Origin: a virus
Lineage: Duplodnaviria > Caudoviricetes
Direction: 5' to 3' (one strand)
DNA length: 64,000 bases
Virus record (IMG/VR): IMGVR_UViG_3300031867_000005
Coordinates: 32,001 to 96,000 of that record
In this document: in pieces, positions 1 to 64,000 of the stretch
Position numbering within the stretch: position 1 is the first letter of the stretch
Layout of the letters: each line of letters opens with the position of its first letter
Position numbers and translations under genes: made by a program
The notes under the pieces: generated by a model
What the model was told of the DNA's origin: nothing
Databases searched by the model: none
What the model saw: the letters and a program-made list of their open reading frames with translations, nothing else

Positions 1-3000
1 GGCAGATTTCTCAACTGCTACCCAATAGATGACAGCGGCTTAATAAACACGCAAGGTCGCTTTAAAATATTTTAATTGCTGGAAAGTTCTTAGAGATGAT
101 AAAACCACAACATAAAAAGAAATTTTAAGTGTGAAGGTTTAAAAATTTATCAAATTGAATAATCAGCAGCGAAGAATCTATTCTAGATTAACGTTCAACG
201 ACTATCCCGTAATGGGAGTAGAATTTAAGTAAATTCGAAAAGGATATGAAAAAGATATAGTCTAAACTTTAAGGAAACTTAAAGCAGTTCATAAGAGAAC
301 GCATTGGAATTAACGACTTCAATGGAATGTAAATGTTGCGTGGTTTCCATATGGAAATGGATGAAGGCGCACGAGTAACCGACGTATATTCTGAATTAGC
401 AGCCCATGCGGCAGCGGATGTAAATGGTATCGCTTATGCGATGAGTAAAGCGGCATCAATTGGTGCTTAAAATGTTCAAATTGCTGGAACACCTTAAAGA
501 TTATTATGCTAAAAGTTTTTTAAAACTAATGCGGCGAAAGCAGAAACAAATAATAATATGGCATATGGAATGATTAACCTAAGTGCTTTATAATAGGCAA
601 TCAGCAGCTAAATGGAGGAGAAAAAAATGAGATTTGAAGAAAAAATAAAATATGTGTTTGATAGTAATGATATTACAATAATAGAATTAAAAGGCGAAAA
701 GGAAAAGATTAAGTATTTTTGTAATTGCTGTAATAAAGAGTATGAGTATAAATGTGCAAGAAATCTTTTTTCAAAAATAAGTCTTTGTAAGGATTGCTAT
801 AATCCTTTTTCTCGTTGGAATAAAGAGAGCATTCAAGATAGGCTAAATAAATTATTTCCAGAATCTTAGATTGAAGTAATTGAATTTTTAGGTCTAAGAA
901 AAGGTGGAAAAGTTAAATGTTTAAAATGTGGAACAATTGAAGACGTGAAGAATTTTGATGCTCTCTTTTGTGCTAGAAAAGATTATTTTTGTAATAATTG
1001 TGAGAAAGAATTGAATAAGATTTATAAACATATGGAAGAGGAATTAAACTTAGGATACTTAACTTTGTTGTCGTGGAATGGGGTTAATAATAAGAGTAAG
1101 TTTAAATGTAATAGATGCGGTCATGTGTTTGAGAAGATTGTTAATAGGAAGTTTAGTGGGAAGATTTGCCCTAATTGTTCAAAGGTTTGTAATAAGTTTT
1201 CTTTTGAAGAAGGACAAGAACTTTTGAATAGAAAAGGGAATAATGAGTATACTCTATTATAGTATGCTGGCACAAATAAGAGAAGTTTAATTAGACATAA
1301 ATGTGGATTTATTTATTCGACAAGACTTCTTAATTTTGAAAACACTAAAGGTTGTCCTAAGTGTTATAAAAAGATTTCTAAAGAAATATTATCTAATCAA
1401 TAATATTGCTTTTAATTTCTCCAAAATAAGTTCAACGACTATCCGAAAGGAGTAGCTTCAAGTGAAGCGAAGGAACATTGAAAAAAATATAGTCTATTCT
1501 TTAAGGAAACTTAAAGCAGTTCATAAGAGAACGCATTGGAATTAACGACTCCAATGGAATATGAAAAAACAATTGCAAATAACGCTGGTATGAGCTTCGA
1601 AACGACAGCAGCGTTTATAACTAATATGATAGAGACGACATAGGAGGCACCCAGAGACCAATCGGGAGTCAGACTCACAGTATGCCTCAAAAACTTAACT
1701 TTTGTTTCATTTTGTGATATACTAATAGTAGAAAAATGAAAAAGAGGAGTGATAGTTATGGCATATGGATATGTCTATTACAGTAAGAATGAAATAAATG
1801 GAAAAATGTATATCGGAAAGGTGACGGCGCAAACTCTTTCTTCTAGGCCCAATTATCGTGGTAGCGGTATAGATTTGAAAGAGGCATTGGAGGAATATGG
1901 AAGTAAAAACTTCTCAATACATTTCCTCGCTGAAGCAAATAGTAGCGAAGAATTAACTCAATTAGAAAAATATTATTTAATTTACTATAAAATCCCAAAT
2001 GAAAATTTTTATAACATTAATCTTGCTACTTCTAATAGTGAGCAATCAAATTACTTTAATAAGAATAATAAGAAAGGAACTAATTTAAGAGATATTATTT
2101 GTTATAATATAAAAACAAAAGAAACTTATGTATTTAATAATTTAATACAATTTTGTAGAGAACATGGCTTTAGTCGTGGATGTATTTTTAATGTAATGTC
2201 TGGACAAAGAGTTACCCATAAAGACTGTGTTTTTTGGTATTCTGATTATCCCATATCCTCTGACGCATTAAATTGGATTATTAATTACAAATTAAAAACC
2301 ACTTATAAAACGAAATACATAAAGATTGCAGAAGTTAAAGAAGAATTAAGTAATTGCTACAAAAAAGCCCAAAATAAGCTTGAAAAATTCGAGTTCCACG
2401 GATATTATATAGAAGATAATAAAGAGATAAAAATTGACTGGAAAGAACTTGAAAAATTTCAAAGTTTAATTTATAGAGATGGAGAATCTCCAAAGCCAGA
2501 AAAAGTTATTGATACAGTAGAACTCAATACAGAAGATGATAAAAAATTTGAGGATATAACCCGTCCTCATGAATATGTATTGGTTAGTAAGGACCACACT
2601 TTATATTTTTCCTATAATGAAATCAATAATTTAACAAAGATATACACAGACCTGTCAGCTCGTCTAGTTAGACAGGCAATTAATAGAAAACAGAAAACTG
2701 TAATGAACAGAAAATATCAACTGATTATTCTCGATTGAGGGCACATAATAAGTAATTATTATGTGAACTGCATTGAATTGACGGGAAACACCTTAGAGCT
2801 TTTGCTACTAAATAATATTAGTAATAATATTACGGTAAAAGATAACGCTTTTAGTATAGTAAAAAAGCAAAAGATTGGTCAACCCGCAGCCGAGTCCCAT
2901 TACTACTAATGGAAACAGGTTCAACGACTATCGGAAATTTTGCCCCGTTAGGCTTCAAGTGAAGCCGAAGTAATGCACCTCTTTTTGAAGAGGAAGATAT

Positions 3001-6000
3001 AGTCTGAGCATATAGGGAAAGTCTATAGCAGCCTTTTAATTAAGGCGAGGTAGATTAACGACCTACCTGAACATTACTGGAAAACATCAACACTGGTGTC
3101 CTTATGGTATAATACATAAACCATAATGGAAAAATTCTCTCTGATTGACTTGGACATCCAGAAGTGGATTACAGGGCGGAAGCTCATCGAATTTATTCGA
3201 GTAAGCACCGTGAACGACTGAGTGAGAGAACCCCATTTCGATGGGGATGCGACAGTCTCATCTTTGGTATAACTTAAAAAAAGAAGCCAAAGGCACTATA
3301 TGTGCGGCTATTTAAGATTTTCTTTAAATGGCTAAGGTATTGCGGTACGGCTTTAAAGACTATTAACTAATAGTAGTCTAAAAATCTTCTTAATTGCTGG
3401 AAAATCCTTAGAGTCTATTAGACCTAAACAATTACGAAAGTGTTGACAATTTAATTTTGAATTGTGGTAAAATATTTATAGAATTGGATAATCAGCAGCT
3501 AATCTGCTAAGGAGGAGTTTTAATTAAAAATGAGTGAAAGAAAAATTATAATTTTAGATGGAATTGAGTTTGATTATTATATATATTCCGATGGGAAATG
3601 CTAGAATAAGATTACAAATAATTTTTTAAAAGGGTCTATTAACAATGGTTTCTTAAATTATTATCTAAGAAAAGGAAAAATCCAAAAGAACATAGCAGCA
3701 CACAGACTAGTGGCTTTAATGTTCTTGGAAAACCCAAATAATCTTCCAACTGTTCAACATATTGATGGGAATAAGTTGAATAATAATGTTGATAATCTGC
3801 GTTGGGTAACTTACTCTGAAAGTTCGAAGAAAGCAGATCACTCTCACGTTAAGAACAGTCGCCCAGGTTATAAGTATTATACAGAATTAGAGAAAATTGA
3901 AGGGGAAGTGTGGGAACAATACAGAGATACTCATTTATATTTTTCTAATCTAGGAAGACTGAGGAATAGTAAGACTAATAGATTGTTAGTATAGCATACA
4001 TCAAAAGAGGGATACAATTATTATTCCCCAAAGCTTGATGGAAAGACAAAGAAAATTCTTACTCACCGTGGAGTTTATGAAAGTTTTTATAAGATTGAAC
4101 TGAAAAAAGAAGATTAGATTGATCATATAGATGGGAATAAGAAGAATAATAATTTAGAAAATTTAAGACTATGCACAGCATAGGAAAATTGTTTTATATA
4201 GATCTGAAAGATTAAAGAAAACTCCCTAAGCGGCAAGTTCAACGACTATTGGTGATGAATGTAGCCAAGTAAAACCTTTAGGTTTAAAAAAGGAGACATC
4301 TATAGTATAGATGAAGATATAGTCTAATCCCTTGCAAATATCTCGAAAGAGAGGGTAGAAATGTATAGCTAGATTTACAGAGCTAAAAGAAAACGTAGAT
4401 GCGTCTGAATCAGAATTTGATGATTTAGATTACAATAAGGTAGATAAAGCCTTAAAAAGTGTGGGCATTTCAATTAAAGATGCCCAAGGACAATTTAGAG
4501 ATTTGGACGACGTATTTCTTGAGTTGAGTTCTAAATGGGATTCTTTATCGAGAAATACACAAAGATATATTGCAACTATTGCGGCTTAAATTACGGGTCG
4601 CATTAAACCCTTTGAATTGCGGGGACTTAACTTAATTCTAGAATACTAAGCGTTCATCAACGTGGCAATGGGTAATTCCAAAGGTAAAGTAAAAAGTTTT
4701 AGAATGTTATAATCCGCAGCTAAGAATTAATTATCAGAATGGTAATTGATTAAAGTTCAACGACTATCGAAAACATAGTATAAGAGAAAGACTTATATGA
4801 AGAAGTGAGTAGAGTAGGATTTAAAAAAAATCCGAAGTGGAGGGCAATTATTTATTGGTTACAGAGAAATAATTGAAGATATAGTCTATATTTAATAAAT
4901 ATGGGTAGTAGACAACAATCACGTTTTATTGCGATTTCTTTAGAAGTCTAATTACATAGTAATATGTAATTAAAGCTCTTTGAATTGCTGGAAAATCCTA
5001 AAGCTAATTATACTAAAACAGAAGGATGAGATAAGCCTAAATGGAAAAGTTACGAAAGTAGAAAAAAATAATTAGATAATATATGGTGTAAACCTAAGTA
5101 TTACTAAAAATGGATAATCAGCAGCCAAGCTTTGATGAGGAGAAGGTTCAACGATCATTCGTAAGAAGTAGGGTTCAAGTGAATTCGAAGTGGAGAGCAT
5201 CCTATTGAGTATAAGTAGGATGAAGATATGATCTATACTTTATTGAAAGATAAAGAACAATTTATAGTTGTTTTTCTAGATTAACAAACTAGGAATAATA
5301 TATTAGGATGGAAGACTACGACAGAACAATGGAACTCGTAGAAACAGCACAAGATTCTGCTGGAAAGAGTTCTGAACAGTTTGCAAAATATCAAGACACA
5401 TTAGAGTATAAATTAAATCAATTAAAAAATACATGGGAGCAAATTAGAACAACCTTTATTAATAGCAATTTCTTTAAAGATGTTGTTGATATGGCAAATG
5501 ATGCTTTAGGTAAAATAGCAGATATTGATTTACAAAAAGCTTTACCTCTTGTTGTAATGATAACGCCATTAATAAAAAGGTCTATTGAAATTATTTCAAA
5601 AGGTTTTATGGATAGTGCAAATACTTTAGGAAAAGTTGGAAGTGTAATAGGAAAGACCTTAGGAGAGAAGTTAAATAAAACATTAAAGGATACAACGCAA
5701 AAACTTAATAACTTAGAGGTAAAGCTTAGTCTTAACCAAGCAGCTAAGAAAAAACTAGAAAAACAGATTGATGAAGTTAAAAGTAAACTGAAAGAGTTAT
5801 AGTTAGAAAAAAGAATATAGAATAATAGAAAATCAAATATAGAACAAGAACTTGATAAAATAAAAGAAAAAGAAGAAGAACTTACCACTTCTATGAAAGA
5901 AAATGCGGGAAAAAGAGATCAAATTCAAAAAAGAATGGCATAGCTTAGTGAGTCAGAAAATGGAAAAATAACTGAAGAATATAAGAATTTAGAAAAAGAA

Positions 6001-9000
6001 TTAGAAGAATTAACCGCAGAGTATGGGAATTTAGATAGAGAAAGATATAAAGCATAGAACACAAAAGATGAGGAAGCTCGTCTTTTAACAGACGTAGAAG
6101 ATTCCTTAACAACGTTAGATGAAAGAACGGAACAATATGAAGGACATTTAAGTGAACTAGAAGGAAGTCTTGGAGATGTAAATGAGAGACTTGAAGAATA
6201 GTAGGATGCAGCGGATGAATTGAATGAAAATGAAGAGCTTCTTAATGAAAGTGCTAAAAATGCATCCGATGCCTTGACTTTAGCAGGAACTACTATTGCT
6301 GGAGTCACTACAGCTTTACTTACGGGAGCAAATGCAACTGATACTTTTAAAACCGGCATGTTATCACTCGGCATTGCATTAGCTGGAATGGTTACTAAAA
6401 TAGTCAATTTCGGAATTGAAGCAGCGGTGGCTGCCGCAGTAAGTGGGGAAAGTATTGGAGTAGCTCTTGGAGAAGGACTAAAAAATGGCTTTATTGCAAC
6501 GAAAGTCGGCATTATTATTGTGGCTGCTGCAGCTGCACTTGTCGCTTTAATTACAGGAATTAAGGCTTATATGGAATTTTATGATAGATAGCATAAAACA
6601 ATAGAATAGCAACTAAAGGATGCGGAAGAGTCCTTAGAGGAACTTGAAAAGGTGGAAGCTGAAAAAAGTAATAAAGCGAGAGACGAGGCAGAAACTTATA
6701 AAAGTACCAAAAGTTTAATGGAAGAATATGATGAATTAAGTAAGAAATTAGTAAAAACGACCGAAGAACAAGAAAGATGGAATGAATTAATAGGAGAAAT
6801 AAATGAACAGTTCCCAGAAATTATAACTTCTTATGACGAAGCTAATGGCAAAATTACTTTACAAAGAGATTTATGGTAGGAAATTAACGATTTACAAAAG
6901 GAGTCTGCTTAGCAAGCTCAAATGGAGGCTAGTGTAGCTGGTTCGGCAACAGTTGGGGAAAAGAGAAGGATTGCTAATTTAGAGTTATCTTCTGAATTAG
7001 ATAAACGACATCAGACTTAGAAATCTATTAATGCACTAAAAAATATACAAAATAGTGATTATTTTGTTCTTTCTCCTGAAATGATAAAAAACACTTTTTC
7101 CAATTCTTCTCTTGCAAAAGAATATCAATAGGCTTACAAAGTTGATTTCTCTAAATTAGATGATGCCGGATGGTAGCAATTTTATAAGAATATACAAGAT
7201 TAGAATTCAGAAGGGTGGAAGACGTTATAGAAGTATCTTGATAATATAGAAGAAAAAGCAACGGATGCTTATAATCAATAGACAGCATACTATGATACTC
7301 TTGAAAAATAGAATATCTCTTCTTATTTATAGTCTGGAGGAACAGATTCTAATGTTGCCAATTTTGTGGCATCTGGAGCATATAATAAAAGAGGTTCCAA
7401 TAGTAATAAATATAATATTACGACTCAAAGTTTGGATGCTAAATCTGGATTTTTTAATAACGTCCATAATGATTACGTAGAATGGAAGCAGTTAACAGAT
7501 GATTAGAGAGAAATCCTTACAGCTATGAAAAAAACAGAAGAAGAGTGGAATAAAGAAAGGATAGATTTAGTAGATGATGCTAATTTTAATGCACAATACA
7601 GAGAAGCTGTAAAGATTTACGACGCTAATAAAAGAGCAGAGGAAATAATAAAAGCACTAAATGACTCTTAGGAAGCTTTTATTCAAGATTATATGACAAA
7701 TTACTCCTCAATGACAGAACAAGAAATGACTGTTGCTGAAGAAACCATTAAAGGATATATAGAAGGACTTGACAATGACTTAAGGGAAACTGGTCTTAGT
7801 TCATTAGCTGAATGGAAAGCAGATTTTGACTAGCAGAAAAGAGATATAGCTACACAAGTATCTAATATCTTAGATAAAGACTGGACAGATTTTTAGAATT
7901 GGACCATTGATTAGCTTTCTGCTTACAATACCCTACTTCAAGATGCGTTTAATGAATTCGGTTAGGGCGGTGGAAAAGAATACGTACAAGGACTAAATAG
8001 TCTTTTTGACGGGCTTGATCCAAGTAAAATAAACTAGGCATTAAATGAAATCAATTGGGATACTGCAAATGCTATAAACTGGGAAGAATTTAGAAAAACT
8101 TCAATTGAAAAATTGAAAGAACTAGGCATTCCAGGTGCAGAAGCCTTTTTTGATGAATGGGCTGAATATGAACAAAAATTTGGACATTTAAGTATAAGTT
8201 TAATAGATGAAGATAAAGTTGAGGAATATCTTGAAGGAATAAAAGAAAAAGTAGACGCAATAAACGGAAGTCGTGGGGATATTGCAGAGCTTGCCGCAAA
8301 AGTTAATTAGGGCATAGCATTAGATTATGATGAATATGCAAAATATGCTAAAGCTATTGAAGAAATGGGATTAACTGTTGAAGATTATCTTAATATTGAT
8401 GCAGATGGAAATATTTTAGCGAACGCAGAAAAAGTTTAGACTTTGTGGCAAGATGCTTATCAATAGTAGATCACAGATATTGAAACATAGATAAGTAATC
8501 TTGACGAAGAATATAGGATATAGTTAAATCAAATAAACGCAACACATGAGAGAAATCTTGAAGAAATAGAACTTTTAGAAATAATGAGTGAACAGACAAA
8601 AGAGCAGAAAAGATAGGAAGCAAGTTAGCATAGAATGATAGCGAATAACCTTAGAGCAGAAAAGAGATACACTTTTGCACATGTTCATGATTCAGAAGCA
8701 AAAAGAATAGAATAGGAGATAAATGGGTCAGTAGAAAGTGAAAAGAAAAGACAAGAATTAATAGATGCAGAAAATCAACGATGGGAAAATCAAAAGCAAG
8801 GCTTGATGACAGGTCGAGAATCAGCAAGACTGACTTTAGCCAAAGAACTAGATCGTTATAGAAAAACATACAATGCAGCATTTAAAGCATACCAAGAAGA
8901 TAACAAAAATTCTAATGACAAAATATTAGAAGATTAGAAAAAACTATTAGAAAACGTCGAAAAAGCTAACGAAGACTATGCAAAAACAGTTGAAGATAAT

Positions 9001-11124
9001 TAGCAAAAAGTTGCTGATGCTTGGGAGAAAGTTGCTGATGCTCAATAGAAAGTTCAAGATTCCTTAGATTAGATTACAGAAAAAGAGCAAGACGTTATCG
9101 ATAAAACTAAAGAATTAAATGATATTATATATGGTGATGGGACTTATCGTAGTTCTCTTGACCCAATGTATAACTATAACAATAGACTCGACTCAATAAA
9201 TGAAAGACTTAGTGATACAAAAGACGCTTTAGATAACTTAAATCCTTATGAAGATCCATAGCAATATATTCAATAGTATGAATAGTTGGCTCACGAAGGT
9301 TTTGTTAATCGAGCTGCTTAGAGAGAAGTTTATTAGGGAAGAATTAATAATACTTGGAATGCCGCCAATTCTGGACTATCAGATTTAATTGCAAGACAAA
9401 ATGCTAAACATGGCACTAATATGGAAGCAGATTTAGGAAAATATATTTTATTTGATGGCGAAGCATATGGAATTGATTTTAGTTACTAGGGTGCATCGGT
9501 TAATGATGAGATAAAGAAATTCTTAGAAGATCAAGTTAATATATTAAATGATAGTGCAAAGAAAATTAAGGAATTAAATAAAGCAGATAAAGAATAGTTA
9601 AAACAAATGGAAGAAATGAGAAAAAGTGCGAGAGAAAAAATAATTTCAATTGATGAGAGCTATGCTAAATATTTAGAAGACCAGGCTAAAAAAGAAGTTG
9701 ATATTGAAAAAGAAAAATATGATTCCATGAAAGAAGCTAATGATGATTATTTGTCTGCACTAGAAGACGCAATTAATAAAGAAAGAGAGTTAAGGCAAAG
9801 ACAAGATGAATGGGATAAACTTGCAACAAAAGAGAAAAAATTATCATTAATGCAAAGAGATACTTCTGGTGCTAATTAGAAAGAAATTTTAACTTTGGAA
9901 TAGGAAGTTCAAGATGATAGAGAAAAATTATTAGATTCTTCAATTAATGACGTTATTGATTCTATGAAAGAGTTATACGAATTATAGCAAGAAACAAGAG
10001 AAATGGAATTGGAATATCAAGAAAAAGTCCTCGAATCAACCAATTGGATGAAGTTAGCAGAAGAAGCTAGAAATGGAATTAATAGCGTAGATGAAGCAAT
10101 TGAAATGTTTACTAAGACAGCCTTAACAGAATATGGAGATAATATTAAAACGATTGAAGACTTAACTATGGAATAGAAAGAAGAATTGCTTGCAAAAGCA
10201 CAAGAGACTGTAGGCGGAATGATAGCTAGTTAGGAAATATTAAAGAGTAATATTAATAGTTCAGTTGATTAGTTAGGTAATGATATAGGAGTAATTACTA
10301 ATGTAACAGCTGAAGAAGTTAGCTCAACTATTCTTAGCACAAGTGAGAATTTAACTTCTGAAGCCGAGTATAATTTGTCATAGGTAGAGACTGCTGTTGA
10401 TGATGCAATTACAAAAGGAGAACAAGCTCTTACAGATGCAATTAAAGAGGTTTAGAATGCTAGGGATAATTATATTAGTGCGTTAGCAGATTTAGAAGAA
10501 GCCTAGAAAGAAGCTAGAGAAGCTGAAGCAAATGCTCGTGAGGCCGAAGGAGCTGCAAATGAAGCAAGACAACAGGCTTTGGCAGACGCCGCTTAGTATG
10601 ATGCTTTGAAATAGAAATATGGTAATTTTAATGATGATGACCGTATTAATGTAGATACTCTTAGTTCAGACCAATTGAGAGCAAATATCTATGCAGCTAT
10701 GGGAATGGCTGGCGGGACTGAATTTTTAAATGGAAAACCCTCTCCTGATGACCAAAGAAGAGTTCTTAGAGGATATCCAAATTATTATGAATCCGGCGGC
10801 CTTGTCGATTACACGGGTCCAGCTTGGGTTGATGGAACACCTTCAAAACCAGAAGCTTTCCTATCAGCAGAAGATACTCAAAGAATTGGATTTGCCGCAC
10901 AACTCCTCTCTAAAATTCCTCTCCTTAGCAGCGACGACTTTGACAACGTATCAACTTCAATTACAAATTCTTCCGTTACTAATGAAGGAAGTTTAATAGA
11001 AGTTCACATTAATATAGAGAACATTTCAAACGATTTAGACTTAGACAATGCATTAGACAGAATGAAAAATGCGATTTGGGATGCTGCAAAACCAGCTGGT
11101 TCAGCTGTAATTCTTTCAAAATAA
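1..11124 (+). CDS. Tape measure protein, 5'-partial, spliced and TAG-recoded. Predicted exons: <1-40, 336-456, 1570-1652, 3080-3087, 3343-3363, 4364-4586, 4904-4935, 5307-11124
   Basis: Joined exons keep frame and read ADFSTATQQMTAA-LRGFHMEMDEGARVTDVYSELAAHAAADVNGIAYAMSKAAS-IANNAGMSFETTAAFITNMIETTQEAP-ENI-GTALKTI-IARFTELK...RYIATIAA-GSRQQSRFIAM-MEDYDRTMEL, resembling a TP901-type tape measure core. ORF-track fragments 5308, 6220, 6652, 8113, 9607 and 10675 share one frame, interrupted by TAG where I checked, ending TAA 11122-11124. Coiled-coil and transmembrane-like segments present. Confidence 0.9.
41..335 (+). mobile_element. Group I intron 1 of tape measure gene (no ORF)
   Basis: P1 GCGGCU/GGUCGC with U.G pair; core elements AATTGCTGGAA, AATCAGCAG, GTTCAACGACTA, AAGATATAGTCT; terminal G335. 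Confidence 0.9.
457..1569 (+). mobile_element. Group I intron 2 of tape measure gene, ORF inserted in the P6 region; 3' splice site ambiguous (1569 or 1575)
   Basis: P1 GGCAU/GUGCU; core AATTGCTGGAA, AATCAGCAG, GTTCAACGACTA, ATATAGTCT; 3' domain nearly identical to intron 1. Confidence 0.82.
627..1403 (+). CDS. Intron-encoded multi-zinc-ribbon protein (258 aa), probably a homing endonuclease lacking its C-terminal nuclease domain
   Basis: GGAGGAG RBS. ORF-track pieces 612 and 945 join through TAG 867 and 1260. Repeated CxxC pairs; ends CPKCYKKISKEILSNQ. Confidence 0.75.
1653..3079 (+). mobile_element. Group I intron 3 of tape measure gene, with GIY-YIG ORF ahead of the ribozyme core
   Basis: Core at ~2740-3079 (AATTGACGGGAA, AACCCGCAG, GTTCAACGACTA, AAGATATAGTCT); terminal G3079. 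Splicing restores EAP-EN. The 5' exon ends in C rather than U. Confidence 0.8.
1749..2738 (+). CDS. GIY-YIG homing endonuclease (intron-encoded)
   Basis: N-terminal GYVYYSKNEINGKMYIG motif followed by NUMOD-like repeats. AGGAG RBS; upstream TG-A-TATACT extended -10. Confidence 0.85.
   Translation: MIVMAYGYVYYSKNEINGKMYIGKVTAQTLSSRPNYRGSGIDLKEALEEYGSKNFSIHFLAEANSSEELTQLEKYYLIYYKIPNENFYNINLATSNSEQSNYFNKNNKKGTNLRDIICYNIKTKETYVFNNLIQFCREHGFSRGCIFNVMSGQRVTHKDCVFWYSDYPISSDALNWIINYKLKTTYKTKYIKIAEVKEELSNCYKKAQNKLEKFEFHGYYIEDNKEIKIDWKELEKFQSLIYRDGESPKPEKVIDTVELNTEDDKKFEDITRPHEYVLVSKDHTLYFSYNEINNLTKIYTDLSARLVRQAINRKQKTVMNRKYQLIILD
3088..3342 (+). mobile_element. Group I intron 4 of tape measure gene (no ORF; core sequence differs from the other six)
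   Basis: P1 ACAU/GUGU; core GTGAACGACTGA...GCGACAGTCT, P3 TTCTCTC/GAGAGAA; terminal G3342. Splicing restores ENI-GTALKT. Confidence 0.82.
3364..4363 (+). mobile_element. Group I intron 5 of tape measure gene, carrying an HNH ORF
   Basis: P1 AGACUAU/GUAGUCU; standard P/Q/R/S core; terminal G4363. Splicing restores KTI-IARF. Confidence 0.88.
3530..4207 (+). CDS. Intron-encoded HNH homing endonuclease with two tandem HNH units (225 aa)
   Basis: GGAGGAG RBS; motifs HRLVA...VQHIDGNKLNNNVDNLRW and HRGVY...IDHIDGNKKNNNLENLRL; open frame if TAG=Gln; ends TGA. Confidence 0.85.
4587..4903 (+). mobile_element. Group I intron 6 of tape measure gene (no ORF)
   Basis: P1 UGCGGCU/GGUCGCA; core AATTGCGGGGA, AATCCGCAG, GTTCAACGACTA, AAGATATAGTCT; terminal G4903. 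Confidence 0.88.
4936..5306 (+). mobile_element. Group I intron 7 of tape measure gene (no ORF)
   Basis: P1 GAU|UUC...GAAGUC; core with compensatory P7 change (GACGATCA-type R, GATATGATCT S); terminal G5306. Splicing restores FIAM-MEDY. Confidence 0.85.
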
Positions 11125-11131
11125 AAAAAAT

Positions 11132-11159
11132 AAGAGTCCCTTATTATAGGGACTCTTTT
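11132..11159 (+). terminator. Rho-independent terminator after tape measure gene
   Basis: AAGAGTCCCT-TATTAT-AGGGACTCTT hairpin followed by a T tract. Confidence 0.75.
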
Positions 11160-11176
11160 CTTAAGAGGTGAATAAA

Positions 11177-13669
11177 ATGCAAGATTTCACAGGTTTTCGT
11201 TTTGGTTAGGTTCATTCTGAAGACCTTCATTTAATCGTTGTTAGTTCAAGTAATAGGTATATTAAGACTTTATTGCCTACGCTCAAGGACCATACAACAG
11301 AAGTCCCTGGCGGCAACGGGTCTTATTACTTTGGACAAACTTTTTCGACGCAAGAATTTACTTTAAATATTGCTTTTGATTCAGTTGGAGAAAGAGATTG
11401 GAGAAGAATTTCAAATTTATTTAGTAATGATAAGCCACAAGACTTAGTCTTTGATGAATAGCCATTTAAAACATATAGAGCAAAATTAAAATCAAAACCA
11501 GATTTTAAATTCGTTTGTTTTATTGATAAATCAACTGGTGAACGAATTTATAAAGGTGAAGGAACTTTGAATTTTATTTGTTATTACCCTTATGCTTTTG
11601 GATTTAATAAATACGTAGTCAGGGCCGCGGATTATTATAAATGCTTATAGCCTTCTCAAATTTTAACAGGTGCTGTAAGTCAAAATCCTTATGAAGAAAA
11701 AAGAAAAAGAGAAACAAACTTATGGGGGACTAAAAAGTTTTATAATGTGAATTAGAATATGAAAACTCCTTGGAAAGGAGGCTATCCATCTTTAGAGCAG
11801 GTTCAACAAGGTGAATTATATTTTAATGACCCAGTAACTAATAAAAGAACTATAATTGATACTAGAAGTTATTTTAATAACATTCCCGAATGGGAAATTG
11901 CCGCAAAATTACTTTATACGCCAACTTTAGATTATGATAGAGATTTAATTTTTATGCCTTAGTATAGTAAAACTAATTACTATAATATGGATTTAGGATT
12001 AACTAGAGAAAATGGAGTTATAGGAAGTAGATTATTAGTTTATAACCCTGGCGATGTCCCAATCGATTTTGAACTTAAATTAACTGGAATTTTTCAGAAG
12101 CTTAGAAATTTTGATTAGCATGATAAAGATTATTATAGATTTAGAATTAGTCGTTATAACGTTCAAAGACTAACTATTGAATAGGCTGTAGATTGGTGCG
12201 GCCTTACTACTCATGATAGGGATGAAAATATTAGCTATAAGTATGGAACTAGATATTTTACGATTTTAGAAAATGATGGTGAAGGAAATATTATTAAAAG
12301 AGATTTAAATAAATCACATCCTGAACACACTTATTATGTTGAACCAATTCCGAGAGAAAAATTAGGAGATTTTATTCGTTCTTTTTATTGGCAGACAATG
12401 TAGATTCAATAGTCTTGGAATGAAGATGGCGATTGTCTTGATTTAGGAGATTTGTGTGACTTTTGGGAGAGGGGAAAAGAGTTTGCGAATCAATATGAAG
12501 AATATAGAGAGTAGTGTATTTCAGAAGAGGAAGAGTTTGAATTATATTGGGATACTTTAGATAAAGCTATACTATCTTTATATGAAAAACATTTTCTTGA
12601 TGAAAAAGGAGAGGCTAAAATTCCTTTCTTAACTTACAAATAGTTTAAAGATAATTATATTAATAGAGGTCCTGAATGCTTATATGATGTTAAAGATAAT
12701 AGATATTATGGAGAATATAATTTTAATTTATACACAATCCCAGAGTATTATACTGATGATTATCTTGAAATAAATAATAACGATTTTGACAAAATTCTTA
12801 AGCATAATTGTAATAAAAAAGATTGTAATAGGTTTGTAGAAGAATCCAATTCATCAACTATTAAACCTCTTTTCATTGACTCTGAACGCAGAATGGTGTA
12901 TAATATAAATGAGCCAGAAGTAGATTCAGATGAAAAATTTCATAATTTTTATAATTTTAAACCATCAAAGATTATTTTTAATGATAATATAGAAAGAGGT
13001 CATTGGTTCAAAATTCCGCCAGGCTGGTCTTTAATCGATATAACTCCAATTATAGATGAAGACATGTGGAATAGAAAAAGATGGAATGAAGCAAGACCGT
13101 TTACTTGGGGTGAATCAAATGAAGAATTTAGAATAACATTTGATAAAGCTTATGAACAAGCCGCAAGAAATTATTTATATGAGAATTATGATAGAATTAA
13201 TAATTCCAATTTAATTAAAGAAATTTGGGGAATTACTCTAAATGATAAGGATGAAGACATAACACCATCAATAATTAATTCAGATAAAAGAAAGAAAATT
13301 AAAGAGGAATTAACCCTTGAAGAAATTGAAAGACTAATGCCTTTTAGAAGATGGTTTAATGATAGTTATTATGAAGTAGCTTATGGAGAAGAAAAAGCTA
13401 ATTAGCTAGAAATAACTGACCGTCTTAATACATTCAAGAATAAATTATTAAAAAGAGAATTAACAAATATTGAGTATGGTTTTCTTAAAACATTAAATGA
13501 TTATTGGAGAGTTTCAAAAACTGATATAAATGGATTACCAGCTGGCACAATTGATGATTGGTATTGGTATGCAAATAGTTACATATGGGCTAACTTTCCA
13601 CCAGTTTTTTGGGCTTATACAGATTTATTAAATAATGCACAAATAAAATATACTCCATTATTTTATTAA
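11177..13669 (+). CDS. Distal tail (Dit)-like protein with large insertions, ~830 aa
   Basis: Directly follows the tape measure gene. N-terminus MQDFTGFRFG...LPTLKDHTTEVPGGNGSYYFG, internal VYNPGDVPIDF, C-terminus IKYTPLFY. ORF pieces 11273, 11759 and 12893 share a frame and join through TAG. Confidence 0.75.
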
Positions 13670-13683
13670 GAGGTGAGATAAAA

Positions 13684-16600
13684 GTGAGTATTCAGAAGAA
13701 AGAATACGAATTGAGTGTTTGGAGTGAAACGCTTGGAGAGCATGGACAAAAAAGTGAAAGAAAGGAATATATTATTGGCGCCCATGATATGGAATATCAA
13801 GGTCGGGCAACTGGCATTAAATTTGTAAAAAAGTTAAATGGAACTCATGAATTAACTTTTTAGATGCCAGATAAATGGTATGATAGTGAGAAAGGAGATT
13901 TTGTAAGAAATGAATTTATTGACTAGCTTTTTAATGAAAGGAAGCTTAAATTACATTATAGAGGAGAATGGTATGAGTTTTATATAAAAAGTATTGCTGA
14001 TGCTAAAAAATTTAAATCTTATATAAAAACTTATACTTGTTCTGATGCTTTCATTGATGAACTTAGTAGAAACGGTTACGGGATTACTTTTGATGAAGCA
14101 TTGTATAACAATGTTGAAGAAATGGGAATTTTTACGGAAGAAATTTTAGAAGATAGTGTTTGGTATTACTCTCCAGAAAACAACTGGGGAGATTTTACTG
14201 AATATTCAGAAGAAAAATTATATAAAATACCTATTAAATTTTTTGATAATTTAGAAGCTTATGAATTAAATTATAATATAGATGATGCAAAAGGACAAAT
14301 TATAAATTTAGTTACTAATGAAAAAAGAGATATTGAAATGGGTGATGACTTAGCTAGAGAAAAAGGCTATTATTGGGATTAGATGAGTAATGATGGTAGT
14401 ATTAAACACCCCTTGATTGGAGAAAGAAAAACGGTTGAAAATGATGGGTATATATATGTTTTTATGTCTTGCCTTGATTTTTGTTATAAGACTACAAGCG
14501 ATGATGGATTAATCGCTACAGAAGAAGTGTAGTATTATGGAGATACTAAAAAATTTGCAGTCGCACCAACATCTGTTGACCCATCAGCTTTAATTCAATT
14601 TATGGCCTTTCCGAAAGATGCTATAATTGAAATTGATGAAGCTGGAATGATTGTTAATAAGGATTATCATTATATAATGACAATCGGCCAATGGAATGAG
14701 TATTTAGAATAGACTAGTGATTATTTTTATAAATTTGAAAGTTTAAGCAATGAAAAAAGGAAATATTTTTTAGCAAGGGGAGAAGCTAATAGCAGAATGG
14801 CTTTATCAGAAAGATAGATTACTGGAAATTGGACTGTATATTATGAAGATTATCTTTCTAAAATCGGTGATACTGATGTTTTAACAGGAAAAAAAATTAG
14901 TATTACAAATCATACTGAAATCAATATTACTGATGAAATCGATTAGTATGTAACTGTTTATAATAATAAAAGTAGTGAGTTTAATGATTTGTATGTAAAT
15001 CCTACTGAAAATTGGAAAGAAGGAGAAAATTAGGATAAAGACTCTTATAATTATAGAGTTTGTTCTGTTAATAAAACAAGATAGATAATTCCTCAATTAG
15101 CTAGAAATTTAGTTGAAAATGCTATTGGAATAAAATCAGAAGACGGATGGGCGGTCGCAGCAACAGTTGATAACATTAATATTGGTTCTACAACAATTAA
15201 ATTTATAAAAAAAGAAAACGAAAATATTGGTTAGCTTGAAATTACTCCTACTAGTGATACAAATGATGACAATAAAAGGTATAGAACTATTATAAATTTT
15301 GGTTTAGTGGGGCAAGAATATGAAATTACTGCGGATAAAATATATTGTATTGGAGTAAAGGGAATCTTTGATGATAATGATAAAGTTATTATTGGAAAAG
15401 GAGGAATGATTTCTTCTGGTGAATATAAAGTAGAAGAAGTTTTTTCGCTTAATTGTTTACAAATAAATAATAATTTTTATTTTATAAAATTTAAAAATAA
15501 TATAAAAAATCCTTATTTTGCTATTCAATTATCAAATAATTCAAAAAGTTTAAGATATATAGATTAGGTTTATTTCTTTGAAGCATATACAAAAGGGATA
15601 GACTAGTTTGGGGAAAAAGCTGTATATAAATATAGCGGCCGAACCATTTTTAATGGTATTTTAGACGGCGTTTCTGGAAATAATAATTTTAGTATAAGTA
15701 GATCATATACCGAAGAAGAAATGAGAGAAAGAGTCATATTTGAAAATGATATAATGCCGGGAGATACCTATGAATATAAAGAATATTTTATTCAATAGCT
15801 ATCTGCAAATTCTTACGTAGCGGACACCTACAAACAAAAAGAATTTTTGTCTCCTGATGCACCTGAATTAGAAGATATTGATAATACAAATTTGAGTTAT
15901 AGAAATTTACCTTATAGCTCAAAAGATTTTACTGATGATGATTTAATTATATCTACTAAATATATTGATTTAAATAAATGTCAATATTATAATTTTAATA
16001 ATGAGCTAAAAGCTTGTGATTGTAGCTATGGCAACAAAGATAATTACAATAAATTTTGTATGTATCAAAAATATGGATATTGTCCTTATTTATTCTAGTC
16101 AGAGAAGCACTGTAGAAAGATTAGAACGTTAAAAGGAGAAAAATCAAATAGATTTAATTTGACTTAGGAAATAGGAAAAGTTTTCAAAGTGTATCCATGT
16201 TACTGGATAAATCACGAGGAAAATGGAAAGACAAAAATAAAAGAAAGAGAAGATAAAAATGGAGAAAAATATGAAATGTTAGATAAAAGAGTGTATTATA
16301 TAACAGAAAAGGGCAAGGAAAATAAATTAGGTTTTAGATATGAAATTAATTTATCTAATATTTCAAGAACGATTAAAAGTGATTAGATTGTGAGTAAATT
16401 ATATGTTTAGGATGTTGATAGTAGTTTATCAAAAACTGGGTTAAGTTCTATTAAAACTGCTCCAGATAATATCTCTAAAGATAGCTTTATTATTGATTTT
16501 TCTTATTATATTGCAAAAGGCATGTTATCTGAAAAACAGGTCTATGCTGATTTATATGGAACTAACGAAGGAGATATGGCTTATTTGAGAAAATTAGGTC

Positions 16601-19515
16601 ATTATAACGAAGAATATGATAAAATTTCTAATTTAATAATAAATCTGTCTTCTCAGTCTTTTACTGAATTGGAAGCTAATGTTAAAGTAAATATAGATGG
16701 CATTGAAGCAGCGCAAAAAGAATTATATAAATTAAAAAAATAGGCAGATAAATATAAAACTCTTAATAAAACTATTGAATTATAGCAAGAAATTAGTAAT
16801 AGTAAACAAGAATTAATAAATAGGTATAATGAAGCATATCAAATGAGTATTTAGCAGATTACAGAAGAAATTAATAGTTATACAGAAGCCTAGAAAGAAA
16901 AATTAAAGGAAAAAGTAGCTGAAAGAACTGCGTATATAAAATGGGCTTAGGAAATGTTAGATAAAGAAATATATAAAAACTATATTTAGCAAGCAGAACA
17001 AATATCAATTGATTTTTCAATTATTAGTAAATTGAAAGATCATAAAGTTCCACTTGATTATATAAATTATTTAGAAGAAGAAACATTAAGAATTAATCAA
17101 TTAATAAATAGTGCCCAAAATCAAACTTATTTAAATTATTTAGTTAAAATTAATGAGCAAGTTGCTATTATAAATTAGCTAACAAAAGAATTAATGTGTG
17201 ATGAAAATTATAATTTTGAAAATTTTTTAAATAATAATGAGACTATTTCTGATAATCTTTATGATAAAATTTTTGGAAATTTACCAATTGCAGATTTTAA
17301 AGAAACGGATTGGTATAAAAAACATACATATTTGAAATACGGAATGCTAGGTCAATATAACAGAGAATACCAACAAATTCAAGAGTGGCGAAAACAATAG
17401 GCTGAACATTTGAAATAGATAAATCTTCTATCTTATAGATTTTTCCAAAAATATGAACCTTATTTAAAAGAGGGAACTTGGAGTGATAGTAATTATTTAA
17501 CGGATAACGCATACTATTTCGGGGCGAAAGAAGTAGCCACATAGGGCGCTATTCCAAAAATTGAATATAACATTTCAGTAATCGATTTACAAGATTTACC
17601 AGAATATGAAGAATATGACTTTGATTTAGCTGATACAACTTATGTTGAAGATATAGGTATGTTTGGAATAAATGAGAAAACAGGATTGCCAAATAGATTA
17701 AAGGTTTTAATTTCTGAAATTTCTTACGACTTAGATTAGCCAAAGAATAATTCAATTAAAGTATAGAATTTTACAACTTAGTTCGAAGACTTATTCCAAT
17801 AGGTTAGTGCTTCTGTTTAGTCACTAAGCTTTAACGAAAATATATATAAACGTTCTTCTAATTTTACTTCAAATCAAAGTATTAAAGAAGAAAGTTTATA
17901 GGGAGCATTAGACAATAATAATGTAACTTTATTAAAAACACAAGAAAATAATATTGAATTAGACGCAGAAGGACAATTTGGAAGTGATATAAATAATCAT
18001 AGCAATAAATATAAATTAAATGGATAGGGAATGTTTTTCTCTAATAATGGCGGCCAAAGTTGGGAAGTTGGTGTTGGTCCTAGTGGTATTAATGCTGATT
18101 ATATAAAAGTTGGAACTCTTGATGCTGGCAAGATAAAAATTGTTGATAATGATTATTTATATTTTTTATGGGATAAAGGTGGCATTTTTTCCTTTAGGGA
18201 GCCATAGTCATAGTCAACAAGTGAAAAAATAAATTTTAATGATTATGCCGTTTTTAATAAACATGGGCTATCATTAATTGAAAATGGAAAAATTAGATTA
18301 AGAGCTGGATATAGTAATGTTGGAGAGAATGGTGTCTATAATGTTGAAGATCCAACAACTGGAAATATAGGTTTTTATTTGTTTGATAATTCAGGAAAAC
18401 CTATTTTTTCTACCGAAGGTTCACCCACTGAAGAAGGTGATAATTATAGTGCTAGAATATTATTATCAGGTGAGATGTTAGCATCGGCGACGGCAAATGC
18501 TAATCAACAAATAGAAACTTTTTATTATACTAAAAAACTTTAGCTTATAACCTTAAATATTAAATACACTAAAACGCAAGAAGAAATTATAGTTGAAAAT
18601 ACAGGAGATCTAGAATCATTAGGCACTGCTAATGTTTTTAATGATACAGAAAAAAGCTCTTTCGTTTCCATAGGACTGCATCGATACAATGATATATATT
18701 GCTTTACTGAAGGTGGTAAGTATTATAAATTATTGATTGATAACAGCGTATATATATATTTTTTGACAACTATCAAAGATGGAGAATTCTATCCACCTGA
18801 TAACCAAGATTTAAGTAATGCTTATGGGATAACTTATTATGACAACAATGGACGGAAAGTAGAAACTTATAAGAATACATCTTATCAATATTATGAAATT
18901 GAAAATAATATTAAGATAATTTTATTAGATCGACATTCAAAGTAGACATCAAGTGGAAATACGACAATTTCAACAGGAGTTTTTATTAATAATAAAATTA
19001 TGAATCCTAATGATACAGATGAAGACATAAGGCTTTTTAGTTGCGTTTCTCTTGATAATAAAAGAAAAATAAATAATCTTTTTACAGTGTATAGAGACGG
19101 TCGCCTAATGATAGGAGGAAATTTTGAAGGAGAAGCTGATGACATAATTTCAATTAATGATAAATTACATTGGGATGAATCTAATTAGAGTAATACTATT
19201 AGAATTAAAGATGGACAAATGTATTTAGGAAACGACTCATTAACGAATATGATTAGTGGAGCTGCGGCAAGTCTTCCTAGGCACAGTCATAGTTTTAATA
19301 GACATAATGATTATTATCGTTTTTCTAATGATGGCAGATCGCCATTAACAGGCGAATATAATACTTATTCAGTCGAGCTTGTGATTCCAATGAAGGATTC
19401 CAATGGCAATCCGGTGAATGATCCCAATAATAATCCCGTAACATCTTCAACAACTTTATATATACATGAATATCTGGACGATAGCACAGATTATACCGGA
19501 GAGATAGGAGGTTAA
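13684..19515 (+). CDS. Large tail/baseplate protein (Tal or central-fibre type), ~1940 aa
   Basis: GTG start with GAGGTG RBS. Nine ORF-track fragments (14101 to 19219) share one frame. Tail-type motif GINADYIKVGTLDAGKIKI; position after Dit. Confidence 0.75.
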
Positions 19516-19518
19516 TTA

Positions 19519-19878
19519 ATGAAAATATTAAGACAACAAATTCAATCACTCTTCTCTACTTTAAAAACTTTTGAATAGAATGAAGATTTTTCAATTTCTA
19601 CAAAATACAAGATATTAAAAATGAAGAAAATATTAGAAACAGAATTAAAATGCAATTTAGATTTATTAAACGAACTAGTAAAAAAATATGGAATGACTTC
19701 AGAAGATGGGGAAATTCTTATAAAGAAAGAATTTATGGATAATGTATCTAAGCAAATTAATGATTTTAACAATGAAGAAATAGAACTTCCAAATTTATAT
19801 TTTACAATTGATGAATTATCAGTTGCAAAAATAAATTGGAAAGACCTCGAGATACTACTGCCATTAATTAAAGATTGA
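19519..19878 (+). CDS. Small phage protein following the tail genes (119 aa)
   Basis: GGAGG RBS; extends ORF 19621 upstream through one TAG. Confidence 0.7.
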
Positions 19879-19903
19879 TTTTGTATAATTTATATAAAAA
19901 TCT

Positions 19904-19960
19904 AAATGACCCGTATGAAAGTTTTTGCTTAAAACATAGAACTTTTCATATGGGTCATTT
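19904..19960. promoter_or_regulatory. Long imperfect inverted repeat between the tail module and the six-gene cassette
   Basis: AAATGACCCGTATGAAAG...CTTTTCATATGGGTCATTT. Confidence 0.5.
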
Positions 19961-20027
19961 TCATTTTATAAACCTCTCTTTTTAAAAATTACTTCTAAGT
20001 GTAAGAACGAAAAAGAGGTGATGAAAA

Positions 20028-20444
20028 ATGGCTTATAATTACAATCAACAGCCACAAAATCTTACACCACAACCTTTTCAACAAAATCAGCAAATGCTGA
20101 ATTAGCAAAATGTACAACCATTATTTCCTCAACCGCAAGGCAATGTTTATAATATAAATTCAACTCTTGAAGTTGCAAATGTCCCTGTGGGTGCTGGAGT
20201 ATCAGTTGCACTTTGCTTGCCTGAAAATGTTATGTATATAAAGACAATGTAGAATGGTAATCCGTTATTTTATCCCTATAAAATAACTCCTTTTACTAAT
20301 GAATAGTCGCAATAGGAAGAAAAACCGCAATCTTCTTCTACTACTATTGATTAGTTAATGGAATAGATAAAAATTTGTAATGATAAAATAAGTAATCTGG
20401 AGGCAAGATTGTCCTCAAAACAAAAGAGAGATGATTTGGTATGA
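20028..20444 (+). CDS. Cassette gene 1: protein with Gln/Pro/Asn-rich N-terminus and C-terminal coiled coil (138 aa)
   Basis: GAGGTG RBS; open only with TAG=Gln; absent from the ORF track. ATGA overlap with the next gene. Confidence 0.75.
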
Positions 20445-20674
20445 TAGAAAATTTAACTCAATTAGTCTAGGTTTTAAGGGGCCGCAATCCCCAGGAAATG
20501 GTCATGACAATGATTTAGAATCAAAAAATTAATGACCCGAACATTACTCAATTAGTTCAATTCGCCTAGAAAGGTGATATGAATAGCTTAGTTAATCTCG
20601 CTAATAACATCTGCGCATAGAGAGGAGTTGATTTTAACTCTGAATTTCAAAACTTTATGTCAATGATGAAATAA
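20441..20674 (+). CDS. Cassette gene 2: small helical Gln/Met-rich protein (77 aa)
   Basis: MIENLTQLVQVLRGRNPQEMVMTMIQNQKINDPNITQLVQFAQKGD...; open with TAG=Gln. Confidence 0.75.
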
Positions 20675-20709
20675 GCGTGAAATATAATATTTTTGGAGGT
20701 TATATAAAA

Positions 20710-21666
20710 ATGGAAGAAAAAGGTTTAACAGTTGCGGACGCATTGGCGTTACGTAATGGAGGAAACAACAACGGTGGCTTTGGCTTTGGAGACGGCTCCG
20801 GTTGGTGGGTTATCATTTTAATCCTCTTCTTGATGTCAGGCTTTGGCGGCCGTGGTTATGGGAATAATGGTGGTGGAGACAATACTAACACTGTTTTTGT
20901 TCCTTATGGTAATGGTGGCTTTGGTGGTGGATACAATGGCGGTTGGAGTCCATGTTGCTCACCAGCTACAGCTCAGGGTGTAACTGATGCTTTCAATTTC
21001 AACGCTTTAGATACCGGTGTTAGAGCAACTCATGAAGCGGTTACTAATGGTTTTTATACTAATAATTTAGCAACTACAAATCTTGGAACTGCAATTCAGC
21101 AATCCTTCGGTCAAGCTGCGTTACAAAATTGTCAAGGCTTTAATGGTGTAACTAATGCAATCAACGGAGTAAACAATACTGTAAATCAGGGTGTAAATTC
21201 TATTCAATCCAGTTTGTGTAATGGCTTTAATAGCGTAAATCAGGGTTTGGCAAATAATGCCTATAAACTTTCTGAATGCTGCTGCGATATGAGACAGTCA
21301 GTAATGCAGTCTAATTTCAATAACCAGACTGGTTTCAATACTATTGGAACAGCAATTGCAACTAATGCTTGCGATATTGAAAGAGGTCAAGATGATATTC
21401 GTTACTTGATGGCTCAAAACTAGAGTCAAACAATGGCAGCAATCGATCATGTTGGCGACCGTCTCATTGACTATATGAACAATAGCAAAATGGATGAACT
21501 TAGAACAGAGCTTCAAAATGCTAAATTCTAGATTTCTTAGGCTGCCCAAACTGATGCAATTATCAATCAGTTGCAGCCAATCGCAAAGCCTTCTTGGCTT
21601 GTAAATTCTCCTTATCAATCCTTAAATTATAACGGCGTAAACGCTTGCGGCTGCGGTAATTTTTGA
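20710..21666 (+). CDS. Cassette gene 3: Gly/Asn-rich protein with a transmembrane segment, coiled coil and Cys clusters (318 aa)
   Basis: GGAGG RBS; GFGFGDGSGWWVIILILFLMSGFGG, PCCSP, LSECCCDMR, C-terminal ACGCGNF. Extends past TAG 21421 to TGA 21664. Confidence 0.85.
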
Positions 21667-21678
21667 GAGGTGATATAA

Positions 21679-22095
21679 ATGGCTTGCCCAAATGTATCAT
21701 GTCTTTGCAATAGATTGATTCTTTCTCAAAGTGTAACTTTTGAAGATGACACTTTATTAATTGATATTCCAGCTGGTTCATACGAAAATGGTGAAAAATA
21801 TTGTCTTGTTATAGCACAAGACATTCCAGTTGAAACAACTATTGCCGCAGATGTTGCGATTACGATAGGTGGAGATACCACAACTACTTATCCTTTAGTT
21901 AATAATAATTGCACAAACGTACAAGCTTGTTCTATAAATACTAGAACTCGTTATGCAACAAGAGTATTTACTAATATTGGAGAGGGAGTTTTTAAATTAC
22001 TTGGAAATATAAACTGCTTTAATTGTCGCAGAAATAATGCGGCCGCAGCATTACCAATTCCGACAGTTGAAGCAACAGGAGGGGAGAATGGATGA
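21679..22095 (+). CDS. Cassette gene 4: Cys-rich, beta-strand-rich protein (138 aa)
   Basis: Intact ORF with GAGGTG RBS; MACPNVSCLCNRLILSQSVTF. Confidence 0.8.
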   Translation: MACPNVSCLCNRLILSQSVTFEDDTLLIDIPAGSYENGEKYCLVIAQDIPVETTIAADVAITIGGDTTTTYPLVNNNCTNVQACSINTRTRYATRVFTNIGEGVFKLLGNINCFNCRRNNAAAALPIPTVEATGGENG

Positions 22096-22604
22096 TGAAA
22101 GAACTTTAGAAAAAAGTTAAAAAGGAACTTGATAATATAGCGGAAAAAGGTATCACCTCTTCTAATCTTGAAGTAACAAACAAACTTGTAGATATTTATA
22201 AAGATATAGTAGAAATTTGTGAAAAAGAATAGGGAGGTGAAAACGGCATGTATGATGCTCGTGGACGTGGACGTGACGGCAGATATAGAGACTATGATTA
22301 CGATGATTATAATGCTCGTGGCAGCCGCAGTGGTAGAAGCTATAATGATTATGATAATTATGGACACTACCCATTGGATGAACGCACTGAAAGATACCTT
22401 ACTAGAATAAGAGAAGGCATGGAAAATTATGATGCTGGTTGTTCTCGTTATAGAGATGGCGGTTCTAATGAAAGAATGGTTGAAGGAATTGAAATGACTA
22501 TGGGTGCAATTGTTAATTTTATTGAATCTTTAATGGATATAGCTGAAACTTCTTAGGAAAAAGAAATCGTAAGAAAATATGTTGATAAAATTAAGAAGAT
22601 GTAA
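22092..22604 (+). CDS. Cassette gene 5: helical protein with an Arg/Gly/Tyr/Asp-rich low-complexity linker (170 aa)
   Basis: ATGA overlap with gene 4; in frame with ORF 22248 through TAG codons; ends TAA 22602. Confidence 0.75.
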
Positions 22605-22966
22605 TGTTTAAATACTATAATGCTAATCCTTTTGGACGATTAGTTAATGATTGTACCGTAAGAGCAATTTCTTTAGCAACAAATCAAAGTTGGGACAAGA
22701 CTTATTAGCAATTATCCGATTTCGCTCGTAAAGAGGGGATTACTTTTTCAGAGATAGAATTTATTAACGATTATTTAGCTGATTAGTTTCCACGTTTTTG
22801 TCCAAAAGAACGGATTTATACACTTTAGGATTTTACAAAATTAAATCTTCCTGGTCGATGGTTAGTAACAATGAGTGGACATATAACTTGTGTAATTGAT
22901 GGAGTATGTTATGATACTTTTGACCCGTCAGATAGATATGTGTGGTGTATATATGAAGTAATATAA
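22604..22966 (+). CDS. Cassette gene 6: putative papain-like cysteine hydrolase (120 aa)
   Basis: TAATG coupling with gene 5. NANP...NDCTVRAISLA and MSGHITCVIDGVCYDTFD supply a candidate Cys-His-Asp triad. Confidence 0.65.
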
Positions 22967-23006
22967 AAAAAAAGAGAGACAGTTTTCTGTCTCTCTCTTT
23001 TTTTTT
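22965..23006. terminator. Bidirectional terminator between convergent modules
   Basis: A tract, GAGAGACAG-TTTT-CTGTCTCTC hairpin, T tract. Confidence 0.85.
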
Positions 23007-23724
23007 AAAATTCAATTATTTCTGTTGTCTTATGTTGATGTACGGCCCAACGACAAATTAGAATAGCGTCTGCTTCATCCTAAGTTACACTAACGTCATA
23101 GAAACGTTTAACTTTTAACTATGCACTCTTTTTCTTATCTGACCTTGTTTTGCCTTTAATTTCTGAGAAGGCCCGCCATGTAGCTGGTGCTACAACAGTA
23201 TATGGGAGATTTTGTTCATAGCAATAGTTCTTTAATACTCCCTATAAGTGAGCTAACTTTTTAAAGGTAATAACCCCTTCACTATTTTCTCCAAACTTCT
23301 AGAGCTAAATGTCTTCGAATATAATCTAATCAGGCTACCATTTCTGTATCATACTGGCAATCCAGTATTTTGTTTTTGCAATTCTCTCTGTACTATGAGT
23401 TCCATCAGAGGTCCATTTTCCATATTTAATAAGTGTGTCATTATCAAACACAGCCCACCCAGAAGTTATACTAGCCTAGTCAAAAGCTAAGATTCGATAG
23501 CCGCTTTTCTTAATAGCGATATTATCAACTTTATAATATTGATTCTATTTACATATTGGACATTCAAAATTACCACGTCTCCATTTTTCATAAGAAACAA
23601 AACATTCATGACCTTCAGGACATACAACCTAAAGGTCAGTTTTTAAATTTACATATTCATTTGAAATCAGTTCCCAATTTTTATTTTTAAAGTTCTATCT
23701 TACTTCTTCAATCTTTATTTTCAT
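23005..23724 (-). CDS. RuvC-like Holliday junction resolvase with N-terminal zinc ribbon (239 aa)
   Basis: RILAFDQASITSGWAVFD (Q encoded by TAG), IIFEDIQ, VTQDEADAILI; N-terminal CPEGH...CPIC. Absent from the ORF track. Confidence 0.8.
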
Positions 23725-23729
23725 TTAAA

Positions 23730-24530
23730 TCAACTCTTGCCAGTGCTTCCGAAGCCTCCTTCTCCTCTTTCTGTCTCATCAAGAGTAGAAACTTCTTTCC
23801 AAGCAATCATAGGAACAGGGGAAATAATCATTTGTGCGATTCTGTCACCTTTAGAAATCTTCTGGGTAAGATTCCCAGTGTTTTCCATGATAACGCCTAT
23901 CTCCCCACGATATGAAGGATCTATTGTCCCAATCGAATTGGCAATTCTTAAAGGAGTTTTATAAGACAGGCCGCTACGTGGCCTAATCTGAATTTCATAA
24001 CCCAATGGAATTGCTACCTTAAGTCCAGTCTTGATAATAACAGTCTTATGAGGTGGAATTGTCACGTCTTCAACAGAATAAATATCAGCACCAGCATCAG
24101 AATCATGAGCGTAAGTAGGGAGTATTGCATCTTCTGAAATCTTTTGAACTTCTACCTCAATTCTTTCTCTAGGATTATCAGCTAAAGAGAAAGTCATTTC
24201 CATTGAACTTTTAATTAAACTAATAATCAAATCTTTTTTATTTTCAGAAAGAGTATCATCTTGACTAACTTCTTCAATAAAGGCGTTCAAAGTTAATTTT
24301 GCGTCCTCACGGTCCTGTTCTGTGATCGGATTTATTTTAGCTACGTTAATAATTTCTTTCTGTAAATCTTGATTCATAAAGAACTTTGTAAGCTGTGGCT
24401 TTAGATGTTCATAAGCCCCATCAAATTCTTTATCTGGCAAATCAAGAATTGTTATCATTTGATTAAAGCTTTCTGCTGAACCAGAAACACTCAATAAGGT
24501 TTTTAAACTCTCTTTTACATTATCTTTCAT
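23730..24530 (-). CDS. dut: Trimeric dUTPase with ~120-aa N-terminal extension
   Basis: Motifs AGADI, RPRSGL, GTIDPSYRGEI, RIAQMI, RGEGGFGSTG. Confidence 0.93.
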   Translation of the reverse strand: MKDNVKESLKTLLSVSGSAESFNQMITILDLPDKEFDGAYEHLKPQLTKFFMNQDLQKEIINVAKINPITEQDREDAKLTLNAFIEEVSQDDTLSENKKDLIISLIKSSMEMTFSLADNPRERIEVEVQKISEDAILPTYAHDSDAGADIYSVEDVTIPPHKTVIIKTGLKVAIPLGYEIQIRPRSGLSYKTPLRIANSIGTIDPSYRGEIGVIMENTGNLTQKISKGDRIAQMIISPVPMIAWKEVSTLDETERGEGGFGSTGKS

Positions 24531-24544
24531 TTCAGTTTTCCTCC

Positions 24545-25276
24545 TTAATTTAAGATTTCTACAATTTCATCAATAACACCATATTTTAAAGCCTCTTCAG
24601 GATTCATAAACCAGTCATTCTTTTTTACATTTTCATACTGCTCTGGTGTAATGTCAGTATTATCAATAACAATATCCTTTAGTCTTTCTAATTGAGCTTT
24701 ATAATGATCAACTCTTTGAATAAATTTATGGGCATCGCCGCCATCCATTGCAGACCCCTCATGGAACATATAAGAACTATAGGGGAAACCATAACGTTTG
24801 TGTCCGTTAATAGCAATGAAGAATCCTCCACTATAAGCATTTCCAATTACATATGTGTGAACAGGAGTTTTAGATAATCTTATTGAACTAATAATACTAA
24901 AAGTTGCATCCAAATCTCCACCAGGGGTGTTGATATAGATATTAATAGGTTTTCTTTTTTCTGCTGGTATTTCATCTAAATCGTCTACTTTATTCCAAAA
25001 TTTTAAAAGTTCAAAAACACTATTTGCATGAGACATTTCAATTTCTTCAGTAAGAAAAACTGCCCTATCCATAAAGTCAAAAGATTGAAGAACTTCTTCT
25101 GGGTTAATTTGATTTTCTGGATCAATAAAACTTTCAAAGGCACTTTGCTCCTCATTATTTTCTTCCATCTCTTCGATAAAAGAATCATATATTTCTTCGA
25201 CATCTTTTAAAAATTCTTCTTTACTTTTAATTTCTCCACTCTCGTTAGTGAATGAGATTTCTTTTTCTTTAGTCAT
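24545..25276 (-). CDS. ClpP-family serine protease
   Basis: IYINTPGG, AYSGG (Ser), MFHEG (His), NDWFMNPEEALKYGVIDEI. Start reassigned to MTKEKE after GAGGAGG. Confidence 0.85.
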   Translation of the reverse strand: MTKEKEISFTNESGEIKSKEEFLKDVEEIYDSFIEEMEENNEEQSAFESFIDPENQINPEEVLQSFDFMDRAVFLTEEIEMSHANSVFELLKFWNKVDDLDEIPAEKRKPINIYINTPGGDLDATFSIISSIRLSKTPVHTYVIGNAYSGGFFIAINGHKRYGFPYSSYMFHEGSAMDGGDAHKFIQRVDHYKAQLERLKDIVIDNTDITPEQYENVKKNDWFMNPEEALKYGVIDEIVEILN

Positions 25277-25445
25277 TCTTAAGTTCCTCCTCAAGTTCTT
25301 TTTTCTCTTTTTGCAAATCGTATATTTCTTTTACTAATTCCATTATCTTTGGGTCATAGACAAAGGTTTCAATTTCAATTTTATTCAATTCTTTTTCTTT
25401 CTAATCTAAACAAAAACATACTTCTTCATATCTTTTTTTATCCAT
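25269..25445 (-). CDS. Small coiled-coil hypothetical protein (58 aa)
   Basis: GAGGTG RBS, one TAG; downstream of a consensus promoter. Confidence 0.55.
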
Positions 25446-25469
25446 TTTATCACCTCTTTACATATATAT

Positions 25470-25498
25470 ATTATATCATAAATTTTTATAAAAGTCAA
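25470..25498 (-). promoter_or_regulatory. SigA-type promoter
   Basis: TTGACT-N17-TATAAT with TG extension. Confidence 0.75.
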
Positions 25499-26411
25499 GA
25501 TGAGAATTATTGATTTTTTTAGGGTCTTGTTTTAAAAGTAATCTAATTTTAGAAGATATATTTTCAGGAATCGCCCCATTATATTTTTCAAAAGATTCAT
25601 TCGTATTAGTTCTTATCCACTTAAAAATTAATGAAATAATTTCATCATATTCATCATAAATATGTGAATAGAGAACTTTCCCTTTAGCTTTATAAAAAAG
25701 TCCCATTTTAATAATTCTTTGCTTATAATTTTCAAGTGTCTCATCTTCTCTTTTTTTAAGATTATAAATAACTTTGTTATTTTGAATATTATCAAAGAAG
25801 AAATCTTCATTAAATCTAAAGTCTATTAAATAATGATTATTGATTATATTCATAAATCTTTCAAACTTATAAAAGGTTTCGGAATCTTTTATAATTAAAG
25901 GGTAAGCAAAGAAATAAGTATGATTTTTAAATTCTAGTAAACAATCATACGCATTTTCTTGGTAGAAGAAATTATGATCAATAAATACCATATTTCTTGC
26001 TTCCTTTTTATAATCTAAAAAATCATTTGATTCAAGCCTAATTAATGAACTTTTTTTAAGCTAATCGTAACTTCTTACAATTTTTTTTAATTTATAAGAA
26101 TAAAGGTCATAGGGTTCATAGTTAAGTCTTGTTTTTTGAATTTCTTCTGATAACATTGTATATTTGTTATAGAATCCATAGCCATAGGTTTTCTTTTTAT
26201 TATCATTTAAAATTAATCGTCTGGGAATTTGAGTATTGGGATTATCTTTAAAATAAACAATCTTATTAAAACGCCCTTCATTATCATCAGGTCGCATCAT
26301 TATTACTATATGTCCTTTCTGTTTATAGTAATTATAAACTTTCATTAGTTCGAGATTAATAACAGACTTATGACCGTGCCATAAATCTATATCATATAAT
26401 CCTAGTGTCAT
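25476..26411 (-). CDS. Hypothetical protein (311 aa); N-terminus resembles phage radical-SAM-associated proteins
   Basis: ORFs 26061-26411 and 25476-25991 join through one TAG. LGLYDID...NLELMKVYNYYKQKGHIV; no CxxxCxxC motif seen. Confidence 0.6.
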
Positions 26412-29400
26412 TCTTCCACCTCAATTCTCTCTGTCGCTGATTTAGTAATCCATCCTTTATCATCAATTTCAATAACTTTTTCGAACAGCGGCCACTCTGT
26501 ATTTTTATACTTTTTAGGAATGAAACTATCTCCTCTTTTTATTCCTGTTATAATTAATTTTGTTCCTCTTTGAAACCAACTCTTTTCTAAAATATGTTTA
26601 ACTCCATCAGACCCTCTTTCAGAAATTTGCTTATCCCAAGCTGCAAATTGATTCTTCCAGACCTTTACTGTTATAGCTCCAGTAGGTGTTAATAGAGTTA
26701 CAGAACTGTGATTTTTGTCCTTATCAATTACTGTCCCCGCAATTCTTACAACTTTAAAAATTTTAATTTCAGTTCCGTCTTTCGTTATAAAAGTTCTTTC
26801 AATTTCCGGTTCTTCCTTTAATTTCGTAATATCTACTATTCCATAAATATCATTATGAAGTTTTTTTAATTCATGGTCATGGTAATAGAAACCTAAGCTA
26901 TCCATTTCCCACTTTGAAAGATTTCCTTCTGCATATTTTTCGTAAGTTTCATTAAATAATTTATTGTTTAGGGCTACCAATATTTTTTGCTGATTTGCTT
27001 TCATCCAATCTCTAACTGGGGTCATTCCTTTCTTGTAAATATTATCCCATGTTAATTGCTTAATCTTTGCTGTTTGTTCTTCTCCGTTTATTTCAATATC
27101 TTCCAACTTGGTGTCGTCAAAATTATCTAAATAAAATTTCATAGCAATTGAATCTAAAAGATAGTAGTTTCCTTTCTTGAAATTCTTAAGATATTTGTTG
27201 AAGTTAAATAATCTACATTCAAATCGAAGTTCTATTGGGATTAGGTCTTTGGATATTAACATTTGCATATTTTGAAGTGTGATTCTTTTCTTTTGGTCTG
27301 ATACTTGAAGGAGATATTCATTCATTGCTTTAAGTCTATCGTCGTTATAAAGGCTGTCGAAAGCTCCGCTTTTTATTAAGGAGACCATTTGAGTTTTATT
27401 TACTTTAACTTTTGCTAAAAAATCTTCTATTGAGATATAAGGTCTATTATTAATTATATCCTTTACAAGTTGATTTCCTACTCTTGTAATACCACGAATA
27501 CCATAAAGAATTGTATCATTCTTTATATCCGGAACAAAAGTAATAGATGATTTATTTATATCTGGAAGAGAAAACTTTATTCCATTTACTTTTGCTCGGC
27601 CTATTGCGGCTGCAAGTGCTCCGTAATCTGTAGAAGAGTTTTCAAGCTTCTCTTCATCATCTTCTTCTTCATTATCTTTATTTATTTTATCATTTAAGTT
27701 CATTGCTCCTGAATCAACAATTAGATTAGCTGTATTCCAAAATATAATTGGAAATTTATAAGCCAAATTCATTTCCTGTAAACCAATTATTGAATACGAA
27801 AGAGTGTGTGCTAAATTAAAACCATAACCACGTGATGTGCACACTAATACCTGCCAAACATAGCGACAAAAATTCTTACTTAAATGTTTTTCTTCCATTA
27901 CTTTATAATATTCTTCTTGTAATTTTTCAAAAGCTTCTGGATTCTTTTTTGCGACCGCTTTTCTGAGTTGATCACTCCATGCCAATGAAAAACCACCAGC
28001 CTCGGGCATTTGAACTAATTGCATAAATTTTTCTTGTGCTTCACAGATTCCACTAGTTTCTAATAGGATAGGTTCTAACAGTTTCTGTTCTTCTTTGTCT
28101 AACCCATAATTTTCCATTTCATTGTACCATTCTGATATATTCTTTTTAAATCTAGCAAATTTATCAATCGGCTGTTCAGCACCTTTTTCTTGAACCATTA
28201 AACGAATAACTGAATTTAATGTTGCTAATTCTTCAAGTGTTGTAGGCTTTACTGCTTCAATACCCTTTATACCACTTGATTCTTCCATCTGGAATAGGCT
28301 TTCAATTTTGTGTTCGTGTATCATTTTCCACATTTCAGGTGATGTTCTGTCTATATTATAAACCCCAATAGTTCTTTCGTAGCGTTCTCTTAGTGAGAGA
28401 GTTGAATCTATATAACCGTAATCAGTTAATAAGTCTAAACAAGCTCTCATTCTATCTAACGCTTCGATTGATAACAGATCTATTTTAATAAGACTAACTT
28501 CTTCACAAGTGTGTAAATCATACTGGGTTACAACATCTCCATTTGTTGTCTGCATTAACGCTGTTGAATTGATTATTGGTTCATCATAAAAGATTACTCC
28601 CCCAGCGTGGCTGCCTACACCGCAGCAAAGTCCTTCAATTCTTTGTGCGACTTTCCAAACTTCTGGATAATGATTCATCATTAAGTCTTGAAACTTTAAG
28701 TCTGGCTGTATGTCATTTTCTAAATCTCCATAAAAAGTTTGAGCTAATGTTCTAGCTTGTCCTCTATCACTTTTTATAAAGCTAGCTAAATATGAGGCTT
28801 CGTCAGGATCAATCTTTAATCCACGACAGGCAGTTAATAAAGCTGACTTACTTTTTTCTGTACGTATTGTCAACACTTTTGATACTCTATCACTTCTATA
28901 AGTGTCTTGTAATGCCTTATAGACTTGTGGTCTTTTTCCTCCTTCTATATCAGTATCTATATCCAATACAGAAGCTCTCTCAGGATTCAAAAAGCGCCAA
29001 CTCCTAAGTGGAGCTTTCTCTCTTAAGGGGTTAATTTGAGTTATGTCCAACATATTTAATAATAAGAAGCCACCACCTGAGTTGTGGACCGCTGAACCAT
29101 TTATTACATAAGAATGAATATTTTCAACTGATAAATCATAAACTTTTCCATTATATCTTTCTATATCTATAGATTCAATAATTGTATAAAAGCAATTTTC
29201 ATCTTCTAAATAATCTTGCCTAGAAAATTTTTTATCTTTCCTTATTTTTACAAGAGGAAAATCTTTTATAAGTTTAGTTAATTGTTTTCCGGAGGCTGTC
29301 CATTTATAACTAATATGCCATCCTTCTTGAACATTTGTTCTAGCTTTAAAGTTCCCATATATACCAATTGAGGCCCATAATAACTGAACTTGTTTAATTA

Positions 29401-31570
29401 AATTTAAATTTACAGAATCATAACAAATTCGTTCACTTTTTCCAGAATCACAATCATAGTGCCCGTCGGAGGCCATCAATCCCAATAATAATGCTTTTGT
29501 AATTTTTTCATCAGAAGTTATTAACCAATTACTCACATGCTTTTCATAGGTGTTTAAACCAAAGTTCTCTCTAAAAAAACACCACCATAATCTTGAATAA
29601 ACTATAAGTTGAATAAGTTTTTTATCAGAACTTTTTCTTTCGTGCGTTTCAAGTCCATACTTAGAAAATATTCCCTTACATTTTTCTAATGAATCTAAAT
29701 CTTTCTTATTTTCAGAATGAAAAGCTAAACCAATTTCAGATCGAGATTCCGTTTTTGTCCAGCCATCTCCAATAAAAACACCGCATAAATAGGCTAAATC
29801 TTCATCAAGTTTTATATATCTAGAAAAAGATTTTCCTTCTATTTTTGTGTTGTTACCTACATAATATCCGACTCTATTGTCTTTAATAAAATAATAATTT
29901 CCATGTAAGTATTTTGCCATATCAATCTGCTTAATAGCTTGTGGTAATTTCGGTTTGGGATAGGCAAGCATATCTCCCACTTTAAGTTCTTCTGCTGGAA
30001 CAAAAAGTGTTTCATGGCTTTTTTCAAAAGCACATTTATTATGTCTGCGACAAGTCTCCTTACACCAACTATTCTTATAAGCTGGATTTTCACAATGGCC
30101 GCATCTTTTTATCCAGAATTTATGGTTTCTTGTGCAATGTATTGGCTCCTTTCCCTTTCCTTTAATTATATAACAATCTTCATCAACATCATAAGATAAA
30201 ACTTTTAATACTTTGTTAATTTGTCCATTATGATTAAAAACAGTCTCTCCCTCTTCTATTTCACTAATTTTTTTCTCTTGCCCGTTAGATAAAAGGACTT
30301 TTTCGTCAGGATAAAAACACCCACGTGAGCAACCTACTAATGAATCTCCTTTTTCCCAAATGATTTTAATGTAGTCTCTCATATTTAAAAGATAAGCACT
30401 CCATCTAGTGTTTTGTTTATCACTGGATATACGAATAGCCTTTAAATTATCATCCATCATTTCAAAAGTTTTTTCATTATTATATTGTTCTGGATCTGAA
30501 ATAATCTTTCTTATTAAGGCGGCGGCCATATCTCTATCTGATTTATGTTTAGATTTATAAAAATATTCTAATTCTTTAATCTTATCCTTAAAAAGGAGAA
30601 AATCTTTATCTGTTATTTTATCTACTGTCAATGGTAAATAAGGTATATGAAGTGGCTTAGTTAAATCATAATCTTCACACATATCATAAATTATTTTTGT
30701 GTTATTCATCCATAAAGATACAGTTTCTTCTCCAATTGTCTCATTCATGTAAGAATGAATTTCTTCTCTACTCATCATATAAGTTGATGCATAGAACTCT
30801 TGAGTTTCCCTTTCTCCTTCTTGTGCCGTTAAAAAAGCATGATGTATTGCTTGGTCTTCCTTTTTTAAATAATGAGCATCCAAACTTATGACCACTGGTA
30901 TCTCTAGCTCCTTAGATAGTTTTTTATAAGTTTGGTTTACAATAATTTGTTCTTTATTAAAAGACGGTTGAACCTCTAAAAAATAATTCTCCTTTCCGCA
31001 AATTTGTGAGATGTGTAGAAGCCATTGCTTTATATACTCATACTTTTCATCTGTCTTGTCTTTATGCCATTCCAGTACAAGTTGAGCAATCCTTGATCCA
31101 AGGCAGGCTTGCGAGAAAATGACATGACCTGGATTCTTTCCTACTACTTCTTGCAAGTCAGAATAGTAAGTAGGAACTCTTATCATCTTTCCTTGACGAA
31201 AAGCGTGACTCCAAGCTCTTGTTGACAATTCTCTAATTTGCCTGTGTCCCTCAAGATCTTTTGCCAATAGAATGAAGTGATAGAACTTGTCTTCTCCTCT
31301 TTTATAATTTTCTTTATTTAACCCATTTCGACATAAGTAAATCTCGTTTCCTCGAATTATCTTAAAGTTTGGATATTCTTTTCTAATTTCTTTTTCTACT
31401 TTTTGACAATCTATCGCCGTAGCAATAGTTTCATGGTCTGTGATTGCTATAAAATTATGTTGCAATTCTTTTGCGGCATACCAACATAGTTCATCAAGTC
31501 GATTCGTCGAATCCCTAAGTCTAAAGTTTGACCTATCCGTATGATTATGTATTGACCCATAAAATTCCAT
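26408..31570 (-). CDS. dnaE: DNA polymerase III alpha subunit, intein-containing
   Basis: PHP motifs HNHT and AITDHE; VLDIDTD; HAGGV; KIDLL; GYGFNLAH; C-terminal OB region. Confidence 0.95.
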   Translation of the reverse strand: MEFYGSIHNHTDRSNFRLRDSTNRLDELCWYAAKELQHNFIAITDHETIATAIDCQKVEKEIRKEYPNFKIIRGNEIYLCRNGLNKENYKRGEDKFYHFILLAKDLEGHRQIRELSTRAWSHAFRQGKMIRVPTYYSDLQEVVGKNPGHVIFSQACLGSRIAQLVLEWHKDKTDEKYEYIKQWLLHISQICGKENYFLEVQPSFNKEQIIVNQTYKKLSKELEIPVVISLDAHYLKKEDQAIHHAFLTAQEGERETQEFYASTYMMSREEIHSYMNETIGEETVSLWMNNTKIIYDMCEDYDLTKPLHIPYLPLTVDKITDKDFLLFKDKIKELEYFYKSKHKSDRDMAAALIRKIISDPEQYNNEKTFEMMDDNLKAIRISSDKQNTRWSAYLLNMRDYIKIIWEKGDSLVGCSRGCFYPDEKVLLSNGQEKKISEIEEGETVFNHNGQINKVLKVLSYDVDEDCYIIKGKGKEPIHCTRNHKFWIKRCGHCENPAYKNSWCKETCRRHNKCAFEKSHETLFVPAEELKVGDMLAYPKPKLPQAIKQIDMAKYLHGNYYFIKDNRVGYYVGNNTKIEGKSFSRYIKLDEDLAYLCGVFIGDGWTKTESRSEIGLAFHSENKKDLDSLEKCKGIFSKYGLETHERKSSDKKLIQLIVYSRLWWCFFRENFGLNTYEKHVSNWLITSDEKITKALLLGLMASDGHYDCDSGKSERICYDSVNLNLIKQVQLLWASIGIYGNFKARTNVQEGWHISYKWTASGKQLTKLIKDFPLVKIRKDKKFSRQDYLEDENCFYTIIESIDIERYNGKVYDLSVENIHSYVINGSAVHNSGGGFLLLNMLDITQINPLREKAPLRSWRFLNPERASVLDIDTDIEGGKRPQVYKALQDTYRSDRVSKVLTIRTEKSKSALLTACRGLKIDPDEASYLASFIKSDRGQARTLAQTFYGDLENDIQPDLKFQDLMMNHYPEVWKVAQRIEGLCCGVGSHAGGVIFYDEPIINSTALMQTTNGDVVTQYDLHTCEEVSLIKIDLLSIEALDRMRACLDLLTDYGYIDSTLSLRERYERTIGVYNIDRTSPEMWKMIHEHKIESLFQMEESSGIKGIEAVKPTTLEELATLNSVIRLMVQEKGAEQPIDKFARFKKNISEWYNEMENYGLDKEEQKLLEPILLETSGICEAQEKFMQLVQMPEAGGFSLAWSDQLRKAVAKKNPEAFEKLQEEYYKVMEEKHLSKNFCRYVWQVLVCTSRGYGFNLAHTLSYSIIGLQEMNLAYKFPIIFWNTANLIVDSGAMNLNDKINKDNEEEDDEEKLENSSTDYGALAAAIGRAKVNGIKFSLPDINKSSITFVPDIKNDTILYGIRGITRVGNQLVKDIINNRPYISIEDFLAKVKVNKTQMVSLIKSGAFDSLYNDDRLKAMNEYLLQVSDQKKRITLQNMQMLISKDLIPIELRFECRLFNFNKYLKNFKKGNYYLLDSIAMKFYLDNFDDTKLEDIEINGEEQTAKIKQLTWDNIYKKGMTPVRDWMKANQQKILVALNNKLFNETYEKYAEGNLSKWEMDSLGFYYHDHELKKLHNDIYGIVDITKLKEEPEIERTFITKDGTEIKIFKVVRIAGTVIDKDKNHSSVTLLTPTGAITVKVWKNQFAAWDKQISERGSDGVKHILEKSWFQRGTKLIITGIKRGDSFIPKKYKNTEWPLFEKVIEIDDKGWITKSATERIEVEE
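29081..30319 (-). mobile_element. Intein (413 aa) with LAGLIDADG endonuclease in DnaE
   Basis: GCSRG|CFYPDEKV...VYDLSVENIHSYVINGSAVHN|SGGG; endonuclease motifs LCGVFIGDG and LLGLMASDG. Confidence 0.93.
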
Positions 31571-31638
31571 TTCTTTTCCTCCTTTAAAGTTAGATAAGAT
31601 ATTTATAAAATTCTTATCTTTCTTTATTTTCTATAAAT

Positions 31639-31667
31639 ATTATACCATATTTTATAAGAAAAGTCAA
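31639..31667 (-). promoter_or_regulatory. SigA-type promoter of dnaE
   Basis: TTGACT-N17-TATAAT with TG extension. Confidence 0.75.
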
Positions 31668-31698
31668 CATTTTATTTAAAATGTTGACTTAATTCTCA

Positions 31699-31887
31699 TT
31701 AACCATATTTCTTGACAATCTTTACCAAATAGAAATCATCATCTTTCTTTACCTTATGAGTTGCTTGATAGGAAATAATCTCATATCCTTCTTCGTAACC
31801 TTTTTTCTTAGATTCCTCAACCAGAATCTTTGCGTCTTGTTCAGTTTCTACTCTAATTTCATCTGTTCTTTTCAAAAGTTCTCCCAT
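31699..31887 (-). CDS. Small hypothetical protein (62 aa)
   Basis: Strong GGAGGAG RBS; intact ORF. Confidence 0.65.
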   Translation of the reverse strand: MGELLKRTDEIRVETEQDAKILVEESKKKGYEEGYEIISYQATHKVKKDDDFYLVKIVKKYG

Positions 31888-31904
31888 TTATATCTCCTCC
31901 TCTT

Positions 31905-32864
31905 TTATTCAAATGGAATTTCCATTATTTCAAGAATCTTTTTTATCCCTAATCCACCTTCGTCCATTGGCTTCATACAATATTCATATATTTTTGGATC
32001 TGTCTATTTTAAAAGCTAAAATCTATTAGGTTCTTTTTCCTTATGAGCTCCAAACATACAATAACAACATCCTGTCCTACTTACTCCACTACATTTTAAA
32101 ATTCCTTTTTCTTCAATAATTTCACCATACACGGGGGGGATCTATAAATTTGTTTCTTTTATGTATCTTAAAATATCTTGTTCTGTCCAAAAAGCGATAG
32201 GTAAACTTCGAGGTCTTTCTCCATCGTGTACATTAAAACAATCTTGTTTTAAAACTTCTGTTTCTCTTAATTTACTTTCCTCTGCAAGCATTCCTAAAAA
32301 GGGATGCTTTTTGTTTTCCTTTTCATATTTTTTAACTGGATTCTTTTTCATAATTGTGCAACATTCAGCAGAAATTGGAATATCAGTTTCTAATAACTTC
32401 ATACTTAACTTTGATAATTTATTAAAATAATAAACCTCTCCATTCTTTCTCTTCCTCTTTCCTAAGGCATAACGTTCATATTTTTCTTGATCTCCTAATT
32501 TAAGTGCTCGTCTAGCATACTGAATGTTTCTTGCTGATTCTTTACTAATAACAGGATAACCATATTTTTGAATTACTTCTTTAAAACTCATTTTAGGTCT
32601 TACTATTTCTACATTATCCCAGGTTCTTATAAACTTTTTTACCTCAGGATATTCTAATCCTGTGTCTATATATACAGCTGAAATATTAGGATTGACTTCT
32701 CTGACCAATTGCAATAACACAGTAGAATCTTTTCCGCCTGAAAAAGACACATATACATGTTCTTCTCCTAAAGAATCTATAAACTATTTTATTTTTTCTT
32801 TTGATAAAGAAATTTTCTTATCTAGAGATAATTCCTTATTCTATTTTAAATATTCCTTATCCAT
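31905..32864 (-). CDS. PAPS reductase family (PP-loop, Fe-S) protein, 319 aa
   Basis: VSFSGGKDSTVL, DTGLEYPE, ECCTIMKKNP, RTGCCYCMFG; extended at both ends through TAG. Confidence 0.85.
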
Positions 32865-32872
32865 TTTTCATC

Positions 32873-34627
32873 TCAAAATCCATATTCTGAAACCTCCTCT
32901 ATTTCAATTTCATCCACTAAAATTTGTGGCTTTCTTCGTCCGCCCCATTCATTAATATTACCTCTGCCTGCAACAGTGATAGATAACTTTCCACTCTTAT
33001 TCTTTAATTCTTCAATTAAGTCAGTTGCTTTAAACTTTATATAAGTAACATCATTAAACTCGAATCTAATTGTATCATTATTCTTTCCAATTACTGAATA
33101 ACCTTGATTTGGAATTGTAATTCCTTCAACAATAATAATTGGCTCTTCACAACCCTGTCCCCAGAATTTTTTTCCATTATCTAAGTCTTCAATTAGATCT
33201 TTAATATAAGAACAATTTCCCTTTATAATAAAGTCTGCCTCATAAAAACCCTCATTAAAGTTTATATCCTTTAATTTTTCGTTTGCATATTGAGTAAGTT
33301 TTTCGATATCTTGATTCAGGATTCCCTGACCGAAAGCGTTAGCATGACCCTGACAAAATTCCATCAGGTTACTATCAAGTAAGAACTGTCTAAAGTCCTT
33401 TAATTCCGTTTCTCCTCTCCCTCTTGCTGAACCTCTAAAATACCCATCAGGACACGTCCTTCCTAACATTACCGGTTTTTTATATTTAGCTGAAATTCTC
33501 ATTGCACACAAGCCCGTCAATGTAGATGGAATATCCATATCGTCCGTATTTAAAATAATAATCTTATTATCATTCAAACTATTATTCAAAATCTGTATAT
33601 CTAGCAGTTCAATTGCCTTATCCGTTTCTCTATTTTGTCTTGCTTTTGCATTAACACAATTTCTAACTGATTGTGTGCAAATTGTTTCTGTCAAACCTTT
33701 TTCTCCCCTTTTTGTAGAGGGAACTTCAAGTTCAGGGGTTATAAATGCTTGGAAAAGTCTTTCTTTTTCGATATTAGAACCGACTCTTATCAGTGCATTA
33801 ACTAATGGAGTTAAATAAAATGCAACTCCAATCTATGTTAGCGGCCCATCACCTAATGAGTAAGACTGCTTTTCGATTAATTCTTTTAGGAACTGATTCT
33901 TGATATGAGATAATCCATAGTCACAAATTAAGCGGTTCTCAATCGTATTCATTTTCATCATATCAGAAATTTCGCTAAAGGCCGCCAAATCTAAATAATC
34001 ATTAGCATAGTTTATTCCAAACAATTCATCTAAGTAACAAATGAATTTGTATACAACGCCTACGCCACTTAATTCTTTATTCTCATATTGTTCAGATAAT
34101 TGATTATTTATTACAATTGCATCTTCGCTATAGGAATCCGCAGAGTGATGGTCGAGGATCAGGACATCCATTCCCATTTCTTTTAATTGTTTATGTTCCT
34201 CATAATCATTACTAGAACTATCAGGCAATACAACTAAATCCCATTTTTTCTCGCCCTCAAAAACATCCATTATAGTTCTTAGTCCATGTTCTTTTCCAGT
34301 GGGAATGTGATATTCAATTGTGAAATCATATCTGTCACTTAAATGTTCTGTTAAATAATTATAAAACATTGCGGCCGAACCATAGCCGTCACAATCAGAA
34401 TCCACGATCAAATAAATTCTACAACCTTTTTCCAAATGGCTAATTAATAATTCTGCTCCCTCTTTCATGTGGTCTAAATTAAGAGGGGATAACAAATTCT
34501 TTTCAAATGATGGATAGAAGAAATCTCTTCTCTTGTCTTCCTCATTAGGCAAAACTCCTCTATCCTTTAAAAGTTCAATTAAAAAATCATCTTTAATATC
34601 ATGACTGGTTCTTCTAATATACTTCAT
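32873..34627 (-). CDS. recJ: RecJ-like DHH ssDNA exonuclease (584 aa)
   Basis: DSDCDG, LDHH, SGVGVVYK, FRGSARG, GHANAFG. Two ORF-track pieces join through TAG 33833. Confidence 0.88.
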
Positions 34628-35679
34628 TACAACCAGACCGCCTCCTTATATAATTTCAAAAAAGTTTCTTTTCCTTTATCTAGGGGTGAATCTTTTAATT
34701 CTAATAAATTCTTTTGGTCATAAATAAAACCTATTTGACATCTTAATTTATAACGCTCGCACATTTTCTTTAATTTATTATAATATTTTTCTTTACCTTT
34801 GTAATCTTCTCCTTCCTTATCGAATGCAATTAAAATTCTTTCTACTCCTAACTTAAGTAGTAATTCCGCTTGATAATTATGAAAATTACTGCCACAGGCC
34901 GCAACACATATATTATTACCATGCCCAAACATAGTATCATACAATAGAACAGATTTTTCTCCTTCTGCGACTACAGCCATTCTCTTTTTCCTAATGTTCT
35001 CTTTAATAAAGTTTAATCCATAAAGGTTATATCCCAAAGAATGAGCTAATATTTTCCCCTCAATTTGAATTGGCATATATTTTCCAAGCTCAATATCTTC
35101 TTCGTTCAATGCACGTCCCCTTATTCCTATTAAATATCCATTTTCATCATAATGAGGAATGATAATTTTATTTTGGTCAATTGAATATTTAATTCCAAAA
35201 TATCTCATTGATTCTTCACTGATGCCATCGTCAAGCCATTCTTTTGTTGGATAGAAAGAGAAGGTATTAAGAATTGATGGATTTAAATGATTAAAATTAA
35301 CATGAACTTCTTGAGCTGGGGTAAAGGCTGAACGATAAGCTTGACTGAACCCTTCTTTCTCAGTCTTATAAGAATCTCCAATGATTACTAATACTATATC
35401 TTTGTAGAAATGATATGGGATACCTAATAATTCATAACGCCTCTTAAAAAGCTCATAAATATTAAAATTGTCGCCGCAATCAGTATAGCAATGGAACTTT
35501 TTATTTCTCTTATAATAATAGAGTTTCATACTTGCTTCTTCAGGATTCTCATTATGGCAAATCGTTTTAAACTGAATATAATCATCATGTTCTATATAAC
35601 TATCACTACCTAAGTTTGTTACTAGCTCAATAACCCTTTCTGGAGTTAAACTTTGTTCTAATTCTTTTAAATCAATCAA
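34627..35679 (-). CDS. DNA primase
   Basis: Zinc-binding TICHN...FHCYTDC; TOPRIM VAEGEKS and IAFDKE. Confidence 0.88.
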   Translation of the reverse strand: MIDLKELEQSLTPERVIELVTNLGSDSYIEHDDYIQFKTICHNENPEEASMKLYYYKRNKKFHCYTDCGDNFNIYELFKRRYELLGIPYHFYKDIVLVIIGDSYKTEKEGFSQAYRSAFTPAQEVHVNFNHLNPSILNTFSFYPTKEWLDDGISEESMRYFGIKYSIDQNKIIIPHYDENGYLIGIRGRALNEEDIELGKYMPIQIEGKILAHSLGYNLYGLNFIKENIRKKRMAVVAEGEKSVLLYDTMFGHGNNICVAACGSNFHNYQAELLLKLGVERILIAFDKEGEDYKGKEKYYNKLKKMCERYKLRCQIGFIYDQKNLLELKDSPLDKGKETFLKLYKEAVWL

Positions 35680-37656
35680 AGTAAATCATCAAAACTAACA
35701 TTTTTCAATTGCTCCTTTCTATCATTCTCATCACCAAAAGCCTTTGCAACTTCATCGAGAAGTGAAACTTCTTCTTCCTGAGAAGAAAAACGTTCAATTA
35801 AATCTTGTTCCATTTCATCTGAAACAATTCCGTCATTATATAATGATTCTAAGTCAATCATTTCTTGAGATTTTTCTTGGATAAAATCGACAACTTGAAA
35901 GTCTTGGACTTCTTCAAGTGATGGGGTTGTGACAAATAAGTCATATCTGCGGCAAACTCCTAAATCTACTTTAGACCATATTCTCACTTGATTCCAGCGG
36001 CCCCGTCTATTTTTAAAGATGTCTGTTACACAGTTTGGAGCAAAACTAAAAACTTTTTGAAACCCCGCAACGGTTTTTAATTCTTCGGGAGATGGTCGTG
36101 ACATTATACAAGCTAGGTCTACCAAATCCACGATTGCTCTTGCGTTAAATCCTACCATTTCTAGTAGGAACTGACTATTTTTTAACTTCACAAAGAAGCC
36201 ATACCCATTTCGATTCTCATTAGCTTCGTTTCCTAAAACTAAGACACGTATTAATAGTGTCTCTACTCCCAGCATCTCAGCACAGGGATAGTCGATACAG
36301 GTTATTATTTTATTAAAATAATCTTCCCACGAGATTACCATATCTATTACAGACTTAGGTTTCCTCGTTAGCTCACTATTCTAGTGAACCCCCATTCATA
36401 AAATGGGAAAAGGCATGATAAGGCCAATTTGACCCTCGTATTTGATGAAAATCTCGGAATCCATCGCCATCGTCATTACTAATTTGAGTTGAAGTCAATA
36501 TAAAAGAATTAAGTTCAACAGCTAAGTTTTTTAAAGTTGTGGTAAACATTCTAAGTGTAACATCTTCTCTGATCTTCAAATCCCTATACTCATTAAGCAT
36601 AGCTGGAGAAGAAAAGATATAATCATAGAAGAAATTCTCTACTCCATGCTACAAGTTGTATCTCCTAAAAAGGTTCTTTATAATCGAACTACAAGGGTCA
36701 GGAATTTGAGCAGTTAAGAAATTATCCTTATATCTCTCCATTATATCCACTGCTTTATTAATTCTCTCCATATGCTACGGACCGTAAGTTCCATATAAAA
36801 AAATCTCTTCATTATAGCCTGTTAAGTAAGCTAAAATCATTGTTTGGATTTCTTCTGGATCTTGTTCAGTCATTATATATAAAACTTTTTCAGGAGTTCC
36901 TGTAGCAATCCATTTATTATATCTAGGTTCATATCTAATCGGATAAGCAATATTACAGGCGTCGCCGACCATTGAACGAGTCTTTCCCATTCCGCTTGAC
37001 CCTGACCGAAGATAAAGTTTTCCTTTTCTACCGCCTCTACAAATTGTATTAAAAATATCTCCTTGTAATCTAACTCCAACCTCTGGGGCAGATTGTAAAT
37101 TCTTAATTAAATCCCTAACCCCATCATAGGCTGTTCCTTCTTTCATTACAGAATTGATTACATATTTTCCTTCAAGGCTAGCAATTTCTCCCTTAAACAA
37201 ATTCAAAATTTCTTCTGTCGTCATTTTTTCGAACTTATCGTTAATCGCAAAATGATCATCGTCTAAGGGGTCTTCAGAATAAATATTGGAGATATTATAA
37301 CCAGACTTTTGAAGTTCTCTTAGTAAATTAATTTTCTTAAATTTTTTATAATAATAAGAGAAATTACTCGATTCACTATATGTTTCACAATCAATTAAAA
37401 ATTGTTTTCCATTCTCTCTTTCTAGAATATTTTTTGCTACTTCATTTTCAGATAAATAAGTTTCCACATCATTTGCATGGATTTTTTCTGCACCACCTAC
37501 ATATAAATTATATATCGCAGAAAAGATAAATTTATCAAGAGGTTGCGAAAAATCGCTAGGTTCAATTTGATATTTGTCAATGTCACTTAATAACTCAGGT
37601 CTAAGCATCAGGCCGCCAAAGATTTGAACTATAGTCTTTCTATCAACACTAATCAT
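35676..37656 (-). CDS. DnaB-like replicative helicase, spliced (exons 37656-36432 and 36142-35676), two TAG codons
   Basis: Walker A SGSSGMGKT, YIMTEQ, FFYDYI, STQI; spliced junction reads IRGS-RAIVDLVD; KNRRG motif. Confidence 0.88.
36143..36431 (-). mobile_element. Group I intron in helicase gene (no ORF)
   Basis: P1 AGGGU/GCCUU; core TGTATCGACTA...AAATAGTCAG; terminal G; removal restores frame. Confidence 0.85.
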
Positions 37657-38375
37657 TCAATCGTATCCCCTAACTGACTGAGGTCAATCATCTTTTTATT
37701 TTTCTTTTTGCCTATATAATCAGCAGGATTATACCTGATTTCAATTCTGTCTTGCTCCAGTTGCTTCTAAATCATTTTTGTGATTTCATCTGCTTTTTTA
37801 GCCTGATTTTCATAGTAGTGTTTTGATTCAGAAAATATAAAAGGAATGATCCCGATACTGCCGTTAGACTTTTTTATTGTGTTTCTCTTTACTTCATAAA
37901 AATATTTTAAAGCTAACAGTTGCCCACGATATGGCATCCCTTGGCTTCTAAACTTCTGCATTTGAGTCACATTCCAATCGCTAACAGGTTTATCTTTTGA
38001 GTATTCTCCAAACAATCTATAAATATAAAACCAAAGTGCGTCCCTATCATTCTTTTCATTCTTAACTAATTCTAAGTTTTCTTCTGATAAATGCCTCTTT
38101 ACTGTGCTAGCAGAAATACCTAACTCTTTTGCGACCTTACTCATATTTTTATATTCACTATATCTCTTATTTATTTCTTCAACTAGTTCGTCTGTTACTT
38201 TAATCCTTTTTTTCTTTTCTTTCTCCGTATGAGGGGCCGCTTCATATAAATTTAAGTATTTTGTGACAGTAGCAACTGAAATTCCTAATTCTTCTGCTAC
38301 TTTCTTCTTTACACCTAATTCACAGTATAAAAGAAGGATTTTCTTAATCATTTCTTCGTCAATTTTTCTTGCCAT
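37653..38375 (-). CDS. Double helix-turn-helix protein upstream of helicase (240 aa)
   Basis: Two KVAxELGISxxTV motifs; extended through TAG 37767 to TGA overlapping the helicase ATG. Confidence 0.75.
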
Positions 38376-38405
38376 TTTTATCACCCTTTCTTTTATTCTA
38401 TAAAT

Positions 38406-38434
38406 ATTATATCATATCTTATTTAAAATGTCAA
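38406..38434 (-). promoter_or_regulatory. SigA-type promoter
   Basis: TTGACA-N17-TATAAT with TG extension. Confidence 0.8.
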
Positions 38435-38464
38435 TAAAATAGACAGCAATTTTATTTTGCTGTC

Positions 38465-40853
38465 TTAAATTCCACCAGTTATTTCGTCTAAAAATGCAGA
38501 AGACTGTGCTGTTAAACTTCTTTCAATTGTTGTTAATTTTACTGTTGCAAAGATTTTTGAGTATATGGGAGATTTTCTTAAATTCAAAAGTAGTCTTAAT
38601 CCATTTTTGTTTCTGAATAGTTCTGAGTCTGCTTGCTTTAAATCCCCATCAAACAAAATTCTTGACCCCTCACCACAGCGGCCGAGTAATAATTTGATAT
38701 GATCTTCTGTTAGATTTTGAGCTTCATTTACGATAATAATTGAATCTTGAAAACTTCTGCCACGAATAAAACTCATTGGAACAACTTCAAGTTGTTCTGT
38801 GTTAATCCAGTCTTCAATCTGGTCAATTCCAACTAAGTCGATTAGCGGCCCTATCTGTCCGATTGTCTTGTCCAGTAGTTCCGATACTCCTATAAATTTC
38901 TTTATAGGTCAGACTATATCTTATTTATCTTTTAAAAAATCATAAAATTTTTTCTTTCTTTCCAAATAAATTGTTGAATTATCATAAAGATATTGTAAAA
39001 TTATTTTACAAATTTTATTGCCTTTCCATTTGCAAACGTAGGCGTTGGATTTATTAATTATATTGTGTTTCTTTTTCTAAAGCACACTATCTATAGCCGA
39101 CTAAAAACTTCCTACGAAATCTTGGTTATAACCACAAAAACTAACACCAACAGTTGAAGTTTGTGATTCAATCCAAATAGATCCGTCTCCATCTAGCAAA
39201 CCTCTCAAATAATGTCTCTACAAATTTAAAGGTATTTTATCAATTTTTATATCTTTTAATAAATATGTTTTGTTAGGAATAATGTCATATAAAGCTAAAT
39301 CATCACATATCTTTTTATTAGTAATTTCTATTGCATAACATTCTTTATTTGGTCTTTTATCATGAAGTAATTGAATATCACTATCTAGACTTGTCTTTAA
39401 TCTTTCTACCATATACTTATCTTCTGCTTTTAGACTAATTCCTAGTACATTAGTCCCCTATCTCTATTTGATATATCCATCTGTTTTTAAAAGACCTATA
39501 AAATATGCTTTTTCTTCTGTATCTATCGTTTCAAAGTAATTTTCATTTATGTCGTGATTTTTTAAACTACTTTTTGTTTTTACAATATTGTTTTCTTTCA
39601 TAAAATTAACTAAAGTCTCATAACAACAACCTACTTCTTTACCAATTTTACTGTAAGAATATTTTCTATTATTCATATCAATAATTTTTTGTTTTTCTTC
39701 TTCTGTAAAAATTCTCTTTTTAGGCATATTTTCACCTCCTTAGACAGCGAATAGAAAAGAAAGAAAGAAAAAAGATAAACTCTCGCACTTCGAAATATTA
39801 TAATATTTCTACTCTACTAAGCATTTATGCACTTTTCGATAGTCGTTGAACCTTCTTCCTTGTTTGGAAGGAAGCTTGGCTGCGGATTATCCAATCTTTT
39901 ATTTTTTTACCATACCATAATAATTAATTATGCCATAATTTTATTACTAAAATTATTTGGTAATAAAAGCTTTAAGGATGTCCCCGTCAATTCACGAGAT
40001 TTAACCCGAGCAATTTAACATAACCCGGAAGGGCGCCTAACTCAATTGTGTTTTCAGTAAAAGCATTATTAGGCACATAGACAATTTTCTTTATTTTTCC
40101 TAATTCTAGTTCTTGAATTGCGAAATTATTTAGAATGTAACTCTTGCCACTTCCAAATCTACCGCCAGCGTAGATAATAGTTTTACTTCTATCTAATAAG
40201 GCTTCAAACAAACAAGACTGTTCGGGATTTCTTGGCTTGATATGTTTAATCCATCTATTTTTTATTCCCTTATCAAAAAACTGCTTAATTTCTCCATTAG
40301 TATAAACGAAAGTAGCCAAAGTTTCATATTCTTCATCACCATATTTATTCAAGAACTTAGCATTTGTATCTTTCACAATTATATATTCATTCTCATATAA
40401 TTTTACTTCTGGATCAGGTAATGCTTTATTGGTAAAAATGTAGTCTAAAACTTTGTCATACCTATTTTCATCAGTGGCTACATAGATAGTTTTTATTCCT
40501 GAATAATCTTCTGTCTTCCCATAACCACTAGTTTTTACGCCTTTTACTATCGCTTTTACTTTTAAATAAACATCGTTAGTAATTAATTCTCCAAAACTTT
40601 CTTCTGCACACAATAACAATTTATCATCAACAGATATTTTCATATCTTCATAGCAACTTTTCCAGATAATCTCATCTAAATGGCGAGAAAGCGTTATTGC
40701 CGCACGTCTTGCTTTAAAGGCAATTTCAGGATTTTGATTTAATTTAAGTCCATCTAATTCTTTAAGAACATCAGTAAGAATGATTAAGTCTTTTTCATCT
40801 TCTAAAATTTGAGGAAAATCAAGCAATATATTAGTATCTATAACTTTTAACAT
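38465..40853 (-). CDS. phoH: PIN-PhoH (PhoH2-like) protein, spliced (exons 40853-40023 and 38881-38465)
   Basis: PIN VIDTNILL; Walker A GRFGSGKS; junction LGALPG-ELLDK; FIRGRSF, NEAQN, GDLKQAD. Confidence 0.88.
38882..40022 (-). mobile_element. Group I intron in phoH carrying a LAGLIDADG ORF
   Basis: P1 CCGGGU/GCUCGG; core AATTGACGGGGA, AATCCGCAG, GTTCAACGACTA, AAGATATAGTCT; terminal G. Confidence 0.9.
38921..39727 (-). CDS. Intron-encoded double-motif LAGLIDADG homing endonuclease with N-terminal HTH (268 aa)
   Basis: AYFIGLLKTDG and HYLRGLLDGDG; open through TAG codons; GGAGGTG RBS. Confidence 0.88.
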
Positions 40854-40893
40854 TTTTAGCCTCCTATAAAAAGAGAGAGGTATTACCTCTCTT

Positions 40894-41889
40894 TTATTCA
40901 AGTAATGTCTTAACTTCAAACAGGACTTTACTTAGCTTATCAATTTGTTCTGGAAGAATTTCACTAAACTTAGTTGGCTTACCAAATTCTTTATCTAAAA
41001 TTTCTGCAGCTTTTCCTTGAAGGTCTCTTTGAATTACTTTACCCCACAAGGTTTTTGCTTCATCCATCATATCATCAAAACTCTTTTGATAATAAGGATT
41101 AGGAGCAATATTTGTTTCAAGATTTTCTGTATTTTTACCAGTTGTATGTTCAATTTCCGCATCAATAGCATCATAGATTGCTTTTACCAAATTCTCATAA
41201 GATAATTCAACTTTTGGAACAATATATTTAAATCTTGAGCCAGCATAAAAATCATCAGTCTCTCTTAAAAAGAGATACCTTTTTCTGACAAAAGAACCAT
41301 CTTCACGTTGTTCTACTGGAACTTGTTTTAAATAAGCAATAATATCAACCATTTTATTTACAATATTAAAAGGTCTATCAGCTAATGCTGGAACAACTTT
41401 CGTATGTTCGACCCCTTTTTCTTCAATTGTTTTTTCTTTTGCGTGAGAAATAAAAAATAAACCATAACCAGCAAAAGCAATTTCTCTTAAAGTCGAAGAA
41501 AATTCGTCATCTAAAAGTTTATAACCACCGCCATAAGGAATATCTTTTATTTTTTCAATCCCATTTTGGTCACAAATATATTTTTCACAAAGTTTATAAG
41601 CTTCATCAACTGTGTCGATTGCAATTATATGAATTTTATTTTGTAATTCATCTTTTTTTCTTACTAATTGCTTAACAACAATTTTCCAATCAGTCCATTT
41701 AAGTATTGGTTGAACCAATACGTTATTTAATGCATTAGTTCCTGGTTCAAAAGATGCAATCAGCACTTTATCAAGTTCAGATGCGAGTGTGGTTTTCCCG
41801 CATTTTGGATCTCCGAAAACTAAAGCCATTTTACCCTTCAAATCTCTACTAATCTTCTGTGGTTCAAGCGCCATTAAATCAATAGCCAT
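40894..41889 (-). CDS. AAA_24/Sak4-like ATPase (ssDNA annealing)
   Basis: GDPKCGKTT, IAIDT, FFISHAKE. Confidence 0.75.
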   Translation of the reverse strand: MAIDLMALEPQKISRDLKGKMALVFGDPKCGKTTLASELDKVLIASFEPGTNALNNVLVQPILKWTDWKIVVKQLVRKKDELQNKIHIIAIDTVDEAYKLCEKYICDQNGIEKIKDIPYGGGYKLLDDEFSSTLREIAFAGYGLFFISHAKEKTIEEKGVEHTKVVPALADRPFNIVNKMVDIIAYLKQVPVEQREDGSFVRKRYLFLRETDDFYAGSRFKYIVPKVELSYENLVKAIYDAIDAEIEHTTGKNTENLETNIAPNPYYQKSFDDMMDEAKTLWGKVIQRDLQGKAAEILDKEFGKPTKFSEILPEQIDKLSKVLFEVKTLLE

Positions 41890-41933
41890 TTAATCTCCTC
41901 CTTTACTTATATAGAGAAAAATTTCGGATTTAA

Positions 41934-42824
41934 TTAAAATCCGAAATCAACGGGCTTATTTTTTGTGGAACTTTTTGTATTTGAGTTTGTATTTGCAAGA
42001 TTATCTTGCTCTTCCTTTCTTCTCGCCAAAGCTTGCTTAATAGAATCAGCATCATAAGATAAAGCTTCTTCCAGTCCGCAAGGAGAACCACCTGTAATAA
42101 TCAATTCTTTCTTAGAAACAGTTCTTGTTCTTTCAATGGGTTCGCCGAAACCTTGTTCTTCCATCCAAGTCTCAACCTTGTAAGACATATTAATTCTACC
42201 GGTTACTTTTACAGTGTCTTGTGCTTGCCAATTTGTAGTAATAAAATCAGCTGCACTACCCTGTGCAATTAGTTCAATCTTATTAGCCTTTCCGCCCCAA
42301 GTAATCACAATAAAATCGACAATAATTCTTCCTGTTTCTTCTCCGTCCTTGTTTGTCTCAGGTCTCATTTTACCTACAACGCCAGAAAGTTCAAAAGTTG
42401 CCTTTTCAGGATCTCCCTTTCTAGCTTCATTGATGAAATTTGTAGAAATCTGAAAACCAGAACGAACAATATTAGTGCGGGCATCATACCAAGCATTTTC
42501 TTCAATCTTTCCAAGGCTAATTGTTACACGAGAAGCCTTAGATTCATCATCTGCTGCTGCAACAGAAATCAAGTTTTCTTTATAGTCAATAATGCGGTCA
42601 TAAATTTTATTAAGAGAACCATCAGTCTTTTTTCTCATTGAAAAAAGTCTAACTGGGATGATATTTTCTGTTACAACCCCATTAATTTCTTGATCAACAC
42701 GAATAGATGCTGTTCCACGCACATATTCCTTTCCAGCACTGGATACACCTTCAATAATTTCAAGCTCATTCAACATACCACTAATATAAATCTCATTATC
42801 ACTCAATCTATTTGTATCTAACAT
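41934..42824 (-). CDS. Putative single-stranded DNA-binding protein
   Basis: Beta-rich tandem OB-like composition with low-complexity tail ending DFGF; adjacent to Sak4-like gene. Confidence 0.55.
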   Translation of the reverse strand: MLDTNRLSDNEIYISGMLNELEIIEGVSSAGKEYVRGTASIRVDQEINGVVTENIIPVRLFSMRKKTDGSLNKIYDRIIDYKENLISVAAADDESKASRVTISLGKIEENAWYDARTNIVRSGFQISTNFINEARKGDPEKATFELSGVVGKMRPETNKDGEETGRIIVDFIVITWGGKANKIELIAQGSAADFITTNWQAQDTVKVTGRINMSYKVETWMEEQGFGEPIERTRTVSKKELIITGGSPCGLEEALSYDADSIKQALARRKEEQDNLANTNSNTKSSTKNKPVDFGF

Positions 42825-42914
42825 TATAATACCACTCCTTAATAATAATAATAATAATAATCCAGTTTAATTTTGTTGAGTAGGAGTATGTCTCCTACTC
42901 AATTTTTAAAATAA

Positions 42915-43205
42915 TTAGTCTTCTGTTTCAGCATCTGGATCGAAATTAGCGCCACTATCAGTCAAGGCAAAATACTTTACTTCTCTTACCTTAGTTTCGC
43001 CTTTTTCAGTTGTATATTCCTCTGTTTCAGTAAATCTTTCAGCATAGCCCTTGCGAACCAAACCAGTTACAGAACCAGTTACAGAACCAGCCTTTTCAAA
43101 GCCAAGAGCTTCCTGAACCTGCTTAGTTGTAAACTTCACACCAGCACCTGCAGCCTTCAAATATTCAAATACCTTTCTTGATCCCTCAGTCATTTTCTTT
43201 GCCAT
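42915..43205 (-). CDS. Small winged-helix DNA-binding protein
   Basis: FTTKQVQEALG...VTGLVRKGYAER...YFALTDSG pattern. Confidence 0.65.
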   Translation of the reverse strand: MAKKMTEGSRKVFEYLKAAGAGVKFTTKQVQEALGFEKAGSVTGSVTGLVRKGYAERFTETEEYTTEKGETKVREVKYFALTDSGANFDPDAETED

Positions 43206-43301
43206 TATAAACCAACTCCTTTTAAAATTTTAAAATATTTTTTATAATAAAATAGCAGACGGTGTTTCCGTTAATATGCTATTTATTTATCTTACATTAA
43301 T

Positions 43302-43330
43302 ATTATATCATAATATTTTTTAAAAGTCAA
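43302..43330 (-). promoter_or_regulatory. SigA-type promoter
   Basis: TTGACT-N17-TATAAT; -35 lies within the last codons of the upstream gene. Confidence 0.75.
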
Positions 43331-43715
43331 TTTCTTTATTTTCTAAATCCATTAACTTTTTAGTTAAATCTTCTGCTTTATATGCAGCTTTAGTAAATTC
43401 TTGAATCTCTTTTTTAAGTCTAACTGACATATGAAGAAAAGTTATGCCAATTGAGTTAATTTCAGTGAGAGACAAATTAAAGTCGCCATCGATTATTCTA
43501 CGTCTAAGATTTTCATATCTTTTTGAGTCTTGTTCCAATTCTTTGATAAAAGATTCTAATTTTTCATCATGAACTAACTCTGGGTTTAATTTCCCGTCTT
43601 CATCAAAGTAAGGCTCATATAAATTATATATATCATCAAGAACTCCATTCAATGCGGCGACAACCGCATCTTTATTTTCTTTAATTAAATTAATCTTTTC
43701 TTCTAAAATCATCAT
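43320..43715 (-). CDS. Hypothetical protein (131 aa)
   Basis: Intact ORF coupled to the gyrA stop. Confidence 0.65.
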   Translation of the reverse strand: MMILEEKINLIKENKDAVVAALNGVLDDIYNLYEPYFDEDGKLNPELVHDEKLESFIKELEQDSKRYENLRRRIIDGDFNLSLTEINSIGITFLHMSVRLKKEIQEFTKAAYKAEDLTKKLMDLENKEIDF

Positions 43716-46105
43716 AAACTCCTCACCAAATCTATTGCAGTATCATTTTTAGCAATATCAATCGCTTTGACACCTGTTGCAGAGCGAGAAAGTATTCTTA
43801 GTTCACTTGTAGAAATCTTAATACTTTTCCGCTTTACTATAATTATTATATCACAATCTTTATCAAAAGTCAAATATTTAATTATTCTATCGTTTTCTCT
43901 TATATCAGAGATTTTCTTACCTTTAATTCCTCTGTTGCATACTGGAAATTCATCTAAAGTAGTCTTCTTAATTAAGCCTTTCTCAGATAAAGTTATCATA
44001 TACTTATCAGAATTCTTAATTACTTTTGCGTCGATAACATAGTTTGAGTCAGACAACTTAATTGCTTTCACACCAGCTGTAACTCTTCCTGTTATTCTCA
44101 CATCTTCTGTATTTATTATAACATAATTTCCATCATAAGTCAATATTCCAACTTTTTCGTCATTCATAAAGAGGACATTAACGACTTCGTCGTCTTCCTT
44201 TAGATTGATAGCCTTTAAGGATTTCCCTCTTTTATTTTCATATTCTTCAGCCAATGTTTTCTTTATTATACCATATTTTGTAATAAAAGTAAAATATTTA
44301 ACTTTTTCTTTTTTATTAATTGAAGTAATGGTAGTAATTCTTTCATCTTTGTCTAATTCGAAAAGCTGGTTAATGTTAATTTTAGCGTTAATTGGCAAAT
44401 CATCAATTGAAAGATGATACATTATGCCTTTATTAGAAAAGACTAAGAGAGAACTAAGGTTGTCGTCGTTGATTGTTTTTATAACGACTTCGTTGCTTGC
44501 AAGTTTAATTTTTGTGCCTTTGCCGCCACGTCTTGTTTTTATTAGAGTTGTAGATTCTTGGGTATAAAGGTTGCCAAGATTCGTGTAGTGGATTAAAAGT
44601 TCTTTCTTTTCAATTGGTTCAGGATTATTTTCTTCTCCAGAAAAATCAAGACTGATATTCTTTGTTTTTCTTTCATCTCCATACTTATTAGAAATAGAAG
44701 TAATATCCTTAATCATTTCTTCTTTTATTTTTTCTTCTGATGAAAGAATTTCTTTAATCTTATCAGCTTGTTCTTGTTTTTCGTTCTTTTCTTTTTCCAA
44801 TTTCTCAATTTCCAAATGAGTTAAGCTAGAAAGCTTCATTTTCAAAATAGCGTCGGCTTGTATCTCGTCTATATGATACTTTTCAATTAAAAGATTCTTT
44901 GCAGTAGAAGTGGAAGAAGAATTTCTAATATCTTTTACTACTTCCTCAATATTGTGATAGGCAATAATAAGTCCTTCCAAAATATGAATTCTATCTAATA
45001 ACTTTTGCAAATCATATTGATAAGCTTTAACAATAACGTTTTTTAAATGAGACAGATATGTTTGAAGATGTTCTTTCCAAGAATACAGTTTAGGTCTTAA
45101 TCCATCTTCCAGCATATTTACATTAATTGAAAAACTATTTTGAAGAACAGTATGCTTATATAATGCCGCAATAACTCTTTTTGGGTTTGCTCCCTTATTT
45201 AATTTAATATAAATGCGAGGACCGTTGAAGTCAGTTCCGTCAGTAACACTGTCAATTCCCAAAAGAAGTCCATCTTCTATGGCTTTACTAATAGACGCAA
45301 CTGCATTAGTGGTAAAAGTCATATAAGGCATTTCATAGACTACAAGTTCGTTCTCTTTCTCATCATAATCAATCGAAGCCCTAATTAGGGCGGCCTTACC
45401 AGTTCCGTTCTTTAAACTTTCTTTAACTTCCTTCTCATTAATGATAGTGCCGCCAGTAGGAAAATCAATTGGACAATATATTTCTTCAAAAGAAGCGTCT
45501 GGATTATTTAAAAGTTTAATTGCGGCCGTACAAACATCTTTAAGATTATGTGGCGGTATTGAACTGGAACAAGCAACGCCAATGCCAAAACTTCCATTAA
45601 CCAGTCCATAAGGAAATTTTGTAGGAAGGACAGTTGGATATTCTTCCTCATTAGTATAATTCATTTTCCATGTGTCAACTGTATTCTTTTCTAAGAGATA
45701 ACTCATGTCATAAGCAATTTCGTTTCCTCTCATTTCCAAGTAACGAGCTTGTGAATAGTCATCTCCCGAAAGATAAGAACCATTGTTACCTTGCACTTCA
45801 ATAATAGGATAACGTAAGGAAAAATCTTGAGATAATCTAACTGCTGTCCCCAAGATAGACGCATCACCGTGCGGCGAGAACCGCATTGTAGCATTAACAG
45901 TAGCAACCGCCTTCCTTCTCTTTTGCTTACAAGTCAACTTATCCTTATACTGTGCATATAAGATAAATCTAGCACCTGTTTTTAATCCATCTCTTGCGTC
46001 TGGCAAGGCACGGGTTTGAATAACATAAGACGCATAGGGAGTATAGAAAGCTTGTAAAGCATCTGATACTTCCCAATCTTTATTATAAAATTGAATTTCA
46101 GGCAT
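43712..46105 (-). CDS. gyrA: Type IIA topoisomerase subunit A (GyrA/ParC) with C-terminal pinwheel repeats
   Basis: RALPDARDGLK, SPHGD, ARY catalytic Tyr, DFPTGG, RRGGKG. Confidence 0.9.
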   Translation of the reverse strand: MPEIQFYNKDWEVSDALQAFYTPYASYVIQTRALPDARDGLKTGARFILYAQYKDKLTCKQKRRKAVATVNATMRFSPHGDASILGTAVRLSQDFSLRYPIIEVQGNNGSYLSGDDYSQARYLEMRGNEIAYDMSYLLEKNTVDTWKMNYTNEEEYPTVLPTKFPYGLVNGSFGIGVACSSSIPPHNLKDVCTAAIKLLNNPDASFEEIYCPIDFPTGGTIINEKEVKESLKNGTGKAALIRASIDYDEKENELVVYEMPYMTFTTNAVASISKAIEDGLLLGIDSVTDGTDFNGPRIYIKLNKGANPKRVIAALYKHTVLQNSFSINVNMLEDGLRPKLYSWKEHLQTYLSHLKNVIVKAYQYDLQKLLDRIHILEGLIIAYHNIEEVVKDIRNSSSTSTAKNLLIEKYHIDEIQADAILKMKLSSLTHLEIEKLEKEKNEKQEQADKIKEILSSEEKIKEEMIKDITSISNKYGDERKTKNISLDFSGEENNPEPIEKKELLIHYTNLGNLYTQESTTLIKTRRGGKGTKIKLASNEVVIKTINDDNLSSLLVFSNKGIMYHLSIDDLPINAKININQLFELDKDERITTITSINKKEKVKYFTFITKYGIIKKTLAEEYENKRGKSLKAINLKEDDEVVNVLFMNDEKVGILTYDGNYVIINTEDVRITGRVTAGVKAIKLSDSNYVIDAKVIKNSDKYMITLSEKGLIKKTTLDEFPVCNRGIKGKKISDIRENDRIIKYLTFDKDCDIIIIVKRKSIKISTSELRILSRSATGVKAIDIAKNDTAIDLVRSL

Positions 46106-46131
46106 TCTTTAATTCCCCCTTTACTATTAAT

Positions 46132-46160
46132 AGTATATCATAATTTTTATAATAAGTCAA
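46132..46160 (-). promoter_or_regulatory. SigA-type promoter of gyrA
   Basis: TTGACT-N17-TATACT with TG extension. Confidence 0.7.
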
Positions 46161-48353
46161 TCATCTAAATCTTCAAAATTTGCATTTTCAAAAATATAAT
46201 TGCGTCTTTCTTCTATATTTTCTCCTAATAAAATATCAAAATACTTTTCTGCGGCCTCAGCATCATTCATAGTGAACTGAATTAGACGGGGTTCTTTTGA
46301 ACAGATAGTTGCCCTAAAATCTTGCGGAGTGCTTTCTCCCAAACCTTTCAATCTGGATATATCACCCTTAGGCAAGGACTTCAGTTCTTCTTCATTATAA
46401 GCATAATAGCACTTCCCCTTTGATTCAACCTTAAAGAGAGGGGTTGCACCCCAATAAACTTTTCCAGCTTGAATAAGTTGAGGATAGAACTTATATAAAA
46501 AAGTTAAAATCAAGCAATTGATGGAGAACCCGTCCTTATCCATGTCTGCGACCAAAACAATTTTCCCATATCTTAATTTCTTTAGATTGAAGTTAGGTCC
46601 ATATCCGCACCCCAAAGCTATGTGAAGCTGTTTTACCTCTTCATTCTTAGCAAGCTTCTCTTTATCATTTTTAAGGGCATTGATTAACTTACCTCTTAAA
46701 TCGAAGCAGGCGGTAGTCATAGCATCTCTTGCTTTTACGATCGCACCCTTGGCCGACTTTCCTTCTACGACGAAAAGCATTGAATTTTCATCATGCTTTC
46801 TACAGTCAACTAATTTTTCAGCTAAAACTACTTTCTTTTTAAGTTCCTTTTCAATCTCCTTATTCTGTTGCAAAATTGCCTGTCTTACCTTATCAGCTGC
46901 TTTTTCTGCTTTCTGGAATTTCTTCATCACCTCAATAACTCCAGAAAAATCAGGAGTATGAGAAAAGTCTTCCAATCCCTCTTTAAAGGCCGCAGAAGCA
47001 AGAGTCCTAAGATTTGCGTTGTTAATCTTCGATTTTGTCTGGTTAGAGAAAGATGGATTTGCAACCTTACAGTTGATCGCATAGACTAAACCCTTACGAA
47101 TCAAATCTGGGTCAAAATCTTGTCCACTTAATCTTTTAATTGTGTTGGTAATAGCAGTCTTAGCTCCTGTAATGGGAGATCCACCCTCAGGCACGACTAA
47201 CCCGTTGACAAAAACGTAAGATTTCTCTTGGCCACCAGTCCAAATGAAAGCAATTTCAATTTCATCAGAATCATCTTTCTTTGAAACAATAATTGGAGCT
47301 TTCATCATTGGCTTACTAAGCTTTTCAGCAATAAAGTCAGCAATACCATTCTTTGAGTAAAATTCCTGTCTTTTTCCAGAAACAGTTTCTACAACAAATT
47401 TAATTCCTTTATTTAGATAGGCAATGTTCTTAATTTCTTCACAAATTCTATCATAAGAAAATCCTTCCGTCATATTCTTGAAAACCTCTTTGTCTGGTTG
47501 AAACATTACATATGTGCCAGTTCCATTTGTAGGGCCGGCTTCTTTTTCAAAAGTTTTAATATCTGTTTCTGAGTAGTTTTCTAAGTTACCTTCGAAGAAA
47601 GAAGCCTCGGCAACTTTTCCATCTCTGAAACTTCTTACCATGAAGTGCTTAGAACTCATACATACTGCAGTGCCACCAATCTTTTGTGTTCAGTAGAGGT
47701 CGCTACTCTCTACTCGGGACTATTACCCAGCTTATAGTTTCCTATAAGAACAGACTATATCTTCTTAGACTCCTTTTTCGGTTCGCTTGAACCTAATTAC
47801 TCAAACACTACAAGTGTTCTTTCAATAGTCGTTGAACGTTCATCAATTAACTTGATGCTTCGCTGCGGGTTATCCAATCCTTAATAATTTTTACCATACC
47901 TCGGTCATTACCCTCGCCATGATAATATTGCTACTATCATTTGGTTATTAAGGCTCTAAGGATTTTCCCGACAATTTAAGAGTTTTTACAACGGCTATGG
48001 TGTTAACCGTTTAAACCTGAACTATTTTTATAAGCATTTTTATCAAACTTACCGCCAGTATGAGCTTCGGTATAAATGGCAACAAGTATATTTCGACCGT
48101 CAATAATGCCAAAAGGCACGCCACGACCTAAATCAGACACTTCAACAGTACTATCTTCCTCATTTAATCTAACTCGAATTTCCTTACCATACCCAGCTAA
48201 CGCCTCGTCTGTTGAGTTATTAATAATTTCTTTTAAAGCCTGATAAATGCCCTCCGTATCATCTGAGCCGAGATACATGGGAACTCTACTTCTTATGGCC
48301 TCTCTGGTTTCAAGGTGTTGGATATTCTCTGCACTATACTTACTTTCAGCCAT
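46157..48353 (-). CDS. gyrB: Type IIA topoisomerase subunit B, spliced (exons 48353-48006 and 47680-46157)
   Basis: EIINNSTDE, DLGRGVP, HTGGKF, junction SGLNG-IGGTAV; TOPRIM VEGKSA, LRGK, DMDKDG, RLKGLGE. Confidence 0.92.
47681..48005 (-). mobile_element. Group I intron in gyrB (no ORF)
   Basis: P1 AACGGU/GCCGUU; core AATTGTCGGGAA, AACCCGCAG, GTTCAACGACTA, AAGATATAGTCT; terminal G. Confidence 0.9.
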
Positions 48354-48385
48354 TCTATCTTCCTCCTTTTCATTATTGTATAAAT

Positions 48386-48414
48386 ATTATATCATAATAA
48401 AATAAAAAAGTCAA
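48386..48414 (-). promoter_or_regulatory. SigA-type promoter of gyrB
   Basis: TTGACT-N17-TATAAT with TG extension. Confidence 0.75.
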
Positions 48415-48419
48415 GATAC

Positions 48420-49343
48420 TTAATCTTGACTCATTAAATAATTATATAATTCACTATCCTTATCTCTAACATCAAAAGCATCTAAAAAAGCAGTTCTATT
48501 AGGAATATTGGCATCTAAAGTCATATTGCAATACTTATCAATTTCAACACTAATATACTCCTTAATATTAGCTCCAAGTTCCTTTAGACTTATGAAGCCG
48601 CCGCCCATACCATCATACATTGACAATACTAAAATTTCCTCATTCTCAATGTTAGGAATGTTCTTAAGAAAATTTTTAATTACCTCAATCGTCCAACCAT
48701 TACCTAGTTGCTGATAACTTTGATTTTCGCTAATTGGCATTTTAACCCAATCAGGAATTGTCTGTAATTTTCTAGCTTCATTTATTGTTAGTTTTCTAAT
48801 CTTTCCATCAATTAAATAAAGACCAGTTCTTGCGCCAAGGCCGCCACTATTGGCACACATTGTGCAAGATTTTCCTTCAATTGAGTAAACTCGATTCCCC
48901 TGTGAATTTGAATTATTAATATATCCTAAACAAATCATACCAGTTTTTCCTTGCTTAATCTTATCTTTATACTTTATTTCTTTGTCAATAAATTCCCCAT
49001 CATATTTCTCAATTATATCCTTAACATACAAAGGACTTTGTTCCTTAGGGATTTCAACATTAGGAATATTAGTTATATAAAATCTTGCTCGACTTTGAGC
49101 AGAAAACAAATTACTATTAACATTATATCTTTTATAGCCTAATAATTTTTCAATTTCTTCTTTAATTTCCATTGAAGCAGAAGAATTATTCTCATATAAA
49201 AAATAATCAGGTTTAAAAATTTCTTTTGCAATTAAATAATTCTTAAACAACTCCCATCCTTCGCCCTCACATTGAGTTTCTCTATTTTTTTGTGCAATAC
49301 TCCATTTAGTGCAGGGTGAGCCGCCTAGTAACAATTTTATCAT
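48420..49343 (-). CDS. C5-cytosine DNA methyltransferase, circularly permuted
   Basis: GGSPC (motif IV) at the N-terminus, ENN (VI), QSRARFY (VIII), QLGNGW (X), then VLSMYDGMGGG (I) and VEID (II) at the C-terminus. Confidence 0.85.
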   Translation of the reverse strand: MIKLLLGGSPCTKWSIAQKNRETQCEGEGWELFKNYLIAKEIFKPDYFLYENNSSASMEIKEEIEKLLGYKRYNVNSNLFSAQSRARFYITNIPNVEIPKEQSPLYVKDIIEKYDGEFIDKEIKYKDKIKQGKTGMICLGYINNSNSQGNRVYSIEGKSCTMCANSGGLGARTGLYLIDGKIRKLTINEARKLQTIPDWVKMPISENQSYQQLGNGWTIEVIKNFLKNIPNIENEEILVLSMYDGMGGGFISLKELGANIKEYISVEIDKYCNMTLDANIPNRTAFLDAFDVRDKDSELYNYLMSQD

Positions 49344-49610
49344 ATAAAATTATTCCTCCTTATTAGATTTTTCTTTTTCTACTCCTTGTCCTTTATTAAA
49401 ATTTTCTGGAGATACTACAACAGCATCCCTAAATCTACTATAGGTATAGCATTTTTCAGTTACGTCAACATTTTCAATTTCCTGAACAGTCCAATCACAG
49501 TCAATGAACTGTGCGCCCTTACCATCTTCTACTTGTTTAATTGCTTTACCATTTCAGGCGTTAGAATAAAATCCATTACATATTTCATTTAAATCCTCTC
49601 CTTTCTTAAT

Positions 49611-50195
49611 TTATATTTTGAAAAAAATTGCATAATTTTCTAAATCAGGAATGATATACTTTTCACCATTAAAATACTCAAAGGAAACATTAATCAATTT
49701 ATATCCATCATTATAAGGAATTACATGATAGCATTGTTGATTATAACTTCCTCTTAAGTCAATTCCTTTAATTTTTTTGTCTTTTTCATATCTACCATCT
49801 ATTAAATAGTTAATTTTTGTTATAATTTCTTTTCTTTTTCTATTTAACTCATTAGAAACTAGAATTTCATCAACTGTCATTCCTGTATAGAGAATGATTT
49901 CTTTTTTTGAGCCAAATTTCTTTCTTATTTCAGAACAGATTAAATTAACAGTATCAAGATTTTTATAGTATAAAGGGTCTCCACCACTAAGAACAAAATT
50001 CTTTACATATGGTTTATCTAGAGATTCTAGAATTTCTTCCATTACTTTAAAAGTAAATTCTTTTCCGTAATTGAAATCCCATGTTTGGGGATTATGACAT
50101 TCTTCACAGTGATTGGCACAACCACTTACAAAGAGGGTTGTGCTAATACCATGAGAGTTACCAGTATCGAATTTTATTATTTCACTATAGTTCAC
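49611..50195 (-). CDS. nrdG: Anaerobic ribonucleotide reductase activating enzyme
   Basis: LFVSGCANHCEECHNPQTWDF, LSGGDP, LRGSYNQ. Confidence 0.92.
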   Translation of the reverse strand: MNYSEIIKFDTGNSHGISTTLFVSGCANHCEECHNPQTWDFNYGKEFTFKVMEEILESLDKPYVKNFVLSGGDPLYYKNLDTVNLICSEIRKKFGSKKEIILYTGMTVDEILVSNELNRKRKEIITKINYLIDGRYEKDKKIKGIDLRGSYNQQCYHVIPYNDGYKLINVSFEYFNGEKYIIPDLENYAIFFKI

Positions 50196-50280
50196 TTTAT
50201 TCTCTCCTTTTATTATTATTTAATTAAGTTAAAGAGGAACTGCTCTGAGTGAGTTTAGATAGATTTATCCCTATGACAAG

Positions 50281-50316
50281 AAAAAAATAAGAGAGTAGGT
50301 TTAGAACCATACTCTC
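50281..50316 (-). terminator. Rho-independent terminator closing the ncRNA
   Basis: GAGAGTATGGTTCTAAACCTACTCTC followed by TTATTTTTTT. Confidence 0.75.
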
Positions 50317-50882
50317 TAAGAACTGCTCCTCGTGTCGTCTGAGATGAGTTCATCCATTGGATATAATGACTTTAACGTGCAGGTATACACGCCTTGAAAC
50401 TGGAAAAGAATATTTCGTCAAAATCCCTGCTTACCATTCTCCTAAGCAGAACCAGTTTCTACGCTTTTCATGGTCCTCCCCCAACTTTTATAGTAATTAT
50501 GTATACTATAGGTCTTAGATACCTTTTTAACTTTTAGATAATTACATTTTTCAAGCGGTCTTTATCTAACGTGTGATTTCTTTCTCACCAGCTCGCAATA
50601 CTATATACAGCATGGAGGAATAAAGTCTATCTCCCGACAGTCCTTATTCCTCTTTTTTGTATCGGAGAGCTGTTTAGAGCATTCCATCTCTCCGTAAGAT
50701 AAAAGATTATCTTAATTTGTCCTTAAACAAAGGACTATTCACTTGTAACCCAATTGTTATAAATTGGAGGTAATCACCAGTTGAGCATCTGGCGAAATAT
50801 TAGTCCACAGACTAAGCTCATTTTTACCGCTAATTTTATGTAATTGAAGTTGGAGTTGGAGTTATCTCTAACTTTTTCTTAC
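50281..50882 (-). ncRNA. Large (~600 nt) structured non-coding RNA, family unassigned
   Basis: No long ORF; own consensus promoter (50889-50917) and terminator (50281-50316); at least a dozen visible stem-loops. Confidence 0.7.
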
Positions 50883-50888
50883 AATATA

Positions 50889-50917
50889 ATTATATCATTA
50901 TTTTAATGAAAAGTCAA
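50889..50917 (-). promoter_or_regulatory. SigA-type promoter driving the ncRNA
   Basis: TTGACT-N17-TATAAT with TG extension, directly after the nrdD stop. Confidence 0.8.
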
Positions 50918-53900
50918 TTAATTCAAATGCTTTACCCTATTAGCTAGATCTTCGCTTCTACCTTGGTTAGGGGTATAGTTACTGATGTAGCCGCAGATCC
51001 TATAACTCGTATGAACTTTTTCTGGGTCTGTTTCCCCACAACATGGACATTTCCATCTTACAGTTCCATCTTCTGCAAACACTTTCTCAAAATCATATCC
51101 TTCAAAACCACAAACTCCACAAGTTGAAATTTCAGAGTTAATTTCAGCATACAAACATTCATTACTAATATGTTCAATTATTTCTAACATTGCATCTATA
51201 TTGTTGCTCATATTAGGAACTTCAACATAGGAAATTGAACCGCTTAATGTTTTATTACTAAATTGAGCTTCATCGGTTAATTTAGTGAAAGCATCGACTT
51301 TATCTTTTACAAAATGATGGTAAGAATTTGTAATATAATTACGTTTAGTTCCATCTCCAACGTGTCCAAATTTATTAATACAAGCTTTAGCAAATTTATC
51401 TGTTAAAGTTTCCATCATTTCTACCCTCGGTTTCCCGATATTTATTAGGGGATTAGACTATATCTTTATCTCAATTAAGATACCTTACATTTCGGTTTTT
51501 TGATATTATCTCACCTACATTTCACCCTATGATTGGGTCTACTCAGTTCTACAATATTGTAGCTTTTCCCTAGTCGTTAGACATTTATTAATTATTATTC
51601 ATTATTCATCATACTCAAAATAATATCCAGTTCTTGAAAAATGGACTGTCTTTTTACAATGCCGAGAAATAGTGCTTACACTTACTCCATATTTTTTAGC
51701 ACATTCACATATCGAGCCGATATGATCTATAATTTCACCATTAGAATTTAAAACACGAACAGGATGAGACTAAGAATCTTCATAGCCTTTAGTGTTTACT
51801 ATTAATCCATCATCATGTGCTTTCTAAGAATTTTCAGAATATGTTGTCCAATATAAATTTTCAATTCTGTTATCGGTTTTTATATTATTCATATGCCCAA
51901 CTATTGGTAAATTTTCTGGATTTGGAATAAAGGCCTATGCTATTAATCTATGTATTCTACAAGAATGATTTTTTCCATCCTTCATAGTAACATTACAATA
52001 TATGTATCCACTTGGCATTATAATTCTATTCTTTTTAGGAATAAATAACTAATTTGAAGTCAATTTATAAACATGACCATTTTTTGAAATATAATCCGTT
52101 TCACTTCCTTTAATTAGAATTATTTTTCCTTCGTTCTTTTCTATTTCTTCCTTAGCTAAAGTTCCATTTACAATAGCTTATCACCACCTTTTTTATTTAA
52201 ATGAATAATAATTAATTTTAGTACGGTGTTATCTCTGCCCTCTCGGGTTTAGAATTTCTTACCAGCTTATTTTTTTTATTCAGCTATGACCGTTTAGTAA
52301 GGATCGCTTTAATAATCACTTATTAAAGCCCCATGATTTTAGGAGTTCCATATAAACCAGCGGCCAATCCAGTATTTTTCTTAAATTCTGCATTTGAGTT
52401 ATTGAGATAATCAAGAATTTTATGAGCTAATACTTTACCTTTTCCTTCAAATTGATTTTCTCCAGTAATATATTTAACACACTCATAAAGTCCTGCATAT
52501 CCCAATGAAATTGATGGACGGCCGCTATAAACTTCTTTTTCAAGTGTATCTTCTGGGTTGAGTTTTGTTAGTCCACCAAATACCCACAGTAAAGGAGACT
52601 GACCAGCTTTAATCTTAGCAATATGGTTGGCACGCCATAACATATCTCTATGAGCAATGTCAAGATAGTAGTCAAGATTAGAGAAAAGAATTTCTTCCTT
52701 TCTGTCAGGATTATTTTCCATTGCAATAAAAGGAAGATTTAAACTTTGAACTCCAAGATTCCATCTGCCCCATAATTCATGAGCATTAGTTTCTGGATTG
52801 ATATACTCGTGTAATAGTGATCTACAACCCATCGGAGGCGTAGGAACACCTTTTAGTTCCTTATGAATCTTAACGCTCAAATAATCAGGAACTAATCTCT
52901 TTGCACTACACTCCGCACACAATTTTGTTATATCATAGTATTTCCCTCCTTTCATTGTATCCTCATCAAGAAAATACAAAATCTTTGGGAAATTAGGATT
53001 CGAATAAATACCATTCTTTTGCTTAATTCCTTGGATTCTTTGTTTTATAAATTCCTTAAAAACAAGAATTAAATCCTCAGTATAATTACTATCCTCATTT
53101 AACCAAACAGAAACAGATAAGAACGCCGCTTGACCTGTCCCAGCACAAAGAGTATTATTCTGATATAAAAAGGTTTGCATACCATCCTTAATTTCATTAG
53201 ACAAGTCTTCTTCAACCATTGCTTTCTTTACAGCGTCATCTACATTATATTTTTCGTATTTCTTTTCAAACTTCTTTCTACTTACATCAACAAATTTAGC
53301 AAGATGAAGAAGATTGATGGTTATACCCCCAAACTAAAGGTTAGTACTATGAGTGAGGACCTAAGTTGCTACCGTGCAAGCTGTTCTAAAACTCTTTGGC
53401 TTTTCAATCCAAATGCCATTAATCTCACAACCTTTAAACAATTCTTCTAGGTTTAAAAGACAACAGTTTGACATAGGTCTTGCACTATAGGCCATATCAT
53501 GGAAGTAGACTGCACCCTTATCATGAGCTTCCAAGCAATCTTTAGGAAGCATTTCTCTCATAAATTCCTTACTAGGAATCTCAGCTAAATAGGCACTTTT
53601 AATATGAGTTAGATTGGGGTTCTTGTTACCGTTTTCCTGAGCAATTTCAGGACTTACAAACAAAACCTTTTCGATTTCAGTTGGATTAGTCAAAGCTTTC
53701 TCCTTTTTTACTTTATAAGAACTATATTCTCTCGCTACTTGGGGCGGTGCCTCACGATAAAGGACACTCATTACCAGATTTTCAATCCTATTATTCTCAA
53801 TTTTATTATCCTTTGCGTAAAACCAAATTAAATCTTCAATTTCATCTACAATTGTATCAATTTCTTTAAAGTTAGGATATGTTACTTGGTTATAAGACTG

Positions 53901-53978
53901 AATAATTGCATTTCTAATCTTATTACGGTCATACTTCTGTATCAACCCATCTTCTTTGATTACTTCCAAAACAATCAA
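50918..53978 (-). CDS. nrdD: Anaerobic ribonucleoside-triphosphate reductase, spliced (exons 53978-52341 and 51415-50918), two TAG codons
   Basis: ATP cone; YFHD; NCCL; [13 protein letters not shown]...LQFGG (both Q encoded by TAG); MGCRS; junction YGTP-METL; RICGYI glycyl-radical loop. Confidence 0.92.
51416..52340 (-). mobile_element. Group I intron in nrdD carrying an HNH ORF
   Basis: P1 UCCU/GGGG and P10 AUG/CAU; core TGTCTAACGACTA...AAGATATAGTCT; terminal G. Confidence 0.88.
51602..52174 (-). CDS. Intron-encoded HNH/NUMOD homing endonuclease (~190 aa; likely ATT start)
   Basis: [49 protein letters not shown] followed by in-frame ATT; open with TAG=Gln. Confidence 0.8.
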
Positions 53979-53997
53979 CTCCTTTTCTTTTTTTTAA

Positions 53998-54026
53998 ATT
54001 ATAACATAAGATAAAGAAAAAGTCAA
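53998..54026 (-). promoter_or_regulatory. SigA-type promoter of nrdD
   Basis: TTGACT-N17-TATAAT with TG extension. Confidence 0.75.
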
Positions 54027-54042
54027 GAAAATAATCTTGACT

Positions 54043-54432
54043 TTAAATAATTTCTTCCCAAACTTTTATTTCACTCATAATTGTCTTTATATAAGAATTC
54101 CCATTCAGAATTTCATACTAATTATACAATGATAATGCATTTTCCTTTACATAATGAGGAATCCTTTTTGAGTCTTTATATTTAAAATAAATTTGAGTAA
54201 TTTCATTACGTAATATTGCTAAATCTGTCTTATCTGAAATATCAATTCTCTACTCAATTTTTTCTAAAGATTGTCTAATCTCTTCATTAGCACCAGTTGA
54301 TTCTTCACGGATAACTTTCCTAAACCACTCCTTAGGCTTTTTGGTAATAATAGCTAGAAATGTTCCTAGTGTAATTAAAGAACCAGCTATTCCACCAATT
54401 GTTCCTAAGGCCGCAATTATTGTTGCCCACAT
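54043..54432 (-). CDS. Holin-like membrane protein (129 aa)
   Basis: N-terminal transmembrane helix, coiled coil, then AILRNEI...YNQYENLNGNSYI; open through TAG codons. Confidence 0.55.
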
Positions 54433-54440
54433 TTTAATTT

Positions 54441-54839
54441 TCACCTCTTCAACATATCGTTGTGATAAATTGATTTGACTCTATATTTAGAATTAGTTAA
54501 AATTTCGTTTAAAGTAATATTGTCAATTTCCCAGTAAGGGATTCTAATTAAAGGGATGCTATGTGCCAAACAGTAACTGTTCTTCTTCCTATCTCTTTCC
54601 TACTATTTAAGAAAATCAGAATACTTCTTATGAAAATACGGAGTATATTTGAAATGTTGCTACCCATCAACTTCCAAACAAAACAAAATTTTTCCATTAA
54701 CGAAAACTCCAAAGTCATAACGTAAATGGGATTTCTTTTTTCCTTTTAAATCCTAAAAATTTATTTCTCTTACATATGAAATTCCGTTTTTTCTAAAAAG
54801 TTCTTCAATTTTCTTTTCCCCTTTTGAGCTCTTAATCAC
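54441..54839 (-). CDS. Stand-alone Vsr/DUF559-like PD-(D/E)XK nuclease (132 aa)
   Basis: SKGEKKI...LRYDF...LEVDGQQHF...RDRKKNSYC...IPLIRIPYW. Confidence 0.75.
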
Positions 54840-55662
54840 AGTCTTCTCGCCGCCTAGGTGGTTTCTCATTAGAGGGCTTAGGAATAAAAACAGGATACGG
54901 CATCGGCATAAAAGCAACTTGCCCATTTTCAGGATGGTATTTAGGAACTTTATAAGGTTCTATATGGAATGTTGCAAGATGGTATAGGCTTCCGTCTCTG
55001 CAAGGAACTCCATGGGGATACTTTTTAATGATTTTCTTAATTCCTTCCTCCTAATTTAATCCTTTAATTCCTTCATAGAAATCACAATTTAAGTTAGCAG
55101 AAAAGTGGGTTGTATTAATTACATCATATTTTTCGTTTTCTTGCTCCTTTTCAATCATTTCTTCGCGCCAGCCTTCAAGCCCTACAATAATTTGACTTTT
55201 TGATTCATCAGAAAGTTCATAGGTGCCGCCATAGTAAATTTCTCTACCTTTTTCAATTTTAAATTCCTTATCAAACTTATCATAGAATATATTAAACATT
55301 ACATAGTATTTTTCATCAATCATGTAAATAACTTGAACTATATCATAATTTCTCCATTTAGCATCAAGATAAGTTCCAGTCTCATCCTCAGTGATAGTCG
55401 TAATGGTAACTGGGAAATAGTCCTCAGGCTTGTGGAAGTTATAACCCCTATAGTCACACAAATGTTTACCATGAAGTTCGCTTAATTCTCTATCTTCCTA
55501 AGGGTCGCCCAATACTCGTTGGATTAGTGCTGCAGTTTTGAGATAGTCTTCTTTAATTGAACAAACATCAAATTTCTTGCAAGTAAAGCAACGTATTGGT
55601 TTTATCTATGTATGTGGTGGCGGTTCATGAATGTTAATGGGAGTTAAAAAGTGTTCTTTCAT
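54832..55662 (-). CDS. Hypothetical protein with CxxC motif (276 aa)
   Basis: GAGGTG RBS; extends ORF 55051-55461 at both ends through TAG. Confidence 0.65.
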
Positions 55663-55868
55663 TTTATCACCTCTTTTCTTTATTGCGGCCGCAACAACCG
55701 TTCTATTATTAAAGGTGGAATTTAAGGGGAAAATTTCTAAGATTTTAGAAGAGGTTTAGTTGCTAAAGATTTAAATTGGAGCGACGAAGTCGCCAGCCTG
55801 CTTCTGCGCTGCTGCAGAAGCCTTTCTTTGATTACTTTCTTTTGGGAAAAGAAAGTAATACTATATGA

Positions 55869-55974
55869 TAGGAAAAATTTCACGAATCGGTAGGAAAAAT
55901 TTCACGAATCGGTAGGAAAAATTTCCTGGAACGATAGGGAAAATTCCACGAACGATAGGAAAAATTTTCGCACC
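55869..55974 (+). repeat. Five tandem 21-22 bp iteron-like repeats; putative replication origin
   Basis: TAGGAAAAATTTCACGAATCGG twice exactly, plus three variants at 55913, 55935 and 55956; partial inverted copy near 55993-56005. Confidence 0.8.
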
Positions 55975-56052
55975 ATTTTTTTTGAAGTTTTTTTCGTGGA
56001 ATTTTACTTATATAATGGCGAAAGCCAGAAAAAATAAAAAGGAGGAATTTTC

Positions 56053-56904
56053 ATGACAAGAACAAATCCAAAATAGGCCGCACCAATGCCTAAAAAAGAA
56101 TCGTCAATTACAGATAATCCAATGAGGTTATATACTTATTTAGTCTGTATTTCAGGATTAGCTGACTACCCAGATAATACAAGAATGTTCAGACAGAAAG
56201 ATTTAACTTTAACTAGAATACAAGAAACAACTGGAATAACTCCAAAAACAGCAAAACTCTATCTTTATTGTCTTGAATAGAATGGGTTAATTAAATATCG
56301 TGGTGATACATCTTTTAATTTTGTCGATGAAACAGTTTTTGAGAAGAAAACTGAATTAAGAAAAGCGAAACAAGATGAAGCAAGTAGAATCTGGAAATAT
56401 AGAAATAAATATGAGAAGACTGGTGTTTATCATATACCTCGACCCATCCCCTATACGCCTGTCCCAGAAATTACATTAGAAAGATTAAATAATGAGTTTA
56501 ACATAAATGAATTGGAATTAAAAATATATTTATTATGTTGTTCTTATAGAGATACTTGTGTTAATGAAAATAGAAGTTTTAAGGTATTAACTTTTGAAAA
56601 AATTAGAGATACTATAAAAATGACCCTGGATGCAAAAAATAACGCAGCAATTAGAGGAGCACTTGCTTTTCTTTATGGAGTTGGACTGATTGATTATACT
56701 GAAGGTGCTATAGATAATAGAAAAGGTGGTAAGATACCATGTTTTAAATTAAAGGAAGTTTACTACTATATTTCAGATAAAAATAGAAATGTTGATTTTA
56801 CTGGATAGGAAGAAGAGAAAGATAGCGTTTTTAAGGAAATTTAGGAACGTATAGAAAATGGTTTTTATAAAATTGAGAATCTAGAAAATAACATTAAAAT
56901 CTAA
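56053..56904 (+). CDS. Putative replication initiator / tandem winged-helix protein (283 aa)
   Basis: GGAGG RBS. ORFs 56086 and 56512 join through TAG. Two wHTH-like units (RLYTYL...LEQNGLIKY; LKIYLL...LYGVGLIDY); adjacent to the repeat array. Confidence 0.65.
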
Positions 56905-56940
56905 CCAGATAGTAACTATTAACATTTTTCTAACAAACAA

Positions 56941-56964
56941 AAAGGAGAGACAGTCGCCTCTCCT
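56941..56964. terminator. Terminator hairpin between convergent genes
   Basis: AAGGAGAG-ACAGTCGC-CTCTCCTT; T-rich tail on the - strand. Confidence 0.6.
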
Positions 56965-56971
56965 TCCCTTA

Positions 56972-57035
56972 TCATTCAATTTGACTAAAATCACAATCTT
57001 CTGCCTTTTTATCCTCTCTCCAATTCACAATCTTT
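56972..57035 (-). pseudogene. Orphaned remnant of a DNA ligase C-terminus
   Basis: Translates KIVNWREDKKAEDCDFSQIE*, aligning with the ligase end KFIQERPEKNYIDCDFSQISGE*. Confidence 0.75.
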
Positions 57036-57897
57036 AGATTGAATTTATTAAATTCTATAAGTATTCTTCATTAATTTTCTTGTAATCAGTATAAGGAATT
57101 TCAAAGAGAATATATTTTTTTTCTTTACAGTATTTTCTTTTTATTTCATCATTTTTTAATTGTCTTTCAAATCTTTCTTTACCGCCTGGAAAACCTGTTG
57201 ACTCATAATGCTATTGACCCTAATATTCAATAAAAATTTGAAAATCAGGAAGATAAAAATCAAAAAATAAAGGGAAATTACGGTAACTGTGTAAATCATT
57301 TGGAGAATATTGCTCTTGATAATTTATCGCCATTTCTTTTAAACAATGGCATATCAACTGTTCTCCTTTTGATTTTTTGATGCATCCGCAAGAAAAAGTC
57401 TTGTTTTTTATTAAATTACTATAACTAATAATCTATCTCTTTCCACAGCTACACTCACAAAGCCAATAAGAGTTCCTCTAATCTTTTTTCTTATCACTTT
57501 TCTGTATAACTCTCCAATGACCATATATATTACCTGATAAATCTCCTGTCCTATAAAAATGATTTAAAGATATGTTATATTTCTTCGCAATATTATCAAT
57601 TATATAATTACAATTAGTTGAATTTTTCTAATATCCAAAATTCTCTAAAGCTTCTTTATAACTAGTGGAATTCTATAAAATAGAGATAATTTCATCATCT
57701 GAAAAATTCTACCATTTCTATTTAGAACCTTTTATCAACTTAGATATATCTATATTATATTTATTAGCTATTTCTTCTAATATAGAAGTTTTCACTGTTT
57801 CGGCATATCCTAATTTTAGGATTACTTCTTTATAAGTTTTACTTGTATTTATTATTGAAATAATTTCTTCTCTAGAAAAGCGTTCATATTTTTTCAT
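57034..57897 (-). CDS. Free-standing putative homing endonuclease (zinc ribbon plus Vsr/DUF559-like domain, 287 aa)
   Basis: Two N-terminal helical repeats, WLCECSCG, SCGCIKKSKGE, FDFYLP, IEYQGQQHY; absent from the ORF track because of TAG codons. Confidence 0.8.
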
Positions 57898-57956
57898 TCA
57901 ATCACTCCTTTTTATGTTAATAGTTATTTTACTATTTATAAGTAATTGTAATAATA

Positions 57957-59093
57957 TTATTCTCCAGAAATTTGGGAAAAGTCGCAATCTATATAATTTT
58001 TTTCTGGTCGTTCTTGTATGAATTTTGCATGGCGCAAAGAATAATTCTCATCAATTTTTTCTATTTCCATGCAAGTAATTTCATAAACTTTATTAATGTA
58101 TTTTTCTGGATGACGGACTATTCCCTCTCGCATTTCATCGGGGATTCCTGAAATATATCCAATATGAAAAGGCTTTCCATTTTTCATAACTGAAATTGAT
58201 ACTGCTGCAGCACGCTCATAAAAATAGTTTTTAGTTACTGGTTCCCATGGCATACCCATACTGTATTCAAAATACATATTTTTATTTTCTTTTTCACCCG
58301 TTTTAATATTTTCGTAATATTGCCAATTTTTAATTTCCTTACCATTATAAAGTCTAGTTGGAAGTTTGTAGCCGCCATCAAGAAAGGCATCAATTGTTTG
58401 TTCGATTTCCATTTTAACTTTAAGAGTTTTTCTAGCAGTTCTCTTCCCCGGTTCTGGCTTACTGTCATTACGAGTTATGACGATACCCTCGCCACCAGAA
58501 CTTAAAGTTTCTCCGAGTAAATTCCAGAGTTCTTCACCCTTAAGATACTTAGCAAACTCAACATAAGGATTGGTTCTTTCTTCTTTAAATCGCTTTTCTA
58601 ATTCTCCAATAAACTCAAAGCGTTTTTCCGCAGTCGTATTAAGAAAAGATTTTCCATTATAAGACCATACATCAAAGATATAATAACTTAATTTTTCTCC
58701 TTTTTCTTGTCTAATAATAGCCTTATCCATAAGACACCCCAGAATTGTTGTCACTTTTCTAGAACCTCTTTGATTCGGAAAGTAAAGTTCTCCCAAAAGA
58801 CAAGTCCCATTAGGAAGCCAATCAAAGAGAGATTTAAGTTGCGGCACCCATTCGTGTTTATCAAGATACTCTCCATTTACAGACTTACTTCTTCCTTGCA
58901 TTCTGATATTACCATCTTCGTCTTTGATAAGACGACAGTAATGTCCATCTTGTTTAAGACTCCCAGAAAAAATACCAGATAAGATGAAGTTTTTAGTCTC
59001 TGCTTTTGCGTCTCCTTTGTAAGTTTTGGGGAAAGACCAATACTTTTCAGCAGGAAGTTCTGTAAATGAAATTCCATCAATATATCCTCTCAT
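57957..59093 (-). CDS. ATP-dependent DNA ligase
   Basis: LKQDG (motif I), LLGELY, YIFDV, GEGIVI, LKVK, SLRHAKF. Confidence 0.85.
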   Translation of the reverse strand: MRGYIDGISFTELPAEKYWSFPKTYKGDAKAETKNFILSGIFSGSLKQDGHYCRLIKDEDGNIRMQGRSKSVNGEYLDKHEWVPQLKSLFDWLPNGTCLLGELYFPNQRGSRKVTTILGCLMDKAIIRQEKGEKLSYYIFDVWSYNGKSFLNTTAEKRFEFIGELEKRFKEERTNPYVEFAKYLKGEELWNLLGETLSSGGEGIVITRNDSKPEPGKRTARKTLKVKMEIEQTIDAFLDGGYKLPTRLYNGKEIKNWQYYENIKTGEKENKNMYFEYSMGMPWEPVTKNYFYERAAAVSISVMKNGKPFHIGYISGIPDEMREGIVRHPEKYINKVYEITCMEIEKIDENYSLRHAKFIQERPEKNYIDCDFSQISGE

Positions 59094-60007
59094 AATAATT
59101 CCTCCTTAATAATATCTTTATCTGTTATTTGTCCTTTAATTATAATTAAAGGAATATTGTTCTTTTTACAATATTCTTTTTTTAAATTATCTCGCCATTG
59201 CCTGTCTTTAAAATCTTCTTCTCCTCCATAATATTTTATGGGATAGAAATGCTATTCTCCTTGATACTCTATTAAATAGCATAATTTATCATCTTTAAAA
59301 ATGGCAAAATCAAATCTTAGAGGGTGTTTCTTCCCTCTTAAATCAGAAAAAGAATATTCTTTAATATAACTTATATCATTTTGTATTAAAATTTTTTCTA
59401 TTTCTTTTTCATATGAAGACTTTAAACACCCACAACTTTTAACGTTGCCATTTCGTATCAGACTGCCATTTTTAACACAATCTTTTCCACATAATAGACA
59501 CTTACAATTCCAATATGCGTGTTTTTTCTCAGCAGTTACTTTTTCATTTAAAGACAATATTTTTAAATAATTATAAGTTTCACCAGACATATCAATTAAA
59601 TGAGTATCTCTAATTCTCTCTTTATTATAGCATCCGCAAGATTGAGTTTTCTTTGAAATTAATTGTCCTGCTGCTACAATTGTCTTATTTCCACATTTAC
59701 ACTGACAATTCCAAAATAAATCTCCATGAGAATGTTTTCTAGTTTCTTCTTCATTAATTGAAATTGCAGTTAAATAGCCAAAGGTTTGATTAGAAAGATC
59801 TTGTCCTCTTACTTTTCGCATTGTTTCTTTCTATAAACATCCACAAGACTATGTTGCACCACTTTTTAAATGGTCTATTCTTATTTCTTTTTGATTACCA
59901 CATTCACATTCACATAAATAATAAGTTTGATTATTTTTTCTTATTCTATGACTTATAACATGTAATCTACCAAAATAAGAATCATAATAATCCACTCATT
60001 TTCCCAT
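59090..60007 (-). CDS. Free-standing putative homing endonuclease (three CxCxCG/SCGC repeats plus Vsr-like domain); in-frame TGA at codon 4
   Basis: GAGGTG RBS, then ATG GGA AAA TGA GTG; rest of frame open with TAG=Gln; LRFDFAI, IEYQGEQHF. Confidence 0.7.
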
Positions 60008-60066
60008 TTTATCACCTCTATTTATAAGTAAAATACCAAGTTTCTCTTATAAGGTTTTGGGATTTT

Positions 60067-60095
60067 ATTATAACATAAATTAAAAGAAAAGTCAA
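60067..60095 (-). promoter_or_regulatory. SigA-type promoter
   Basis: TTGACT-N17-TATAAT with TG extension; -35 overlaps the RNase H stop codon. Confidence 0.75.
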
Positions 60096-60589
60096 GCATC
60101 TGCTTGACTCATTTTTACTTTCATTTCAACTGCCAGCGCATCAACATATTGATTAAATTCATCTGTTGAATGACCTTTTACTTTAATAAAAATAACCTTT
60201 ATAAATTGCTCTTCAAGTTCCTTTATAAGGTCATAAGTATCTCTGATGATAAAGAGGTTCTCAATTGGCTCATGCTTCTTTCCGCTAGTCCAACCATTTT
60301 TCTTCCAGTTCTTTGTCCATTGAGTATAAATATTTATTGAATAAGCGGAATCAGAATAAATTTTAATTATGTCGCCTGGAAGAGATGCTCTCTCTGCATC
60401 AATTAATGCTTCCATAATAACAGTAAGCTCCTGTTCATTATTTGTTGTTTTCTTAGCACCGCCGCTAGAATGTGTTGCAATTTCTCCGTTTTGAATTCGA
60501 GCATACACCCAGCCGCCAGGACCTTTAGAATATACACCATTATTATTTGTCAATGTGTAAGCACCATCAGTATAATACTTAATTACCAT
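60092..60589 (-). CDS. rnhA: Ribonuclease HI
   Basis: YTDGA, GPGGW, TTNNEQEL, YSDSAY, KVKGH, NQYVDALA. Confidence 0.9.
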   Translation of the reverse strand: MVIKYYTDGAYTLTNNNGVYSKGPGGWVYARIQNGEIATHSSGGAKKTTNNEQELTVIMEALIDAERASLPGDIIKIYSDSAYSINIYTQWTKNWKKNGWTSGKKHEPIENLFIIRDTYDLIKELEEQFIKVIFIKVKGHSTDEFNQYVDALAVEMKVKMSQADA

Positions 60590-61094
60590 TACTAATCTCC
60601 TTATTATAAAAATCAATTGCCAATTCCTTTAATTCATTAAGCGTTCCATCATTGTCAATTATAATATCATAGTCAACACTCATTACATTATCATCTGCGG
60701 CGTTACCATATTTTTTAAGGTCTCCTCTCTTTACAAGTATTACTTTGGCCGCAAAGTCATTCTTCAACCTAATTATATCTTCTTTCTCTCTAGCATCTAC
60801 AAAGACAGCATTAACGCCATCATTTTTAAAGCTCATAATGTCCTCATAAGTATAAGAGTAAGAGTAATTACAATATCCATCACATAATTGCTTCAGATTA
60901 TAAAGAAAAACTCTATCTCTATTTTCTTTGCTAATTCCATCCCATCCTACGCTTTTTGCTAATTCTTTAACTCCATTAATCATAGATGTCTTTCTTACTT
61001 TCATCCTATCCATTTTCCAAGCAATTTCAGAAACAAAATCTTCAAATTTACTCTTTCCTACAGCTCCCTGTCCATTAACAATAAAAACTTTCAT
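60579..61094 (-). CDS. P-loop nucleotide (dNMP) kinase-like protein
   Basis: NGQGAVGKS, VFVDARE, YDIIIDNDGTL. Confidence 0.7.
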   Translation of the reverse strand: MKVFIVNGQGAVGKSKFEDFVSEIAWKMDRMKVRKTSMINGVKELAKSVGWDGISKENRDRVFLYNLKQLCDGYCNYSYSYTYEDIMSFKNDGVNAVFVDAREKEDIIRLKNDFAAKVILVKRGDLKKYGNAADDNVMSVDYDIIIDNDGTLNELKELAIDFYNKEISNGN

Positions 61095-61994
61095 TCAAAT
61101 CTCTCCTAAAATCTCATATTTTCTTTTATCATACTCCCAATTCCCAAAAAAGTCAATATGAAAACCATATTGTTGTCTTAAATTAGAAGGTATTATATAA
61201 TTATTTATATTATCTTCTTGTGGTAAGTTAGCCCAATTCTGTAGACTAAAAAGAAAATTAATATCATCTAAAAGCTAAGGCTTTTCCTTTTCATAATAAT
61301 AGAAAACTAATCCTTTATAGTCTTCAATCTATCTAAGTAACTCTTGGTCTTCTTCAATTTTTCCAGTCAATTTAATTAATGCTAAATTATTAATATGTAA
61401 TAAAAAATAATTATCGCCCCATTCATTATTTTTTCCATTTAAAAACTTCACAAAGGAGACAATTTTTTCATCATTAAACTAAATTTTGTCTTTTTTTAAA
61501 TATCCAATATGATAAAAAATCTATGAAGTTTGAATCTACTCAGGGGTAAAATCTATAAGAGGTTTCCAAGTAGGACATAGGAAATTCTTAAATTTTTTCT
61601 TATCATCTATTACATTATATAGAGGATTAACTGGCTATACAATTATACACTATTTTTTTCTTTGAAGAGAATTAGTCTTTAAAATACTAATTCTTTTATC
61701 TTTACCTAAATATTTTTTAGTATTAAGAGTTTTTCCTAATATATAAATTTGAAAATTGAACTAACAAATTGCCTAAATATTTTTTAATATTTTATAACAA
61801 ATTAAACTCAACAGGTCATCCTTATAATCAATAATAAAAATACGTTCGGAACAGTTTTGAAATTGAAATTCAAAATTATTCATTTTTCTGTTAATTAACC
61901 AATTTGTTTGTTCTTCAATAGACCAATTTTTATTGGGATAATATTTTAAATTTAAATCGTATAGAACCAATTTTCGTTTTGCTTCAACGAGCAT
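61095..61994 (-). CDS. Hypothetical protein (299 aa, TAG-rich)
   Basis: GAGGTG RBS; frame open through TAG codons to TGA 61095-61097, abutting the next ATG. Confidence 0.6.
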
Positions 61995-62025
61995 TTATAT
62001 CACCTCATCTTCACTCTCTAATAAA

Positions 62026-62190
62026 AGTATATCAAAAAATAAGGAAAAAGTCAATATATTTATCAAAGAAGAGATTGTTTGTTATTGCGTAGCAATAACA
62101 AACAACAGATTACTTTTACGAAGTAAAAGTAATCTGAGAACAAAGTATTGATATTATATATTTGACTTTTTTTAAAAAAAATGTTATTAT
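62026..62190. promoter_or_regulatory. Divergent SigA-type promoters with intervening palindromes
   Basis: - strand TTGACT-N17-TATACT (62026-62054); + strand TTGACT-N17-TATTAT (62162-62190); two long hairpins between them. Confidence 0.7.
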
Positions 62191-62213
62191 ATTAATATAA
62201 GGAGATGATTAAA

Positions 62214-62462
62214 ATGACCTTAACTTATAAATTGTATAGGGATGTTGTAGGTAGGACGGCAGCATGTCTTAATTAGGAGTTAAGAAAAATGAATATTTCT
62301 ATTAGAATTATAAATAAAAATAGAATGATAAACGGAAATAGTCTTGTTGGTATTTTATAGTCACATATGAGATTTGGTGATGTTATAAAAGTAATTTTTG
62401 AGGAAGAGAAGCAATCCGAAAGAATAAGAGAATTATTCAATGAAATAGGGAGGGAAATATAA
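62214..62462 (+). CDS. HPr-like protein lacking the His15 equivalent (82 aa)
   Basis: VVGRTAACL...RMINGNSLVGILQSHMRFGDVIKV matches the HPr pattern; AGGAG RBS; two TAG codons. Confidence 0.6.
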
Positions 62463-62749
62463 TGGCTTATAGATGTGTTACTGTTTCAGCAGAACCGAAC
62501 GAAGAAATTTTAAAAAAAATTTATAAGATTTTAAACCAAGAAGATGGTTATTTTAATACAAGATTTCAATTGCGTTTTATTGGTTTTGAAGCTGAAAGAG
62601 GAACTGAATTTAAGATTAACAAAGTTAAAAATAAAGTTCCATCTACTGGATATTTTATTACGCCTTATGATGGAGCGGGGTATATGGTAATAAATTCATT
62701 AACTTTTGATGATGGATGTAGTAATTAGTCTTTTTATATTATATATTAA
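62462..62749 (+). CDS. Hypothetical protein (95 aa)
   Basis: TAATG coupling; extended through TAG 62726. Confidence 0.65.
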
Positions 62750-62760
62750 GGAGTGATAAA

Positions 62761-64000
62761 ATGGGACAATTTAATCCTTTTATAAAAAGTAATTATAATG
62801 ATTTAAAAGTTGTCATAGATTCAGCTTTGTCTTCAACTTCAGAGAATCCGGTATAGAATAAGACTTTGAATGCAATTATTAATGGAAATGGAAATGATAG
62901 TATTCATTATAAGATTATATCAGAAATTGCTAATGTTGTTGCAAATGCTCCAGAAGATTTAAATACGCTGAAAGAAATTGCAGACTGGATTGATACTCAT
63001 GAAGATGATGCAGCCGCTATGAATACAGCGATTCAAGAAAATAAAAGAGCTTTATAGAATTTAGTTGGTAAAAACGTTACTGGAACCGAGTATACGATAA
63101 ATGGTTCAACTGTTTCTGCAGGAACAGGAGCTGAAATATTTAATGATTATTCTGATAATATGTCAGCAGGAGACTATTCTCATGCTGAAGGAAATGGAAC
63201 CGAAGCAATAGGTAATTATTCTCACGCTGAAGGACAAAATTCTTGTGCTGAAGGAGAAGGTTCTCATGCTGAAGGATTAGATACCCACGCAAATGGTATA
63301 GCCTCGCATACAGAAGGATATCAATCATATTCAACGGGAGACTATTCTCATGTTGAAGGATACGGTACATATACAGATACAGATTATTCTCACGTTCAGG
63401 GGAAATATAATGCATATAATACAGAAAGAAAATATGCTTTCATCATTGGGAACGGAACTAGTAATAACAACCGTTCTAATGCATTTGCCGTTGATTGGGA
63501 TGGATTGATTTATGTAAATAATTCATCTACGGGGATAAACCTAAAATCTTTATTCGATGAAATGACTAATAAAGTAGATAAAATAACTGGGAAATAGTTA
63601 TCTACAGAAGACTACACAACAGCAGAAAAAACAAAACTTGCTGGTATTGAACAATTAGCAACAGCAGTTGGTAAAAATGTCACAGGGACTAAATATACAA
63701 TAAATGGTTCAACTGTCACCGCTGGTGATGGTGCTGAAATATTTAATAATTATACCGCCAATAAAGCATCAGGCTTGGATTCTCATGCCGAGGGACTTAG
63801 TACAACTGCATCAGGAGAGTGTTCTCATGCCGAAGGAGCTGGTACAACCGCATCAGGACGTTATTCTCATGCCGAGGGACAAAATACAACCGCATCAGGT
63901 GATTATTCTCATGCCGAAGGAGCTGGTACAACCGCATCAGGCTTGGATTCTCATGCCGAGGGACTTAGGACAACCGCATCAGGCTTGGATTCTCATGCCG
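62761..64000 (+). CDS. Tail fibre / adhesin with YadA-head-like SHAEG repeats, 3'-partial
   Basis: DSALSSTSENPVQNK (Q encoded by TAG), APEDLNTLKEIADWI, KVDKITGKQLSTEDYTTAEKTKLAGI, 14-aa ASGxxSHAEG repeats. Confidence 0.8.
63767..64000 (+). repeat. 42-bp coding tandem repeat
   Basis: Units of GCATCAGG-N6-TTCTCATGCCGA(A/G)GGA-N6-ACAAC(C/T); some near-identical. Confidence 0.85.

Follow-up and report, generated by a model that had tools for sequence, protein, structure and literature searches.

A tape-measure gene interrupted by eight predicted group I introns within 590 nt of coding sequence in an uncultured gut phage

How is a tail gene read when its most conserved segment is broken into pieces as short as 8 nt? 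The question is raised by an uncultured gut siphophage with a TAG-to-Gln recoded genome of ~179 kb, represented by one metagenomic contig. The window, by which we mean the whole stretch of 64,000 nt that was analysed, opens within exon A of the tape-measure gene, the 5' end of this exon lying 61 nt further upstream. An initial annotation had described seven group I introns at the start of the window and had considered that there might be more before it; one was found there, which brings the gene to eight group I introns within 590 nt of coding sequence, seven of them in the window. Nine exons result, exon 0 before the upstream intron and exons A to H, which are as follows.

Exon A, -61..40 (the window holds its 3' part, 1..40), plus strand, 102 nt; encodes LDTAEAL...QQMTAA and matches P0002 residues 477-510 by tblastn at 94% identity.
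Exon B, 336..456, plus strand, 121 nt; P0002 residues 511-552, 89% identity.
Exon C, 1570..1652, plus strand, 83 nt; P0002 residues 553-578.
Exon D, 3080..3087, plus strand, 8 nt; micro-exon GAAAACAT, giving E, N and two bases of I, where intron-less homologues have EAPENIG.
Exon E, 3343..3363, plus strand, 21 nt; micro-exon encoding (I)GTALKT(I), where homologues have GTAMKTI.
Exon F, 4364..4586, plus strand, 223 nt; P0002 residues 589-662, 88% identity.
Exon G, 4904..4935, plus strand, 32 nt; micro-exon encoding GSRQQSRFIA(M), identical to P0002 residues 663-673.
Exon H, 5307..11124, plus strand, ~1,939 codons; last exon, with 56 TAG codons read as Gln.

The interrupted gene is a tail tape-measure gene with a conserved core of the PF10145/TP901 type. 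Exon H is matched by the PHROG tape-measure families phrog_4211 and phrog_34405, and exon F matches PF10145 positions 151-192 (E 5.3e-7), its 30.2 bits staying under the 33.2-bit cut-off since the score is that of a fragment. PF10145 is present in full-length homologues, which are named "TP901 family phage tail tape measure protein", and a Sipho_tail gene (PF05709, 11168-13669) lies downstream. When the nine exons are joined and TAG is read as Gln, they form a single frame of 7,860 nt and 2,619 aa in which the only stop is the terminal one; every exon is intact and in frame, with no frameshifts or stops. A 290-aa core covering all junctions aligns without gaps to the intron-less homologues P0002, P0003 and P0010 at 90-91% identity, compared with 44% for the protein at full length, and the orthologous DNA of the relative L012 is contiguous at all eight intron sites. 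Removal of the introns thus restores an uninterrupted conserved frame, as shown by the joined ORF, the intron-less homologues and the contiguous orthologous DNA. The seven junctions that had been proposed in the window (40/336, 456/1570, 1652/3080, 3087/3343, 3363/4364, 4586/4904 and 4935/5307) all hold, both by the open frame and by the gapless alignment, which is contiguous across each of them, and the joined exons do, as claimed, encode a tape-measure core in frame. The recoding is visible within the core itself, where the TAG at 1641-1643 of exon C aligns with a CAG (Gln) of L012. Homology also confirms the micro-exons of 8, 21 and 32 nt; exons D and E together give ENI/GTALKTI against ENIGTAMKTI in relatives. 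Coding bases needed by the homologous protein separate every neighbouring pair of introns, so a twintron arrangement is ruled out, and an intein does not fit ordered exons of this homology-required kind.

What, then, are the interrupting sequences? They and the endonuclease ORFs located in the window are listed here.

Intron 0, upstream of exon A, 1,257 nt; carries an HNH endonuclease gene.
Intron 1, 41..335, plus strand, 295 nt; ORF-less, RF00028 48.3 bits (E 4.8e-10), P1 U40.G55, ends in G335.
Intron 2, 457..1569, plus strand, 1,113 nt; ORF in the P6 region, P1 hairpin U456.G463, ends in A1569.
Endonuclease ORF of intron 2, 612..1403, plus strand, 263 aa; two in-frame TAG, zinc-ribbon motifs and Pfam zinc-ribbon matches.
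Intron 3, 1653..3079, plus strand, 1,427 nt; ORF near the 5' end, RF00028 55.6 bits (E 4e-12) at 2721-3028.
GIY-YIG-like homing-endonuclease ORF of intron 3, 1749..2738, plus strand, 329 aa; no TAG, matches phrog_314, phrog_7168 and phrog_19446 ("homing endonuclease").
Intron 4, 3088..3342, plus strand, 255 nt; ORF-less, group I topology, fold z-score -4.1.
Intron 5, 3364..4363, plus strand, 1,000 nt; ORF in the P6 region, 9-bp P1 with U3363.G3373 (z -3.6), ends in G4363.
HNH homing-endonuclease ORF of intron 5, 3530..4207, plus strand, 225 aa; five in-frame TAG, PF13392 HNH_3 (9.6e-21) and phrog_59 (2.1e-49).
Intron 6, 4587..4903, plus strand, 317 nt; ORF-less, RF00028 44.9 bits (E ~6e-9), P1 U4586.G4596 (z -3.9), ends in G4903.
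Intron 7, 4936..5306, plus strand, 371 nt; ORF-less, RF00028 62.2 bits (E 4e-14), P1 U4935.G4946, ends in G5306.

Introns 0, 1, 2, 3, 5, 6 and 7 are related IA2-like group I ribozymes. The P4, J6/7-P7 and J8/7-P7' motifs occur in this order and once in each of the seven. The Rfam model RF00028 covers introns 0, 1, 3, 6 and 7 (E 1e-7 to 4e-14), the scores of introns 1 and 6 being under the gathering threshold, and matches introns 2 and 5 in part. In intron 2 the P4 motif lies at 479, the P7 motifs at 1430 and 1485, and the partial match at 1389-1516 (E 4e-4); in intron 5 the corresponding motifs are at 3392, and at 4237 and 4315, with a weak match at 4176-4351. The 3' parts of introns 0, 1 and 2 are 86-87% identical to one another (86% for the 3' half of intron 2 against intron 1). 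Introns 1 and 6 use an identical exon/guide pair, GCGGCU/GGUCGC, in identical phase; in the former, GCGGCU is the 3' end of exon A, whose U40 pairs with G55.

Intron 4 stands apart. RF00028 recognised as group I neither intron 4, searched alone, nor its homologue in MW202674. The check with a group I covariance model that had been suggested for the locus succeeded in the window for introns 1, 3, 6 and 7, partially for 2 and 5, and left intron 4 unmatched. Its topology is P3[P4-P5-P6]P7-P3'-P8-P7'-P9, and in an alignment of 15 sequences 98.4% of the cells pair, with 10 compensatory pairs and a score reached by none of 500 shuffles. The homologue interrupts a P22-like coat gene in MW202674, an unrelated phage. 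By its predicted fold, intron 4 belongs to a second family of ribozymes of group I topology, and the count of seven distinct group I ribozymes within the window is upheld, six by RF00028 matches and intron 4 by topology and covariation.

Four of the introns (0, 2, 3 and 5) carry endonuclease ORFs, two of them HNH, one GIY-YIG-like and one a zinc-ribbon nuclease. The last of these, in intron 2, matches phrog_681 ("endonuclease", 6.8e-17) and phrog_559 ("HNH endonuclease", 1.7e-16), and no relatives of it were found in IMG/VR; in the intron 3 ORF a GYVYY...MYIGK motif can be read from the sequence. The number of introns in the same core varies among relatives: none in L012, two in L014, three in L011, L013 and L015, and ~11 in L009 and L010. 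A colinear exon walk showed that contiguous DNA of L014 corresponds to the joined exons of L009. The locus thus combines the two marks of mobile introns, endonuclease ORFs and presence/absence polymorphism in the same core. The introns are evidently dispensable, judging from genomes, since close relatives with 0 to ~11 of them encode the same protein.

In introns 1, 2, 4, 5, 6 and 7 the U.G wobble of P1 coincides exactly with the 5' splice site deduced from homology, and at the site shared with intron 5 P1 covaries, the exon changing from ACU to ACA in L009 and the guide from A to U. The P1 guide helix attributed to each intron is accordingly clean in six of the eight; introns 0 and 3 have no U at the 5' splice site, the preceding base being A in intron 0 (an A-U pair) and C in intron 3 (C1652, paired with G1664). 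A terminal G, near-universal in group I introns, is found in seven of the eight (G3079 in intron 3, directly before exon D), the exception being A1569 of intron 2. Shifting the junctions of intron 0 or 3 by one base keeps the protein and loses the terminal G. The 456/1570 junction of intron 2 can move inside a duplicated CAATTG, and no shift combines a U at -1 with a terminal G. Use of the nearest G, G1563, as the terminal base was rejected as well: with U456 as the 5' site it creates a UAA stop, and with other in-frame 5' sites it adds 3-5 residues that no homologue has, and P1 is lost. The 3' site of intron 2 is backed by a 6-bp P10, and the same terminal A recurs in a relative that two samples yielded independently, its junction there being set by comparison with a sister sequence lacking the intron. 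No further instance of the 3' end of intron 2 or of the boundary between exon D and intron 4 turned up in pattern searches of IMG/VR, and the 15 matches of one metagenome pattern scan were due to chance, none being followed by a ribozyme core. Non-canonical splice-site bases of this sort slow or block a step in model group I introns. With three of these nucleotides non-canonical, splicing of at least one intron might be inefficient or require the help of a protein.

Taken together, the sequence makes it very probable that eight independent group I introns invaded the conserved tape-measure core and that each excises itself, joining the nine exons. On the late transcript every intron would form a separate ribozyme; exogenous G would attack the 5' splice site held in P1, the freed 5' exon would then attack the 3' splice site, and the nine exons, even those of only 8, 21 and 32 nt, would end up in one mRNA for the 2,619-aa protein. 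The intron endonucleases presumably cleave the uninterrupted alleles of co-infecting relatives, and the intron would be copied into the cut allele, probably together with close neighbours. The ribozyme cores, the P1 helices, the in-frame restoration of the protein and the polymorphism are seen directly in the DNA; from them we infer splicing, homing and the co-conversion of ORF-less neighbours. The pile-up is most likely an accumulation of selfish elements in the most conserved segment of the gene, which by its conservation, by far the highest in the gene, is the best homing target.

Three other explanations have to be weighed against this. It is unlikely, although this is the strongest of the three, that the introns are of group I and at least one, with 0, 2 and 3 as candidates, no longer splices, the gene then being a pseudogene of a defective phage or depending on a maturase or helper. 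The A and C at -1 of introns 0 and 3 and the A at the 3' end of intron 2 would be expected of such decay, but nine intact in-frame exons at 90-91% identity to functional-looking homologues would not, and the recurrence of the terminal A in the independently assembled relative, like the P10 at the intron 2 3' site, also speaks against it. That the tandem introns and micro-exons are retained for the timing or dosage control of tape-measure production, achieved by exon skipping or by ordered or slow splicing, as the initial annotation had proposed in the form of a timer on tail assembly, is quite improbable. Exon skipping between tandem group I introns is documented for a 23-nt exon of Twort orf142 and a 34-nt exon of Coxiella (PMC10136302), and an exon of a Bastillevirinae polymerase gene is skipped in 47% of transcripts (PMC11878797); the exon/guide pair and phase common to introns 1 and 6 could favour such events here, with exon A joined to exon G. 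However, relatives with anything from no introns to ~11 encode the same protein, among them L012 and L014 with zero and two, and loss of the 8- or 32-nt exon shifts the frame, the 21-nt exon alone among the micro-exons being removable in frame. The related claim that P10 of intron 3 and P1 of intron 4 overlap on exon D is not borne out, since a P10 helix of intron 3 was looked for on this 8-nt exon and not found; P1 of intron 4 takes only the last 4 nt of the exon, its end U3087 pairing with G3096. A conserved target, endonuclease genes and paralogous ribozymes are what selfish spread predicts, and nothing found at the locus supports a timer. Finally, the similarity among the 3' parts of introns 0, 1 and 2 on one metagenomic contig might suggest that repeated intron sequences were mis-joined into false tandem copies, but such an artefact is scarcely credible: different exons flank every intron in the exact order of the homologous protein, the introns differ among themselves, and relatives from independent samples have the same kind of layout.

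Invasion of the core by self-splicing introns thus remains the preferred reading, and it invites a bolder extension that we regard as rather doubtful. The tape-measure core of this clade may be an intron hot spot with 8-11 tandem ribozymes, some of which would join exons behind a terminal A, P10 defining the 3' site. Exons down to 8 nt would have two roles, as the 3' exon for one ribozyme and as P1 substrate for the ribozyme that follows. If true, this would provide a natural system in which to study relaxed 3' splice-site recognition and the way in which adjacent ribozymes of a single transcript affect each other. If the introns splice, their non-canonical splice-site bases are in any case natural material on the strictness of the U.G and terminal-G rules. 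The locus also indicates that a virus can tolerate ~6 kb of ribozyme and endonuclease DNA within one essential late gene. Gene callers detect only the last exon of this gene, and such genes appear to be systematically mis-annotated, because among 120 representatives of related tape-measure clusters ~35 have the appearance of truncated ORFs of this kind. Intron 4 points to a gap in Rfam, in that a widespread second family with group I topology escapes the group I model.

How does this locus compare with known systems? The selfish elements are of a known kind but very densely packed, far more so than in the published phage examples that were found (three introns with a 23-nt exon; three tape-measure sites), in agreement with the earlier judgement that seven introns in one structural gene are extreme. 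The closest case is the tail gene orf142 of Staphylococcus phage Twort, which has three tandem IA2 group I introns, a 23-nt exon and demonstrated splicing (PMC10136302; PMC11878797, citing Landthaler & Shub 1999). Both are late structural phage genes with several tandem IA2 introns and a short exon between two of them; in contrast to Twort, the gene studied here packs eight introns of two ribozyme lineages into 590 nt, has exons as short as 8, 21 and 32 nt and carries four endonuclease genes, and its splicing is predicted. In tape-measure genes of Bacillus cereus-group prophages, the group I introns TMP-IVS1, IVS2 and IVS3a/b occupy three sites in all (PMC2504315). The host gene family, the IA-type ribozymes, the conserved target and the fitting of related introns to different sites via P1 are the same, but that study reports fewer introns per gene and mentions no micro-exons, whereas the TAG-recoded ~179-kb phage has introns at eight sites simultaneously. 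The Bastillevirinae survey located group I introns in nucleotide/DNA-metabolism genes and terminases, not in tape-measure genes (PMC11878797); phage group I introns with endonuclease genes are common to both, and alternative splicing of tandem introns has been seen in Bastillevirinae. A comparable saturation is known from the mitochondrial cox1 gene of Agaricus bisporus, with 19 introns and cDNA-confirmed exons down to 3 nt (PMC2987802), in which a conserved gene is likewise filled with endonuclease-bearing group I introns and reduced in places to micro-exons. The fungal gene is organellar, with protein-assisted introns of >1 kb, whereas four of the phage introns are small (255-371 nt) and ORF-less; nevertheless, cox1 shows that micro-exons of such size can be spliced.

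The tail tape-measure gene of this siphophage is confirmed to carry eight introns. The single contig that holds the window (bases 32001-96000) is 178,685 bp long, and in-frame TAG codons are abundant in its late genes, with zero in replication genes. Within the tape-measure core, a phage TAG is aligned opposite CAG (Gln) of an orthologue; TAG is thus decoded as Gln. With such decoding, the ORF at 5308-11124 encodes 1,938 aa; it matches PHROG tape-measure families and is followed downstream by a Sipho_tail gene, but contains neither the PF10145 core nor the first third of the protein, at the N-terminus. Relatives sought using its residues 1-130 were of two kinds, long (2,400-2,680 aa, PF10145 present) and short (1,820-2,060 aa, PF10145 absent). 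Among 120 related tape-measure cluster representatives, about 35 begin 3-93 residues ahead of the YDRTMEL motif and are therefore last-exon ORFs; one contig with such an ORF comes from a pig gut metagenome.

To map the exons, four full-length relatives served as tblastn queries on the genome, and the resulting blocks are strictly colinear along it.

Exon blocks located by tblastn (residues of P0002, an intron-less homologous tape-measure protein; window positions, negative values lying upstream)
Residues 6-476: -2737 to -1319
Residues 477-510: -61 to 40
Residues 511-552: 336 to 456
Residues 553-578: 1570 to 1652
Residues 589-662: 4365 to 4586
Residues 663-673: 4904 to 4936
Residues 674 onward: 5308 onward

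Eight residues are missing from these blocks where P0002 has ENIGTAMKTI, and they are supplied by GAAAACAT at 3080-3087 and 21 nt at 3343-3363, exactly the 8-nt and 21-nt micro-exons named in the initial annotation. The nine exons joined give 7,860 nt with one stop, which is terminal. The contiguous alignment to intron-less homologues that had been predicted was obtained: a 290-aa core across all junctions is gapless against P0002, P0003, and P0010 (intron-less homologues) with 90-91% identity, whereas the full-length proteins are just ~44% identical. In the intron-less phage L012, the orthologous DNA is contiguous across all eight sites. From the exon mapping, the joined frame, and the L012 contiguity, it follows that the seven junctions proposed initially are right and that the suspicion of more introns upstream of the window was justified, since an eighth intron lies at -1318 to -62.

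Seven of the eight introns are IA2-like, and four of these contain endonuclease ORFs.

IA2-like introns, scores with the Rfam group I intron model RF00028, and endonuclease ORFs
Intron 0: 50.4 bits; L002:12799-13626, HNH with NUMOD domains, no TAG
Intron 1: 48.3 bits
Intron 2: 28.5 bits, 3' half only; window 612-1403, zinc-ribbon nuclease, 2 TAG
Intron 3: 55.6 bits; window 1749-2738, GIY-YIG-like, no TAG
Intron 5: 21.1 bits, weak; window 3530-4207, HNH, 5 TAG
Intron 6: 44.9 bits
Intron 7: 62.2 bits

The alignment to RF00028 is broken in introns 2 and 5 because the endonuclease ORF separates the P4/P6 half from the P7-P9 half. The motifs P4, J6/7-P7, and J8/7-P7' occur in this order, once per intron, in all seven, which are paralogues; introns 1 and 2 share 86% identity over 141 nt, and intron 1 shares 83% over 170 nt with another intron elsewhere in the genome. 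TAG codons are absent from two of the endonuclease ORFs, and those with 2 and 5 (introns 2 and 5) could be produced only late in infection, when TAG has come to be decoded as Gln. Outside the tape-measure gene, a gyrB-like gene (HATPase_c exon 48003-48353; remainder with DNA_gyraseB and Toprim, 46157-47659) is split by a group I intron at 47731-48015 (minus strand; RF00028, 64.5 bits). Two further strong ones, at genome positions L001:6495-6712 (98.9 bits) and L001:18491-18785 (86 bits), are flanked by TAG-rich late ORFs without a Pfam family. This brings the genome's group I introns to at least 11.

No relationship links intron 4 to the other seven, and an Rfam search with it gave no match. 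Its fold is much better than that of shuffles (z -4.1), and its sole relative in the phage database interrupts a P22-like coat-protein gene (MW202674), with one half of the gene on either side. A core-motif search found 23 IMG/VR contigs. When the order P3-P4-P5-P6-P7-P3'-P8-P7'-P9 (group I pseudoknot) was tested on 15 distinct aligned sequences, 98.4% of cells were paired and both sides had changed in 10 pairs; the covariation score was 0.237 vs 0.091 in shuffles (0/500 reached 0.237) and 0.02-0.04 with partners slid. Intron 4 is thus a structured RNA of group I architecture, from a lineage outside the Rfam model. Members of this RF00028-invisible family are found at window 3088-3342, L016:2500-2716, and L017-L039.

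The 5' junction regions of all eight introns were folded as small segments. Six introns form a hairpin with the last exon base U paired to G (U40.G55, U456.G463, U3087.G3096, U3363.G3373, U4586.G4596, and U4935.G4946), an independent check, as the 5' sites were already fixed by protein homology. The claim of a P1 in each intron thus stands for introns 1, 2, and 4-7 with the U.G pair; in intron 3, the last exon base is C, paired with G, and in intron 0 it is A, paired with U. At the intron 5 site, which an intron of the related phage L009 shares, the exon differs synonymously (ACU to ACA) and the guide sequence carries the matching change (A to U). A terminal G is present in 7/8 introns. Intron 2 ends with A1569; the nearest G, G1563, was rejected as its 3' end since it would give a stop codon. 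The drawn site has a 6-bp P10, CAAUUG 457-462 with CAAUUG 1570-1575. A terminal-A intron also occurs in L009, in two independent assemblies, and its junction is set exactly by the contiguous sequence of sister phage L014. In these two introns of the clade (window 1563-1575; L009:8407-8618), terminal A, not G, is required for functional mRNA, and P10 pairing backs both 3' sites. Introns with such irregular ends may be slower to splice, depend on a protein or tolerate an end other than G.

P1 of intron 4 takes in just four bases of the 8-nt exon, the final ones, plus two bases of the intron. A P10 for intron 3 was sought on the first bases of this exon and was not found, so the proposed P10/P1 overlap and the ordered splicing derived from it stay conjecture; splicing as a timer on tail assembly is likewise unsupported. 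In fungal mitochondria, micro-exons between group I introns are spliced, down to 3 nt, as confirmed by cDNA (PMC2987802). Cases in which short exons are skipped are on record from Twort orf142 and Coxiella (PMC10136302), and a Bastillevirinae polymerase gene provides another (PMC11878797). In the present gene, the frame would survive the loss of no exon other than the 21-nt one. Introns 1 and 6, both in codon phase 0, have in common the exon/guide pair GCGGCU with GGUCGC (35-40/55-60 and 4581-4586/4596-4601), and their cross-reaction would remove codons 519-670 without shifting the frame; L009 has this duplication as well.

Among related phages, the tape-measure core contains no introns in L012, two in L014, three each in L011, L013, and L015, and about eleven in L009 and L010, with micro-exons of 20, 14, 17, and 21 nt. 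The approximately eleven group I cores of L009 lie at L009:6129-10030 (identical coordinates in L010), and sister L014 has just two introns. The introns are thus dispensable, polymorphic, and clustered where the gene is most conserved, a pattern characteristic of homing elements that has also been noted for tape-measure introns of Bacillus prophages (PMC2504315). The mechanism is presumably that of familiar mobile self-splicing introns; the intron density and the 8-nt exon exceed the published phage cases found in the literature.

Follow-up and report, generated by a model that had tools for sequence, protein, structure and literature searches.

Gene organization of the window

The window, the whole 64,000-nucleotide stretch analysed here, belongs to the 178,685-bp (178.7-kb) genome of a tailed phage from a bovine gut metagenome. 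On its plus strand, an intron-rich tape-measure region (612–4207) with three homing-endonuclease ORFs (612–1403, 1749–2738 and 3530–4207, containing 2, 0 and 5 in-frame TAG codons) is followed by a tail module (5308–19878) made up of the C-terminal part of the tape measure (5308–11124, 56 TAGs), an 833-aa distal tail protein (11168–13669, 12 TAGs), a 1943-aa tail protein (13684–19515, 39 TAGs) and a small ORF (19519–19878, one TAG). A six-gene cassette on the same strand (20028–22966) carries 6, 4, 3, 0, 3 and 3 TAGs.

The minus-strand genes begin with a RuvC-like Holliday junction resolvase (23005–23724; phrog_827, E = 6e-19), in which 11 TAGs make up 73% of the Gln-type codons and which starts 5 nt past the stop of a TAG-free dUTPase gene (23730–24530). 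Beyond a ClpP-like protease (24545–25294, no TAG) lies DnaE (Pol III alpha, 26408–31570), with no TAG in 1720 codons vs 61 CAA/CAG; a LAGLIDADG intein at about codons 418–830 accounts for 10 of these CAA/CAG codons and is likewise TAG-free. A PAPS-reductase-like gene (31905–32864) with five TAGs sits 8 nt downstream of RecJ (32873–34627) on the same strand, and RecJ itself has a single TAG at codon 265. The primase (34627–35679, no TAG) is separated by an ORF (35676–36395) from a DnaB-like helicase (36373–37656) with three TAGs, at codons 294, 336 and 427, the last of them immediately preceding TGA.

Several of the remaining minus-strand genes are interrupted. Both exon parts of the split PIN-PhoH gene (38465–40919; parts at 39987–40919 and 38465–38776) are TAG-free, and its insert contains a LAGLIDADG ORF (38921–39727) with five TAGs and a weak group I match (39841–39989, 22.5 bits). 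A TAG-free run (40894–50195) encodes an AAA_24/Sak4-like ATPase, three ORFs, GyrA, GyrB (split by a group I intron at 47731–48015), a Dcm methylase and NrdG. NrdD (50918–53978) is split into an N-terminal part (52323–53978) with TAG at codons 206 and 215 and a TAG-free C-terminal part (50918–51418), with an HNH endonuclease ORF between them (51602–52063; four TAGs and no CAA/CAG); an Rfam group I search of the insert splitting NrdD gave no match.

A mixed run (54043–61994, minus strand) combines TAG-free genes (ligase, 57957–59093; RNase H; a dNMP-kinase-like gene) with TAG-bearing HNH homing endonucleases (54441–55013, 57034–57897 and 59090–59995) and other TAG-bearing ORFs (54043–54444, 54832–55662 and 61095–61994). 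On the opposite strand within it is a winged-helix 'Rep-like' gene (56053–56904) with four TAGs. A second late block starts on the plus strand (62205–64000) with an HPr-like gene (two TAGs), an ORF (one TAG) and a fibre gene that runs off the window at 64000 and has three TAGs, one of them in an ENPV-TAG-NK motif.

Outside the window, a 398-aa gene (genome 2186–3382) with 24 TAGs is the most TAG-dense large gene. Its tentative 'sigma factor' label has a single source, PHROG 5767; Pfam returned no match, Foldseek returned none at E ≤ 0.001, and in VIA-align the sigma-factor rows (Z 6.3–6.4) were tied with many unrelated helical hairpins.

Coding density and relatives

With table 11, 61.4% of the window falls in ORFs of at least 100 aa, a share that becomes 90.6% when TAG is read through and 64.8% when TGA is read through; for the complete 178,685-bp genome, ORF coverage is 57.7%, 86.3% and 63.8%, respectively. 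Coding density is restored by TAG only, in agreement with the reassignment of TAG proposed in the initial annotation, and annotating this phage family with table 11 breaks about half of the genes. Recoding of TGA was ruled out because coverage hardly gains when it is read through. The initial annotation had also pointed out that all genes end in TAA or TGA, which is correct but true by construction. The real support comes from the 552 in-frame TAGs, which are evenly distributed along ORFs with no C-terminal excess, indicating that TAG acts as a terminator rarely or never. Gln-type codons rise to a normal content of 3.5% only if TAG is included among them.

Relatives were found by querying viral contigs with NrdD, whereas the 833-aa distal tail protein gave none as query. 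The genome designated G003 is complete and syntenic, shares about 60% protein identity with the phage under study and is less recoded, with 1.7 TAG per kb vs 2.9. The closest relative is G001.

TAG is read as glutamine

Both NrdD TAGs, which the initial annotation had placed in conserved ATQ and QFGG motifs, do lie on conserved Gln columns: codon 206 aligns with Gln in 113 of 113 homologues, and codon 215 in 22 of 22 distant homologues and in 42 close ones. In the portal protein, 11 TAG columns pooled contain 24% Gln against a background of 3.7%, with three columns reaching 93%, 54% and 47%. In the 398-aa gene, Gln is the commonest residue in 13 of 24 TAG columns and fills two of them in 116 of 118 and 118 of 118 sequences. 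A likelihood test over 336 TAG sites genome-wide, made against four relatives, ranks Gln first, 135 nats above Glu. In close database homologues, a part of the Gln residues may in turn derive from TAGs that were read through, but the 22 distant NrdD homologues, as well as CAA/CAG codons read from G003 DNA, are free of this circularity. Taken together, the homologue columns and the likelihood test show TAG to be, as judged by sequence comparison, a glutamine codon in this phage.

Two motifs that had been cited for the same assignment do not add to it. The fibre TAG at 62842 is present in its ENPV-TAG-NK context, but the fact that three relatives have Asp at this position leaves it without support for Gln, and the AFD-TAG site of the RuvC-like gene is not independent evidence because G003 has TAG there also. 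A PDB search with RecJ was uninformative, its TAG site being a variable position, and one with DnaB gave no matches. The alternative that TAG encodes some other amino acid, or that the phage uses the standard code and its TAG-broken frames reflect pseudogenes or misassembly, can draw on the frequent alignment of Glu, Lys and Asn with TAG at variable sites, but we regard it as extremely improbable given the likelihood margin, the invariant Gln columns of NrdD and the 398-aa gene, the even spread of TAGs with normal Gln-type content, and the same recoding in two relatives.

Decoding of TAG would need to be efficient, since a single gene, the tape measure, contains 56 of them; a 10% yield of full-length product requires at least 96% read-through per codon. 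The base at +4 is U after 18% of sense TAGs vs 26% of CAA/CAG codons (p = 0.001), and after 43% of true stops.

TAG usage follows gene class

The initial annotation described recoding as concentrated in structural genes and nearly absent from replication genes, and this is borne out quantitatively. TAG accounts for 6 of 221 Gln-type codons (2.7%) in core replication genes vs 111 of 253 (44%) in tail genes (Fisher p = 7e-29), with the three large tail genes at 43–46%. In tail, accessory and selfish-endonuclease genes, TAG and CAA are equally frequent (TAG at about 44% of Gln-type codons). Uniform usage, which would have spoken against this description, is not seen: the TAG share differs among genes (chi2 = 143, 30 df, p = 1e-16), and at the window-wide share the probability that none of the 61 Gln-type codons of DnaE would be TAG is 1.4e-9. 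The per-gene counts also match the genes originally named as TAG-free, namely DnaE (1720 aa, intein included), GyrA, both GyrB exons, primase, ATP ligase, both PhoH exons, the AAA_24/Sak4-like ATPase and dUTPase, as well as the one and two TAGs given for RecJ and NrdD. For DnaB, the two TAGs reported are the internal ones; the third, at codon 427, is the last codon before TGA.

The tail, cassette and most endonuclease genes are TAG-rich, as the initial annotation had it, and seven of the eight free-standing homing-endonuclease ORFs have 2–9 TAGs (the exception, at 1749–2738, has none). The inteins in DnaE and in a UvrD-type helicase, on the other hand, contain no TAG. This contrast provides a natural control, and indicates that TAG avoidance follows the translation context rather than gene origin or function. 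Strand-specific mutation bias was ruled out as a cause because TAG-rich and TAG-free genes are found on both strands; genes of the two kinds also adjoin or overlap on one strand.

The division between late and replication genes has exceptions. The ClpP-like protein, which matches head-maturation proteases, is TAG-free, as is one homing endonuclease, and DnaB and NrdD require TAG decoding. The likely major capsid gene (genome 11154–12311; its function is assigned from position only) has TAG at only 1 of 14 Gln-type codons.

The TAG-free set is conserved in a less recoded relative

All 35 TAG-free genes with a G003 orthologue are TAG-free in G003 also (35/35), and per-gene TAG densities in the two phages are correlated (Spearman 0.65, p = 2e-11). 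The conserved set also takes in NrdG and most of the block at genome 113–178 kb, where the TAG-free genes include many small, presumably low-abundance ORFs. Comparison of the two genomes shows that TAG spreads first in the tape measure, the tail genes and the first late-block genes, next in the portal, accessory genes and homing endonucleases, and barely reaches the core replication genes. Because the TAG-free set is kept gene for gene at 25–75% identity, recent acquisition is unlikely, and the set has probably been maintained by selection rather than reflecting gene origin.

TAG codons in replication genes

It had been proposed that replication itself is tied to a code switch by the small number of TAGs in DnaB, RecJ, NrdD and the Rep-like gene. 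Full-length DnaB and NrdD of this phage do depend on TAG decoding: the DnaB TAGs at codons 294 and 336 are inside the ATPase domain and those of NrdD are on conserved Gln columns, so that undecoded TAGs would yield truncated proteins. In addition, G001, alone among the relatives, shares the TAG at NrdD codon 206 and has three TAGs in NrdD. As a designed feature, with these codons acting as selected control points at which replication waits for the switch, the proposal is nevertheless weak, and we consider it unlikely. G003 has no TAG in any of the four genes, with CAA/CAG at RecJ 265, DnaB 336, NrdD 206 and NrdD 215, and GAA at DnaB 294. Moreover, the TAG share in these genes is 6–20%, compared with about 44% in late genes, and the TAG sites differ between lineages, as in neutral spread. 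The presence of CAA/CAG in G003 at four of the five internal sites suggests that TAG has spread into DnaB, RecJ and NrdD recently, by synonymous change, in a sub-lineage that is heavily recoded, and that it is no conserved control device there.

A related possibility, which we view as doubtful but worth considering, is that the code boundary has come to lie within the replication module in this sub-lineage, with DnaB and NrdD needing TAG decoding, which in turn would need removal of an insert from the tRNA described below. If so, tRNA processing would be needed for genome replication to be sustained as well as for virion assembly, and the TAG share of each gene would form a graded record of when its product is needed.

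A split tRNA gene is the candidate TAG reader

The initial annotation had seen no CUA-anticodon tRNA, GlnRS or RF2 in the window. Across the whole genome, ARAGORN and Rfam found no uninterrupted tRNA(CUA), and genome searches with PF00472 (release factor) and PF00749 (GlnRS/GluRS-type enzyme) found none, although control genomes were detected. What the rest of the genome does offer is a single candidate, a tRNA gene at genome 133505–133631, in a TAG-poor block outside the window, in which a 51-nt insert interrupts the CUA anticodon; removal of the insert is needed for the anticodon loop to read CUCUAAC (anticodon CUA). A tRNA(CUA) with a 51-nt insert is also present in G003, and in G001 the tRNA(CUA) is uninterrupted, with the loop CUCUAAA and a comparable acceptor stem. 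When the interrupted tRNA genes were searched by blastn against genomes of E. coli and against phages, nothing matched.

A proposed code switch as the basis of late-gene gating

We favor a model, to which we assign a probability of roughly three in four, in which TAG encodes Gln, genes needed early are kept TAG-free by selection, and the others drift to TAG and are gated by a code switch. The host is presumed to terminate at TAG; a standard code in the host is assumed, and the conservation of the TAG-free set speaks for it only indirectly. Genes whose products are needed before the phage's TAG reader becomes active would be held TAG-free, and all other genes would drift from CAG/CAA to TAG. 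The reader would be the candidate tRNA at 133505–133631 after removal of its 51-nt insert, and full translation of TAG-bearing genes would have to await the switch, also where TAG-free neighbors are on the same mRNA. Gating of late genes in this way fits the conservation of the TAG-free set in a relative, the abutting or overlapping of TAG-rich and TAG-free genes on one strand, and the position of the suppressor candidate in a TAG-poor block.

The same distribution might arise without a temporal switch if TAG were read as Gln throughout infection and the TAG-free genes reflected selection for translation speed or accuracy, or recent acquisition from a standard-code source. The low TAG content of the likely capsid and ClpP-like genes lends this some weight and hints that expression level matters too. 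We nevertheless judge it improbable: the gene-for-gene conservation in G003 argues against recent acquisition, the small, presumably low-abundance ORFs of the 113–178 kb block are TAG-free as well, a phage-encoded reader cannot be there at injection, and the candidate gene must also first be processed.

Comparison with known recoded phages

The late-gene gating model on which the code-switch reading draws has been published (Borges et al., bioRxiv 10.1101/2021.08.26.457843; Peters et al., PMC9523058), and TAG-recoded phages have been validated by proteomics (Peters et al., PMC9523058). Code-15 gut phages comprise crAss-like, Lak, Jade, Garnet and Amethyst clades (Borges et al., bioRxiv 10.1101/2021.08.26.457843), and the phage described here resembles them in that TAG = Gln, GC is low and coding density is restored by code 15. 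As in those clades, in-frame TAG occurs mostly in structural genes, with replication machinery in standard code or, in some clades, 'variably' recoded, and comparison with less recoded close relatives shows TAG accumulating step by step. Some code-15 phages carry accessory code-change genes (RF2, GlnRS), but these are not required.

The phage differs from these clades in lineage, with a siphovirus-type tail module and a portal distantly similar to those of phAss-1 and EF1, and in having no plain suppressor tRNA, release factor or aminoacyl-tRNA synthetase, the candidate reader being split in its anticodon. It also carries TAG in free-standing homing-endonuclease ORFs and not in inteins. Borges et al. 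stress a bias toward lysis genes; lysis genes were not identified in this window.

In tblastn searches with the portal, phAss-1 is the best match among deposited phages (30% identity), and Enterococcus EF1-like phages reach 26%. Enterococcus phage EF1 is among the known relatives of phAss-1 (Babkin et al. 2023, PMC10607447), and the portal similarity suggests that our phage is a distant relative of this group. Like phAss-1 (proposed Phassvirus group; Babkin et al. 2023, PMC10607447), it lacks a dedicated aminoacyl-tRNA synthetase. The similarity is remote, however, and phAss-1 differs in being a 136-kb human gut phage with three plain tRNA(CUA) genes (PMC10607447).

The closest parallel to our comparison with G003 is the Agate pair (Borges et al., Fig. 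3), related genomes in which recoded stops likewise arise in structural genes while replication genes stay clean. There, TGA is the recoded codon, and a standard-code and a recoded genome share >90% nucleotide identity, whereas our pair has about 60% protein identity and both members are already TAG-recoded, to different degrees. The pattern of TAG in late genes with clean replication genes has already been described for gut phages, and this phage is a clear new example of it, which illustrates the two-code phage model cleanly and quantitatively in a little-described lineage.

Genome and gene content

The window covers bases 32001-96000 of a 178,685-bp IMG/VR virus record (GC content 31%), to which all genome coordinates below refer. 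The record is rated complete by CheckV, and a search of it for a terminal repeat found none. The stretch tested is present in full in only one sequencing run, a bovine gut metagenome that may be the source sample. Among deposited phages, the best portal match is phage phAss-1 (30% identity), with Enterococcus EF1-like and Bacillus siphoviruses next; the phage is tailed and only remotely related to any described phage.

Pfam and PHROG searches agree with the gene names in the initial annotation, identifying DnaE with a LAGLIDADG intein, RecJ, primase (phrog_47), a DnaB-like helicase (phrog_19, E = 4.5e-36), PIN-PhoH, an AAA_24/Sak4-like ATPase, GyrA, GyrB, a Dcm methylase, NrdG, NrdD, ATP-dependent ligase, RNase H, dUTPase, a RuvC-like resolvase, and the tape measure and distal tail proteins. 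Besides the intein-bearing DnaE, three replication or nucleotide-metabolism genes are split, all on the minus strand: PhoH (window 38465-40919) by an insert with a LAGLIDADG ORF and only a weak Rfam group I match (22.5 bits), NrdD (window 50918-53978) by an insert with an HNH ORF for which an Rfam search gave no match, and GyrB (window 46157-48353) by a group I intron that contains no ORF (47731-48015, 64.5 bits).

TAG is reassigned to glutamine

Reading TAG through raises coverage by ORFs of at least 100 aa from 61.4% under table 11 to 90.6% in the window, as the proposed recoding predicts, and from 57.7% to 86.3% in the whole genome. The gain is specific to TAG because TGA read-through yields only 64.8% in the window (63.8% genome-wide). 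Outside the window, genome 156-178.7 kb has low coverage (~0.6-0.75) under table 11 and with TAG as Gln alike, shows a similar rise with TGA read-through, and probably consists of small ORFs and non-coding sequence.

Since TAG was masked as X ahead of alignment, the query could not bias the residue found at these positions. NrdD codon 206 lies opposite Gln in 113 of 113 aligned homologues, and codon 215 in 22/22 distant homologues (about 39% identity) and 42 close ones. For the portal, which is encoded outside the window, the 11 pooled TAG columns contain 24% Gln against a background of 3.7%, compared with 18% for the portal's own CAA/CAG columns, and three TAG columns reach 93%, 54% and 47%. 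In a 398-aa gene at genome 2186-3382, Gln is the commonest residue in 13 of 24 TAG columns (43% pooled, background 5.2%), and two adjacent columns have it in 116/118 and 118/118 sequences. When 336 TAG sites across the genome were scored with per-amino-acid substitution profiles from tblastn alignments to four relatives, Gln ranked first, with Glu 135 nats behind. In a complete, less recoded relative, G003, the codon opposite our TAGs is most often CAA (47), with CAG at 18 sites and TAG at 20. In-frame TAGs, 552 in total, are evenly placed along ORFs, with no C-terminal excess, and the content of Gln-type codons (CAA, CAG and in-frame TAG) falls short of an ordinary 3.5% if TAG is left out. 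TAG thus encodes Gln, as the initial annotation had concluded. One site it cited, the fibre motif ENPV-TAG-NK (ENPVQNK), was discarded as Gln evidence; the motif exists, but three relatives have Asp at this position.

Leaky suppression is excluded by the tape measure gene: with 56 TAGs to pass, 10% of chains could reach the end only if each of these codons were decoded at an efficiency of 96% or more. The decoding is therefore a true reassignment.

TAG use differs between gene classes

The reported concentration of TAG in structural genes and its scarcity in core replication genes are both clear in the window. TAG makes up 111 of 253 Gln-type codons in tail genes but 6 of 221 in core replication and nucleotide-metabolism genes with Pfam or PHROG support (Fisher p = 7e-29), and its share is heterogeneous between genes (p = 1e-16), so usage is far from uniform. 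Counts are also high in six ORFs that this analysis classed as endonucleases (23/48) and in three accessory genes (19/40), namely the RuvC-like and PAPS-reductase-like genes and a DUF2726-type ORF later recognised as an HNH endonuclease. Per-gene counts match those reported earlier, except that DnaB holds a third TAG as its last codon (window 36373-36378, minus strand), immediately followed by TGA and affecting at most one residue whether decoded or not.

On the genome scale, the TAG share is about 43% in two plus-strand late blocks (1-55 and 94-113 kb) and averages 16% in the minus-strand replication block (55-94 kb), a mixture of TAG-free genes and TAG-rich insertions. The plus-strand block at 113-178 kb, which holds tRNAs, RNA ligases and small ORFs, has a share of 10%, and 52 of its 75 genes are TAG-free. 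Strand-biased mutation is ruled out as the cause because TAG-rich and TAG-free genes both occur on both strands. In late genes TAG is roughly as frequent as CAA, with CAG rare, and is therefore an ordinary synonymous codon there rather than a rare regulatory one. Across all genes with at least three TAGs, T follows 18% of sense TAGs compared with 26% of CAA or CAG codons (p = 0.001) and 43% of true TAA/TGA stops; C follows 15.5% of sense TAGs and 7% of CAA codons (T, 26.5%). This small effect, in the expected direction, suggests mild avoidance of strong termination contexts.

Some genes depart from the simple picture. No TAG occurs in a ClpP-family protease gene of the replication block (window 24545-25294, minus strand) or in its G003 orthologue. 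Its product matches head-maturation proteases best in PHROG, and if it is truly a prohead protease, it is an exception among the structural genes. One endonuclease ORF is likewise TAG-free. The probable major capsid gene lies outside the window (genome 11154-12311, plus strand) and was assigned from its location, following the portal and a scaffold-like gene. It has one TAG among 14 Gln-type codons, and its G003 orthologue has none, a hint that TAG is avoided in very highly expressed late genes too. The 398-aa gene mentioned above (plus strand, outside the window) is the most TAG-dense large gene, with 24 TAGs in 398 codons (80% of Gln-type codons). No long gene comes before it in the late block, and it encodes a C-terminal four-cysteine motif; PHROG labels it a sigma factor, and Pfam and fold searches gave no decisive match. 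Should its product act as a late transcription factor, TAG decoding would be needed for late transcription as well.

TAG avoidance follows translation context

The LAGLIDADG inteins of DnaE and a UvrD-type helicase contain no TAG, with 10 and 5 CAA/CAG codons, respectively, and are necessarily translated within TAG-free host proteins. Free-standing endonuclease ORFs differ: 2-9 TAGs are present in seven of the eight, including the LAGLIDADG ORF of the phoH insert and the HNH ORF of the nrdD insert. TAG avoidance therefore tracks the context in which a gene is translated rather than its family or origin. TAG-rich and TAG-free genes can also be immediate or overlapping neighbours on one strand: 8 nt separate RecJ from the PAPS-reductase-like gene and 5 nt separate dUTPase from the RuvC-like gene, while the ligase gene shares 4 nt with an HNH ORF. 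With such packing, any gating must act at translation.

A candidate tRNA for TAG

Neither ARAGORN nor Rfam found an uninterrupted tRNA(CUA), and searches for a release factor and a GlnRS/GluRS-type enzyme found none, in line with the initial annotation; an interrupted candidate does lie outside the window, as do all tRNAs (genome 132.7-137.7 and 153.8 kb). When introns are permitted, ARAGORN calls a tRNA at genome 133505-133631 whose anticodon loop holds a 51-nt insert, and shifting the junction it chose by one base gives the loop CUCUAAC with anticodon CUA. Two relatives support this predicted reading: G001, an 81-kb fragment from the closest relative, encodes an uninterrupted 77-nt tRNA(CUA) whose acceptor stem is similar, with an encoded CCA and the loop CUCUAAA, and G003 has a tRNA, called CUA by ARAGORN itself, that likewise carries a 51-nt insert. 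Nearby TAG-free genes for Rnl2-type and Rnl1-type RNA ligases and a kinase-HD protein might be able to rejoin a cut tRNA. Other tRNA genes have anticodon-loop inserts of about 45-56 nt, among them a tRNA-Leu at genome 135293-135425 (Rfam, 38.9 bits). Allowing introns, ARAGORN finds four in G001 (51257-54578), one labelled UUA, a label that depends on junction placement.

Spread of TAG and a proposed temporal switch

An NrdD search returned many related contigs of 140-185 kb, of which G003 and G001 were retrieved in full. G003 (162,448 bp, direct terminal repeats, rated complete) is syntenic with our genome over its full length at about 60% protein identity, with 1.7 TAG per kb compared with 2.9 in our phage; G001 is as heavily recoded as ours. 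Of our TAG-free genes, 35 have a well-aligned G003 orthologue, and every one of these orthologues also lacks TAG; per-gene TAG densities correlate between the two genomes (Spearman 0.65, p = 2e-11). G003 lacks TAG in the portal, the shared homing endonucleases, DnaB, RecJ and NrdD: its codons are CAA or CAG at our RecJ 265, DnaB 336 and NrdD 206 and 215, and GAA at DnaB 294. The TAG at NrdD 206 is common to G001 and our phage. These comparisons indicate that TAG spread in place within orthologous genes and reached the replication module last and only sporadically.

A temporal code switch that gates late genes is a published model (Borges et al., bioRxiv 10.1101/2021.08.26.457843; Peters et al., PMC9523058), and we infer that one operates here. 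It fits the conserved TAG-free set, the packing of both gene kinds, the location of the candidate tRNA gene and the insert that interrupts it. The further proposal of a deliberate link between replication and the switch is unsupported as a conserved design because the TAG sites involved are young and lineage-specific. Full-length DnaB and NrdD of our phage do need TAG decoding; either the switch would precede the bulk of replication, or these two proteins would matter mainly later.

TAG recoding, gene-class bias, stepwise evolution and the gating hypothesis are already in print. Our case adds the intein control, comparison with a less recoded relative, and TAG reaching DnaB and NrdD. Stepwise recoding of the same order has been described for TGA in Agate phages (Borges et al., bioRxiv 10.1101/2021.08.26.457843), which resemble our lineage in this stepwise spread but differ in the stop codon recoded, TGA there and TAG here.

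Follow-up and report, generated by a model that had tools for sequence, protein, structure and literature searches.

An optional cassette of six uncharacterised genes, possibly acting at the membrane, in recoded and other phages

Gene content and boundaries of the cassette

The window analysed here is a stretch of 64,000 nucleotides from a virus of the Caudoviricetes (IMG/VR record IMGVR_UViG_3300031867_000005, positions 32,001 to 96,000). Six close-packed genes, all on the + strand, occupy positions 20028-22966 of the window when TAG is translated as glutamine; the unit is bounded on its 5′ side by a strong, conserved hairpin and on its 3′ side by a two-way terminator. The genes (g1 to g6) and flanking elements are as follows:

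19897-19920/19944-19967, + strand: upstream inverted repeat with 24-nt arms (fold −25 kcal/mol, z −7)
19897-19967, + strand: terminator hairpin with T-run, which closes the tail operon and insulates the cassette; apical motif TTTTGCTTAAAACATAGAA conserved
19990-20027, + strand: conserved leader with ribosome binding site GAGGTGA; the promoter is presumed to lie here
20028-20444, + strand: g1, 138 aa, 6 TAG; Q/P/N-rich N-terminus, small beta region and C-terminal helix
20441-20674, + strand: g2, 77 aa, 4 TAG; helical protein, encoded directly 5′ of g3 in all cases
20710-21666, + strand: g3, 318 aa, 3 TAG; stalk protein, phrog_16490
21679-22095, + strand: g4, 138 aa, no TAG; Cys-rich eight-strand beta protein with a disordered A/P/T-rich tail
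22092-22604, + strand: g5, 170 aa, 3 TAG; phrog_28802; helical ends and an R/G/Y/D low-complexity middle
22604-22966, + strand: g6, 120 aa, 3 TAG; phrog_3754; predicted stand-alone papain-fold cysteine peptidase
22964-23007, bidirectional: intrinsic terminator common to the cassette and the convergent RuvC gene

Under translation table 11 the open reading frames of the cassette appear only as fragments. The reassignment of TAG is real: the neighbouring tail genes (1943 aa and 1938 aa) are open only when 39 and 56 TAG codons, respectively, are read through; within the cassette, TAG codons occur in five of the six genes, g4 being the exception. Judged from the coordinates, the g1/g2 and g4/g5 junctions are ATGA overlaps and the g5/g6 junction is TAATG. 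The start of g3 was placed at the ATG at 20710, not at the GTG at 20677, because homologues begin with MEEKGL and a GGAGGA lies 8 nt upstream. The tight packing, the overlaps, the reading frames hidden by TAG and the flanking repeat and terminator are all as the first-pass annotation had described them.

The outer stems of the upstream hairpin differ in sequence among 13 relatives, all of which fold at −17.5 to −29.7 kcal/mol (z −4.7 to −9.1). RNAalifold, run on a fixed alignment of this hairpin, found no common register and no pairs because the stems sit in different registers; conservation was judged from per-sequence folds, in place of the RNAalifold consensus. Alignment of 38 upstream regions revealed YAC-N7-9-TG-N-AAGA and GAGGTGA conserved 5′ of the ATG, and a scan for sigma-70 promoters gave 22 sites compared with 18.5 expected from shuffled sequence, yielding no usable promoter.

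Terminators are clear on both sides of the cassette. A single contig from an RNA library (3178 nt, depth 42.6, no mismatch) covers positions 20017-23194, which correspond to the cassette; the same run (X2) gave no contigs, or tiny low-depth ones only, at 15000-20016 and 23400-27000, where a gap in coverage by contigs proves nothing. The DNA run (X1) covers the cassette and its flanks evenly. The RNA contigs, which carry no strand, end or level information, give a hint that the cassette is transcribed on its own. In recoded phages a need for TAG suppression is usually the mark of late genes, and the TAG codons were the sole basis of an earlier proposal that the cassette is expressed late. That proposal is not supported: a conserved terminator separates the unit from the tail operon, and the one RNA contig comprises the cassette alone.

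Distribution, co-inheritance and dispensability

The same genes are found in the same order in dozens of related large phages: the order g1-g6 holds across 21 loci retrieved with g3 and across most of the 80 that were retrieved with the adjacent RuvC gene. A core of g2-g3-g4-g5, g6 lying close by, also turns up in small siphophages that are unrelated to these and in contigs assigned to bacterial genome bins; the g3-g4 pair occurs in phages of Clostridium perfringens (e.g., CPD1), and g3 alone in crAss-like and Bacteroides phages, a g3 homologue being present in phage C3_41T2LP, isolated on Bacteroides uniformis. Matches to a g2 HMM adjoin g3 in bajarodcaudo virus 2 and in genomes L033, L034, L036, and L043. 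The core lies between portal and capsid genes in bajarodcaudo virus 2, Dulem 35, and L036, between endolysin and integrase genes in Dulem 33 and L041, 3′ of a tail fibre gene in L035 (where a DUF7841 protein occupies the position of g5), and among non-structural genes in CPD1 and C3_41T2LP. The module, present in thousands of phages of the gut and rumen, crosses between crAss-like phages, temperate siphophages of small size and recoded rumen phages of 180 kb; more than 2,200 distinct relatives of g3 are present in public metagenomes, and the g6 family has more than 1,000 cluster representatives.

Close relatives can lack the genes altogether or in part. Genome L047 is without exactly the segment 8949-11855 of its sister L048, the flanks being 94–97% identical; L061 (compared with L060) and L086 (compared with L085) are without g3 and g4 only; and many remoter relatives carry none of the cassette genes. 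Since near-identical relatives do without this block, or without g3 and g4 alone, the cassette is dispensable. As with morons, its presence varies between near-identical genomes and its insertion sites vary among unrelated phages. The gene-neighbourhood search that had been proposed as a check on the cassette thus found its genes co-occurring in other genomes, and the idea of a self-contained, co-inherited set of uncharacterised proteins is borne out by a gene order that is kept across loci; the objection that the genes might not travel together elsewhere falls because the cassette is co-inherited.

Searches of the cassette proteins against Pfam, NCBIfam, PADLOC, and PDB sequences returned nothing above threshold, and no characterised homologue of any cassette gene was found in the searches. 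Three of the proteins, g3, g5, and g6, are members of PHROG families 16490, 28802, and 3754 (E 9e-22, 4e-18, and 9e-23), all three of which are annotated as "unknown function"; g1 matched no family in Pfam, PHROGs and related searches. Family searches likewise gave no match to a standard virion, lysis or replication family, in agreement with the earlier impression that none of the six looked like such a protein. With regard to anti-phage defence, no PADLOC model was matched above threshold, the one hit being that of g3 to the tail of ZorA, at the level of a shared coiled coil (E 0.01, 12.6 bits). A DNA-level search of a phage collection with the cassette gave no match, ESM Atlas searches with g4 and with a 95%-identical public homologue of g3 returned unnamed viral clusters only, and a literature search with the three PHROG numbers, DUF7841 and descriptive terms retrieved no relevant paper. 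The cassette families are nameless in the papers and databases searched, with no member that has a name, a structure or a phenotype.

Properties of the stalk protein, its partners and the predicted peptidase

The stalk protein, g3, is laid out as an N-terminal peptide (GLTVADALAL), a Gly arm, a hydrophobic core (W32-F45, nt 20803-20844), a second Gly arm, a coiled coil and a head, with CCC at nt 21277-21285, a terminal CGC at nt 21646-21654 and a Pro-rich C-terminus (RPxPxPAY). The motifs claimed for it at first reading, namely the Gly-rich region around a greasy segment, CC, CCC, and a terminal CGCG, are all there, and its description as a coiled coil with a single hydrophobic anchor is upheld by the sequence. 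The hydrophobic core measures 11–15 residues within about 19 uncharged residues and is flanked by an acidic N side (KR 0.9, DE 2.0) and a slightly basic C side; on this composition, the segment is most likely inserted in the cytoplasmic membrane. The coiled coil varies in length and the head with its CCC and CGC motifs is fixed: among 104 homologues, the distance from DAFNF to CCC is 79, 83, 90, 97, 101, 104, 112, or 123 residues, every departure from 90 being a multiple either of 7 or of 11, and the spacing from CCC to LRTEL is 74 in every one. An a/d heptad pattern is readable in residues 145-185.

The Gly arms of g3 do not consist of GXY collagen triplets. The g3 profile matches residues 9-90 of influenza HA2 weakly (E 0.011, 18 bits), and in both proteins Asn-rich heptads come after a hydrophobic segment rich in Gly; unlike HA2, however, g3 has neither a C-terminal membrane anchor nor a receptor-binding subunit, and the likeness is at most an analogy because the score is marginal and driven by composition. 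This likeness explains the "spike glycoprotein" labels on g3 homologues of crAss-like phages. The N-terminal peptide was also considered as a double-glycine leader, an idea that found no support: homologues differ in how far the first GG lies from the conserved ALAL.

Among the partners of g3, g4 is the most conserved (68% mean column identity in alignment A1). Its AF2 model (pLDDT 77.6) matches, in BFVD, the C-terminal domains of many phage proteins predicted to be tail fibres, receptor-binding proteins or collagen-like (E 1e-5 to 1e-3, TMq 0.41–0.52); the best PDB matches are weak (Z 5.2 to a Pa193 baseplate/fibre chain, Foldseek E 0.04), and no BclA/C1q fold is among those listed. The modelled fold bears a loose resemblance to the tips of phage fibres. 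The N-termini of g1, g2, g4, g5, and g6, read directly, contain neither a signal peptide nor a lipobox, and since none has a signal peptide these proteins would be made in the reducing cytoplasm, which leaves the disulphide crosslinks proposed at first reading unsupported. A C-terminal "GG plus 2–4 residues" in g4, considered as a ubiquitin-like site for g6, was rejected because it holds in the closest subfamily only; elsewhere, g4 proteins linked to g6 have endings such as TTTTP and TEVNE, and where g6 is lacking the g4 tails follow no matching pattern.

The putative catalytic residues of g6 are C17 (nt 22652-22654), H93 (nt 22880-22882), and D104 (nt 22913-22915); 54 diverse homologues show no variation at D16, R20, and D104 and at least 90% conservation at C17 and H93. 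All 50 matches listed by VIA-align for the AF2 model (pLDDT 96) are papain-like hydrolases, the top ones being the C39 domains of PCAT1 (7s5j; Z 6.5, rmsd 3.5, 99 residues aligned) and ComA (5xe8; Z 6.4). The model thus confidently predicts a papain-fold Cys-His-Asp enzyme nearest to the C39 double-glycine peptidases, and the Cys-His-Asp assignment made at first reading is sustained by both homologue conservation and fold. The C39 domains of ComA, PCAT1, and LahT150 (Z 6.2–6.5) are like g6 in their papain-like fold, in their small size, and in the order in which Cys, His, and Asp occur and the distances between these residues (C17/H96/D112 in ComA). By contrast, g6 differs from them in being stand-alone rather than fused to an ABC exporter, in having a conserved N-x-N-P in place of the oxyanion Gln, and in having no substrate with a fixed GG site among the proteins searched; Pfam C39 models matched neither g6 nor any of the 54 homologues at E up to 0.1, and the cassette and its immediate neighbourhood contain no transporter or ABC exporter. 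At least 4 of 31 phage records that bear g3 carry g6 as well (g6 is present in 170 of 50,697 records overall), but some cassettes that are otherwise complete have no g6, one phage has it far from the cassette, and it is common on its own in Pseudomonas, Bacillus, and Lak phages. Support for the earlier notion that the cassette has its own processing enzyme is therefore loose at best.

Possible roles of the cassette

The explanation that we tentatively favour, at somewhat short of an even chance, is that the cassette is a moron-type accessory, optional and horizontally mobile, that has a terminator-bounded transcription unit of its own, acts at the membrane and belongs to neither tail nor head nor lysis machinery. 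Its core would be g3, with a short acidic N-terminal peptide and one Gly/Trp-flanked hydrophobic segment, most likely in the cytoplasmic membrane, followed by a rod whose length is set in whole heptads or hendecads and by a length-invariant, Cys-studded head; g2, g4 (a predicted beta-sandwich), and g5, which travel with g3, probably bind it. Because the partners of g3 are without export signals, the complex would be assembled from the cytoplasmic side, and g6, the C39-like cysteine peptidase, would be an enzyme often, not always, attached to the module. We infer that the complex alters the envelope of the infected or carrier cell to the benefit of the phage, most plausibly by keeping competing phages from entering or by guarding the membrane in some other way.

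Superinfection-exclusion proteins and late-operon morons, such as Ltp of TP-J34, Sie2009, HK97 gp15, and lambda lom/bor, serve as comparators. Like the cassette, such elements are in general optional and mobile, lie 3′ of tail or lysis genes or beside an integrase gene, are bounded by terminators, and act at the membrane, as is predicted for the cassette. However, the four named examples are single small genes with no homology to the cassette, which has five to six genes, a long rod and an enzyme; exclusion systems normally comprise one or two genes, which counts against an exclusion role. The need of most of the genes for TAG suppression, the weak likeness of g4 to fibre tips and the frequent position of the cassette beside tail-fibre or capsid genes also count against an accessory unit.

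The last two of these observations also suit an optional virion fibre, in which g3 would form a trimeric shaft docked by its greasy N-terminus, as the fibre sigma1 is docked in the reovirus particle, with g4 as the distal knob and g1, g2, and g5 as adaptors or chaperones. The matches of the g4 model in BFVD and to the Pa193 chain agree with such a knob, but its PDB matches score too low to tell true relatives apart from common beta-sandwiches. In deposited records g3 homologues bear the labels "viral fiber" or "spike", the rod, as fibres do, comes in discrete lengths, and optional fibres are dispensable as the cassette is; the Gly-flanked hydrophobic segment of g3, however, resembles a membrane span. 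The cassette lies 3′ of tail-fibre genes or 5′ of capsid genes in several phages, yet it has no constant place within the structural gene module, being 3′ of lysis genes beside an integrase in two phages (Dulem 33 and L041) and among non-structural genes in two others (CPD1 and C3_41T2LP). It is found in sipho-, crAss-like and other architectures alike, and a terminator insulates it from the tail operon. A fibre is an improbable, though not a negligible, reading.

A role as an accessory to lysis or release, with g3 resembling an i-spanin or a partner of a T4-type holin or antiholin and the small proteins tuning lysis timing or envelope disruption, is distinctly unlikely. The outline of g3 recalls Rz-type i-spanins in its predicted N-terminal membrane anchor, long coiled coil with conserved cysteines and Pro-rich end, but g3 is twice their size, shows no sequence similarity to them and has no lipoprotein partner, none of the partners having a lipobox or signal peptide. 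The module is directly 3′ of holin and endolysin genes in Dulem 33 and L041, and in cr52_1 it adjoins a gene annotated as LysB/FtsL-like; in the present 179-kb genome, by contrast, the lysis genes (GH25, Amidase_2, an M15-like peptidase and a 2-TM holin-like gene) are at 98–104 kb and the cassette is at 52–55 kb, so that endolysins and holin-like gene are 46–52 kb away, and a canonical lysis cassette was rejected because of their placement. The g3-g4 pair occurs, moreover, in phages of the single-membrane C. perfringens, where no spanin is needed, and sister phages thrive without the module.

There is a slim chance that g3 is a substrate of g6, which would cut the Gly-rich N-terminal arm to release a bacteriocin-like membrane peptide or to expose a fusion-peptide-like end, as cleavage of influenza HA0 does. 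The nearest folds to g6 are double-glycine leader peptidases, g3 opens with a conserved amphipathic peptide followed by GG-rich sequence, and the two genes co-occur as described above; but the GG position varies, the hydrophobic spacing does not fit the −4/−7/−12/−15 rule, there is no ABC exporter, and several cassettes with all of g1-g5 do without g6, which is abundant in phages that have no g3. The weak HA2 match, which would also favour such processing, is at the level of shared heptad composition. Similarly slight is the prospect that g3 and its partners are, all in one, a new phage membrane machine: a trimeric stalk bearing a membrane-active peptide rich in Gly, heptads like those of HA2 and a head stapled by metal or disulphides, primed by its own C39-like protease, that would remodel or fuse bacterial membranes or gate DNA entry in phages of Firmicutes and Bacteroidota. 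The first-pass proposal of a disulphide-crosslinked layer like a spore coat or exosporium, in a phage of a spore-forming host, is barely credible: the composition does recall cross-linked matrix proteins (Gly/Tyr-rich, CCC, CGCG, an R/G/Y/D low-complexity protein) and C. perfringens, whose phages carry some of the homologues, does form spores, but g3 homologues are also present in crAss-like phages and in the phage of the non-sporulating B. uniformis, the Gly arms are not collagen repeats, the listed g4 matches include no BclA/C1q fold, no cassette protein matched a spore family, and the proteins are without export signals.

Strong ecological selection, exerted for instance by competition among phages or by the need to persist in the gut, probably acts on a conserved multi-gene unit that phages win and lose whole. 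The natural sister phages L048 and L047, one with and one without the cassette, are a ready-made comparison, and a g3 rod that varies in length only by complete coiled-coil repeats hints at the importance of a set distance from the membrane.

Genomic setting of the cassette

The phage record is 178,685 bp long, the window spanning its bases 32001–96000, and TAG stands for glutamine; 56, 12, and 39 TAGs, respectively, must be read through for open frames of the tape-measure remnant, Dit, and a distal tail protein of 1943 aa. The coordinates, TAG counts and ATGA, ATGA, and TAATG junctions of the six cassette genes (g1–g6) are as the first-pass annotation gave them, as is the 318-aa length of g3, and the two flanking elements that it named are present:

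up to 19515: tail genes, followed by a 119-aa gene (phrog_1401)
19897–19967: 24-nt inverted repeat
20028–20444, + strand: g1
20441–20674, + strand: g2
20710–21666, + strand: g3, predicted membrane-anchored coiled-coil rod
21679–22095, + strand: g4, Cys-rich beta protein
22092–22604, + strand: g5, low-complexity protein
22604–22966, + strand: g6, predicted papain-fold enzyme
22964–23007: bidirectional terminator
23005–23724, − strand: RuvC-like resolvase, with dUTPase and ClpP-like protease genes on the same strand

For g3 the start codon is the ATG at 20710, given the MEEKGL start of its homologues and a GGAGGA stretch upstream. No cassette protein had a match above threshold in Pfam, NCBIfam, PADLOC or PDB sequences; PHROGs assigns g3, g5, and g6 to families 16490, 28802, and 3754, all "unknown function." The RuvC-like resolvase has an N-terminal Cys-rich extension and also matches HNH/endonuclease PHROGs; its 11 in-frame TAGs (4.6% of codons) are the densest seen near the cassette, and the adjoining dUTPase and ClpP genes are TAG-free. 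Two contigs from MAGs labelled uncultured Clostridia (L040, L042) carry close relatives of the entire cassette whose genes contain few or no TAGs; one phage lineage thus has the same module in recoded as well as standard-code members.

The rod protein and its partners

The g3 family has 2,242 matches at E up to 0.001, none of them named. Features common even to crAss-like and clostridial homologues are an N-terminal G-L-T/S-x-A-D-A-L-A-L peptide followed by a Gly-rich arm, a Trp/Gly-bracketed hydrophobic core of 11–15 residues followed by a second Gly arm, a heptad-repeat sequence, an invariant CCC, LRTELQ..Q.SQ..QT, RPxPxPAY..SPY, and a terminal CGC. The charges flanking the core stand ~19 uncharged residues apart, predicted to be enough for one membrane span; they are acidic on the N side and slightly basic on the C side, which weakly favours an N-out/C-in topology. 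The DAFNF-to-CCC segment of 104 homologues measures 79, 83, 90, 97, 101, 104, 112 or 123 residues; all these lengths lie a multiple of 7 or 11 away from 90, and the 74 residues that follow are constant in length. This length rule, which is new here, is the signature expected of a continuous α-helical coiled coil of heptads and hendecads, with a rod of adjustable length and a fixed head. The sole PDB match of the g3 profile is influenza HA2 (residues 9–90; E 0.011), a likeness of heptad composition, which accounts for depositors' labels of "spike glycoprotein" and "viral fiber" on g3 homologues.

The most conserved partner is g4 (mean column identity 68% and six conserved Cys in 40 sequences), modeled by AF2 (pLDDT 77.6) as a beta domain of eight strands flanked by disordered ends. 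Its PDB matches are weak (Pa193 baseplate/fibre chain, Z 5.2; Pa223 capsid spike, Foldseek E 0.04); in BFVD it matches stand-alone phage proteins, crAss-like ones included, and next, at E 1e-5 to 1e-3, the C-terminal domains of many proteins predicted as tail-fibre, receptor-binding or collagen-like. This likeness to fibre-type domains, at fold level only, is compatible with the cassette as an optional virion fibre, a reading that we consider unlikely. The g5 protein has an R/G/Y/D low-complexity middle between helical ends and 147 relatives at E up to 0.001, with no functional name among the 120 matches listed. A gene in the g5 slot of a distant cassette version (L035:7948–8577) matches Pfam DUF7841 at 26.1 bits (cut-off 25.2), and a crAss-like virus DUF7841 protein is among the fold matches of g4; beta-sandwich proteins may be interchangeable in the partner slots.

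Loss, the g6 enzyme, and spread

Among 80 loci collected through RuvC, a route that does not depend on the cassette, the majority carry all six genes, five miss g6 and several retain only fragments; many remoter relatives have none of the genes. Locus L047 lacks the whole cassette of its sister L048 (L048:8949–11855; flanks 94–97% identical), and 1.85 kb with g3 and g4 is missing from L061 relative to L060 (flanks 92–94%), as is 1.5 kb with g3 and g4 from L086 relative to L085 (flanks 80–86%). The cassette is not essential, and these sister phages exclude it as an essential tail, head or lysis part. A role as a lysis or release accessory is rather improbable, given that the lysis genes of this genome lie at 98–104 kb. 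There they are dispersed among fibre-like genes (whole-record 98319–104037): a 92-aa coiled-coil protein, a GH25 lysozyme (256 aa, TAG-free), an Amidase_2 protein (399 aa, 6 TAGs), an M15-like peptidase (175 aa), and a typical two-TM holin-like gene (109 aa; 103708–104037).

The g6 model, built with 54 diverse homologues, has pLDDT 96, and its best 50 structural matches (VIA-align) are all papain-like hydrolases: C39 peptidase domains of PCAT1, ComA, a Vibrio transporter, and LahT150 (Z 5.8–6.5), then pseudomurein endoisopeptidase PeiR, Josephin-type deubiquitinases, and staphopains. Weak Foldseek matches (Tae4, Tse1, OspI) belong to this fold class too. Invariant D16, R20, and D104 and near-invariant C17 and H93 agree with the earlier prediction of a minimal Cys-His-Asp hydrolase. 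The tie of g6 to the cassette is real but loose: of 31 phage records with g3, at least 4 also have it, vs. 170 of 50,697 overall, it is absent from some cassettes, and its family stands alone among early genes of PAK_P1-like Pseudomonas, Tsamsa-like Bacillus, and Lak phages. That g6 processes a membrane-active product is improbable. Two sites considered for cleavage, one in the N-arm of g3 and one in the tail of g4, did not withstand tests for conservation.

The order g1–g6 is kept beside RuvC, dUTPase, and ClpP in 21 IMG/VR loci found through g3, and profile HMMs made from these found the core in phages of widely differing kinds:

bajarodcaudo virus 2: g2-g3-g4-g5 between portal and capsid genes, g6 at a separate genomic site
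Dulem virus 35: g6, g2, g3, g5 between portal and capsid genes
Dulem virus 33 and MAG contig L041: module between endolysin and integrase
L035: module after tail fibre
L036: module between tail fibre and major capsid gene
C. perfringens phage CPD1 and L032: g3-g4
L043: g6, g2, g3, g5
crAss-like phages and Bacteroides uniformis phage C3_41T2LP: g3, then two genes sized like g4 and g5

The six-gene block is a unit, as the first-pass annotation proposed, with the same genes together in other genomes; its model of a spore-coat-like assembly conflicts with the Bacteroides and crAss-like carriers of g3 and is very improbable. An extra 0.6–1.4 kb breaks the cassette in several relatives (L036:5690–6361, − strand; Dulem virus 33, L028 20861–21412; L010 6817–7980; L075, L076, and L109, between g2, g3, and g4); the insert is an opposite-strand gene in two cases, one of them, in Dulem virus 33, annotated as an endonuclease. 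The g2/g3 and g3/g4 junctions look like targets of homing-type elements.

Transcription and probable role

Conservation of the upstream hairpin lies in its structure: the outer stems of 13 relatives are unrelated in sequence, yet each hairpin folds stably (z −4.7 to −9.1) and precedes a T-run, so that the tail operon is terminated before the cassette. A 19-nt motif at the hairpin top (19923–19941) recurs as TTTTGTGCAAAAAGTAGAA, with palindromic core TTTTGnnCAAAA, near the right end of the genome, outside the window (whole-record 171095–171113, 173343–173361, and 176413–176431), 15–35 nt upstream of three near-perfect sigma-70 promoters (TTGACA, ~17 nt, TG-n-TATAAT) that drive small hydrophobic proteins. 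The apex before the cassette is a variant of this motif, which may be a shared operator for a shared regulator. One contig from a bovine-gut metatranscriptome run (3,178 nt, depth 42.6), identical to the window, spans 20017–23194, beginning 11 nt before the g1 start codon, covering all six genes and continuing beyond the terminator; carrying no strand, ends or level, it supports only the presence of the cassette in RNA as a block. Late expression had been proposed solely from TAG codons, which non-structural genes here also have (RuvC, 11).

The block moves between unrelated phages as a unit, landing in places typical of morons, is cleanly lost in sister genomes and is transcriptionally insulated; its products are a probable membrane-anchored rod and partners without export signals. 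Taken together, these features point, tentatively, to an accessory unit with its site of action at the cytoplasmic membrane, whose most plausible use would be the exclusion of competing phages.

Follow-up and report, generated by a model that had tools for sequence, protein, structure and literature searches.

What kind of element fills the stretch of about 600 nt, free of any long ORF, that separates nrdD from nrdG in the genome of an uncultured phage of ~179 kb? The window analyzed, that is, the whole 64-kb stretch of DNA, comprises C1:32001–96000 of the phage's 178,685-bp IMG/VR virus record (C1); positions without a prefix are those of the window. An initial annotation had described the stretch as an ornate non-coding RNA with its own promoter and terminator, lying on the − strand (50917..50283).

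Gene context, transcription signals, and coding potential

The coordinates and strand of that annotation proved correct, with nrdD on one side of the cassette and nrdG on the other on the − strand, and the assignment of both neighbors was confirmed by a sequence motif, Pfam matches, and homologues. The last exon of nrdD (50918..51418, −) encodes the glycyl-radical motif RICGY and ends in a stop codon 1 nt before the −35 box of the cassette; Pfam NRDD and Gly_radical matches were obtained on a product identical to that of nrdD. The nrdG gene (49611..50195, −), which encodes the anaerobic ribonucleotide reductase activase, a radical SAM protein, begins with GTG, matches PF04055 and PF13353, and has 1246 homologues.

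Two minor features were noted in the flanking genes. The small gene between nrdG and a C5 methylase gene (49344–49610, −), which encodes 79 aa in L018, the closest relative represented by DNA, is split by a frameshift in the window, with its N-terminal 15 residues and the remainder in different frames; a pseudogene, a programmed shift, or an error of assembly would each account for this. Upstream, nrdD is interrupted by an intron (51419–52322, −) whose HNH endonuclease ORF contains four TAG codons in frame; this intron was not called group I by Rfam at E ≤ 1, and its 3' end closely resembles that of a short L018 intron that Rfam scored as group I.

The consensus promoter claimed for the cassette was found at 50889..50917 (−) and is of the sigma-A type, with TTGACT (50917..50912), a 17-nt spacer, and a TG-extended −10 box TATAAT (50894..50889). 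It matches the consensus at 11 of 12 positions with TG upstream, making it an extended −10 promoter close to consensus. About 75 sites in the 178,685-bp genome make up the near-consensus family (at most one mismatch) to which it belongs, and ten of them drive the − strand replication module that contains the locus. Consistent with this membership, BLAST found at least 10 look-alikes of the first ~45 nt within the phage genome. The predicted transcription start lies near 50882, giving a predicted non-coding transcript of ~600 nt (50283..50882, −). At its end lies the intrinsic terminator that had also been claimed (50283..50317, −), a 12-bp hairpin with one bulged U (50317..50290) followed by UA and U7; the pair probabilities of the hairpin were 0.91–0.96, and a strict consensus scan missed the terminator because of the bulge. 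The remaining tail of the cassette (50216..50282, −) holds a weak promoter-like site (50279..50252, 9/12) before the ribosome-binding site of nrdG.

Elsewhere in the genome, the + strand of C1:113–178 kb carries more than 50 near-consensus TG-extended promoters, one per 0.2–1.5 kb, which fall into two sub-families with conserved flanks, as exemplified by the repeated upstream box ...TTTGTGCA...TTGCC at C1:167–178 kb. This array looks like a dense early or host-takeover region.

In this phage TAG serves as a sense codon, which mattered for the ORF test of the stretch. When only TAA and TGA were taken as stops, in-frame TAG occurred in 81 ORFs of at least 150 codons, and ORFs of 1942–2047 codons held 39–56 each, with 56 in one 1942-codon ORF; examples in the window are 5299–11124 and 13636–19515 (+) and 52323–53993 (−). 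TAG was frequent in the structural genes of the + strand and infrequent in the replication genes of the − strand, with two in-frame TAG codons in nrdD exon 1, and a TAG codon of the relative L020 aligned with a CAA (Gln) codon of the window nrdD. The genome carries 8–11 tRNA genes (C1:132741–137699 and 153844–153920), comprising Gln-UUG, three Lys-UUU, Gly, Pro, Leu-UAG, Ile, and possibly Met and Glu, and no tRNA with a CUA anticodon was found in it despite the recoding of TAG.

Under table 11, TAG=Q, or TGA=W, the stretch contained no ORF of more than 50 aa, which agrees with the absence of a long ORF in the initial annotation and led us to reject a hidden protein gene. Frame 1 had 15 stops in 240 codons, the stop density was random-like, and no residual coding signal was detected in any frame or code. 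When a spurious 53-aa ORF of the + strand was used as a proxy query, no match was obtained among 5.8 billion proteins.

Predicted fold and comparison with known RNA families

Folding analysis revealed that the stretch is predicted to be considerably more stable than expected from its composition. Over 621 nt, the minimum free energy (MFE) was −177.4 kcal/mol, compared with −135.5 ± 7.8 kcal/mol for dinucleotide shuffles (z −5.36). Domain I alone (50865..50470, 396 nt) showed a z-score of −7.22, with none of 100 shuffles as stable, and the 3' 187 nt were weaker (z −2.24). Among 150-nt windows, only 50600–50800 stood out (z −4.2 to −6.3), most others being near z 0. When 620-nt windows of the same genome were ranked after GC correction, the stretch came second of 370, level with or beyond windows containing group I introns. 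The − strand fold was 22 kcal/mol more stable than that of the + strand, which also gave z −4.8, and the predicted helices contain about 14 G-U pairs; this strand bias and the G-U pairs fit an RNA read from the − strand. By these folding statistics, the predicted structure exceeds chance, although thermodynamic z-scores alone can mislead.

The GC content of the stretch (0.34–0.36, genome mean 0.31) resembles that of gaps holding tRNAs or introns, other gaps without an ORF of at least 70 codons being mostly at 0.21–0.32. The earlier description of a GC-richer tract packed with stems is thus upheld by the GC content (0.36 vs 0.31) and the z-score of the whole. All of the stems it listed are present in the sequence, and all but one recur in the MFE/MEA fold with pair probabilities of 0.5–1.0; the exception, TTAGATAA/TTATCTAA, competes with the long-range helices.

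The predicted fold is dominated by domain I (50474..50860, −), a closed multi-branch domain of ~390 nt with about 11 hairpins. Its three closing helices, P1 (50855..50847 with 50487..50479, plus 50860..50858 with 50476..50474), P2 (50845..50838 with 50547..50540), and P3 (50831..50826 with 50559..50554), had pair probabilities of 0.94–0.97. The core of the domain is a cluster of four very stable hairpins (50615..50735, −; pair probabilities 0.95–1.00) at 50735..50719, 50714..50695, 50694..50663, and 50652..50615, the last of which has 16 bp and is capped by a GGGA tetraloop. The 3' domain contains a long hairpin (50396..50459, −), in which GAAACTGG/CCAGTTTC enclose CTGCTTA/TAAGCAG with pair probabilities of 0.85–0.98, and two more hairpins (50320..50393, −) at 50393..50374 and 50351..50320 with pair probabilities of 0.89–0.95.

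The sole 620-nt window with a more negative GC-corrected residual than the stretch was 61621–62240 (C1:93621), which showed it on both strands at 22% GC and coincides with a twin-hairpin region flagged in the initial annotation.

The recoding of TAG may be biologically relevant, and the predicted loops offer one speculative connection to the RNA. The RNA contains four UCUAA motifs (50678, 50538, 50519, and 50305, −) in or near predicted loops: one lies in a 7-nt loop AUCUAAG, one in the 7-nt loop AUCUAAA of an alternative 5-bp stem, and the remaining two in the large loop of the 50694..50663 hairpin and at the tip of the terminator. Both 7-nt loops look like an anticodon loop containing CUA. 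The enrichment of the motif is marginal (4 vs 1.24 expected, P 0.04 uncorrected), and a link between the RNA and the decoding of TAG as sense through these loops is a more speculative idea. A suppressor tRNA hidden in the RNA was rejected, as none was found by ARAGORN, Rfam, or a custom scan for anticodon loops.

The initial annotation had considered membership in a class such as ROOL or GOLLD, which was not borne out. Rfam cmscan of 50100–51000, run with lax filters at E ≤ 10, yielded no match to any family, including GOLLD (RF01998), OLE (RF01071), raiA (RF03072), HEARO (RF02033), and riboswitch, T-box, and ribosomal or other leader models. The ROOL model (RF03087) had no match at E ≤ 10 locally and none at the gathering score genome-wide. 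At the gathering score, the whole genome gave group I introns and tRNAs only, none of them in the stretch. No tRNA, tmRNA, RNase P, 6S, or SRP RNA was detected at E ≤ 10, nor any tRNA or tmRNA by ARAGORN in the 64-kb window.

The annotation's statement that signatures of group I and II introns, tmRNA, and RNase P are lacking therefore holds for Rfam at E ≤ 10 and for ARAGORN. The group I model (RF00028), which found no match in the stretch at E ≤ 10, scored 55–99 bits on five introns of the phage genome and 29 bits (E 2.6e-5) on an intron of a divergent relative in an equal-size search of 901 nt; this negative is meaningful because even a divergent intron is still scored in a search of that size. 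The group II models (RF00029 and D1–D4) likewise gave no match at E ≤ 10, and the sole AGC...GUU hairpin, a domain V candidate at 50593..50568, was rejected on inspection for its 2 × 2 internal loop and 8-nt loop, which are unlike domain V. Intron identity was also rejected on gene structure: nrdD has a normal C-terminus and stop, the nrdG start is intact, and the two genes abut in L018 without the element.

Comparison with known large RNAs of phages revealed likeness in a loose sense only, in size, architecture, and carrier. ROOL is carried by phages and mobile DNA of low-GC Firmicutes and is abundantly transcribed with no known function (PMC5737381, PMC12286853); it is similar in size (~580 nt) and, like the fold predicted here, has many hairpins emanating from a closed core. 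Unlike ROOL, the cassette has no covariance-model match and does not lie beside tRNA genes, the tRNA cluster being 50 kb away (tRNAs at C1:132.7–137.7 and 153.8 kb and none in the 64-kb window, the RNA at 82.3–82.9 kb). GOLLD, too, is large and ornate, is borne by phages, and forms a transcription unit of its own (PMC12286853), as is predicted for the cassette RNA; however, GOLLD measures ~800 nt, often lies beside or around tRNAs, and has a model that the cassette does not match. The lncRNAs of Staphylococcus phage K (Kayvirus), whose function is unknown, come likewise from a large, intron-rich phage of low-GC Firmicutes (PMC9241854), but they were identified from RNA-seq and have tRNA genes nearby, whereas the cassette matches no deposited phage. 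Finally, the group I introns of this phage itself (at least six, five detected by Rfam and one in nrdD by inspection) are comparable in predicted stability and GC content; unlike them, the cassette has no RF00028 match, interrupts no gene, and has its own promoter.

Insertion site and search for homologues

Comparison with relatives revealed that the site just after nrdD is variable. In L018, whose nrdG is 64% identical and whose gene order is the same, the nrdD stop lies ~15 nt from the nrdG start, so that in our phage a tract of ~700 nt, beginning with the −35 box and reaching almost to the nrdG ribosome-binding site, represents an insertion. Among four relatives whose NrdD falls in the same 90% cluster, L020 carries a free-standing endonuclease-like ORF of ~900 nt directly after the nrdD stop (L020:5716–6620), at the same site as the cassette, and L021, L055, and L056 have a short spacer after nrdD followed by the methylase gene. 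The cassette is thus absent from this site in L018, L020, L021, L055, and L056 and is sporadic among relatives, whereas in two near-identical assemblies from other datasets the nrdD–nrdG gap is exactly 722 nt, as here. Since the relatives differ at this position, we regard it as an insertion hot spot.

Like phage morons, the cassette has its own promoter and terminator, separates two conserved genes, and is missing in close relatives, and like free-standing homing-endonuclease cassettes, it occupies a site that in L020 holds an endonuclease-like gene. Unlike both, its cargo is a predicted structured RNA without an ORF. From this layout, the cassette appears to be a lineage-specific insertion of the moron type.

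The L020 ORF at the shared site holds at least six in-frame TAG codons. Another variable feature of nrdD is a group I intron of ~250 nt right after the RICG codons, which is present in L018 (2141–2392), L020 (5391–5642), and L056 (~1128–1380) and missing from this glycyl-radical site in the window nrdD.

No homologue of the stretch was found among deposited phages and plasmids, and within the phage's own genome only the promoter region was repeated, with no second copy of the RNA. BLAST and nhmmer searches against all fetched relatives detected no sequence like the RNA, and four large IMG/VR records with relatives of nrdG contained no homologue. Searches of 401 genomes from the class of one Clostridia MAG (399 of them scored) and of 401 genomes from the class of a Paenibacillus, about 800 genomes sampled from two classes of Firmicutes, returned only AT-rich chance matches of 20–45 nt. 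Exact 18–20-mers, used in seven viral, two metagenome, and two genome scans, likewise returned chance matches only, namely a tail-fibre-like coding repeat, an unrelated ribosome-binding site, and high-GC genes.

Sister RNAs were also sought among the long gaps without an ORF of at least 70 codons, and Rfam detected nothing in four gap regions. The gap at C1:156177–156939 was rejected as a sister RNA because small early genes occupy it. On a simple expectation, the shared loop words AUGCUC and a boxA-like motif were attributed to chance. The RNA is therefore presented as a single-lineage candidate, put forward on its folding statistics and gene layout.

Role of the cassette and alternative explanations

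The reading we favor, with confidence close to even, is that the stretch represents an independent, moron-like gene whose product is a large structured non-coding RNA of an uncatalogued and so far orphan type. It would form a self-contained transcription unit inserted into the nrdD–nrdG operon in this lineage. Transcription by the host sigma-A RNA polymerase would start at the strong extended −10 promoter, a member of the phage's early/middle family, and the ~600-nt transcript would fold into a compact 390-nt multi-hairpin domain, three long-range helices that close it, and three or four 3' hairpins. Transcription would stop at the intrinsic terminator, and the product would act as RNA rather than as message. 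We infer that a discrete form of this RNA builds up and works in trans; like other large ornate RNAs, it might be a scaffold that binds proteins or assembles with itself. Transcripts from nrdD would also enter the cassette, as no terminator lies upstream of its promoter, and because its own terminator precedes nrdG, the cassette would set the level of the nrdG (and methylase) message by read-through.

Against a stand-alone RNA gene, the 3' third is weakly structured (z −2.2), no homologue was found, and an nrdG without a good promoter fits a role in cis equally well. The locus also tolerates decay, as the neighboring small gene is frameshifted.

A more specific and more tentative proposal is that the RNA is the first representative of a hitherto unseen class of large ornate RNAs in phages, defined by a closed domain of ~390 nt with a 3' tail and a strong host-type promoter, expressed in early or mid-infection and carried on a mobile cassette; it might serve in trans as a scaffold or decoy, or form a self-assembling particle like ROOL or GOLLD. 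To our knowledge, large structured RNAs whose role is unknown, such as ROOL, GOLLD, OLE, and raiA, are uncommon, and phages carry several of them. A further, unrelated ornate RNA with a clean promoter–RNA–terminator layout would be a compact test case for the roles of such RNAs in infection, and an RNA-only moron at a homing-endonuclease hot spot would mean that structured RNAs are able to travel as accessory cargo. The value of the candidate hinges on relatives or transcripts.

The organization of transcription around the cassette bears on the strongest of the other explanations. In front of many promoters of the phage stands an inverted repeat in which the −35 box TTGACT doubles as the 3' arm and a T run comes next; such sites would act as combined terminator–promoter modules; examples on the − strand have −35 boxes at 60095, 54026, 48414, and 31667 (C1:92095, 86026, 80414, and 63667), and several + strand sites are of the same kind. 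The promoter of the RNA has no such upstream arm, so transcription from nrdD should continue into the cassette and stop at the cassette terminator, which would split the nrdD–nrdG operon as a side effect. The initial annotation had noted that nrdG has no obvious promoter of its own, and indeed only the 9/12 promoter-like site follows the terminator, with the next terminator–promoter module located after the methylase gene (C1:80414). Given the weak site and the position of that module, nrdG probably depends largely on read-through of the cassette terminator.

The promoter at 50917 could accordingly be the real promoter of nrdG and the methylase gene, with the structured tract and terminator serving as a conditional stop that tunes nrdG and with no function in trans. 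We consider this rather unlikely, although it fits the absence of such a module between the cassette and nrdG, and activation of NrdD needs nrdG, so read-through must occur. However, riboswitch, T-box, and leader families were unmatched at E ≤ 10, inspection revealed no convincing antiterminator partner for the 5' arm of the terminator stem, and the other leaders of the promoter family measure only ~20–40 nt. In addition, L018 expresses nrdG by direct coupling to nrdD, without the element.

Somewhat more doubtful is the view that the cassette is a functionless relic of an early-gene, endonuclease, or intron cassette that lost its ORF in an insertion hot spot, with residual or fortuitous structure. 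The endonuclease-like ORF at the same site in L020, the abundance of introns and endonucleases in the genome, the sporadic occurrence of the element among relatives, and the frameshift in the adjacent 79-aa gene are all compatible with decay, and the promoter and first ~25 transcribed nt resemble those of early genes. However, residual coding signal is absent in every frame and code, the stretch shows no similarity to introns of the phage or its relatives and no RF00028 match at E ≤ 10, and its length is identical in three independent assemblies. Raised GC content and a nested closed domain with a z-score of −7.2 would also be unexpected in a decaying AT-rich spacer.

It is very improbable that the clustered inverted repeats act at the DNA level, as a replication origin or as a recombination or packaging signal. 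Short inverted repeats are indeed numerous, the neighboring genes belong to replication, and the + strand also beats its shuffles (z −4.8), but no direct repeats, iterons, or AT-rich unwinding tract are present and the GC content lies above the genome mean. The G-U pairs, which make the − strand 22 kcal/mol more stable, and the promoter and terminator, both oriented for a − strand transcript, are further arguments against such an element.

That the stretch encodes one or more micro-proteins, for example from a 9-codon ORF (17 codons with TAG=Q) after GGAGGA at 50480, is hardly credible: a purine-rich Shine-Dalgarno-like motif does precede an ATG at about 50473, but the spacing from GGAGG to ATG is only ~3 nt, every other ORF in the stretch lacks a ribosome-binding site, an exact-word scan with the motif matched only an unrelated ribosome-binding site, and the motif itself forms the 3' side of closing helix P1 (P 0.97).
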